Counted from the first letter of the whole stretch, positions 1 to 51,822 are shown. The stretch is DNA of 51,822 bases, filler included, from Sphacelaria rigidula (GCA_964200075.2; 3 parts of 3 records of this genome joined end to end with filler, not necessarily neighbours in it); one strand, 5' to 3'. Notes: generated from the letters alone by a model not told the origin. Numbers and translations: made by a program.

Positions 1-115
1 AAAACAGGCTCCTGTGTTGACCCTCCTCCTGTGTGACCCCGGCTGGTGCGCCCACATATACCGAAAGGTGTAGGCCGGCGTCCAGAATAGATGGGACGAT
101 AACACAACACACATA
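1..115 (+). mobile_element. 3' end of tRNA-derived SINE (family A), abutting/truncating the Gypsy integrase remnant
   Basis: ctcctgtgttgaccctcctcctgtgtgaccccggctggtgcgcccacatataccgaaaggtg...gggacgataacacaacacac matches the 3' halves of the fuller copies at 24814-25172 (-) and 39408-39722 (+). Confidence 0.75.
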
Positions 116-2337
116 TCTGCATTGTTCTAACGTAATTTGTTTTCTACCCTCATTGATCTCCGAATTGTGACCCCAGGCTACTGCTCAACCCTCGAGCGTT
201 TGGCTAGGACGCTCGAACAGTCTGTTGAACAGTCACATCCGTTTCTGGAAACGGTTTTTATTTGTTTTCGTTTCCTTGCTCGTTCGCTCCTTCTCGTAGA
301 GCTTGAACCGAAATTTCAAATCCTAACCGTAGGTTTTTTCGTGTTTGTTTGGAAATTCTCCGGGTGTTGCGGCTTTTGCTGGATGCCAAATGAGGTAAAA
401 CTCTATCGATGAAAGTTCTGGCTATCGACGTGGCCTGCTCGTTTGGTACCGGGATGAGAAAGGCATACCCTGCGAGGTGGACCATCACGGACAGTACCTA
501 TCTACATAGTACTCCGGCTCTTGACATCGAAGCTGTTTGGTATTCGACTAGGTCTGCCGACGTCATATCGTACGGCCGTCCTACCGGAACGTGCCCCATC
601 GGCAACTTTTGGTCGGTTGACTGACAGCTCTCGGTCACTTTACACCGGCTTCAAACGGTCGATCTTCTCAGCGGATGTATTGGATATGATGCTGTGGTTC
701 AACTGTTTGTAACGCGGGGTCTTCTGGTACGCTACGGCATATTGGCGTGAGCAACGACTTAATTTCTGCTTCTTGTCGCTTTTCAAACGCAAACAGCCGT
801 GAGAGGGTGTCCAGAACAACATAAAGTTTCTCCGGTTTTTGTCTCATATTATTGTTATTACTATGAAATTTCTCCGGTTTCTCGTCTCTTGTATTAAGGT
901 GATATAGCTTAAAATGGTATTGCGTTTTGGGTTCACATCTCAGCTGATTTTATTCGTCGCCGACCACGTGCATGCTGTCCTTGCAACAATGACGCACGTG
1001 ACTGCTTGAGGTACATTGGCGATCGAGTGTCTTCTTCGGTTATCATGCGCGGCTCCACGAGAGCTGCTGTTGGTGTTGACGGGATATTTTCCGTTCCAAC
1101 TAGGACTGCGGTTTCACTTTGTGGTGGCACACTGCAGTTTTTGTGAAAAACTGCAACAGGGTTGGAGCATTTCACACCGACTATAGAACAGTGTGTTGTT
1201 TTTTGTGAGCCCTGTTGTGTTCGTTGCGATGCTTTGATTTTTATACTGGAATCACCGAATGTCCGCTCTTCCGTCTGCCAGTCGAGTACAAAGTATAGCT
1301 TTGAAAGCACTCATAATGGAGTTGTCTAGTAATAGACATTTCGGTCCCAGAGTAGGGGATACGAAAGCTTCTGCTAGCCGAGTTTTTCATTCCCAACGTA
1401 AGCTCCAAACGACTGAACCCTAGGATTTTATGGGGGAGCCGTCTGCGCTTCTGAGATCCATGGATCCCGGCGGTGAACATTTTGCTGATACATGGTACAT
1501 CTGCTGCGGAATCGGTTGCAATTATATTCCGCGGGGTACCATCCACTCTGGCTGCGACTCTAACGCGTACTGGTGTACAGGATAACGCTGAGAGCGTATC
1601 TGTATACCTGGAGTAGCGATGATGCTTTGTATGCGTCATAACAACGGTGATTGTCCAAGATCGGGTTGAAAAAGGAAGACTGGTGGTTCGATTTGGCATC
1701 AACAGCCCCTGCTTATAACATTGTTGTTTTTTCCGGCTGCCGGTTAAAGATGTGTCGGCGCGGAATGTAACGATACCGATTCATTGGGGTACGGCGCAGA
1801 ATATACCATGATGAGAGCTCCAACAAGTTGAACTTCATTTTCGACGATGATGGCCCTTTGTGTGGTGTATTGCGTTTTCCACGGCTGCTCCAAAGGCTGC
1901 TTAGGAACCAACTCTCATCGTGCTTTTCCTAGCTTTTGCTCGTAGAATGTACTTTCATATCACAACGGAGGGTTGTTTTGGTGCCCCTCTGAAGGAGTTA
2001 CTGTACTGACTAGGAAACCCGCTTCTCTCCGATATTGTTTTACCAGATGGTTGACACTTTTCTCCATTTCATGCGTACTGAGATATTAAATATTAAACTT
2101 TCTGTAGCTTTCTGCTCCTCTCGATCTGTGAGCTGGGATGCGGTAAGACCATCCCATACACCTCGCTCTTCCGCTTGCTAAATGGTAGGGAATTACAAGG
2201 GCGTGCATTTGCAGGTTGGGTACATTTTGTGTGTTTTAGTGCTAGTTCGAGTCACCACGTTTCCAGAGATCGGCCTGCTTGAATAATTGCCGTATCTTTC
2301 GCACTATGGTGGTGAAAGGTTGGTTGATAAGTGTGGC

Positions 2338-2526
2338 TTCGCTGTTTAATTAGCCACTCCGGTGACATATAATGCACGCTGATAAGACTAATTTCGCGTT
2401 TTCGCTGTTTGACTGGCCATACAGGTGACATATACTACACCCTGAGGAGTCTAACCTCACGTTTAGCTGTTTGATTAGTCATGTGGGTGACATATGAATG
2501 CACATTGAGGGGACTAATTTCGCGTT
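2338..2526. repeat. Three ~63-bp (21-codon) tandem units inside the gag region
   Basis: Units start ttcgctgttt(a/g)a at 2338 and 2401 and ttagctgtttga at ~2463; each contains ggtgacatat. Confidence 0.8.
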
Positions 2527-2711
2527 GACCCAAGCACATAACTCAATAACCTCTCAACTCGAATAATTATGCACATGACCCATACATTTCCCCTGGAGTA
2601 GCGTTCCTTGGAGGGCCCTAGTGTTTCCGGTGCCGGGGAGCAGTCGGTTCTTGTTCTAGGTTTTTACTTGTAGGGCTTGTCTTGCCTGAGGTATTTCTCT
2701 GGTGTCCCCAA

Positions 2712-3094
2712 TGTGAGGAAGGCGTATCGCTAGAGTAGACAGAGACCTAGATTGGAGACTACCGTCCTGATGCCGAAGGAACTCCAAGGCTGGTGATGAT
2801 TTTCTCTTGTATATGTAGACAAGAAGGGGGTCAGACGAGAAGTCGCCAAGGGCGACCAGTTCCTCGGGGGATGTTGGACCGTCTAATATTAGGCTCTTCC
2901 TGGCATCACCCCGAGTAGTCTAGTGTTCGTTGGCATAACAGGGTCCTCGGTAATCTGGTCCTTCCGGACCGTTCCTGCCTTGTCCCTGCTTGTGCTGATT
3001 TTTCACACACGTGTGGCATCCGTCTCTGATATGTCACTGTAAAGAGGTGTCTCCCACACCTGCGCGGTGTTCGTGCACGGATAGGGTGTTGACA
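2712..3094 (-). repeat. Candidate 5' LTR (~383 bp) of the Gypsy element
   Basis: TGT...ACA termini, immediately followed on the minus strand by T-TGG (PBS start) at 2711-2697 and then gag. The partner LTR is not in the window. Confidence 0.55.
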
Positions 3095-4865
3095 CAGCAC
3101 ACATTACATTACGGGGGAAACATAATATGTTGGTGAGCGGATTACGTCGACATATGCAAAAATCTATCCAACACTTGCTTGAAGCTGTTGCCTTACCCTT
3201 TTTCCTTCAGGGGAGAAAAACTGCAGAATCTTCGATCGACTATTTACGTGAACTCGCCACTCACTCAACTTTGCGATACTGCCCGTGTCATGGACGTCTA
3301 GTTGTTGCGGTGTTTCTCGTATTCATAGGGAAACGAGTGCACGGATGGCCTAGAGGATATGGCACCTGCTGATGCGCGACAACAGTCCATAGTGTATCTG
3401 GTTAACCAGATTCTGCTACTGCTACAGGTACGCGAAAATAAAACGTCGTGATGGTCATGACCGCATTGAAGCCCAAGCTGACGGTGGTCTCGAACTGCCT
3501 GCACGGACGGACGTCTCGCCTCATGTACGAATGTAGAAGATGTTGTTTGAACAGAGAATATATGTCATCTCTTGACCTCGACTACGTTGAAACGGATTTC
3601 ACTCATTCCCGGCTAGGACACCGAGTCATGACGGTCGATTTATCCACCCACTGTTCGTTTCAAACAAAGAGTTGTGCGCAGGTAGGCGAACCGTCACGGC
3701 AGCTACACCAAGTAGCTGTCCGATTTGGCCACAAATCGGTGCCAAACATGTCTACGTGTCAGTCTACATCGAGTCTTATAATTCACGGCACATTTTCCTG
3801 CCGCCATGAGCACGGGTGGTGACACCCGTGCCCCCTGCTCCACTCTTCCCGTCGGTGTTCTCATGTCAAGAAGTTTCTTCTGCACTTCGAAGTGCACTCA
3901 GCCCCTGATATCGTAACGGAGAAGGAGCATGACTAAAAGTCGGTTCTCAGCTCTACAGTGGTTCCCATTTCTGCTGTTCACAACAAATTGTGCGAATTGA
4001 TCCCGCTCCGCCACTTCTGAGCGTTTGTTCCTACCCGCATGTCAGTGAGCACGCGTGCTCGTACCGCCTCTCAAAGACCTAAGGTGCTATTGGCACCGAC
4101 ACTCGCGACCTGTAACAGTACAACCTGGGTCTGCGCATGAACAAAATTATTTTCACATCAAGCACTACTATTTCCATTGAGAGCATAGTGCAAACAAAAA
4201 CCGTTTTGCAACAGTTGAATCTCCTGTTACCTACGGCATCACATCGAACGAGCTCCTCCTACGGTGTAGCTGTCGACTTCCTGTGCGGTCTGGTTCTCAA
4301 GCGCGCCCCCCAACGCCCCTTGTTTGTCTGTATGCGTCACAGCTCGCCCTGCTCTTGGCACTATTCCTCAAGCCTCTCGTGGTCATCGGGTCGGTGCGAA
4401 ACCGGTCGGCGATGGTAGTATACAGACGAGTTTTTGTACGCAACGCGGTGTGCACCGCGGTAATGATGGCTGTGCTCGTGCCTGCGGCGAGCTTTGCGTA
4501 CGCAGAGATCAGTCCGACAATGGAGATGCCGGTGAGTCCTTTTAGAGGTACCTATCTGCAATGTGGCACAAGGGAATAGTGTACATGAGCACGCGGGTAT
4601 AACACACCAAGTGTCTCCGAGAAACATGAGAATATCTGTGAACGAGTGCGAACAATAGTGCCTCTGCAAAAGAGATCTGACTGTGTATCTCGAGTGTAAC
4701 ACGGATAAATGCCCGTATCGAATCCTTGTACCGTGATGGATGAATGCTCGTATCGCTTTCTTACACCGTGATGGTAGACCTGATGACAAGAGGTATATCC
4801 GGATAACAGCGAGGGTAGGGAATTTCGTAGTAGCGCTATCTGGTGAGAGCCAATTGACCGAGTCA

Positions 4866-7199
4866 TCCACATCCTGGACAATAGACGGCATCTGTTGCAA
4901 TAGCAGTGAAATCTGCTGCAGTAGATGCCAATATTTTCGTCCGTAATGGCCATCGATCGGCAAGTTTCTCTTTCCTTTGTCGTCGGCAATGTCTGTCGAT
5001 AGACCAGTTCCCCAGACTTTTGTCCGGGCAGCAGCCTTTTGTGTCCCTACACCGAAATCTATTGCGGCCGATCAAATGTATCGATCGATATTTTCCCCAA
5101 TCTATTGATGATAGGATGCGATAGACCACGTGCCAAATCCTTTGACGATGACGATGGCTATTGGCAGATTGCATACCAAATCTATGAATGGCGGAAATCG
5201 CTATCGTTAGATTGCGTACAAAATCTGTGCACGCTGGCAATGAATATCGATAAATACATACCAGAATCTAGAATGTAGTATACAATGCCTACCGATAGAT
5301 GTTATTTGTCGCCTTTTGCCACATCTACATTACAACATACCATTTATAGAGTATATTTGACTCTGTTCGAGTACGGTAGAGAAGTCGCAGGTGGACATGC
5401 AGTGGGTATTTAATGATACTACTTGTGAATATATGACGCCAGGTTTCTACAGTTTTGGAACCCCTTGTATTTTGTAGGAATCCGCAGTACGTGTGGACAA
5501 GAGTATACAGGTTTTGTTGTTGGTGTGGTGTTGGTACTTATGGTTGTCCCTGTGATGGACATGAGCGCTTACAGTACTTTAGTGCGTGGGTGAGATGCGC
5601 TCATACTTTGGACAAAAAACTATGTAATAGAACATTGGCGCTGCAGTAACCCCGAAGAAATGACTTTAAATTCGATGTTCGTTGTCAGGCATAATCGACT
5701 GGCATGCAATGTCTACCGATTACTTTTGTAGCCGAGAATAGATTCGGGACAAGGGGACAGAATGTATCATTGCCGTGACAATGGAGGGGCCAAGTTGTCT
5801 AGCGATACATTTTATTTCTTGCAATTAGCTCTAAATTGCGGCCACCAATGTCTATTAACAGCCGATTGTCGAAATTGAGGATGGAGCTTTTCATCAAGGA
5901 TGAGAACCCGGAGGATTAAGATCTTCGTCTGCACACCAAATCGCCGAAATATGGCTCTATTACTTCACCTACTGGTAGCTTTTGACAACTACTACACGCC
6001 ATAAAAAATTGGATTCCGATAGCTGAAATGGTGGGGTCCTAGGTGAAAAACTGATTTCGGGGAATTTCGGCGATCCGATCGGATGACCTAAATTCCCCGA
6101 ATTTGTTTCTCCGTCTGGGACCCCAACATTTCCGTTATCGAAATCCATATTCGTATGGCGTATAGCAGTTGTCAATAGCTACCAGTGGGTGAAGTAGTGG
6201 AACCATATTTCGACGATTTGGTGTGGATACGAAGGTTTTAATCCTCCGGGTTCTCATCCTCAACAAAAAGGTTTATCCTCAAGTTCAATGATCGGGTGTT
6301 TATCGCCAATCACAATAGGATCCGCCACTCGGCCACCAATAAATATTGTTGGTCACAATAGGATCTAAATTGCGCCCACCAAAGTTTATTGAGGATCACA
6401 GTATCATCTGAATCAATCGCAGCCACCAATGTATATCGCTGGTCACAAGGTAATCTGAATCGCGGCCACCAATATCCATTACTGACCACAGAAGTAGCTG
6501 AAGGGCGTGGGTCACGAGCTATTTATGCACATTTTTCGGTGAATGCTTCCACCTTATTCCACAGAAGCTATGACCGGCTATTACCTTAGGTAGCTGCGTG
6601 GTCATGTGTGAGGGATATTGCCGTTGATATCATGAGACCACTGCAGTGAACAATATATTTTCCACAACCTATCGTTGGCACTACTGGCTATCAATAGGTG
6701 CTGCCGAGAACAATCAATCAGTGACGGCAATGACCATATTGATCGATACTCAAATATGCATGGTTGTCGGCAGCGGCTACCGATAGACGGCTCATCAAAT
6801 CTATTGACGACGGTTAATGGTATTGGTGTTGGTAGATGGGTCACCTAATCTATTGATGATGGTAGTGACTATCGAGGGATGGCTCACCAAATCTATTGAT
6901 GACGGCAATGACTATCGATGGATGGCTCACCATACGTATTGATTACGGCAATGGCTATGGAGATATATATCCGAGAATAAATTGCGGTACATGATTTCCA
7001 TCGATGGCGAGTGATCGTTTTATCTTGTTATTGCCATGGGCTATCAATCGACTATTGCAACATCTATTGTCCCTTGCAATACATACCAATAGATGTGTTT
7101 CACCATCTATCGTGTTCGATACTATATATCGATAAGTTTTCCCCCGTGTCCATTGCTGGAGCAATGGACTATTATTGTGTCCATTGTCCAGAGTGTGGA
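4866..7199. mobile_element. Non-autonomous TIR DNA transposon (~2.3 kb) rich in internal repeats
   Basis: Left end tccacatcctggacaatagac versus reverse complement of right end tccacactctggacaatggac. Internal ~41-bp units (gatggctcaccaaatctattgatgacggcaatgactatc, 6775-6960, related motifs 5095-5230) and ~45-bp units (gccaccaat...tcacaa, 6301-6500). No credible transposase ORF. Confidence 0.6.
5857..6300. mobile_element. Palindromic (foldback) MITE, copy 1, nested in the 4866-7199 element
   Basis: Imperfect ~220-bp arms around centre gatccgatcggatg (~6078), e.g. aggatgagaacccggaggattaa / ttaatcctccgggttctcatcct; homologous to 11308-11753. Confidence 0.85.
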
Positions 7200-8932
7200 A
7201 TCATCCCTCTTCCACAGCCTTTTTGCCTAGGACAATATTTCACAGCATTGCCTCAACACATGACATCTTACCCCCAGAACGAACGCTCATACGCTATGAC
7301 AGCAGCCACATGACGCGCCCATCCTCTAACCGCCAAACCGTGCAGGTGGACAACGCGCTTGAAATTTCTTACATGCTTTATCTGGTGTTGACGCTATATA
7401 TCACAGAGGTGAGTAATCGGCTCACTGGCCGTACAGATGTAGCCCGACCTGTAAAATTTGAATGGAAACTGGACTGAAATTGGGGGTGGTGGGTGACACC
7501 GTAACTCCCAAATCGCATGGGTAGCTCATGTAGCTCACGGATAATGAGCGGTCAAGTTCGCGATCAACATACTGGCGTGTGATCTCTTTCACGATAGCCC
7601 CCTTGCTACACTAATGATTCCCGTTTTGTCTGAAGTCAAAGCCCTTTCAGCGACAGTTCAGTCAATATTGGGCATCGTTCCGTCGAATCAGATGATTATA
7701 TCGTTGTCCATTCGATTTTCGATTATGTTGAGGGGGTGTTACAGGCACGTCGACGTGCGCTCACCGATGTAAGCGTATCATGTGATCGAGGTTTGTTTCG
7801 TAGGGGCTACGATTCGAGTCAATCTAAATAAGTGTATGGTTTTTATGGTTCTGAAACTTATAGACCGCAACCCACAACAGTACTGATGGTAGGCCAAATG
7901 TGTATGGCTAGTACGCCTTAGCACATACATGTTGTAACATTCGTTGGTCAACCTAACGCTGGTGTTCTCCGCAGCGATTCCCGGATGCTGGTTGCACACG
8001 ATACTCGGTCACGCACGTCTTTCGCACCGGCGTACCAGCAGTATGAAAAAAATGATTATTCATATATTCTAACGAAGTCGCTCCCGGGCCATGCCGCCGA
8101 GTAGTTATCCCCGTGATCCTTCGATCAAAGCGAATCATTTCTTGTTTTGTTTTATCAGGTGCCGTGTTCTGCGGCCAATCGATAGAATCACCCATGAAAA
8201 GTAATCTCGCACGTGGAGGGCACCCACGCTCCCATTCTGACGTATGTGCACTGCCGCCCGCCAAGCAGATCACAATTCCCTTCGGCTGCAGTAGTTGTAC
8301 CAAGACCTGCGCCAAAACCTGCAGCAGCGAGTGGGGAAAATCCTGGGCTAATGCCAGCACCACGCACCCGGATGCCGTAGCTACGACGGGTGGTTCGAAC
8401 GCGATGGTCCCTGCTTCGCCGTGCATGTTTGCCACGAGCATAACAGTCTAAGTGTACCCGGGCCAGATTGTTCCGTGTAAGGGAGGACTCTGTACAAGGA
8501 AGGTCAGGCAGTGAAGGGTCGGGGATATGACGGTGGTGTGAGCGTTCATATTTTCTCATTTTCTACTGTTTGTCCGAAGAATTACTGCAGAGAAGGCAGT
8601 CTATCGCGTGGTCGGTTTGATCAAGGGTCGGTGGAGTCATAAGTGCGTCTTTTACATCGTTGTGTAGAAAACTGTGCGAAGAGGAATGATACGCACTGAA
8701 GACTCACGACATTCCAAATCTCATCGTACTTCGCACCCCCCGACGGTGGATCGAGGTTCGTGTCGTATGTGTAGCTGGATCGCTTTTGCCGAAGCGATGT
8801 TCAAAGTAATGTTCTTCAGCCAGAGTATATACATATAGGTATTGCAGTACAGTACAAATATAAATGAGAACGTTCGTGCATATATATGTTCTTGACTTCA
8901 CAGTACGTAGGTGCAGGGCTCCCCAAAACTTC

Positions 8933-9345
8933 CAGGGGTCTACACGTTACACGTGACACTTAAACGTGACATATTCGAAAAAACGTAACCTAGGGTCATT
9001 CAACGCTACGTGAGGTTTGATTGTTTGGAAGGGACAAATGTAACGTAACGTGATGTAACGTGTGGTCCGTCGAATGGACCATCACGTAGCGTTTTACTTT
9101 CCAAATGTGACGAGAACTCTGCTTGTTTTTGTGAATTTTTAACGTGACACGTTACACGTTACAAATCCACAAAACAGACTCTTTTTAACATCTGGAAAAT
9201 TCCAAGAGACGCTGCTTCAGGAACCATACGTTACATCACGTCACGTCAAATTTGTCCCGTTCAAAAACTATAACCTTACGTAGCGTTAAATGGCGTAAAG
9301 TTACGTTTTTTCAAATGTTTCACGTGTGTCACGTGTATATCCCTG
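8933..9345. mobile_element. MITE with long imperfect TIRs, CAGGG...CCCTG ends (hAT-like termini)
   Basis: caggggtctacacgt... / ...acgtgtatatccctg; arm pairs gggacaaat/atttgtccc, cgctacgt/acgtagcg, gtgatgtaacg/cgttacatcac; many ACGT motifs. No clear TSD. Confidence 0.7.
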
Positions 9346-10104
9346 AAACCGTTTGGTTGAAATTGACCATCCACGTGTGAGGAATTCAACAAGGAATGTT
9401 TGAAGTAATAACGCCTGTATATAAAACCTTTTGTAGGACACGTGGTGTTTTGTGTGTATGAGATACCACTGACGTTTGTGTTTTGCTACACAGAACATAA
9501 CGAACGGGGCGACTGAATCAGGTCTCAGGGCGCACCCTTATAACGAAACCCGGTCCATTTTGTGGTATCTACCATTTGACTCTAGTATCGAGCTCGCTCT
9601 GTTCTTGACTACATTTCTTATGCAAAAAAATTTGAACCGCACGCGGAACTGCATTAATCCCGGGCGCTTGGTTCATTTGGGGCTATTGGGGTGTCATCCT
9701 AGGTGGACATTCGGCTGGTGGTGCACCAGATGGATGCGTGGGAGAGTACTTTTGTCATCTGTGCGGGTATATTACTGAACTCAGGGGTGCAGAAAAAGAT
9801 AAATCCAAATTTCTATACTATGTGTGTGTTGGTGGTTGAAATCGGCCAGCGCTGTTGTGTACACACGCGGCCACTCGACTAGCCTCGAAAATCCTCTTGT
9901 AGATTTTTGAAACGCCTACCAACATGTCATCCGTTTTGAACCACCCCGCTATAGGATCTCGAGCATTCGCAATCCCTTAGAGGGTTCCCAATATCGGAGT
10001 CTCACCCTGGAGGGTTTCCAACGTTGGGGTCTTCCCCGAGGGTTTGTGTCACTATCGAAGTGCTCGGGATTGTTTGTGAAGGCACCAGTGCAGTAGAAAT
10101 CATT

Positions 10105-10350
10105 TACTGGGTACTGTATATAGGGGATGTGTACAGCGAAAAGTGTTTCAAAATAACCTCGTTTTGCCCAATTTCAATTGACAAAACGGGGATGTATTTG
10201 GGACAGACTGCTGTACAAATCCCCCTGCTGTACAAATCCCATATATACTGATAACACAGTACAGTATGTGAAGTTTGTACAGCAGAGGCTGTTTGAAATA
10301 AATCCTCGTTTCCAACAGCCCCCGCTGTAAAAATCCCATTTACTGGCTGC
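10105..10350. repeat. Short foldback/tandem element with ctgtacaaatccc motifs
   Basis: ggggatgtgtacagc...aaataacctcgttttg / caaaacggggatgtattt...gctgtacaaatcccc inverted pair centred ~10172, plus partial direct repeats. Confidence 0.5.
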
Positions 10351-11307
10351 CAGAATATATACACTCGGCCATATAATATAGCAACATGCGGAGATGTTTG
10401 TTTACCACATGCACGCCACAGGCTCATACATCATCCGACGAAACGACCGTAGTTCAGAGTCTACCAAAATTGCAACTTGAATCAGGTCGGGACAAAAGCC
10501 GTAAAAATGGTGGAAAAAACAGCTTGCCGTACATCAAAAGCGACTGAAAAGCTCGGTCGAGATGAAAAAAGTCGTAAAAATGGTGGAGGATCACAATTTT
10601 CAATGAATTAAAGCAAAGTGTATGGTGGATATTTTCAACACTTTGGAGTCTGGACTACGCCGGGTGATCTTCCGAGGGGTACCTACAAAGGTGGAAGCTG
10701 CAAGCAAAGGAACAGGTGTATCTGGCTGTTGCTTTGTAGAATGGCCGTTCACATATTACTATGAAGTCCCCCGAGGATTGTTGCATCAGCTTTCACTGCG
10801 AGTCGTCCATGGTTGGCGCACAGAGGACACACGTTCCCTTCAGAGGCTTGCATTTTAAGTACGTAAGTACTCTGGAGGCGAATATGCACACAACAAGAGG
10901 ATGTTTCACCAATATTTCCTCGAGAGTCGACAAAGTGCCGTAGAGTGTCATGAGGTCCCACCATCAACGCCAATGTGATGAACACGTGTACACTCGCTTG
11001 TGTATCCGCACGACGCAGCCCTCAACTATTTTGGTCGACAATAGCATTCGAACTTGTCTGCACTGAATTCTTGTACACGTGTACTTGTGCTGGCTCGCAT
11101 ACAATCTCGTGAAGATCGGAATGTGAACTGGATTTCGGATACAGTACGAAAGTGGACCAGTCAGCAACGCGGGGTTGTAGCGTAACATATGTACCGTATA
11201 TGTCACAAAACATGCTCCCCGCGGTTCGTGATTTCGTGCTACGTTGGAGTGGATGTTTGCATAAGCAGCTCGGAAGAAGCGTGCATCGTATGGTGTGAGT
11301 ATGATTG

Positions 11308-11753
11308 AACACGGGATCTTACAAATTGGGGATGGATATTTTATTGGGGATGAGAAACCCGGACAAAACGAATCTTCGCACCCATACCAAATCTTCGAAA
11401 TATTGTCCCATTTCTTCACCTACTGATATATATTGACAAGTGCTACACGCCATAAACATTTGGATTTCGATCACCAAAATGTTGGGTTCCTAGGTGAAAA
11501 ACCTATTTCGGAACCATTTTGGCGTCCGTTCGGACACCCGGAATTCCCCAATATTCGTTTTTTACCTGGGACCCCCACATTTCGGTGATCGAAATCCAAG
11601 TTTCTATGGCGTGTAGCAGTTGTCACTAGCTATCAGTAGGTGAAACAATGGAATAATATTTCGAAGATTTGATGTGTATACACGAAGATTTTACTTCTCC
11701 GGATTTCTCATCTCCAATAAAAGATCCATCTCCAATTCGTAAGATCCCGTGTT
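11308..11753. mobile_element. Palindromic (foldback) MITE, copy 2
   Basis: Perfect termini aacacgggatcttac...gtaagatcccgtgtt; arms pair throughout (tggatttcgatcacc/ggtgatcgaaatcca; ttcacctactgata/tatcagtaggtgaa); same family as 5857-6300. Confidence 0.88.
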
Positions 11754-11943
11754 AGTGACGAGTCACGGGTATAGAAGAGATACATACAAGCAGATATTAC
11801 ACGTACCCCTCTGACGAAAACCCCTCGTGTACGAGGCTGTCAATTACTCCAGCGATTAGAGAGCTTTGCAGACACGTGAATAGCAAGAGATCTAAGGTTG
11901 AGAACTCATTACAAGCAGTAAGAAGCAGAGGGACGTGTGATCA

Positions 11944-14860
11944 ATGTCTACCCGAAAGGAAGTAAGCAATGACGACATATTAGCCGAGATGTTACGGCTT
12001 ACGGAAGCTAGTCGGACACTTCCTACGATAGCCCCCCCCCAAAAAAAAACAAAACCAGCTCAAAACTGTCACGAAAAAATGGCCATACAGCGCCCGATGT
12101 TTGGGTGCATGAAGCGCCTCATAATGATGATATTGTCGAGAACGAATCCAAGCGTGGGATTTCCTAGCTGCTCGTTGTGCTCGGCTTCTACGATTTCGAT
12201 TTACGTGAACATGTTTCCTCCCCGGACCCTGCACTCTTTTTTGGGGGGGGGCGGGGTTCGTAGAATGTGTCGTAGTGAGAGTCGATATAAGCAGCAAAAT
12301 AATAAGCGAAGCGCGAGGCAAGTACGGAGTATGAAAGGGAGAGAGGCATGTATGATGAAAGTACTGGTCTGCAGGGTAACACTCTACCCACGAGCACGGA
12401 AGACAGAGCTCAATTTCCCAAACCCGGGATAAACCTCAAGACTACGCAAAATGTGTATATGGACGAAAAAAGAGTCCAAGCAAGTATAGACAGTACGCAA
12501 TCACAGTCGTGTCCGCCCTTGGAACGGCTCTGTAAAGGCAGGCGACACCCTGGAGGCCAAGATCCTTGTTTTCAAGGTTAGATAGCAGTTTGCTTTCGTC
12601 AAGAGGGATGCTACGATGCCCTTTTCCCGAAATTGCCGATCAGAGTATTTATCGAGCCTGAGCATTTGCTACGAAGACAGTTTGGTAACATGGCAATTGA
12701 CATAGCTCAGAGGGCATATGATATCATTTTCTACAAGATCACTGTACCACAGATGGCAAAGCACATTCTATGTATGGGAGCCCGAGCGAAGGATGGGACT
12801 ATTTGGTACAATACGATGGTGTGTCTCTCGCAGCACTCAAGGTCCGCCTCGAGGTGGGAGGGCAAACACTTGAGATTGGCTTGGGTGAGTCGCTTTCAGT
12901 TTTCGCGAGCAGAGATACTCCAACTTTGGCACAAAATACAGGGTTTGGGCTATAGTTTGTCAGACTCGGATGCAAACCTTCATCACGCCCGTCGACGTTT
13001 ATCCGACCGTGAGATTCAACGAGGCACGCTGCTTGCAATGCCGCAGATTGACACCAGAACTCTTCGACGTACCACAAAACCGTGCACGCAGAGTTTGAGT
13101 TGTCAAACAGTAGGGCAGGGTCATCGTTGAGTCATGCTCTAGATGCTGCAGCGGGAAGTGTTTCCAACCGTTTCGCCCCGTTAGGCCGGCGAAACAGTGT
13201 GAGGGACAAAGGGCAAATCCACCACGACAGCAACCATGATAACTCCAATAGTCGAGACCACCAATCGCATCATAAGTCCTCCAGCCCCTACCACCAGCAC
13301 TGCGATTGTTGCTTCGGCCGTAGGAGGTGTAGTATCCCGCACCATCACAACAATCATCGTGATGACCCATCCCCCAGATATGGTCATGGCCGGGATCCAG
13401 GTCACGAGCACAACAACTCCGCAATCTAGGTATGGGGGATATGATAGGGAGAGAGGTACTAGTTGTTCCTCTACATCATCACCACCCCGTCGATACCGCA
13501 GATCGCGAAAACAAGCTCATCATCATCACATCTCCTAGCAGAACTGGTCTCACGGCCCAGACGCATGCCATGAATGAGGTGCTAGGGGTAGGAATGTCAC
13601 CCACTAAATGACAAGCGAAGGAATGTCGATCGCTGACAAAGAGATCGAGATTCCAGACGCTCAACCAACATTCACTTCTGTAGACCATCGCGCACCACAT
13701 CACGGGAGATACCACTCCCATCATGATCAATCTTCCAGAAACCCTGCTAGTGCACACCCACACGCAAACACTGTTCAGCGACATGAAGGCTATGCTGACG
13801 GAGGTGAATCCGCCTGCACAACGACGGCAATGCTTTGGATGACACTAGATATAATCGAATATACTCTCACTCCAGTATGATATACATGGTTGATTGGATT
13901 TGCCTGGAGTATGTTTGTACCTTGGTTGAGGATCGGGTATTAACGGTCAATAAGTACAGGTACTGTTTGCGACGGTTATATTGGGCGAGAAATGAGAATA
14001 TCTCTCATGTGACACATAATAATTCCTGGTGTAGGCACGATCGCTTGTGGTGTGTAGCAACAACCACAATTATGGTACTTTGTGTGTCCATGTAAGATTA
14101 TGCTAGCATAAGGTCGGTCATCGAAGCGTGTCCAGAGTGCAAAACCTTGGAGGATTGGTATCATGGGGTATGGAAGTCAGGATGGTTCGAGGACCTATAC
14201 GGCGAGTGGCCGGCAGAAAGCAGGCGTTGGTTTTCATACCAATTTCAAGTGGCTTTTCAACGACAGGAGGTTCTGCAGTTATGGAATACATTCCGGGTAG
14301 TCTCACGTGCACGTGCCATAGAGCAGGCGAGCGATCCGCGTCTTGAAGCGGCAACGTCAGCGGCAACCCTTGAACTGATAAGACAGGTTTCGCAAGAGGC
14401 AATGTCGACTACGACCCTTCGGCCGAGAGTACCCCTCTCAACCAGCACTGCCCGAGATCCACAGTTTGAATACTTCTGAGAAACTTCCGCAGGAATATAC
14501 GCCAGCAACAGCAACAACAACGACGACGATCAAGACGGGAACAACAACGACTACGACAAAGAAAACGACGACGACAACGACGACAACAATGACGACGACA
14601 ACGACGACGACAACAACGACGAAAGCAGCGGAGACGACGAAGACTCGGATCACAGCCAAAGCGGCGAGGGCAACGGGTTCTACCAGATCACACCCGGAAC
14701 GCCGCAAAATCTCTCCGCTGAACAAGACCGGAAAAGCGCGAGAGCAGCCCGGGGGTTGGACCACCCTTTCGATCGGGGGAAGCCTCTCCGGGATGGTGGA
14801 GTACCGCAGCGGACGAAGCTAAAAGATGCCGGACATCCAGGCCTTTGATCCGGCCAAAGG
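11944..14860 (+). mobile_element. Degenerate Copia-type gag (UBN2-like) remnant with downstream unknown ORF; no pol seen
   Basis: Frameshifted pieces LPIRVFIEPEHLLRRQFGNMAIDIAQRAYDII...YGSPSEGWDYLVQYDG...LKVRLE...LEIGLGESLSVFASR...NLHHARRRLS...LLAMPQI resemble the Copia gag S-P-x-E-A-W / L-x-M-x-x-G-E pattern, followed by HALDAAAG, His-rich low complexity and ORF 14147-14479. Family call is by pattern recognition only. Confidence 0.5.
14504..14640. repeat. (ACA/ACG)n trinucleotide microsatellite
   Basis: agcaacagcaacaacaacgacgacg...acaacgacgacgacaacaacgacg. Confidence 0.9.
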
Positions 14861-17210
14861 CACGTGTTGTACGATCCCACCATTGCTGTGGAGGGTTTTG
14901 ATGTGTCTATGTGTGTGCTTATTCTTGTGGCGTGAATGGTTTTTTCCCTTGCTTGAGCAAGCAACAGCGTTGAAGAAACGGTCCGATTTTCGTGTTTTTG
15001 GTTTTTCAGTTTGCACGACGCTCTGATTGCCCTGTTCTGAGACGGAGCACAAGTTTGAAGCCAGAATGATTCGTGTATGTTTTACCCTGATTTTGATTTG
15101 TGCAAGGCTTCTGCTTCCCCTTCTTTCCTGCGGGAATGATGTATGTACTTCCCTTTTGGCTGTGTTAGAGGGTCTTATATCCCGTCATGAAATTTCGCAA
15201 ACGTCACCAAGTAGAATCTCATGAGATGAGCCTGTCCATCCAGGTTTTCACATCTACTGTGTACCGCATTGGACTGGTATGTAGGGTTTGGTAATCTACT
15301 GTTCTGCCCTATAAAATGATGGCTTGCATTTGTAATGAACGTGCCATTTTCCCCTTGTTTTCGAGTTGTAGGTGCAAGGATGTGTTACATGTTCTTCAGG
15401 GGTGTTACCTTCCGTGATGATACGCTATATCTTTGTACTGAGTTGATTGTATTGCGACCTCATAGGGTAGTGATTGAATTGCCTCCTGATTACAACAACC
15501 TCAACTGTCTGTAGAGCAATGCGCTCAAGAAATGTACGTGGTGCCTGTATATATACTTTGCCATGCAAGAGTTTCCTGCACCATAATGTGGTGGTCATTG
15601 GACGCTGCAGCTATGCGACAAAGTCTTCCTTCCTCGTGTACACTTGGTATCTTCTGTGTGTCACAAATTCAAACCGGCTGATTCGAACCGGCTGAACCCA
15701 CGACTTGCAAGATTGTAATTACTTGCATCATCGTGTTTCCCCCTCCATGTTGAGCTTGTCTATCAGTTGGAACCTTCGATGTATGCTACTCTTGTTTGAT
15801 ATGCCACACGTGTGCGACTCGTGCGTGTCTCCCCATATTCGACGTTTTAGTGAGTGTTGATGTGTCGATGCACGAGAGGACCTGCTGTTTTGTTTAGACT
15901 AGCCGCAAAAATTGTCGGCTCGTGTTGACTATAGAGGACGGTGTGAAAGATTTCAAGTATTATTGTAGCTGATCAGCTGCGTTCTGTCTGCTCCGTTCAA
16001 CAGTATGGCCAATACCCTGAAAATTCCCCCCCGTGTGGATGTAAAATAGTTCTTGCCCCCTCCGGTGTTCGGTTCCAGCCTACTTCGTCACGGAGTGTAA
16101 TGCCTGCTCCCCCCAGAATACATTTTGCGATCTAATGTTCAATGCGGTGTACTGTCTCCTGCTCCGCAGCATCACTGACAGTATGGTACAGTACTGTACT
16201 GTTTGTATTGCGGGACAATTGCGGGTTGATTTGATAACACTTAGAAAGTAGATCGCGGTAATACTGTAAAACTTGTGCGACAGAATACTTATTTCTGCGA
16301 TTTTTTCTTCCGAACGCATGACCTGCCCATCGGTGCTCGACTCCAACCTTGTGGAGAGGCAACTGCTTTTCAATCCAGGCGGATGTGCACAAGCGACGAA
16401 TTCCGGGCCGCGATACCGCAAGACGGAAAGAGAAACAAGCGACCGCGGCCGGGCGACGATGCCGCCACCGTCTGGGGGGCTTAGCAGAGGCCAGGGCATG
16501 GACCAGGAATGCTTTGGAATCTAGGTTTTTGCGTGATAAGTATAGCAGTATTGATTTGAGTTCGGCATGTTTTTGTTTTGGAATTTTCTACACCGTGCCA
16601 CACCCGTATCAAGGCATCCTCGTGCCCTTGTTGCAAGTACGCGTGTGGTACATACCCCTGTAGTTGCGTTTTTATGTGTGTTCTGAGTTCTGAGTTATTT
16701 TCCCCCAAACTTGGTACCGTAATTTGGATTTGATTTTGTCAGTTCGACCCTCTACATGACTGCACCGCTTTCGTGATTCTGCAGTCGGGAAAGAAGTCAT
16801 GGGGGGGGGGGGTGATGTCATGATCCCTTTTCGAATTTTTGTAGTTGCGATTTTTGTGTGTCGTTTCGATTTTATTCCCACAACTGAGTACCGCAGCTTG
16901 GATGTGATTTTCCAGTTTGATCCTTCACATAATTGCAGTGATTCTATCGTCCGGCTGTCAAAAAGGGGGCTGGTGCAACTATTCCCTCTTTTCGACTGGT
17001 TGATGTGATGTGAAAGAGGGGTGAAAGTACCTTGTCGTGGTTGTAATGGTGCTCACCAAGTTTGTTCCAGGTTCAGACCTCTGCGTACGTTGTTTGGTCA
17101 CTCAGTTCAGCAGCGCAGGCTGACCACAGTCGTTTCACAAAGAACAGTGTTTTTGTGAGATTGAGAGTAGATGATACGATTGAGAGTGAAAAGCGGTCAA
17201 TCAGTGAATG

Positions 17211-17310
17211 NNNNNNNNNNNNNNNNNNNNNNNNNNNNNNNNNNNNNNNNNNNNTTAATTAATTAANNNNNNNNNNNNNNNNNNNNNNNNNNNNNNNNNN
17301 NNNNNNNNNN
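17211..17310. other. Assembly gap/spacer (44 N + TTAATTAATTAA + 44 N)
   Basis: Artificial six-frame-stop linker between N runs; identical layout at 34518-34617. Confidence 0.97.
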
Positions 17311-17341
<31 letters not shown>

Positions 17342-17381
17342 CATAATCATAATAATTATAATAATCATAATAATCATAATA
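17311..17381. repeat. (TAA/TCA)n microsatellite at contig edge
   Basis: taataataat...tcataatcataat. Confidence 0.9.
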
Positions 17382-17501
17382 GTCATGAGAGGAGGGAAAG
17401 CCACGAGCTTGTGTACTTCGAGAGACAGCCTCTTGGCAAACTTGCTCGCATCAAATAACCCGTCCAGATAACCCGACATACCCACTCCTATACACAAGAG
17501 A

Positions 17502-17880
17502 TGTGGGGCAGACGTCTTCATCTCGCTACGTCTTCATCTCGCCATCACAGCTCGTGTGTACATGGTTTCCCAGCCATGCACCACAATATCACCCAACCTC
17601 GGAAGTCTTCGACAACAGGTTTGAGAGCGACGGGATGGTGCAAGCACGAAAAAGACAAGTCATATCATCCCACACTACACAACGGCGCAGCGTGAGGCAG
17701 CAAGCAAAAGCGCACAGCACGGTAAGCTCACAGTCCGTCTGACAGCATGGTTCGGTGGTCCCAACTAGAAACAGTTGAAGCCCCGTTGGGAGTGGAAGAG
17801 AGCGCATCCGAGGGAGGTTGTCTGACAATAATTGAATTATTTGGATTCTGTAGCTGAAATTAGGATTGTGATAACCGACA
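17502..17880 (+). mobile_element. Possible solo LTR
   Basis: TGTGGGG...CCGACA ends, ~380 bp non-coding, internal duplication acgtcttcatctcgc x2. No TSD seen. Confidence 0.3.
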
Positions 17881-18662
17881 TGTTGCGGTCCTACGTGAGA
17901 AACCAAATTCGGGGAATTGCGTCATGTACCGAACGATTTCATGTCACATTCAAACACTTCCCGCAGTGACGGGGGGGGGGGGTTACAAGGATGACGACAG
18001 AATATGTACATGTATATATATGTATACATATATACAAGCCGTACGGGACCCGGGGCTGCGTCCCAGTCCCGTCCGTCTTTTTCGAAGGTCTCGGTATTCT
18101 TGCTTTGCCAAGCCCTCGTGACAATTGAACCTCTCTCGAAATGTTCATGCCCACCGGAAACATTGCAGGACCATCGCTATCGCGCGTCCGTTCGAACGGT
18201 CGCGAACGCATGTGTACCCCCGCACAAAGTAAAGCACGAATCCGCTAACCAGGCCCCTAGTATTGGCATTGGCCCGAACAGTCATCTCCCGGGGCGGGTG
18301 CGGAGGAACTTTGACACTGAAATCAGCATTGAATCTCGTGCACGCCTCGTTACAAAGTATGCTTGACGCTCGTGAGTGCGATATATATATATATATATAT
18401 ATCATGAGACCACGGCTGGACCCATGGGGGGTCAGTTAAAGTGCGACAATCAATCAATCAAATATATATACTATACTTGTATTCAAGAACTGCCTCCATC
18501 CTGCGCTCGAGCTCGACGACTACACAACCAGTGCACCCGTGAGGAACGTCCTCATTACAGGGTCACCTACTCAACTGTTGCAAGCACGGAAATCATGAAA
18601 ATATCACGCAACATCAAATTGCGCCATAGAACAGCACAGCATAATCAGTCAGCGCTACTCAC

Positions 18663-18875
18663 CCGACTGAGCACAGAAATGAACTCCTGCATGGCCTGAG
18701 TCGTCGGCTTGCCTCGGTTCGTCACCCACGCCCGGACCTTCACCGACCCGACAGCACTCTCCTTTTGAGCAGACACCAGGCCGGCCGGACAATCGCCCCA
18801 CTTGGCTTGCTTGAACAGCCCGTACAGGATCAACTTGTCAGTTTCTCCGTACTGGCGCGAATTCGCCATGAGCTC
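18663..18875 (-). CDS. Gene A exon 11: acyl-CoA-binding (ACBP) domain core
   Basis: ELMANSRQYGETDKLILYGLFKQAKWGDC...KVRAWVTNRGKPTTQAMQEFISVLSR matches ACBP motifs LYxLYKQA..GD and KW.AW..G...AM..Y. Acceptor tcctcgttttatcctcgtgtgtactcggaAG, donor GTGAGT; 213 nt, phase 0/0. Confidence 0.85.
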
Positions 18876-19228
18876 CTTCCGAGTACACACGAGGATAAAA
18901 CGAGGACTGCGTAAGTTTTTCGTTCCTTGTTTGTCACACTCCAGACCCCACTCCCCTTCCTCAGAACGATCTCGGAATGAGTACGTTGTCTCAAGGGACC
19001 AGCCAATCTCTCCCCGGGCAAGGGATACAACAACAATTTGAGGAAACATCTCCGACCGCTTCCTTGTGGGTGAGGGAGGGAGGGAGGGAGGGAGGGAGGG
19101 AGGGGGGGGGGGGGGGGGACCCATTGGTTTCTTGCTTTGGTGGTTTGACCATAAACCGTGCACCCCCCCCGTGCCGGCGCAGGGGGGGGGGGGGGGGGGG
19201 GGGGGGAGTGGGGCGGGTGGGGGGGGGG

Positions 19229-19294
19229 CGTACTCATTTGTTGCTTGCCTTAGTCGTTTGACCAATAACCGTGCATCCCTCCCGTGACGGAGCA
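19229..19294 (-). mobile_element. 5'-truncated 3' tip of LINE family G, in a G-run (degraded tandem copy at 19119-19181)
   Basis: cgtactcatttgttgcttgccttagtcgtttgaccaataaccgtgcatccctcccgtgacggagca matches 50137-50205. Confidence 0.8.
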
Positions 19295-20539
19295 GGAGGG
19301 GCGGGGGGATGCCCGAAAACGTGTTGTTTTTCTCTTCGAGACCTTTTGTCCTTTCACCTGAAGAACAATAACCCCCACCCCCACCCCAAGAAATTATCAT
19401 ATGTAGTTTTTTTCATTTCGAACCTCCAAGATATGAGCGAGTGCAGTTGGTGAACAGCTGGAGCTCTACGCCTAAAAAGACGAGCAAAACTAGACGACTA
19501 GAAAATACGCCGGCGGTCGGAAGACTACATCGCTATCCACCTACGGCCATTCTTTGACTAAGGCCAGCATTTGTTGGAAAAGCCGACCTCTCGCCGAGTG
19601 TTAATGCCGTGCTAGTTGCACCGCATCTCGGCTGCGTATCGACTGCCGGGTCAGAGAAACGGAGGTCAGTACTTCACACGAAAGAAAGCTCGCTGGCGCA
19701 GGGAAATCTGGAGCTGTTGGTTCTTGCTGGCAAATACCGTACAATGAACGCAAAGGACCGTCACATGATTATCGCTAGATTTAGAGTCAAGCGTCGACTG
19801 ACACTCTCATGATTCGTTCTGACTTCACCAGTGTGTGTGTGTGTGTGTGTGTGTTGCCTGCAACAACGCCGTGTACTTCTAGCTACGCGACGAGATCCTA
19901 CTCGGGGATTCCAGAGGCTTCAGAAGAAAGCTACTCCAGAAAGCGTAAACGGACTTGTGAAAGGCCTGAAGGAGCATTTCGGAACTGAAACTGTTTCAGA
20001 CATGAACTCAAACTCTTTCAGGCATAAACAGACCAAATATGGAAATCTGAATTCTTCATGACTGTCGATTGACGAGACCAATTATGCAAAGAAGTGTACA
20101 TTAGATTCATCCCACGGCTGAGAACTTTCACTCCAGCCGCTCCTCGCCTGCCTCGGCGATGAACGGAGTAGCATTTCCTCTTCCTTGAGTTCTCATTGTC
20201 AATCAAACGTTACATTCTCAACCTGGCAAAAAACCCGTTACGTGAGGTTCCATGTTGTGCCGGTGTCGCCCAAGAGACGCACATGGAGTTCCTCCCACCA
20301 CAAGCGGGTCAAGCCTTGAGAATTGTCGCTCGTCAAACAACACGCACCGAAGGCTTACTCCGGCGGCAACCCATGCGGTAAATCACTTCAGCGGCTACGG
20401 CAAAATTTGCATCGGGATCCACACTACTACAGCCATGTACAGCTACTTTTCGGCTGCAAACGCCGGGGGTAGCGTGGCAAACGGGCCATGGTTGATAATA
20501 AATGCACTGCACGGTTTGTGCTTTACACCTGATGAGCGT

Positions 20540-21320
20540 ATCGTAATGATCATACCGTAATAAATTTACTGCACTATTTTTGTTAAAGCTGATCAGCGTA
20601 CCGTAATGATCGTACCGTAATATATGCACCGCACGGTTTGTGTTACAGCTGATAAGGGTACCATAATAAGCATACCGTATTATATGGACTGCAGGGTTTT
20701 TCACAGCAGCACTGCGTTAGGTTGGGGGTTCGCGTGAAGGACAGCTGATAACGGCACCGTAATAAGCGTACCGTATTATATGCATTGCAAAGACGCTCCC
20801 CGTATGACTCGTACCAGTATGGCCCGTACGGACTTTCGCACTGGCCCGTATCCGTACGCCCCCCGAAATTCCTCATCTCATACTGGTGGATACTGGTGAT
20901 ACTGCGTATTTTGGAGTCTGATACTGGCGGATACTAGTAATACTGGGTATTTCACCGCCCAATACTGGCGGATACTGGCGATACTGGGTACTTCGCCACC
21001 TTATTCTGGCGGATACTGGGGATACTGGGTAATTCGCTACCTTTTACTGGACGATACTGGCGATGCTGGGTATTTGGGGGCCGGATACTGCCGGATACTG
21101 GCGATAACGGATATTTTGCCTCCTAATACTGGTGGATACGGGTGATACTAAAATAAACATGTCACAGCCTCGTACGGGTGGATACGGGCCGTGCCCAGTA
21201 TACGGGTACGGGTGATACTGTACTGGATACTGGCGCCGTACGGGATACGGGAGAACATTTGATGCACTGTTCAGTTTTTTACAGCAGCACTGCGTTGGGT
21301 TGGAGGTTTGTGTAAAGGGC
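20540..21320. repeat. ~60-bp taccgtaat tandem array with a nested TIR element (20796-21253) made of gatactgg repeats
   Basis: Host motif acagcagcactgcgtt(a/g)ggttgg recurs at ~20703 and ~21281; insert ends ctccccgtat...atacgggag; ~40-bp internal units gatactggcggatactggcgatactgggta. Confidence 0.7.
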
Positions 21321-21716
21321 TACCGATATGAGCTTCCAGGTCGCGCACAAAACATTGCCAGGCGACATCCTAGGGCTTCGTAGCGAGCCCCAAACAACAC
21401 GGGCCATCGCCCAAAAGCCAGCGAAGCACAACATTCGCCACTGCTCTCATTGCTCTCGTATGCCCATGATAATCGGTGAAGCTTGATGTGTTGTACCGTG
21501 TGATGTTGTCGACGGAGACGGCAGTGACAGGGCAATGATTTCGAAGAGGCTCATCAAAATATAAAGGGGGAGTCATGTTTGACCGCAACCTCGGGATTTT
21601 CGAAAGTTCATTTAATTTCGAATATAATGCCCCCCCGGAATAAGGTGTGGATGGGGATGAGGAACATGCCCAAGCTGTGAGACGCTTGGATGGTAAGTAG
21701 CACTCAGCACTTTATA

Positions 21717-21750
<34 letters not shown>

Positions 21751-21887
21751 AAAAAGCAGCGGCACGTCCCGAAGCTACTGGGTACGAGCTCAGCCAACGT
21801 CAGCGGCCGCATCGAAATCGAGTGAAAAGGAGAGGGGGAAAAGCGGAAGGAGGGCGGGAGGGACACCGGGGGAAACGGACAGCTCAC

Positions 21888-24072
21888 CTTGGTATAAAAC
21901 ATGAGCGATACCCTAAACTTCTTCGTCAACGCCACATCATCCGGGGCCTCCGCCCAGCTTCCCGAGGATGCCAAGGACGTCCGGGTCATCGGTACCCTAG
22001 ACCCGCCCGCGTGCCCTCCCGCTGGCGCCGGTGCTGTCATTCCCGCCCACTTCGCGGCCCGAGGCGGAGGCCCTGCGACCGTCGGAGCGATCGGCGTCCG
22101 ATTCGGGACCTCAGCATTACTGGCCCCGACGCCCGTCAACGCCTCAGAAGCCGCCTTCGGATCCGCGTTTGCCGCGCCGGTGGATGATCGGGAAGTCCCG
22201 AAGGAATCGCCAGACCTCGCCTTATTATTGGCCCCAACGGTCGGTGCTGGCACCTGTTGGGTGACTTCTGACGCCCACCGCGTATCCACCGAGATCCCGG
22301 ACAATAACGCGCCGCTGGCCGCGGCTGCTTCAAGTCCCGTCTTCCCGCCATCTACGCTCTCAGTGCCGGTGCCAGTGCCCGCCGCGCCAGCGGAGGGATT
22401 TTTCATATCGTTGCTGTTAGCTACTCTCCCGGTTACAGCCGCGATACGCTCATAATCGTCGAGGCGAAGCGGGGACTCCCTTGCAACTTCCCCGCCTTCC
22501 GGGTCCCCCCTGGGCGCGGCGGGCTTGGGGTCCGAAGGCATACGGGCAGGGCCGTGAAGCCACGTAGGCACGGATTGCTTTGCCGGGATCTCTGACGATC
22601 TTTCGGCGGTCTCACCGCTGCCTGCACCTGCTGCTTCCGCGGCCACCGCCGCAGCTGGCGTTGCCGCAGGGGCACTCCCACTAGAAATACGGCCAATGCT
22701 GCCGCTGCTGCTCCCCTTCCTCCTTTCTCGTGGACCACCGGAGCTAAGCTTGCTGCCTTCGCTCCGTGAAGACGGGGGAGGTGGCGGCGGCGCCGCTGAT
22801 GGCTCCGGCGGATCCCTCGACCTTCGGCTGAGCCACTTTCCGCCGCCAGCGCCCTTCCTGTTGGGCGTTCTGGTGATGGAACCGTCGGAGCCCAACGGAC
22901 GGACTCCCCCAGAGACAGCCCCGTCTATCACTTTCGGCGTCGCCGCAAAGTGTGCACCGGCGCCGCCGGTGCTCGCGGGGGTGAGAGACGTCTGCTGGAT
23001 GAATCGCGGGGAGTTCCAGCGCCTTATCAGGCGGGATTTCATGGCCATCAGCCCGGTCGACATCGGGGTCCCCGGCAGTCTCTCCCTTGTTCCGTTGCTG
23101 ATGCCGCGCTCGCCGGTGTTACTGCCGCCGGCGCCGGCGCTTCCGCCGAAACCAATTGTGAGAGAATCCCTTGGGGTGCCCGCGATCGAGCTAACGCTGG
23201 GGGTTGAGTTCCGCGGGGACCCCGGAGCGTGCGCGGAGTGCAGCGGAAGCGTCGACGCCGGCAGTGTTTGCGAGAAGTCGCTAAGGGGCGTGGTAGAGGT
23301 AACTATTCCGCCGCTGGCCGCTGCGGCTGCGGCGGCGACCGCGGCGGACGGCGTCCCCGCAGACGGCTCCGAGTGCACTCGCGTATGCGCTCCGTTCGTG
23401 GGCGCCTTGCTGGTTACGCTGCTGACGGCGTCAGTCTTACCTCCGCTTCCCGCCGAGCTGATGCTCCTCGGCCGCGCTGGAGTGCCGCCTCCTGCTTGTA
23501 CTACACCGCCGCCGTGGCTACCGCTGCTGCAGCCGCCGTTACTCTTTCTGTCGACATTAACATACGTCGCTTCCTGCCTGGCGGTCTCCGAATTTGCGAT
23601 TTCGGCATCGACAGTAAGTCGCGTAGCAGCCGGGGCCGCTCGATGATTTTTAGCTCCGCCGGCATTCCCGCCTGCAGCGCGATCTTCGACATCCGACATG
23701 GCACGATTCGCGCGCGCGCTCGACGGCCACGCGCTAACACCAGCAGAACTGCCGCCCCGCGCCGAACCGCGGGAGCTTCGCCCGCCGGTATTATTTCGGT
23801 TGACGCTACGTTGGGTGCTTGGGCGATCCGCCCGGCTTGGGACGGGTGTGCTGCTGAAGGATGGAGGATTCTGTTGGTGTTGGTGTTGGGATTGTGGATC
23901 ATTTGCGATGTTGGCACTCATGGGTATGCCGGGACTGTCGTGCACCGTGCTGCTATCGTCTGTCCATGACGTCGGGATCGTTTGGCGGATCGAGAACGGA
24001 CGGCTGGCGGCTGATGTGGTGGATGTTGCCGGCGATGAAACCGCGGTCATAGTGGTGGTCGTTACACTTCGC
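21888..24072 (-). CDS. Gene A exon 10: ~728-codon Ser/Gly/Ala/Pro-rich disordered region ending in ACBP helix 1 (LTKKFRVSLMFYTK)
   Basis: Inside the 881-aa ORF. Acceptor ccttctccccAG (phase 2) and donor AAG|GTGAGC (phase 0) match both neighbours; GC-rich coding composition. Confidence 0.88.
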
Positions 24073-24813
24073 CTGGGGAGAAGGAGGGCGAATAATTCAG
24101 GCGCGCAGCGACATGGAGGCGACGAGAGGGTGGAGCGGGGGGGGGTTGCACCGACAGGTGTACAATGGGTACGGCCTACGAGTTGACAGCATGATTGTGA
24201 TTGAACAGTCGTGTTGGAAACACTGCTCCTATTTTCTCCTTGATTCTTCCGGATCACACGGCTGCTGCAGCAACCGCGCGTGGTTAATGTTCTCCACGCG
24301 AAGCTACTCGACGCATCAGTTCCGCCGGCTGTATATTCCGAGTATTTTTACAGAGCCGAAGGGGGCGTAGGGGTGCTCAGAGGTGGCTCTTTGCATCATG
24401 CACACAACAAAAAACACAGGGAGTATACCTCTAACATTGCGGGGTACAACAGGGTAAAGGGTGTGTTGGGTAGGATGAATAGGGTATACTCAATTGCGGG
24501 GTACTTTGAAAGTCGTACTTAAAGTACACAAATTGGGGTAGGGTGTTAGGGGTCGCTTTCCAGTTATTTTTTGGGTAGGATTCTCGACACCCTACCCTAA
24601 TTTGAGTACTCAAAGTGCGACTCTCAAAATACTCCGCAATAGAGTATATATCCTACTCGACCTGCCCTTGAAAGGGTGCGTTGGGTAGGATGAATACCCA
24701 GGTATTTCCTCTCACCATATCTGTGTTGTGATGGTCGGATCCAAACTCTACTCGAATATTGGGTAAGGCTAGATAGTAACGGATTACTCTACTCAATATC
24801 TGGGTATCTTTGA

Positions 24814-25172
24814 GTGTGTGTGCTGTCGTCCCGTTTATTCTGGACGCCGGTGTACACCTTTCAGTATATGTGGGCGCACCAGCCGGGGTCACACAGAAGG
24901 AAGGTCAACACAGGAGCTCTTCATTTGTATTTCTTTCCAGTATCCTATCTTCCTTCTGCGGTGTGCTTGCCTTTTTTTTTTATCGCGAGAGGGGTCCAGC
25001 AGTCCCTTTCCCTCGTCGACCGTTGAATCGAATTTTGTGTACCCACGACATAGTCACTGTCCACTGTTGGGCATGGTGTGGGAAAGAATCCCAGATCGCT
25101 CCAAGATTTGAACCCACGACCCAACCGTCAGAGGGTTTCGAGGTTACCAACTGAGCCACCGGGGCGACCGGC
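24814..25172 (-). mobile_element. tRNA-derived SINE family A, full length
   Basis: Minus-strand head gccggtcgccccggTGGCTCAGTTGGtaac...gtgGGTTCAAATCt (Pol III A and B boxes), body shared with the 39408 copy, (CA)n tail; ttgagt occurs on both flanks (possible TSD). Confidence 0.85.
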
Positions 25173-25478
25173 AGTTGAGTACGATCTTAATACTTCACTC
25201 GAATTTTTAGTGCTAAGTGTACGCTTTTTCAAACTACACAAATGTGGGAAATACCCTACCCAAAACACGCTTGAATATAGTACATGATACAGCTGCAGAT
25301 TAGTAACCACCACAGACGCAACTTGCGCGTATCATTGCGATATGCTCAGGTGTCAAATCACTCAAGATATCTGGGCAGCCTACAAACACAACACCCACAA
25401 CATCAAAATCAATAAAGGGGTATTACAGGTACGCTTCGACTTTGCAGGCAGGGTGGTATCAGACTCCTTTTTGCTCAC

Positions 25479-25618
25479 CCCTCTAAGCGAGCGCGTAGCA
25501 CGGCCTCCGATGCGGACGAGATCTCCGACATCCAAATCTTCTTGTTCCACAGGGTTTTGGCGCTCACCATGAACGACTTCTTGGGGTGCTGGATTAAAAA
25601 CTTCGGTCCCCCCTTGTC
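25479..25618 (-). CDS. Gene A exon 9: PH domain C-terminal part
   Basis: DKGGPKFLIQHPKKSFMVSAKTLWNKKIWMSEISSASEAVLRARLEG (strands plus Trp-containing helix). Acceptor ccctgtAG, donor GG|GTGAGC; phase 0/2. This frame is not in the ORF track. Confidence 0.85.
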
Positions 25619-26343
25619 CTACAGGGTGGGGGGGGGAAAAAATGAAGCGTACAGATGAATAATAATAAGGCCGAGGAAGACGCATGGTTCGGGAGAGAGA
25701 ACGTGAGAGAAGGGCAAAAAGAAGAGAAAATATATGTTTACATATATATATATATACCGGGGAAACAACGCATGGTTCAGGCGTTCGTGTATCACGAAAA
25801 GGAAATCTGCTTCCGTTCCTTTTGTGATTCAACTGACAAATTTTAATGTCTGCGCGCATAATGTTGAAACGCGAGGGGGGGCAAGCGAAAAAAACACAAA
25901 AGTACATTAAAGGGCACAAAAAAGCAAAAAAAAAAAAGGGGGGGGGGGGGAAAAAGACACGGATCAACGGAAATCGAAAAATACTACTCCAAACAACATA
26001 CAAGTACAAGGAAGACACAGCCCTTGTCTATACTCCCCCTACCGAGGATGCTTCCTTTTATATGTACAGTATTGTGTGCGGCATTTTTCAGAAAAAAAAA
26101 AAGTCAACCACAAAAGGATTAATATTATAATTTCCGCATTAGTCCGATCTCGCGCACCCGTGGTCACAGATGTAGGCTCGCCTTTTCAATACCGTTTCCT
26201 GCTATTCCTTACAAGACACATTACCAGAAACAAAAATAAGAAGAGAGACGCCACGAAAACCGGTGATGGAAAGGATAATGAGCCGAAAAGCAGGGCTGCG
26301 CTGTCGGTGCTGTTGTTGATGTTAAATACATGCCACTCTTCAC

Positions 26344-26455
26344 CTCCGCGTCGACGACCTTCACCAGGGCGAGGAGCAGCTGGCCGTGCACCTTGTAATC
26401 CCCTGTAAATGGTTGGTGACTCGCATACACGAGCTGATCGCTAAACAGGAAAAAC
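26344..26455 (-). CDS. Gene A exon 8: PH domain middle
   Basis: (R)FFLFSDQLVYASHQPFTGDYKVHGQLLLALVKVVDAE carries the FLFSD motif typical of DH-associated PH domains. Acceptor ctaaacAG (phase 2), donor GAG|GTGAAG (phase 0). Confidence 0.87.
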
Positions 26456-26731
26456 CTGTTTAGCAGGGGTAGAGGAAAAAGATAGAAACAAAAAAAGAGG
26501 GGGTTGACCAAAGAATTTTGTTTTCCCCCACGATTTCACAACGAAAAATTAACCAACCCGCTGCAGTGCATCACGTACGGCATCTACGACCGAAACACAC
26601 AAGAGTACAGTAGTGTTTACCGCTTGGCAGATATTTTTTACTTGATTTGAGTCAAAACACCGACATTCGGATCTTTCGCACGGCTGACAGCCCCAAATGC
26701 CCCTCGCGTACACCAGGTTGATACGAGGGGA

Positions 26732-26784
26732 GCGTACTCATTCGTTGCTTGCTTTAGTCATTTGATCATTGACCACGCCTCCCT
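26732..26784 (-). mobile_element. LINE family G 3' tip
   Basis: gaggggag-cgtactcattcgttgcttgctttagtcatttgatcattgaccacgcctccct followed by a G-rich tract. Confidence 0.75.
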
Positions 26785-27744
26785 AGTGATAGGGGAAGAG
26801 GGGGTTTAGTGGTTCGACTTCGACGGTGCCTTGATGAGCAAAGCTTTCCGAACACTGGAGGCATCCACCCCACATGACTGCCGCGAGGCGGTCTAGGCGA
26901 GCCTCCGGGTCATCGGCACACGAACCCCTTTGCGCGAGGTTTTTCCCTTCCTTCAAAAGGGAGAAAAAGAATAAGGTGTGACATCGACAACTTCGAGAAA
27001 GCCATCCCCTCATTCATGACTACTCCCACGACGAGGAACGCCCGGTCCGCGAGAAACAGCCTGCTGTATCCTTGTTGATTTCTGAAACTATTTTCCATTT
27101 GCAATATCTCGCCTTCTGGGCCATTTTTAATGGCAATCACATGAATATATATGCCGGACAACTACCTATTTTTGGTCATTATGCGACGTTTGCGCACCCT
27201 GGACAATAGGTTACTTTGTTCAGGGTGTAGTCGTTTCACACCCTCAAAGAGCCTCAAAGAGGGAAAGGCGGATCTTAACACCTTGAAGGGGAAAAAAAAG
27301 ATGGTAGAATTAATAAAAATAGGAATAAATAAATGTAAAAAGTGAAAAAATAATCATATTATACAAAAATTAAAAGAAGTTAAAAAAAAAAATGAATAAG
27401 GGAATAAACGAATAAAAAAAAAAAAACAGTAGGAGGCTGAAGGCACCAACGTACAAAGGGACATACACGGACACCATGAGTGCCCTCAAAAACCACAGAG
27501 AGCTCAACCTTTTGTAACGTCATTCGTTTCCAAGATCAACAAGTTAGTGCCGTTGAATATGGTGTATAACACACATCCCAGTGACCCAACAGTGCTATTG
27601 GCTCCCGTCGGATAAACCACACACACCCTACACTGTACTGCAGATACCACTGTAACGCCTACTACAAAAAGCGAGAGCTCGCCACCCCAAAGCTTTAGTC
27701 ACGGAACAGATGGAGGTGATATACCACGCGTACGGATCCTTCTA

Positions 27745-28088
27745 TTTTTTTTTATTCATTCTCATTTGTCGCACTTTTGAGCCCCTCCCCTTCCTCAGGA
27801 CGAATCCGTTGTGTCAGGGGAGCAGGCCATCTCCCCTCGATACACGGCCTGCATTTTGGTCTCCCGGTTTGGATCATGACTATCAGCACTTCCGCACCGT
27901 GTCAACTCTCGTCAAACAAACTCATTCAACTCCTTTTGTTTACACACGTACTAACGCTCGCTTTCAACGGTAGAAATCAGATATACTTGTTAAAGAAGAA
28001 AAACAACGCATCGGGATTCGAACCCTCGTCCTCTCCACCCGAGTGATGACAGTCGGACCATTTTAATTTTACACCACGGGGGCGCGGC
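27745..28088 (-). mobile_element. tRNA-derived SINE family B
   Basis: Minus-strand head gccgcgcccccgTGGTGTAAAATt...gagGGTTCGAATCCcgatgcg; A-rich tail (plus-strand T-run ~27745); body homologous to 34700-34885 (ggacgaatc...gtcaaacaaactca). Confidence 0.7.
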
Positions 28089-28454
28089 ATTGTACCCCCA
28101 TTATACAGCGAGGGTAGGTGCCGATACATTTTTTTCAGATACATCTGCTCGAGGGACCCTGGAAGACTGGTTACCTCCAGCATTCGAAACTCCGGGTGCA
28201 GGAGTCCCGGTACACTGGATACTTTTCGACGTTGATACTCCTTGTACGCTTGCGTGTACTCGGTACTGCACATACCCTAAATACCCGATCCAGACCATAT
28301 TGCCCTAGTTATGTGCACACGTCTGACAGCTCGTGAGCTACCTGAATATTAGTTTTTAATAGTATACTGATCCGGATCATTAGGTAGTGCGTTTGGCCGC
28401 ATTTTCCTTATTTGCTTCTTACAGCGCTGGAGGCCGATTACGCGGAGTAATGTA

Positions 28455-29011
28455 CAGTAGTGGGCGGTCTAAATATTCATTTTGTGGCATTTTGTGAATT
28501 TTTCGTAACTGGCGATTTTCTTGGGCTCTTTTCGCTTGCCACCGCTCATCACATTGGGGATGTGAAGATATTCGTATCTGCCCCACACTCCGAGAAAGAA
28601 AAAAAACATCTGTATCCAATATTGAATGACTTACGGACTGACCGATCATCGGGGGTCCTGCCACGTTTCAGCCCAGATTCTTATTCTTCGGTATTTTCGG
28701 TGGATTGAGCCTGTCTCAACCAAATTTGTGAAGAAACGTACAGTTTTATTTTCTTGAAATTCCACCTACCTATTTATTGCATTGGAGCCGAAAATCTGTG
28801 TTTCACGGTCAGTAACACCCTCTTGATGAACGGGGTATTTATTCGTATCGCCCGATAACACCACCTAACATTGACTTGGGTATTGTGTTTCGAGGATGAT
28901 CTGTTTTGTTATACCGAAATCTACCGCCGCTAGCAAATTCGAGTTCTATCGAAGAGTAGTACGCGAGGAAAACCCCAAAACCCCCCTGAATAGTTAGACC
29001 GCCCACTACTG
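28455..29011. mobile_element. Tc1/mariner-like MITE (CAGT...ACTG, TA-type flank), copy 1
   Basis: cagtagtgggcggtctaaatattca / tgaatagttagaccgcccactactg; TA on the left, TG on the right; inverted homolog at 36345-36874. Confidence 0.85.
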
Positions 29012-29145
29012 TGAATGTAGTGCTTTGACTTCTCTGACCCAGCTGTCACGTACTTCGTGTCTTTGGATGAGCTATCTGAGAAACCCCTTCGATTAGTTAT
29101 TTTGGGTTGCTCACGAGCTGTCCGAAGTATGATTATGCATCTCGC

Positions 29146-29327
29146 CTGTATGTGGTCCTTCTTCCAGCTCGGTTGAACTTGACCAGATCTCCCTCCTTCA
29201 GGAACCGTCGAGGTGTGCCGTCGAACAGCCAGTTGTGATTACGTATCCTCTTGGCGACCGAGTGCAGCTCTTCCATAAGGTAGCTGTTGTTCACCCGCTC
29301 CTCCAGGGACTGAAACAGGGTGTGAAC
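29146..29327 (-). CDS. Gene A exon 7: DH C-terminal helix/linker and PH start
   Basis: VHTLFQSLEERVNNSYLMEELHSVAKRIRNHNWLFDGTPRRFLKEGDLVKFNRAGRRTTYR; RRFLKEGxLxK is typical of RhoGEF PH domains. Acceptor attcAG; requires a GC donor AG|GCGAGA (phase 2). Confidence 0.85.
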
Positions 29328-30819
29328 CTGAATATCAATAACATCACAACAAAACAGTACACACACAATACGGGTACCGTAAGGGGGAGACAAACAAACA
29401 AACAACAAAGGAGCAAAAGGGTATATGCACCCTGCATGGGAGGAGCCATCCAAGAGTCATGCCATGCTAAGGCTTGCACGAAACATTTCCCGGGGGAACA
29501 CTGTTATTAAAACTAGGAGTATCACAATAGTAGTAGACAGGATTGGAGGGACGCTAACAGGAAAAATGAACGAAAAAGGCTTTAATTTCTAGGGTACACA
29601 CACACATATATATATGGAGATCGACATTTTGGGATGTGCGGAGAGATTTCCTTTCATGACGTGTAACCTAGTGAACGGCTGTTACAGGGGTAGTTCCCGG
29701 GAGTCCCGAAAACCCCCATGTCTGTACAGCCGGATCTGGGACCCCAAGGTAACAGGTATCTTCCCAGCGAACTACTGGCTATCCCTGGGGATCACTTTCG
29801 TCGAGCTTTCTCGAGTGATATACTTGCCTGCACGCCACGACTTACGGTCAATCCTTGACTACATGACACGGAGAAAATCGTCGGCCACCTTCGACGGTTC
29901 CTGCCGTCACCGGTAGCCTCACGACCTCCACATTGCACTTGGCTTTTCTGATTTTCAGATATATACTTGTTGCTGGCCGCTGACTGCGGGCATCTTGCGG
30001 CTCATCCGAGCCATTGTTGAAATCGACCCATGAATGAGTTACATCCATTCATGTATCCACTCGTACTAACAATGCCCCCCCATGAAAGGAGCCCTTATAT
30101 ATATATATATATAAACATCACAGTGACTCGAATGCATTTTGAAACGGAATTATCCCGGATCATTATTTTTGTGTAGATCTCAAGTTTAGGAGGTGCCTCA
30201 ACGAGAAACATCCGGGGCCCAAGTGTGCAACCCTACCGACCGTGGCGTGATAAAAAAAAAAAAGGAGTGAGAAGTGAAAAAAAAAATACAAGACGTACGT
30301 ATCATGTACGGACACGGACACATGCACCAGTAGGTGATGACAGACGGTAGCAGGTACATCTACATGAAAATAGACAGGACTTGAACCATCGAATTTCAGC
30401 GCGCGACAAGCAATCCCCTAACGTGCAACCCACTGAGACATGAGGAGATGAGTAATACCTGACGACAAGACCCTGACGTGTGGGGACCGTTTTAGGCGGA
30501 ATTGAAATCGTGCAACTCCAGGTTGGGAGCGACATGAGGTCGAGGTAATTTTGTGCGGCAAATGAAGGTCTATACAAACCACGTCAGTTGTTTTAATGCG
30601 GTGAAGCAAGTGACTGTAACAATTGACAACGGCTCCTTCTCACTATCCAAAAGAGAAAACCACCCCCGAAAAAATGCGTCATTGGCCCTTCTGCATCGCA
30701 GTTCGCACCAGGGAAAGAGGGCTAGGCGGGCAACGACACCCCGGAATGACTTGCGATGGCTGACCAGACGAGCAATTAGTTGGACACATCATCGAGGTTG
30801 AAAAAATAGGTATGATGTC

Positions 30820-31165
30820 CTCGCGGTCAAAATGAGTTTCAATGCGGTCAACATGGGGTACAATGCGGTCAACATTAGGTACAATACGGTTGATATGAGG
30901 TACAAATGCATCAAAATGAGGTACACTGTTATCAACATGAGGTACAATGAAGTCAATACAATTGCCGATTAAGGTCGACATAAGGTACAATGAAAATTGA
31001 CATGATGTACAAGGAGGTCGACACGTGGTACAACGCGGCCTACATGTGGTACATTGCAGTCGACAAAATGCATGAGGTGCATCGCTGTCAACGTGCATGT
31101 AGAACACAGTCAATATAAGGTACACCACGGTCGACACACACTGGGTACAACGCTGTCGACACCCT
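30820..31165. repeat. Degenerate 21-bp minisatellite (~15 units)
   Basis: caatgcggtcaacatggggta, caatgcggtcaacattaggta, caatacggttgatatgaggta...; gives a spurious VPHVDRI ORF on the minus strand. Confidence 0.8.
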
Positions 31166-31653
31166 TGTACAAGTGGCATGCGGGTATGACGCGCAACGGA
31201 CAGGAAAAGGTTATCAAAATGAACCCTGAAAGATACCTAGAGAAATCGTCATTGTCAACCCTATGCCTCGTGAAGTAGAGCAGCATGTGGAACAAGGCTA
31301 CAAAGCACATGTACAGAAAAAAACGCAAAGTAAGGTACGCAGAGTCCGCAAAAAAGTACACACAACATCCGAACAGCACAGGCGCAGTGAACTCTCCTGC
31401 CGTTCCTTGTCTACTTCATGGACTGAGCTAGGGTGCAAATCTGCGCGACCAAAAATACGGGTACAAAAACAGTCACAGTGAGGTACAGAAGGCAGCAAAA
31501 ATACAAGGTAGACAACATAAGGTACACACGCACGGCACCGCACGAGTATGTCACAGTTGCGCCCGTACACGTTCACGCTTCTCGCAATTTTCCATTCGCT
31601 CAAACTCTTTGACTGTGTCATTTTTTCGCATCATCACTCGACACACTTCACAC

Positions 31654-31783
31654 CTGCGCAATAGATGCCTCCGTCTCGGCCGTCTTCTCCACCCCTTCCA
31701 ATAAAGCAACATCCGCGTGACTCACACTAGGTCCGGCTTCCCCGAATGATATCGCTCCACCTGATGCCCCATTGCTCGTAACG
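31654..31783 (-). CDS. Gene A exon 6
   Basis: VTSNGASGGAISFGEAGPSVSHADVALLEGVEKTAETEASIAQ. Acceptor ttttttttttcgcAG (phase 2) and donor CAG|GTGTGA (phase 0) bridge exons 5 and 7 exactly. Not in the ORF track. Confidence 0.75.
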
Positions 31784-32232
31784 CTGCGAAAAAAAAAAGT
31801 TTTATGCATGAGGGATCACATGTTTGATTATTGATTTACCCCCCAGGGATCAATAGAGTTTACCACTTGGAAGGGTGATAAATTTCTCAAATAGTTCGAC
31901 TCGATTTTAGTGTGAACAGCGAAAATCCGGATCTTTAATGGAGCTATGATCCAAGCGTGCTCCTAGCTTGCGCAGAGCGCGTTTTTGTCGAAATCGGGAA
32001 CGAACCCTCTGCCTATGTAACACTCTCCACCCCCTCGCCCGAGGGTTCTCGGTGTGCCTTCGTTGGGGTTAGGGTTAGGGTTGGGGTTACTGTTAGTGTT
32101 ATAGTTTGTTCGAAGTTATGAGTTTTGTAAACTGACCTCTCAGGGATCCAGCCGTGGTCACATGATAGACGTACCCGAGACAAGACAAAACTGGAACACT
32201 CACGTAGATCATCAAAGTTTAACGGGTGGACC

Positions 32233-32541
32233 GTTTCAGCGCCGACGGCCCCCTGCAAGAGGAACTGACAGTCCCGTGGCGAATGTCGATCTTGTAGACG
32301 GGTAAGATGGTCTAGGACGTCCGTGTGCTAAAAGCAGATTTCACGTATTATATTATTTCGCCAATAGCATTGCAACCAGGTCAACATTGTTTCAGCGCCA
32401 GCGGCCCCCCGCAAGAAGAACTCACAGTCCCATGGAGGATGTCGATATTGTAGACGGGTAAGATGGTCTAGGACCTCCGTGTGCTAATAGCAGATCCCGT
32501 GCGTATTATTCTATGGCCAATAGCATCGCAACCAGGTCAAC
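32233..32541. repeat. 156-bp tandem duplication near telomere-like hexamers (32063-32104)
   Basis: gtttcagcgcc...tgtagacgggtaagatggtctaggac...gcaaccaggtcaac repeated at 32233 and 32389. Confidence 0.85.
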
Positions 32542-33224
32542 TTGGTTGAGAGGGCGGGTTGGGGTTTTTGGGGGCGGTACTTGCACAAGACTCAGCCGCA
32601 GACAAGCGAGGATGGAAACTGGGGTTGTGTGGGAAAGACAAGCTCGTCACCGAGGTCCCATGCGTGTTGCTGGTGTGTGTATGTCGACATGTGTGTTCGT
32701 CTTGCTCAATCGACTGTTAAGGCGGGGGGGGGGGATTCCAAGCGCGTGTGGGGTAAGGTATACCCGATATTGTGATATTTTGAAAAGTGGCACATCACCT
32801 GCCGAAGTCAAGTCACCAATGATTCGTGTGGGCTTTCGAGAGAATATTTCTCCATCTCGATACAACACACACTCCGGAATTTGCTCGGTATTTTTCTAGC
32901 TCGACACTGAAGATCCTCCGGAATACTCGGTATTATTCCCACGGCCGATCACACAGACACTCCGCAATGCTCCGCATTTGTTCTCGGTTGACGATACCAA
33001 ATGCTTCGGAATGCTCGCCATTTTTACGAAGTCGAGAAGACAAGCACAGGTACTCACTCTTCAATGTTCGGCATATTTCCAGCTCGGTACTTCAGGTATA
33101 AGTACCCTCGAATGCCCAGTTTCCCCCCCGGCCGACATGAAAAAAAAACGCTGAGAATTCAAGGTTTCGTGTTCTCAAGCACGGTTCCCCACCCTGAGTA
33201 CCTGCGCGACTCCGATCGCATCAA

Positions 33225-33335
33225 CCCGTCGACCGCCGAAAATCTCCACTGATGCAATCGTCATCATTTTCAATCGTTTTTCAAGTGGAAAATTGATGCT
33301 CATCCCGCAAAAAGAGGCCTCCGGCGGTCGAAGGG
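33225..33335. mobile_element. 111-bp piggyBac-like MITE
   Basis: tcaa|cccgtcgaccgccg...cggcggtcgaaggg|ttaa: CCC/GGG termini with TTAA-type flanks; a related right end cgctgtcgaagggttaa lies at ~43615-43631. Confidence 0.65.
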
Positions 33336-33347
33336 TTAACCGCACTT

Positions 33348-33640
33348 CAAGGGATCGGAAAGTTGACTAGGAAACAGTCCACGGGACGGACAAATGAGTG
33401 ATTCGTCTGGAAATGACTTTGATTTCAATGTGATTGATTCATACCGTATGAATCCATCCTCGTGCTTTGTTTTCAGCGTTGCAACTCAGGTACGCGCAGC
33501 CCAGGCACGTGGAATGGCGCAAAAATTGCGTGGAGACCTTTTTGACGAGCGGTTGACTTTTTTTCTCTCTTTTGAGCAATCAGGCATGAAAAATCGTGAA
33601 TTTGATGATTCGAACCGGCGATGATTCGTCTGAATCGTGA
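33348..33640. repeat. Dispersed repeat; second copy at ~45727-45990
   Basis: Shared caaggg, tgattcgtctg(g/a)aaat, caggtac(g/a)cg, cacgtggaatggcgca, ttgcgtgga and aaatcgt blocks in the same order. Confidence 0.7.
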
Positions 33641-33942
33641 AATAGCCAACAGACAATGGTTGAAGCATCCGAAAAAAGTCAACCGCTCAGTCTCCCCCAA
33701 ACCAAATACATAGTGCGATGACATCCATTATTTCCGAGAGACTTTGCACCGATCACATGTTGTTTTTCTTCTTCTGTTTAGCGCTCCAACCACTCCTCTT
33801 TTGCTGGTTATTTTATTTCTCGACTCCGCTGAGAGATGGACCACGCACCGTTACCATCCCGCCACCTCCCCTCCACTGCACCCAGAGCGAAATCCGCACC
33901 AACCCGCCCATAACCCTTCCCCCACCCAAAAAAAACACGTAC

Positions 33943-34167
33943 CGCGTGGACGTGTTGACACTCCAGCCACTCCTACTAATCGTCCCCCGACTAGCAACCC
34001 CGCCTTGCTCCGGAGTACCCCTAGCCGGGGTCACCGGCCCCGTGCACGAGTTGACAGTGGTAGACGTCGGGGTCGCCGTTCCACCCCCGGTTGCCGGCTT
34101 ATACGGCGTGGACGATGCGGCGTTAACGGCCACTGCGATCCGCTCTTCTTGTCGGCAAGTCAACCGC
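33943..34167 (-). CDS. Gene A exon 5 (Thr/Gly/Ser-rich)
   Basis: RLTCRQEERIAVAVNAASSTPYKP...SVNTSTR. Acceptor aaccacAG, donor CG|GTACGT; 225 nt, phase 2/2; only open frame. Confidence 0.72.
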
Positions 34168-34433
34168 CTGTGGTTTGTTTCAATACGTGGGATAGATGAG
34201 GGGCGCAAAAAGGATAACAGAAGCAATAAGCAAGAGTCGACGCGAGGTTTGTCGCGAAAAATCCATGGTTGGTTTTCCAAATACTTGGTTTCAGCGGCGA
34301 CGCCCCCCTCGGGGGTCTAATAACAATACGACTCAAACCGTTATTAGGCCAGGCAGCTTGACATCAACGAAAACAATAACAGAAGAGGGGGCGGGTGGGG
34401 TGGGGTGTTGCTGGTGTGTCGCGAGGGGGGGGG

Positions 34434-34961
34434 CGTACTCATTTGTTGCTTGCCTTAGTCGTGTGACCATTGCGATGGGGGGGGGGGAGGGGGGCCCATT
34501 ACAGCCATGGTACTCGGNNNNNNNNNNNNNNNNNNNNNNNNNNNNNNNNNNNNNNNNNNNNTTAATTAATTAANNNNNNNNNNNNNNNNNNNNNNNNNNN
34601 NNNNNNNNNNNNNNNNNCCCTCCCCGTCTCGAAAGGGTTGCGTTTTTAATGGTCAAACGACCAAGCCAAGCACCAAAACCGCCCGCCCCCCCCCCCCCCC
34701 TCGTTGGGACGAATCAGTCCGTGGAGTCCATGCATCAACTGTCCTACATCTCTCCCCCGGAACACGCCTTGCAATTTGGTTTCGCGGATTGTATTAGGTC
34801 TCACGCACCGCTTCGACTCTGGTCAAACAAACTCAGTCGAACCTTCTCACGTTTTTAACGGCGGGAACCAGATGTTGACTAATCACTTGTCCCGAGAAGT
34901 GGGGGGGAAGGGTGGAGGCGTACTCATTGTTGCTTGCCTTACTATAGTCGTTTGACGATTG
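34434..34961. mobile_element. Cluster of three LINE family G tips (34434-34472, 34621-34678 inverted, 34919-34961) plus a SINE-B fragment (34700-34885)
   Basis: cgtactcatttgttgcttgccttagtcg motifs, each bordered by G-runs (C-runs for the inverted copy). The cluster spans the assembly gap. Confidence 0.75.
34518..34617. other. Assembly gap/spacer
   Basis: 44 N + TTAATTAATTAA + 44 N. Confidence 0.97.
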
Positions 34962-35133
34962 AAGTGGAGGGGTAGGGAGGGGGGGAGCGAGGAAGCCACA
35001 ATCCCCTCTGTCGCTCCCCCTACCCCGTCAACCTACCCCGCCTCGACCATTTATTCCATCATCCACACCGGTTATACGTGGACCACAACTCACAGCAGGG
35101 AGGCTGCCCCATGCCATCCAAGGATTCTCGCAC

Positions 35134-35272
35134 CCTCCTAGCGTTCTTTAGCTTCTGCGGGCTGGCCTTCTTCACCGGGCTGGAGCCTTCTCTCAGCTCT
35201 AGCGCAAGCTCCAGCACCTCCACAGCGTCTCTGTACTCGTCATTCGGCTTCAATACCAACGCGAATTCATAT
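35134..35272 (-). CDS. Gene A (or separate upstream gene) exon 4
   Basis: (E)YEFALVLKPNDEYRDAVEVLELALELREGSSPVKKASPQKLKNARR. Acceptor ctgccgcAG (phase 2) matches the exon 3 donor; donor AGG|GTGCGA (phase 0) does not match exon 5 (phase 2), implying missing exon(s) in the gap. Confidence 0.75.
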
Positions 35273-35634
35273 CTGCGGCAGCGCAAACCAGAGAAAAAGA
35301 AGGAGGGGCCGAGAGCGGGTCTTACACAAGCAAGCACAGTTTGAAGATGAAATAGTTGAGCCGCAATCTGCTTCCGCAACTTTTTTCGTTTCCATCTCAT
35401 GTACCGCATGGGTGTATGTGTGTGCGTGTTTTGCGCACGATCTTCTTCACCTGATGCCACGCTCCAGGAGAGGCCGGCCCATCTCTTGTGTTACTTCTGT
35501 GATTTTTTATCAGGACCAGCTTTTTTTTTCACCATGAATATTCCTCTCTTTTTCCTTTAATTTCTCCTGGTTTGTTTTGGCTCTTCTTCGATTTGTTTTT
35601 CAGTTGTGAACAGGTTGTTCTAAAATAATTCGGA

Positions 35635-36199
35635 CAGCAGTGGCCCCGATTTTATGCCAACTATTTCATGCTGAATATATTTTATGCCGTTTTTTTTCCA
35701 GGGGACACATTTTCCCTTCTCTTTTATGCCGCTCTCGTATTGTCCTCCCATAAACGGCAAATAATCAAGATTTATGCCAAATCGGCATATTATCGGACCG
35801 ATTTTATGCCGATGCGGGATGTTTTCGGGTCATTTTTGTGCCCAGAGATCATCTAGATATGCGAGCTTGCCGCGAGTGAAGCACGAACACGGCAGCACCC
35901 GAAGTTGTAAGGCATGTCATATGCAGCAGGACAACACTGCAAGGCGCCAGAGCTAACGCCAGGCCCACCTCACTACACACAACATAAGTGCCGCCAGTGT
36001 GGCAAGTACGTCCATGGTATGTGCGGCGTACAAGACCCGAAGAGCAGCAACGAATACCACCGTCTCTGCGGCCGAGAGTGCCTACCTGCGCCCCCCGGTT
36101 ATATGCTGAAACGGCAGGTGAACGATTTTAAGTCATTTCAATTTTATGCCGTTTTGAGGGGGGGGGACACTATCCGGCATAAAACCGGGGCCACTACTG
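35635..36199 (+). mobile_element. Non-autonomous TIR element (CAG(T/C)AGTGGCCCCG) carrying a Cys/His-rich ORF fragment
   Basis: cagcagtggccccgattttatgcc / ggcataaaaccggggccactactg-ta; repeated tttatgcc motifs; internal MSYAAGQHCKAP...HKCRQCGKYVHGMCG...HRLCGREC. Confidence 0.75.
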
Positions 36200-36244
36200 T
36201 ATCTTGTTTCCTCGCCTCACATTTTCCTATTGGTGATGAGCTAT

Positions 36245-36900
36245 CGGTAATGGGCGCCGAAATATTGCAGGTGTCTCCATTAGGGGTAAGAATGGTGCTC
36301 CGTCTCGAAAGGGATACATGGTCAATGGCCAAACGACTATATTGTAGTAATTGGCGCCTGAACTATTTATTGATCACAAGGTTTTTTCTCGCGACAACTC
36401 GTCGATAGAACTCGAAAGTGCTGGTGACGGTAGATTTTGGTAACATGAACAGAGGGTCTTCCCCCCCAGTGCCCAAGTTGGTGTTAGTTGGCTTTATCGG
36501 GCGATACGAGTAGATACGCCATTTATCAGGAGGGTGTTTTTGACCGTAGACAAAAATTTCGGCTCCAATGCAATGAGTAGGTAGAATTACAGAAAAAACT
36601 GTACATTTCTTCGCAAATACGATCGGGACCGGCTCCATAGACCGGAAATACCGAAGAGTCAGATTCTGGGCTGAAACGTGTCAGGACCCCCGATGACCGG
36701 TCAGCCGGAAAATCACTCAATATTGAGTACAGATTTTTGTTTTTTCTTGAAATGTGGAGCGGATACAAGTATATCCGGATCCCCAATGTGATGAGCGGTG
36801 GCAAGCGAAAGAGCCTTAGAAAATCGCTAATAACGGAGAAATTACAAAATGAATAGTTCAGGCGCCCAGTACTGCAAGGCAAGCAACAAATGAGAATCTC
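36245..36900 (+). mobile_element. LINE family G 3' fragment (36245-36339 + 36876-36900) split by MITE copy 2 (36345-36874)
   Basis: ...gtcaatggccaaacgacta|[MITE]|aaggcaagcaacaaatgagaatctcccctccc; the MITE is the inverted homolog of 28455-29011. Confidence 0.8.
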
Positions 36901-37320
36901 CCCTCCCTTTTTCCCACATCTATTAAGCCAGTGTCTGCAGTTAGGCCGTGTCTTCGAACATTATTTCTCGGCCGAAAATGAGCGGTGGAAAGGAAAAACT
37001 CTGGTCTGATAGGTCGTGATTTCAACCATCTTTGAAATTAAGGATGATGGTTGAAGTCACAACCGATCAGATCGGGATTTTTGTTCTTCATCGCACAATT
37101 TCGATCGAAAACTACTGTGCCAAGAAACACCCTCAAGCACGGCGGACAGAAACACAAGGGAAAATAGCGCTTTCCAAAAAAATGAAAAACGGAAAAATGA
37201 CAAAAAAAAGAGAGAGGAATTGAGAAATTGAGAAATTGAGAAATTTAATGTTTGAAATTACAAATTGAAAATTGATAGTCAAAACGTAAAAATATGAATA
37301 AATAAACACTTTAAACTCAC

Positions 37321-37868
37321 TCGTCTTCCTGGACCTGGACCCGCGCTCCTCGGTACCGCGTAAGCTCCCGGATGAAATCAAGGTCCGACTCCATCGCATC
37401 CTCGTTGCTGCTGCCAGCCACATTCTGCGCGCTCCCACGCCGCGTCAACCCCCACCTCCCACTGGCGTGGGCACCGCCACCGCCACCCCCCCCACCAACA
37501 GCACCAACAGCACCAACAGCACCAACAGCACCACCCCCACCAACAGCACCAGTACCTCCAACAGCATAGCTACCATTGCCTCCGCTCCCCTCAGCACCGC
37601 CCGTCCCACCCCCAGCAGCGATCGATGTGGACGAAAAATTGTTGGTTTTGCGGGGAGGAGTGGAAACGCTGTCGAAGTCGTCATTGCCATTACCGCTACT
37701 GGCGCCCAAAGGATCTTGCTGTTTGGCTGCCCTTGTGTCGGTGGGTGACGGCCGCACACTGGTAGTGGTAGGGGCCGTGGCGGGAGATGAATTCGACGGT
37801 AGACGGTGTTCGGACTGTTGTCTCTTCGGTTGTAACGGAATGGTGGTCGGGACGTTGGGTGGTGGTAC
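37321..37868 (-). CDS. Gene A exon 3 (Pro/Gly-rich, ends EDAMESDLDFIRELTRYRGARVQVQEDE)
   Basis: Acceptor caacaacAG (phase 0), donor GA|GTGAGT (phase 2); 548 nt open; contains (GAV)n repeat. Confidence 0.8.
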
Positions 37869-38627
37869 CTGTTGTTGCTGGTGGTAAGGACCGGGGGGGG
37901 GGAGGGGGGGGAAGGGGATACAAAAAATAGTAAGAGCAGTGTCCAGAAAAAGGTATGATGACTTATCGGCCTCGGTTTCGGTCGCGTGGGGGTACAGTTA
38001 CCAGCGAGACATGGTGACAGCAGTGACCAGGAAAAAAGGTCTAACGATTTATCGGTCTCGGTTTTGATCACCTGAGGGTACAGTTGACAGCGAGCTGTGT
38101 CTCCATCTTTTTAATGGGTTAATCCAGTGAAAGATGGTCGCTACGGGCCCTCTGCCGGCATAACGATCACTCCTACGGGCTGGTTCACGCTCATCACCCA
38201 AAAATTGTGTCGTCAGGAAATGCCTTTCGCAATACCTGCCCAATAGTCGCAGGAATGATATCATACTGACCGCCATGGACAGCTGAAGAGCGTGACATAG
38301 CCGGATTCTGTGTTCATGGCCACAGTGGTGGCGCCAAGGGCGAAAAGGTACCTCGCCCAATCAGCGCCCTTCAAATTGTTCTGAAACCAAAGATACGAAG
38401 TCCAGGCCCAATTTCCAACCGATCTCCACACACTTCAAATCGTAGTAACCGCCATCATATCGGGAATCTGTCAGAAAAAAAAATCATCGAAGACGGTCCA
38501 ACGGTTCCAACGTGGTGTTTCGGTGATTTGGGGTTTTGGCTTCGTCTAATTTCCACTCATGATAGGTACGAAATAAAGGAATACAAATATAACCAGAAAA
38601 TACGTTCTCATACTAAAACCACGTAGT

Positions 38628-38999
38628 CAGGAGTTTGCACGTTTCAAGCTCACGTCATCGCGCTGGTGCGCAAAACTTGACGCCGTTTTTAGGAGTTAGA
38701 CCCTGAAACTTGCACAAATGTGCTTTGGCTCACTACGCAACTTTCAACGGACGAGGTCATCTTCACTTTTTGATTATTTACCGTTTTTCGGGGGTTCAAC
38801 GGGATCCAAGTTTCTCCGACGACCCTGGAACTCCCGAAAACGGTGGAAGGAAAATCAGAGGGTGAAAACAAAAAACGCCCATCTGAAGTTGCGTACTGAC
38901 CCGCAGAAAAATTGTGCAACATTTCAGGGTCCAATTTCTTAACACGGCGTGAAGTTTTGCGCATGACTTCTTGTGGGTTGACAAGCGTGAACCTGCCTG
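38628..38999. mobile_element. Foldback MITE, CAGG...CCTG ends
   Basis: tgcgcaaaacttgacgccgtttttaggagttagaccctgaaacttgcacaa pairs with ttgtgcaacatttcagggtccaatttcttaacacggcgtgaagttttgcgca. Confidence 0.75.
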
Positions 39000-39407
39000 T
39001 ACCTCATGCTGAACGGGTTGGCCATATCGATAGCACCCACGATAATATATATATATACATATATATTATATGTATGGATAGAAAGAGTGGCCAACCAAAG
39101 TAAACAATGTGACTAGAATCGGCGCATTGTGGAACGAAAAGATGGCGCACATGAAAATAAGCGAGGAGTGACGAAGACGCTAGCATTTTCGGCCAGTGCA
39201 GAGTGCAAAGTGGCACTTGTGGAGTTCCCCCGACCTCCAAGGTATCCTGAGAGCACGGCTGCGTCTCTCAGGCATCAGTTAATGTACGACATTCGATCAA
39301 TCGATCAATCATCAGTCATAGCTGTGCTACGCGATATTCCGCTTGTTCTCTTCATTTATTCCAGTACATGTGTACAGTACATGCGTACAGTACATGTGTA
39401 GGGTATA

Positions 39408-39722
39408 GCCGGTCGCCCCAGGGGGCTCAAATGGTGAACTCGAAACCTTGTGACGGTTCGGTCGTGGGTTCGAATCTCGATGCAGTCACACGATCTGGGA
39501 GGTTTTCTCACACCATGCGCAACAGTGAAGAGAGACTATGCCGTGGGGAGACGAAAGACGACTTCACGGTCGACGAGGGAAGAGACGCGACAAAAAATGA
39601 GGCAAACACCGCAGAAGGAAAATAGAGTCTCGCCTTCCTCCTGTGTGATCCCGTCTGATGCACCCACATATACCGAAAGGGTGCAGACTGGCGTCCAAGA
39701 TAGATGGGATGCCAACACACAC
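39408..39722 (+). mobile_element. tRNA-derived SINE family A, full length
   Basis: gccggtcgccccaggGGGCTCAAATGGtgaac...gtgGGTTCGAATCtc head; body and (CA) tail match 24814-25172. Confidence 0.85.
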
Positions 39723-41057
39723 TGTACACAACAGGGGAAACAAAACTGCGCGTCCTCAGCAAAAACTACGGAAATCGGATCAAGTTGAGGTCATTTTGCG
39801 CCGTATAAAAAAAACTACCATTCGCTGCCGTAACCTCACGTGGCCGAAAACGATAAAAGTATTATACCTTTTCCTTTTTTGCTTTCCGCCCCTTGCCCCT
39901 GAAATCCTGCCCTCGGGCCGTGTGTACAGTACTCGTAACCATTCTCTCTGAAGGAGAAGATTTGCTTGCTGCCCACACTACAATCTTGGGCGTGAAAGAA
40001 ATCGCCGGTGTTTTACGAGCGCCAAATGTGTAGGCTGGTGGTTCAATTATACTGTCATCCAAAAGGGTCACAATACGAATAAGGTAGACAATACGTATGA
40101 CCATCTGATCGCAGGGGGTGTTATCCTTCATAATCTAGGGTATCTCACTGACCAAACGTATCTTACATGATCGTTTGACTTCGATATGCAACAGTAATTC
40201 TCCAGTGAGCTGATACTATGCGTATCCAAATGTTTCGTGGCTTTCTGTTCATGCTTGTGCACGAAGATCGTCAAATCTCCGCTCAAAGAACTACGAATGC
40301 ACGCGCCATCCTATCGGTTGCTGTTCTCTCATTGGCTCGGAACTGTGGCTCTCTTCCTCCCACGCATTTGTTTGTATTTTCGCGCTGTACTAAATGCTTC
40401 CGGGTTGTGTTCGTTCTTGCTCATTTCCTCCGTCTATTTCTCTCTTGTTTTCCATTCTCCCCTTCTTTTTTTTTCTTTTTTCTCTCATCTTCTCTTCGTC
40501 CCTCATTCTCTCCCTGTTTTATCATTGCTTTCACGCTTCACTTTTCTTCCTGAAGCCCGCTGAAAATTGTTTCATCAAGTGCTTGTATGCCCTTCCTTCA
40601 AAGATCGCGGCCGCGACGCCCTGCCGAGATTAGTGCGGTCTCCAGAAAGATGATTCACAATCTGCTGCTGAGGCCTTCCTCTTCGCACGGCATCCACACC
40701 TCAAGCCCGGCCGGGAGACTGTCTGATTTTTCCTTGGGACCTGTACATATCTTCGTAACATGGCATTTACGTCAGCTCACCATTTCCATTCTCTGTCATG
40801 TTTTTTCCTTCCGCCCCTGTCCCCGTTCTCGAACTTCCTTCAGCAGTGCTGGCACTGACATCAGTGCTGGCCCTGTGTTTTACCTTGGGCACGTGTATCT
40901 CGTGACCCCGGCTGGATCCCTCGGGTTTAGGTATTGCAGTAGGCAGCAATCAATCAAACACATCAATCAAATCAACCCTTTTATCGCCCTACATGTAGCA
41001 AAACCCGCTAGCTGTACCGTACAGTACGGCACCGTACCGTACCGTACCGTATCACAC

Positions 41058-41546
41058 CTGATTCGATCGCAGGGGAGCACCATCTTGACCCCCATCCCCA
41101 TTACCCTGAGCACAGCTGCCAGCGTCCATCACACCCCTGAATAGCGACGACGGAGGCTCATCACCGCCATCACCCCGCTGCACCCCGTCGTCGACCGCCT
41201 CCCCGGTGCCCCCTCCACCCGCGTTGAAAAAAGTAGACTTTCTAGCCTCAAGAGCGGCAGGACTCAGAGGCGCGGGCGTCGTCGGCGCCGGCGGCGGAGG
41301 CAACGGGCGAGCGGCGGACCGGCGATCGATATCTGCGGAGCTCTCTGCACGCTGCGGTGGGGAGTGATACGAATCCGGTCCGCGGTAGAACCCCGGTCCA
41401 AGCGGATCCGATTCTTCGTCGTCCTCATCGTCATCGTAAGTGCGGATTCGGCTCGGGTCACCGTTGGTGTTGCTGTCTCCTGAGGAGCTGTTTCCGAAGT
41501 CTGACATGCTGTGTGACGAGTCAAAGCTCCTCGAGAGTGGATCGGA
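41058..41546 (-). CDS. Gene A exon 2 (acidic/Pro-rich low complexity)
   Basis: SDPLSRSFDSSHS...APLRSNQ. Acceptor acacacAG, donor CAG|GTGTGA; 489 nt, phase 0/0. Confidence 0.8.
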
Positions 41547-42959
41547 CTGTGTGTTTGTGCCGGGGAGCGGGTGGGGAGGGAAAGTTGGGGTTGGTGGGGA
41601 AAAGGGGTGGGAGTGGTTGAGAGTGGAAGTGATGCGTGGAGGGTTATTTTTCAGCCTGTGTGATAAGAACTCGTGTAATCGACGATGAAAAAACTGTGTA
41701 ATGTGGGAGGGAGATTCGACACAAAGCTCGACAGAATCACCGCGGTACAGAGAAGGCTGGCTTGACCGAGGAACGGCGGGCAACCATAAAGTTCGCGTAT
41801 CGGGCACGTACGGGCGGGAGACGGGCGTGGCGTTGCCTTGCGATGGGCGCGAAGAAACACGGCCGAAAAGACAGCGTCAAATGACGAGTTTTGTTGGCCG
41901 TACGCGGGCCTGGGAAGAGGTCCGTCCACGATGAAAAACATATTCTAGGGATCGAATATACCCGAGAGCGTGGGCTTGTGCAACGCCATCAATTCAGCCA
42001 GCATCAAACAGGGCGAACCTGTGGGCTACAGTTTGGTGGCGTTCGGGATTTGGCACGCTTCGGTGATGCGACCGTGCAAACAGAGGGGTCGTTAAACGGT
42101 TTCAGCGCTGTCGTGGGGTATCACAATCGTTTTTTCTTTCCGAGCGAGTGCTTCATAGACGGGAACTCTTCTCGTCCTAGCTCGGAGGGATTGCGAACAA
42201 ATATCACGAGCACACAAGCGTTTGTGAAATCAAAATTGGGTTGGGGGGCGGGGGGCGAGGGGCGTGTGAGGGTGGTGATTGCAAGACACATCGGTATAAC
42301 TGGCGCCACCTTCCTCCACAAGAAGAAACGGAGAATACACATTTCGCACAAATATTCCCGCCTTGTTTTCGTAAACCGCGCCGGTTTGGACACGCGTGTG
42401 ATCTTTGTTTGGTACAGGAGCACACTTATCCAACTTGATCTCCATGCGACAATTTTCATGTCGTTTGATGGACCGTCTCCTTGCGCGTGATGAGAGGAGA
42501 AATCACTTCCCCGTCCCGGCAATGTTGTATTCTTGCGTGCGTTGCAGCCGGCAAAACAAGGTATCAACAACGGTTGGCCGCCCCCTTGTTTTGACACATG
42601 TCTGCCTGCACAAGGCTTAGCCAGCAAGTCAGGGCCAACGTTGAGGGCTTCCGTTCGATTTTCTTTCGTATCTGAGCGACGATTGATTTCTCAACACCGG
42701 AGAGCACAACAGCAACAACTACGACACCAGCCCTCCCTGAGCAGAAGATCCACGGCCGGTATTTTTTATGCTTCCCGCTTGCAGGCACTAAAACACCACC
42801 GGCATACGTCACACCGGACACGGACTCGTGTCCCAGCTGAATTCACAACCAGCGACAAATCTTGCAATATATAAATGTTTTTTTTTCCAAGTTATAGTAG
42901 TATTTACTCTCGTCACCGCGATTTCACGCAACGCGCGTTTCTCGAATCACTTCTTCTCG

Positions 42960-43550
42960 CAGTGTGGCTATTGAACAACCGACTCGCACAAGATATTTGA
43001 AAGCGCAACGTGGAAGGAAATCGACAAGCACAGCATGAAAGGGAAACGGAAATAGAATATACAGGGAAACTTCAGGACACCATATAAGTAACACAAGGAG
43101 AACATTGAAGATCTTACGTGAAAGGATACCGGAAACGCACCACACAAGGAAGCTGAAAGTCCAACACGAAAACGAAGATGAATACCTTGCATGTGAGGAA
43201 AGGTGGAGACAGCATGATCGGATTTTGAGCACGCAACTGCAAGGAAAATGACAACTCAACATGGACGGACATTGAAAACGCAACACGGGCGATTGATTTT
43301 CTACAGGACAGAGGACTAGAAAGCCTAGATCGTGACCCTACTTGCACGACGAACACCACACTCCTTACAGAGGACAACAACATGGGCTCGCTTGGGAACA
43401 CTGACAAATTCACGCTGCGAACATGCCATGCGTTTTCGCACGACATCCAACCTCGTCACATCACCTGTGCAAGGTTTGAAAACACACATGCAACGCTGCA
43501 CAGCCACACCAACATTCATGAACCACTCCACCCTTAGACTGCAAGGGTAG
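42960..43550 (+). pseudogene. Decayed retroelement ORF fragment, possibly Penelope-like GIY-YIG region
   Basis: A-rich, stop-riddled frame WKEIDKHSMKGKRK*NIQGNFRTPYK*HKENI loosely resembles the G-x-F-x-T-R-Y-K-E-H segment of GIY-YIG endonucleases; weak. Confidence 0.3.
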
Positions 43551-43926
43551 TCCATCTGGACCATGCACACTTTTTCAAGTTAGTTTGATGCCGATTCAAC
43601 ATATATCCTACTCTCGCTGTCGAAGGGTTAACTCGCATCCCGCACGAAACATACCTCGCCCTTTCCTCTTCACACGGTACCACCCCTTGACCATTATTCC
43701 GCACTGTACAATAGTTTGCATACACCTGATCACTGTAGGATCCGAGGCGACGACTGCAGGAAACATTCTCGGGAAATAGAACATATATATATATATATAT
43801 ATTTAGTGAGAGTTCGAAGTTCGCCCAAGAGACACGTATAGACAAGCAAAACCAACCCACGACCAAAATTCGGACAACGTAGAGGGATAAATATTGCGTA
43901 CCACAGCCCGCACATCTTTTTTACAC

Positions 43927-45054
43927 CTTGAACCTGACAGAGCCGACACTCCGAGGCGAGTTCCTAAGCCTATTCTTTTTCAACAAAGAACTCGCCTGAA
44001 AGTGAGTGCCCTCGATCACCAACCCCGCCGCCGCGTTTCTGTCAGCACGGCTAATGCGGGAGGCGGTGCCAGAGGCGGTGCCAGAGGCGGTGCCGGGCGA
44101 GAGCGGCGCTACCCTAACCGCCTCCCCCCCCCTGCAATCAGTATCTCCCCCGCCATCATCTCCTAACCCCTCAGCAACCAACCCCATGTCTATTACCCGG
44201 CCGTTAGTGCTGGCGCTGCTGCGGTTGTCCTTCATCCTGCTCTCCGAGGCCCCTGACACCTCTTCACATGCAGAGACAGGGAGCGATGATGCCCGAAGGG
44301 GGGAGGCTGGACCCGGAGACGCGGATACAGGGGTAGGCGGGAAGAAGGCCGAGGTAGGCATTTCTTCTTCCTCTTTAAGCCGTAACTCGGCCGCCGCTAT
44401 CGCTTCAGCCTCCGCTTCCGCCGCCGCTGCCGCGGCAGCCTTTGCTGCCGCCGCCTCGGCCTCGGCCTTCGCCGCTGCCTTCGCCGCTGCCTTCGCCACC
44501 TTCACCGCCGCTGCCGCCGCAGCCGCCGCAGCCTGCGATGGCGATAAAGGTGGCGGGTGCCGTGGCGGCTGAAACTTTAATTCCGCCTCCGCCTCCGCCT
44601 CATCAACGGCTGTAGTAGCTCCAGAGAAGCTGCTGTCGCGGCCCGTAGGAGTGACATCGACATCCAACTGCGTGGCAAAGCGCGCGCGAGTCTTCGGAGG
44701 CGGCGGGGTAGGGGAAGCATTGGCGTGCGCGCTGCTTGCGCGGGCGAAAGAGGTCCTTTCGATCCGTGCTGAGAGTGTGCTGACGTTGGTGGAGGGGACG
44801 GCCGCCGAAGAGGTAGTGGCGGAGTTCCACCTGGCGCCGTTGCTGCCGGTGCGGAGGCTGCTCTTGCCCATCGGTGATACGCTGCGCGGACGTGGCAGCG
44901 ACATCCCCTCTCCCTGTCGAGGCCTGTGTATCGTTTTGATTTCGATGGATTGAGGTATGGACACGGGTGATTGGCCGTGTTCGTACGACAGGGGTAGGAT
45001 GTCCAGGGTTAGGTCAGCGGGGAGGTGGTCGAGAGGAGATTCAGGAACGACCAT
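43927..45054 (-). CDS. Gene A probable first coding exon (Ser/Pro/Ala-rich, poly-Ala helix)
   Basis: 376 codons from ATG 45054 to donor AAG|GTGTAA (phase 0). An AG at 45057-45058 leaves open an upstream (UTR or coding) exon. Confidence 0.8.
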
Positions 45055-45063
45055 CGCTAGTAA

Positions 45064-45661
45064 GTAGGATTTTGCTTTTTATGCGCGGATGTAATTTCGC
45101 ATAAAACGGGGTTTTGCGCATTACCTCATGCATTTTTTTGAAACACATGTTTTTGGGGATTTCAGCTTAACAAAGGCATAAACGCTACGTTTTACGCGTA
45201 ACTTGGCGCATACAGTTCTCCAACGGGATTATGCACCCCATGCCCAGCAGCTTGTAGTTGCCCACGGGTGCTCCATTGTGGTGTAGCTTGTCGAGTCGTG
45301 GCGGTTTTGTTCGTAGTGTTTTTTTTTAAACTTTGTTGCGGGTCTGATATCGGCTATTGTGCTGTACTTAAAATACTCTATGTTTATGTGAAACTGATGG
45401 AAAAAATAAATATGTCATATTGCACATCGGACGTAGGCTTTTGCTTTTTATGCGCGTTTTTTTGTTCATGCTGGAAGGTACGTTCCACGAGGGGTGCCGA
45501 AACGAACCGCCTCAAGAAGGATGGGAAAAAAGCGCACAAGTCGTGCATATTTCACCAAGATACGCATCAATCGGCGCATAATTTCCATTTTTGAGCACGA
45601 GAAAAAATGAAAAAAAACGCTTACAAGAGAAAAAAAACGCGTAAAAAGCAAAAGCTTAGTA
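45064..45661. mobile_element. MITE-like element immediately upstream of the gene A ATG
   Basis: gtaggattttgctttttatgcgcg at ~45066 (repeated at ~45433) versus cgcgtaaaaagcaaaagcttag at ~45638-45659. Confidence 0.6.
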
Positions 45662-46615
45662 TAATAGTAAGGGTGTACGAGATAGCTCTGAGGTGCGGAC
45701 CAATACATACTCCAGTCAGACCATTTCAAGGGTCGGACAAAAAATGATTCGTCTGAAAATTACTTGATTTTAGTATAATGAGTCGACTCGTGACAAAGCG
45801 GTCCATAGGCTTTATTATTACAGCGTTGGAACCCAGGTACACGAAGCCCAGACACGTGGAATGGCGCATAAGTTGCGTGGATACCCCTTGGACCAGCGAT
45901 CAATTTATTTCTCCCTTTTGGGCAATCGGGCCGAAGAAATCGTAAATTTGGTGATTTTGAGTCGTGATGATTTGTCCTAACCGTGGACCGTTTCATGTTC
46001 TTCGAAATTTTCGGTTGAGTCAGGCCGGCAGCTACACAGGGCCATGCATCACCAACTACGTCCCGCGAGAGCTTTGCTTCGATATCACCTCGTTCTACTC
46101 TTGTGCGGTACTTGTACCCTCTACTGCGTGTACTGTACTATAGTCTCGTGAGGGGTACGAGCGGTAGGCGGGGTACGTGAACCGATTTACTGTTGTTGTA
46201 GACGTCCACAGGGCAAGAGCCAGAGCGAACATGCTACTCAAGATGCTCATCAGTGACCGCCTCAGGTTCTACAGATGAGCAGCATGCTTGCGAAACGGAA
46301 TAGACGCCAAGCATCTACAGAACCTGCTGTTCGCACGTCTTTCGCGAACCCATACGCCAAGCTCACTACAGAAACAGGCGATGACACGCAGCGTCGGCGA
46401 ATACGTCGCACCAACTTTGAATCATTACCCAGTACAGCACAGAGGTCAACATGCGCAACAGAACCGACTGTACAATTCAGTTGACACGGCTGTGCAGGAA
46501 CACCGCCGCACGACCAATGACTCTCATGAACAAGAGCCCTACACAACCCACAACAATATATAAGTAAACCCTCAACAACTCTAAAGCCATCCCGCTTGCT
46601 TTACCTCTCGGGCAG

Positions 46616-49229
46616 CTCCGGCTTAGAGGACGAGGTAGGCCCGCGCGGGGTAGGGGTCAATGATCTGGTTTGCTGCAACCTTCGGCTGGAGCGATCTCTC
46701 TCCGGGGCACTTTTGGGCGACATGGGGCGGCCGCCGACTATTTCACGATCCTCCCCACAACCGGACATGGCACTAGATTACTCTAGCACCCTGTTATCCC
46801 CGTCCTGGTTCGAGTACAACCCCGCGCTCCGAGCGTCGGCGCGCGCTCTAGTGGCGGCGCTGCGTGCTGATCCTAGAGTGACCGTTGACCTATTTCGGGC
46901 TGTACTAGGGAATCTAAATGAAAGTATTGCTGTGCAGATGGCTTGCACAACGATAAAATGCACGAAGATGATAAGATGCACAAAGGTGACTACAGTGCAG
47001 TACCACGCAGGGGGCTCATGTAAAGGAACCCTCACTGCCTTCAAAGGATGTCTCCTCTGCTTTCTGCAGGTGGCTCTGCGCGGTGCGGCTGTACCACTAC
47101 AGCCAAAACTGTCCAGGATAAACGATGTCCGTTGCGCGCTTGCTCAGCATGGATCGCGGTTCGGTCATGTTTTAAATATGAATGCGTAACCTACGGGTCA
47201 TTATTGAAAGAGAAAATAAACATATTGTCATCATTATCCAAGATCTCGTTCCTGGCGCGTGGCCTGCTCTGTGCGGGTTTCTCTTTCCTGTTTTTGTTTT
47301 CGCTGTCTGGTTGTTTTTATCTCACGTTCACCTTGTACGAAGATCCGCCAGGTGTGTACGAAATCGCTGGGAAGCCGAGAACTGACAGGTGTTAACGTGA
47401 AATGTACATTGGCTCAGAGTCGGGTCGTCTGTGGTCGATTTCCCACCAGTTTGCTCTTGTTCAACACCCATGAAAGTATTCACAGTTCAACTCTGTCACC
47501 AAGATGTGGGTCATACGAGGCCGATGAATTTCTTAGGGCCAAGGAGACATACCCAACCGTGCGAGATCCACCCCGCTAATGCTGAACGGCCGCTAATGCA
47601 GAGAAGCAAGCTCAACAAGCAGGAGTTAAGAAACGACTTTCCCATCCAGAGCTACAAGGTAGGGCAAACCAAACCCCTGAGCGAACAGCCCGTGCTGTTC
47701 TGTACTGCCGTGTACTATACCGCAGTGTGTGTTGTACCGCATGTTGTCATTTATTTAGACCGTCCAGGTAATCCGCAACCCCCCTCCCCCGCTCCGCGAT
47801 TCTCAGCGTCAATATTTGCGTACGTACTCTTCTACACCGCTCCTGTACTCCACGATCCAGGGTCGCCCAATTACATTGAATAGAACCGACATATAACGAA
47901 GAGTTAGATTCATATGATCAAGGACGTCTTCCGCGCCGAAGTGCGAAGGCCTGCTCCCGCGAGCGAGGGCGCTGCCCAACGACACCCGCCTGTCGCTGTC
48001 GAGTGGGAGCACAACCGGCGCCTATGCGCTGCCGTTATGGATGGGCAGCTTCACCTACTCCGAAGGCTTTTGGTAGAAGAGGGCCATGATCCCAATGCTC
48101 GCGATGAGAACGGCAACACTGTAGGACATCAGGTGATTACTTCATGATGTCGTATTTATCGTGGCTGTGCTTGGCTCGACAACAAGCTTGTGGCTTGTCA
48201 GGCGGAGATACAGTATTTATATTTTTGCTGGGGCCACTTAGATTACCGGTCGGTCGTCGACTTTCTCACCTTTGGCGTTAGACAGACGTCTTGACGTGTC
48301 GCGAGTGATGCTACGGTAGGGGCACACAAATATCTTCTGAGGCTAGAGTTGTTAGGAACCCTTCATCTCATCTATAAGACGACTATTTATGAAAATGTGG
48401 GAGAGTACGCCAGGATTACTATTTCAATGTGCCCGGGATATCCCGAATGAATTTGCAAACGGGGATGCCCTCACCAATATTCTTGTCCATCTAGCATCGT
48501 TGGGAGACCCTGAACCAGACAAGATTTTGCGCAAAAAGTGCACCCCTAACGTAGCATTTCTCTCGCGTGCTATGAAACACTCAGCACGCCGGCTGGGCAG
48601 GGAAGCGACGGCCCAGCAAGCCGGAGTATGGTTTGGTTATACCCGAAGCATATGTTTCGTTTCCAACGCCATAGTATACCTCATACGATAAATGTATGGC
48701 ACACGTGCTTTGATAGAACCCCAGTTAGGTAAAGCTTTGGGTACCCTAAGCATAATAGCCTCGACAACGGCGTACTGGCAGCCTCGTAGAGAGCATGTTT
48801 GTGTGTACGAGGGTGATCACGACGTCGACGCTACGAAGAAATAAGCAACAACACGTCACATCACAGAAAAAAATCAGCATCCCCCTGAATATACACAAAA
48901 TTGAGACAGAAAAATTGCGACGGTAATGCTTCTCAGCCCAAGACACTTGGGCATCTAAACGAGTACACCGAAATACTGGTATGCAGAGCAAATTATCTTT
49001 TATTTCGCGCAGGCGGCCACCGACGACGACCACGACGCCCTCGGGCTGCTCCTGTGTCACGGTTGGAACGTCGACGCGGTAAACAACGACGGAGACACCG
49101 CCTTACACTTGGCATCAAAGCACGGCGCGGCAAAGGCGGCTAACGCTCTGGCGGACGGGTTTCCGGACGACAACATCCGAAACCGTCGAGGATTCACGGC
49201 TCTGGATGAAGCCACGAGAGTGGCGACTG
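46616..49229 (+). CDS. Gene B: multi-exon ankyrin-repeat protein (5' exons and 3' end uncertain)
   Basis: Supported exons 47504-47658, 47908-48132 (LCAAVMDGQLHLLRRLLVEEGHDPNARDENGNTVGHQ) and 49013-49229 (AATDDDHDALGLLLCHGWNVDAVNNDGDTALHLASKHGAAKAANALADG...NIRNRRGFTALDEA) join in phase. Probable upstream exons end at 46985 and start at 47070. The last exon may read through to the stop at 49465. Confidence 0.78.
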
Positions 49230-49606
49230 GTGAGCTCGACGGGATGCATTATCGATACGTAACCTGCCTCATTGTCATCAGGATGTATAACGCCGTTTTA
49301 CCGCCGCGGCAACGCGTATCTTGGACTCACACTCATTCAAGCCTCATGTCCTCCGCGAGGTCCTGGAAGTCGCCTTGTGTAATGCTTCATGTACGTCGTA
49401 CCCGATATAGGGAGGACCATCACCATTTGTATCGATCAATACTTGGATTATTGGATTCTCAGTAAGATACTGGACTTTCGGTCTTGAGAACCTAGCATGC
49501 GCGGACATGCGCGTATTAAAGCAGATAGCTGTGATCTTGCCGCTGCTGCCGTCGTGAAGACGAAACCGATGGGAAAAATTACACGGGGATACGATTCTGT
49601 TCGAGA

Positions 49607-49972
49607 TTATATTGATTGCATATAGTAGTATTTGCTGTAAACACCACGACCTCGAAGCAAGAAAGATGCAAGCACACCAATGGACTCGGTAGACTGAAAT
49701 TTATGACCGCCCCCCCCCTCGCCGTACGCGGCCTCCCGCCGCCAGAGCAGATTTTCCTTCATTTGGGCACCCCAAAAGAATGTACCATATCTGATGCCTA
49801 GGTTGATACGTGCTACGTCTCTGTACACAATGCCGTGCTCTCCATCCATTGAGCAATAATCAATCAAGATGATGATCAACATCTGACTGACGATCCCTTC
49901 GTGGTCAGCAGTATAGGCGTTGATCACGTACTGAGTTGAGAACCACTCGGCCTTCTCGAACACGTTCCTCAC
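49607..49972 (-). CDS. Probable 3' exon of a third, convergent gene (unknown product)
   Basis: Acceptor aaacaaacAG then open frame VRNVFEKAEWFSTQYVINAYTADHEGIVSQ... with coding-like codons at the start. Upstream exons would lie beyond the LINE or outside the window. Confidence 0.4.
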   Translation of the reverse strand: MRNVFEKAEWFSTQYVINAYTADHEGIVSQMLIIILIDYCSMDGEHGIVYRDVARINLGIRYGTFFWGAQMKENLLWRREAAYGEGGGGHKFQSTESIGVLASFLLRGRGVYSKYYYMQSI

Positions 49973-50136
49973 CTGTTTGTTTTTGTCTCCTCCTATTCGC
50001 GATCGACCCTTTCAGAAATAGTGACAGGATCACTGCATCCATGATTTTCCCCAAGGGGTTCCGTGAAACAGAAAACTGGCATGGAGGCCTCTGAAACTGA
50101 TTGATATTTGGAGGGTGAATCTTCTGAGGGGGGGGA

Positions 50137-51454
50137 GGTACTCATTTGTTGCTCCCCTTAGTCGTTTGGCCATTGACCACGCATCCCTTTCGAAACGAAG
50201 CACCGTCCCTACTCCTCCTAATGGAGACACCTGCTACATTTCGGTGATCATCACGTTTCTTCCGTACGTTTCACAACCCCCCCTACATACCCTATCCCCT
50301 TTCAAATTCGCCTTCTGTGGCCACCATCTATCTCCTAGTACAGCCTTTGTTTATTTCGCTACTGTCTACATGTAATGCATCAAACGATTTCATGCTACTT
50401 TCATTTACTTCTCGCATTTCCCCCTCCAACACCTCCCGTTCCTCCTTGTATAGTTCACATTCTGTCACTATATAATTTCTACTATATATTGCTTCCCCAC
50501 GAGTCCACTCGGCTACTGGTATATCTCCTCTTTATTCTGGCAGGTCCAGATCCCCCACCCGAAATCGCAGTTCAATTTTCGACGCGTCCATCGAGTCATG
50601 CAAATATCCTTTCATCCCCATCCCCTCTCCCAACCCCCCGTATATCTCTAGGTGTTCTTCCTCGTCTGCTTTACGTCTGAGTGTCCCTTCTCCCCTTTCT
50701 TTGCATCATGTCTCTTACTTTTGTCTTGTACCCGCACCTTCACCTATGGACAATATTTCGTCTTGGTTTCCTCCCATCTCCTTCCATATTCCCTCGACAC
50801 CTCGATCCCACCTTATTCCAGCCAGCCTCTTCGTTATTTTCTCCCGTACAGCCCTATCAACTATGGTTGATAATCTCTTTCTGTGCATGTTCTTTACGCT
50901 ATATTGTCATCGCAATTTCCTCATGTGTCTGTTCGTTTTGAGTGGTTATATTCCCAACTCTGCTCTCAACGCTGTACTACTCGTCGATTTCGAGCACCCA
51001 AGTATCTTCTTAGCTGCTGCAATCTGTACTGTTTCCAACTTCTTCACCAACTTCACGTTCCCCTCCCATACTTCTCCTATATATTCTAGCTTCAGTACAA
51101 CCGCATTCATCAGGATACATATTTTAATTCTAGTATCCACGTGCGAGTCTCTGAGGATCACGTCGATCCTGCCTATCTGTGCCTTACCCTTTTACACTGC
51201 TTTATTTACGCGTGCATCCCAAGAACAGTTTTTTTCACATATTTACGCCAAGCTATGTATACTGGTCCATGGTCGGCAATTCCTCTTCTCCCCACTTCCA
51301 TTTGAACTCTATCGGGTTTTTCTTGTCTTCGTTACATACAAGTACAGCGCATTCGTTTACGTTTGCCATCGCTCTCCATTTCCTAGTGTACTTTAGCACC
51401 TTCTTTATTCTCTTCCGCAATCCTTCTGGTGTTTCTGATACCCCCACGACATCT
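50137..51454 (-). mobile_element. 5'-truncated non-LTR retrotransposon (LINE family G): RT C-terminus to ORF2 stop, pseudogenised
   Basis: Starts in the (YAD)D motif: DVVGVSETPEGLRKRIKKVLKYTRKWRAMANVNECAVLV...YT*LGV...LEYIGEVWEG...LETVQIAAAKKILGCSKSTSSTALRAELGI; knuckle remnant YIVTECELY; ends LGDRWWPQ...GVSIRRSRDGASFRKGCVVNGQTTKGSNK* (stop 50142-50144) then C-run. Confidence 0.9.
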
Positions 51455-51780
51455 GGAGGAGGGGAGGGGCGGAGAATTTGGGAAGGAGGAGGAGGGAAGG
51501 CGGAATCCAGCGAATACTTGCCCGCCCCCAAGTGCCCCTACCGTAGCATCACTCGCCTATGGCCACGCACATGTGAATTACCGCAGGTACGAGTCAGTGC
51601 AAGTCTTGTATCACAGAGTTCACCACGTATGGGAAGCCGGCAGCAATGGAAATCCACGCCAGGGCCGAGCAAGATCGGTTTGAAAAACTCATCAGGAACA
51701 AGGTGTGTGGGCAAGGATACAAGAGAAGGACTTTTTGCGGTAGCCGACCTGCATCAAACGCTTTCCCCCTCCCCCGCCGC

Positions 51781-51822
51781 ATGCTCCGTCTCGAAAGGGA
51801 TGCGTGGTCAATGGTCAAATGA
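51781..51822 (+). mobile_element. LINE family G 3' tip, cut by the window end
   Basis: ccccctcccccgccgc|atgctccgtctcgaaagggatgcgtggtcaatggtcaaatga. Confidence 0.75.

Follow-up and report, generated by a model that had tools for sequence, protein, structure and literature searches.

The stretch of Sphacelaria rigidula DNA analyzed here (the window, 51,822 nucleotides including filler) raises the question how a LINE that ends in a run of C rather than in poly(A) finds its integration sites, and where this run originates. Note that the window consists of three separate contigs, joined by N spacers at 17211-17310 and 34518-34617. The preliminary description had reported a LINE that runs in a coding-like frame to a stop codon, GTAC and a C-run without an A-tail, and this was confirmed on the minus strand, where positions 51453-50138 encode pieces of LINE protein (RT thumb and C-terminal region) with the last residues GCVVNGQTTKGSNK before the stop. 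About nine copies of the tip had been counted in 33 kb. All of these tips were recovered with nhmmer and blastn, nine in total, but the 33 kb span two unrelated contigs, and the tips given at 36245 and 36876, both of which were found (at 36247 and 36876), are two halves of one copy. The features are as follows.

50138-51453, minus strand: family A LINE, 5'-truncated, holding the last 1.3 kb of the EN-RT ORF (RT thumb and C-terminal region), 83.9% to the working consensus
50144-50142, minus strand: stop codon of this copy, followed by GTAC at 50141-50138 and then the C-run
50138-50203, minus strand: terminal 66-nt domain in the ORF end, common to partner family B; candidate folded recognition signal; equal in length to the stub copies
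50128-50137, minus strand: C-run past the 3' end of this copy (a G-run on the plus strand)
19230-19294, minus strand: family A stub of 65 nt with a C-run on each side
19119-19180, minus strand: degenerate stub of ~62 nt, placed in tandem right after the C-tract of 19230-19294
26734-26793, minus strand: family A stub of about 60 nt
34435-34472, minus strand: tip copy of 38 nt with a C-run on each side, close to a contig end
34623-34684, plus strand: stub of about 61 nt at the start of the third contig
34920-34962, minus strand: tip copy of 39 nt with a readable duplication on each side (C-run + ACTTC, element strand)
36247-36339, plus strand: 5' half of a copy of 114 nt, split by a later insertion
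36340-36875, no strand assigned: unrelated terminal-inverted-repeat element of ~535 nt inside the 36247/36876 copy
36876-36897, plus strand: 3' half of the 36247/36876 copy, with a C-rich tract behind it
51782-51822, plus strand: first part of a 65-nt stub behind a C-run, cut at the window end
12015-12271, no strand assigned: MITE-like repeat, unfilled copy with a C-run in its inverted ends; its family was used to compare empty with filled sites

Stubs of ~60-65 nt, or their starts, account for five of the nine copies (19119, 19230, 26734, 34623 and 51782). The 5' junction of the 50138 copy, from 51454 onward, is C-rich as well, and that of the 36247 copy is indeed not, as had been pointed out. 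The ~535-nt terminal-inverted-repeat element has a second copy at 28488-28975.

The tips stem from family A, a 5'-truncated LINE with endonuclease and reverse transcriptase, of which at least 4,282 exact tips are present genome-wide. Its working consensus contains one ORF of ~1,380 codons (1062-5200) in four pieces, with frameshifts at homopolymers. Upstream of this EN-RT ORF only a 46-codon, ATG-started frame and stop-rich stretches are found, in which a decayed ORF1 may remain; the 5' end of the consensus enters a variable ~62-bp tandem array, and the family is at least 5.2 kb long. One frame of a broken copy (L033) yielded RVT_1 at 30.4 bits (cut-off 29.6), and three intact relatives (P0001, P0003 and P0168) carry Exo_endo_phos and RVT_1 in a single ORF, the latter at 107-117 bits. 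All three align across the whole working consensus, P0001 at 74-86% and its residues 1-550 at 74%. The named relatives are brown-algal, which suggests a brown alga as the host, while a search for host genes yielded a single unnamed protein. Among the close relatives are two protein clusters with Ectocarpus members (1328 and 1340 aa), which end in the same VVNG..T.A motif; searches of the protein-cluster atlas returned generic EN-RT clusters only. A fixed 3' end, variable 5' truncation and target-site duplications of variable length place family A among the APE-type non-LTR elements. Its copies are about 10% from the consensus, and family A is here old and dead, yet very abundant: extrapolation from 38 copies in 400 kb gives roughly 20,000 for A and its partner B together.

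The stop of the ORF lies four bases from the element end and the C-run. Among 39 copies chosen by their RT region and not by the tip, all 19 that reach the 3' end finish, as judged by eye, in GTAC and C-rich sequence, and none of these 19 has poly(A) or the longer UTR that the preliminary description had allowed for in long copies. At least five A within the next 10 nt occur in 1 of 63 exact tips. The C-rich 3' junctions seen in the window also hold beyond it: for the 115 copies with both flanks (22 of 137 were left out for a missing flank or N), the first 10 nt past GTAC contain at least seven C in 99, versus 0.8% of random sites, and a stretch with at least 7/10 C lies within 25 nt of the 5' junction in 64, versus 3.8%. 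The corresponding 3' and 5' figures in an unselected subset (40 random 10-kb stretches and the window) are 35/40 and 28/40. Genome-wide, CCCC follows within 2 nt in 1,681 of 2,162 forward-strand exact tips, copies from other sources likewise finish GA(G/C)TAC-G-C-run, and a few copies (L178, L206, L202) are without any C-run behind GTAC. Another tip is present in 8 of 52 5' flanks (tandems), and of the 98 runs of at least eight C in 400 kb, 24 are located at a detected copy.

Target-site duplications of roughly 8-20 bp start at or within the C-run (element strand). As an unconstrained scan proved too permissive (45/115 at score 10 versus a null of 33%), anchored tests were used instead. A C-run with a unique duplication adjoining the junction (6-mer, one mismatch) was found in 13 of 104 copies versus 2.2 expected from mismatched pairs; with an exact 5-mer there were 7 versus 0.55 expected, and in a second set 16 of 46 versus 2.4%. 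Most copies have no readable unique duplication (30/46 under score 10), and a 5' C-run added between duplication and element was not enriched in the anchored test. The MITE provides the empty sites. Of 28 insertions at its end 20 were examined and 14 are readable on both sides; in 13 of these the C-run and an A-run are duplicated and the MITE resumes afterwards. The 3' C-run in the filled sites measures 5-10 nt in 13/14 and is not longer than the empty run, and all 31 unfilled ends carry a C-rich run of 5-13 nt (median 9), 29 of them chosen by a pattern already containing four C. Orientation at the MITE end is strongly one-sided, with 28 and 13 sense hits versus 1 antisense, the search patterns being unmatched in length and sensitivity. 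A chance case with one filled site and three empty paralogues also has the C-run already present. Paralogous empty sites thus carry the run before insertion, and the genomic C-run is mostly target-derived. One antisense MITE insertion shows 7 C at a site lacking them, so that part of the run is element-derived; as most of it comes from the target, the run is no proof of an RNA that itself ends in C. Any C-run of ~3-20 nt can serve as target, in many different contexts; some have just 3 C, and a few have hardly any. The specificity claimed earlier is therefore to be read as a preference for short C/G runs, for which three C can suffice, and not as strict targeting of long poly(G) tracts. A strictly sequence-specific LINE of the SART1/R1/Tx1 type was rejected, as the insertions are not confined to one set position in a single defined repeat or gene.

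We are fairly confident that family A is an APE-endonuclease LINE of the stringent type and of the RTE-X kind known from brown algae, with an L1-like integration in which G/C replaces T/A. By analogy, the geometry would mirror that of L1, with the G strand nicked and paired with C in the RNA. ORF2p would bind its own mRNA at the folded 66-nt end and nick the G-rich strand either inside a G-run or at its 3' side; the freed G-ended DNA would then pair with the C's directly behind GUAC and prime reverse transcription, and a second nick would be set a few to about a dozen bases beyond the run. The likeliest source of the C's in the RNA, at slightly better than even odds, is transcription read-through into the genomic C-run (internal priming); an added tail is less likely. 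Each insertion would leave two C-runs as new targets, giving rise to tandem clusters. In the mechanism proposed earlier the targeting of G-runs is upheld by C-rich flanks, C-first duplications and empty sites, whereas its strictness and its novelty are not.

Were the C-run an element-encoded tail only, like (CA)n or (CAA)n, insertion could be random and C-richness on the 5' side could result from template jumps between C-tailed RNAs. Some 3' runs are in fact longer than the target run (14 versus 3 C in L223), tandem arrangements are common, and the antisense MITE insertion brings its own run. The empty paralogous sites, however, already hold the run that is duplicated on insertion, the order expected from jumps (unique, C-run, element) is not enriched (10 versus 7.1) while C-run followed by unique sequence is, and the nested L034 copy has its own duplication that includes the flank of the first copy; this explanation is largely refuted and we consider it very improbable. 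Selection might also reside in priming, if G-runs, prone to G-quadruplexes and R-loops, break or open on their own and C-ended RNA captures the G-ended 3' ends. Strand bias and C-first duplications would look no different if priming relied on pairing alone, and short runs suffice. Staggered duplications, however, are typical of endonuclease-dependent insertion, as established for L1, and their regular length of about 8-20 bp, together with the full APE domain kept in the intact relatives, makes an integration without endonuclease preference unlikely. Finally, many tips lie near contig ends, including the 34623 and 51782 copies of the window, as would be expected if G/C runs were sequencing or assembly artefacts (two-colour poly-G). 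Yet the runs are imperfect, found mid-contig, strand-specific to the element and also present in assemblies and runs that are independent of one another, as well as in a near-gapless, curated genome; their duplication with unique sequence refutes this idea, to which we attach practically no probability.

The earlier placement of a cis-recognition signal within the ORF2 coding end agrees with the conservation of the last 66 nt and with their sharing between A and B. Family B is a non-coding element of 558 nt with 2,909 exact tips that borrows only the last ~70 nt of family A (52 bp at 82.7% by blastn); it has no long ORF, and a 48-nt direct repeat of its subterminal region is found at its 5' end. 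Neither a tRNA head (ARAGORN) nor an Rfam match at gathering level (L143, L123) marks B as a tRNA-derived SINE, and as a second autonomous LINE it was rejected because its apparent 900-nt length is that of B behind A copies and B has no coding match. In four copies from other sources the last 66 nt are identical at 62-65 positions versus 45-61 upstream, and none of 10-11 fourfold sites differs in the last 20 codons versus 11-14 of about 51 upstream; the synonymous constraint reaches about -135. The predicted fold has a 6-bp closing stem and two arms without a T-arm, unlike a tRNA with its 7-bp acceptor and T-arm. Of the 42 positions predicted to be paired, 1 differs between A and B, compared with 12 of the 24 unpaired ones; the structure was predicted on A alone and the alignment made by hand. 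Folding z-scores of intact tips range from -0.9 to -1.8, the closing stem has a probability of 0.99 in the isolated 66-mer and of about 0 with 130 nt of context, and no two-sided compensatory change was seen. The last 66 nt within the ORF look like a folded recognition signal, for which the support from folding is modest. Searches of four tips (L149, L143, L123, L089) against Rfam gave no hit to a tRNA or known ribozyme up to E = 5, and hammerhead and HDV-like layouts, compared by eye, do not fit.

About half of the LINE copies (47/100) start exactly 65-66 nt from the end, while 99 of 100 copies of B continue past the same point. The likeliest origin of these stubs is an RNA that begins at the base of the domain, having been cut, trimmed or started there; random drop-off of the reverse transcriptase is less likely. 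Cleavage of the RNase P type exactly at the first G does not fit cleanly, as 32 of 59 breaks lack that G by hand count. The stubs could instead form a separate 65-nt non-autonomous family, whose source would be a master locus (or a few of them) or an internal start at the ORF end, and not truncation of LINE mRNA. B keeps the same domain without the edge, a variant at -32 is commoner in long copies (18/71) than in stubs (2/46; p = 0.003, uncorrected over 58 positions), and the constraint up to about -135 could represent a promoter. Nevertheless, the stubs revealed no derived change of their own, their divergence matches that of long copies detected in the same manner (7.6% and 7.4%), and the same edge occurs in reads from other organisms, which suggests repeated production; a separate family is a serious possibility at less than even chance. 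Note that the raw reads derive for the most part from genomic copies carried within host transcripts, where C-runs follow the tip and precede -65, and that short C-only loose ends in two libraries are indistinguishable from library artefacts at G-runs and uninformative on a C tail. For an RNA with its 5' end at the domain base, a more specific but rather improbable scheme would have the last 66 coding nt form a closed tRNA-acceptor-like domain (a GUGCUC/GAGUAC pair, one unpaired purine, CC...) at whose 5' base a host nuclease cuts or stops; the released 65-nt RNA would stay bound to ORF2p as the commonest retrotransposed product, and its C end might come from tRNA-type 3' processing.

That the target specificity was not recognized as a described one has to be corrected, since RTE-X elements of Ectocarpus are already annotated with '(C)n 3'' and 'C-rich' TSD (PMC12477816). 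RTEX-1_Ec32 and RTEX-2_Ec32 of Ectocarpus sp. 7 (Dinatale et al. 2025, PMC12477816, MOESM3) are RTE-X elements of 5.5-5.9 kb with a single EN-RT ORF, listed with '(C)n 3'' or '(C)n termini/TSD' and a C-rich TSD. By table description family A resembles them in its one EN-RT ORF, C-run end and C-first duplications; it resides in a different genome, is old at about 10% from its consensus, and measures at least 5.2 kb with its 5' end not closed. Family A is presumably of the same identity, judged from these entries, and the RTE-X label follows the blastp assignment of the Ectocarpus families in that paper. RTEX-N1_Ec32 and RTEX-N2_Ec32 are non-autonomous partners in the same table, and the former (about 605 bp, 'can be present in tandem', with a C-rich TSD and '60 bp 3' end 83%' shared with the LINE) is by description the counterpart of family B, which likewise shares a short LINE 3' end and in addition features the 48-nt direct repeat. 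The main text of the paper, as far as available, mentions neither C-rich ends nor an empty-site test, a 3' fold or a 65-nt edge. In the accessible text on mammalian L1 (Monot et al. 2013, PMC3649969), one strand is likewise nicked at a homopolymer edge, the homopolymer of the RNA end pairs with the primer and the duplication begins with the run; L1, however, uses a 5'-TTTT/A site and poly(A), has an ORF1, a long 3' UTR and loose poly(A) recognition, and on poly(A) a terminal G is the worst primer end, whereas family A uses G/C, has a UTR of 4 nt and depends on a specific signal at its 3' end. In stringent LINE/SINE pairs (Ohshima 2013, PMC3747384) the 3' end alone is similarly shared, with a 3' fold as likely signal; this lies in the 3' UTR, while that of family A overlaps the stop codon and the 20 codons before it. 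SART1 (PMC7265360) differs in needing a defined repeat and poly(A), and the tails of green-algal RTEX elements are (CA)n, (CAA)n and similar, not (C)n.

New with respect to print are the candidate 66-nt folded signal inside the ORF and the sharp 65-66-nt edge, neither of which was found in the literature; of the two, it is the edge that stands unexplained. So far, (C)n ends and C-rich duplications had been recorded in table form only. The comparison of empty with filled sites makes of them a mechanism that can be tested, in which L1 priming is mirrored in G/C, with a bearing on how APE endonucleases shift their sequence preference and on whether pairing of RNA and target drives site choice. 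With intact relatives (P0001, P0003) and a signal of ~66 nt the system is directly assayable and of possible interest for RNA-templated insertion tools. If the tRNA-like scheme were true, recognition signal, stop codon and processing site would be one structure in a LINE, and a LINE would be seeding its own C/G targets across brown-algal genomes. As each insertion doubles a C-run, families A and B together are a plausible source of a good part of the G/C tracts in this genome.

The LINE copy on the minus strand of the window (51453-50138), a member of the C-ended family A, runs in a coding frame to ...GCVVNGQTTKGSNK* and then into GTAC and a C-run, as the preliminary description held, and every 3' tip listed there was recovered. 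The tips at 36247 and 36876 are present, but represent a single copy split by another element rather than two. Note that the ~33-kb region assigned to these tips is not one stretch, as the window joins three contigs of similar length with N. The spacers and the host exons, by eye two low-complexity Ala/Gly/Ser-rich frames and one ankyrin-like frame, are located as follows.

17211-17310 and 34518-34617: N spacers, containing a short linker of the TTAATTAA type
21882-24047, minus strand: low-complexity Ala/Gly/Ser-rich frame, host exon (by eye; one relative, 44% identity)
43921-45078, minus strand: host exon frame (by eye)
48959-49465, plus strand: host exon frame (by eye)

A second inverted-repeat element of ~535 nt occupies 36340-36875, inside a LINE tip, and 28488-28975. 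A self-complementary repeat of ~400 nt is found at 5872-6268 and 11323-11737, and similar sequence interrupts the LINE copies at genomic loci L035, L087 and L107.

A 19-nt tip motif has 4,282 exact matches in the 244-Mb genome, and 40 arbitrarily chosen 10-kb stretches held 18 copies of family A and 20 of its partner, family B. The junctions of family A do lie in C-rich tracts, far over background: among 115 copies (22 of 137 were dropped for want of a usable flank), sequence was C-rich after the tip in 99 (background 0.8%) and before the 5' junction in 64 (3.8%). Genome-wide, 1,681 of 2,162 forward-strand exact tips have CCCC within 2 nt; a few family A copies lack a C-run behind the tip.

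Long copies of family A were picked by their RT region, and 39 were extended. The element measures at least 5.2 kb; its 5' end carries a tandem array of ~62-bp units, and a single long ORF is present. Fragments diverge from the working consensus by 10% on average (range 7-14%). Checked by eye, all 19 RT-selected copies that reach the 3' end stop at GTAC and C-rich sequence, the remaining 20 being cut by contig ends or rearranged. Long arrays of ~62-bp units are seen in the 5' region at L089, L092, L099, L103 and L147:2937-5373 (more than 2 kb in L147), and a 46-codon ATG-started frame lies between array and main ORF. The long copies L078, L084 and L095 carry an internally inverted segment, which we take to resemble the twin-priming inversions of L1.

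The named matches of two protein searches came from Ectocarpus sp. CCAP 1310/34, Sphacelaria rigidula and one bacterial MAG entry, the latter taken as contamination. In intact relatives a single ORF encodes both APE endonuclease and RT, has a C-terminal CCHC motif and closes on the same residues. Of five full-ended copies taken from other public assemblies, four end like family A; the fifth, an old copy, is C-rich. These kinships make a brown alga the probable host. Pieces of this LINE inside bacterial MAG and genome records (L152, L154, L155; protein P0020) are probably host contamination.

On sequence comparison, a constrained RNA signal in the coding end of the ORF, where cis-recognition had been placed, is well supported by the last 66 nt and by the tip common to A and B. 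Family B is non-coding, 558 nt long and without a tRNA head, and its likeness to A is confined to the last ~70 nt. Against four copies from other sources, which are related to each other and not independent, the consensus is identical at 62-65 of the last 66 nt and at 45-61 in upstream bins, and fourfold-degenerate sites show no differences in the last 45 codons versus 22-27% upstream. In the predicted fold of the intact tip, GUGCUC pairs with GAGUAC to form a closing stem of 6 bp, which overlaps the stop codon and encloses two arms; of the positions in this structure, 1 of the 42 paired and 12 of the 24 unpaired ones differ between A and B. The exact fold is a candidate: its z-scores are weak, the closing stem vanishes in a 130-nt fold, where GUGCUC has a competing partner further upstream, and no two-sided (compensatory) changes were seen in the compared tips. 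The coded signal may predate brown algae, because a GCVV.G-like motif likewise closes the ORF of distant relatives (P0009, P0012/P0186; ~40% identity; one cluster, on long contigs, has 529 members). At the 5' end of family B (L123:7423-7980 minus, L118, L128, L038), 48 nt of its subterminal region recur as a direct repeat; copies of ~95 nt (6 of 46) may have arisen by recombination between the two units, or may form a shorter family.

We read the C-run behind family A as both tail and target, mostly target. Duplications made up of a C-run and then unique bases, and abutting the 5' junction, were found in 13 of 104 cases, against 2.2 expected from mismatched pairs, and in a second count in 16 of 46 (versus 2.4%). 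Paralogous empty sites were supplied by an abundant MITE-like repeat of ~230-260 bp (window 12015-12271; L255-L274), whose inverted ends each contain a C-run; it has 1,747 exact ends and is a hot spot for this LINE. All 31 unfilled ends, 29 of them picked by a pattern containing four C, carry a pre-existing run of 5-13 nt (median 9). Of 28 insertions at this run (25 A, 3 B), 20 were fetched, among them 14 A stubs with both sides readable; in 13 of the 14 the duplication takes in the C-run, the A-run behind it and a few bases beyond. In 13 of 14 cases the run behind the element measures 5-10 nt, so insertion lengthens it little at sites of this kind; targets with just three C have extra C's after insertion. 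Sense insertions at the MITE end numbered 28 and 13 against 1 antisense, from search patterns that were not matched. Flanks, duplications and empty sites thus uphold the targeting of G/C tracts, while the remainder of the proposed mechanism is conditional: the G strand of the target would be nicked and would pair with the C's of the element RNA. This would be the geometry given for L1 in PMC3649969, a nick at 5'-TTTT/A and pairing with poly(A), with G/C replacing T/A.

The 5' truncation of family A is not smooth. Starts fall 59-69 nt from the end in 11 of 18 copies in the random stretches and in 34 of 63 exact tips (taken from the top of the listing, with those near contig starts skipped), and none of the 63 lies at 72-85. 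A 16-nt motif at -65, counted back from the 3' end, was followed through its first 100 genome-wide matches in family A: by hand count 59 break within the next 11 nt (32 at -65, 15 at -66), 39 run on, and 2 are unclear. In family B, its head repeat included, 99 of 100 run on. In position the edge matches the start of the predicted closing stem, and it recurs with preceding C-runs in reads and contigs of two other organisms. An RNA 5' end at this position fits so hard an edge better than RT drop-off does; such an RNA would be cut, trimmed to a protein-protected fold, or started internally. An origin of the ~65-nt stubs from a separate master of their own is a credible alternative to this RNA end. 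Leads for the edge are offered by tRNA-like ends processed by RNase P (mascRNA), nuclease-resistant folds and CCA-ended RT templates.

The target specificity, initially not recognised as described, is already annotated for Ectocarpus RTEX families in supplements MOESM3 and MOESM4 of Dinatale et al. 2025 (PMC12477816). In these supplements RTEX-1_Ec32 is a 'single EN-RT ORF; (C)n 3'', RTEX-2_Ec32 has '(C)n termini/TSD', RTEX-N1 (~605 bp, tandem possible) has '60 bp 3' end 83%', and a 'C-rich' TSD is given for all these entries; the catalogue holds 16,418 RTE-X copies. The main text, figures aside, gave no match for 'C-rich' or poly-C. A young RTEX-1 is listed for Saccharina japonica in PMC4421812. 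Compared by description, family A agrees with these Ectocarpus entries in every feature tested. Our literature search, with Repbase and most subscription papers outside it, returned no paper on LINE G-run priming or a fixed 65-nt stub. Family A is real, with the mechanism that the preliminary description had guessed, but its kind had been annotated in brown algae before. To that annotation the present analysis adds empty-site support for C-runs that precede insertion, a signal within the end of the ORF, and the sharp, family-specific 65-nt edge.
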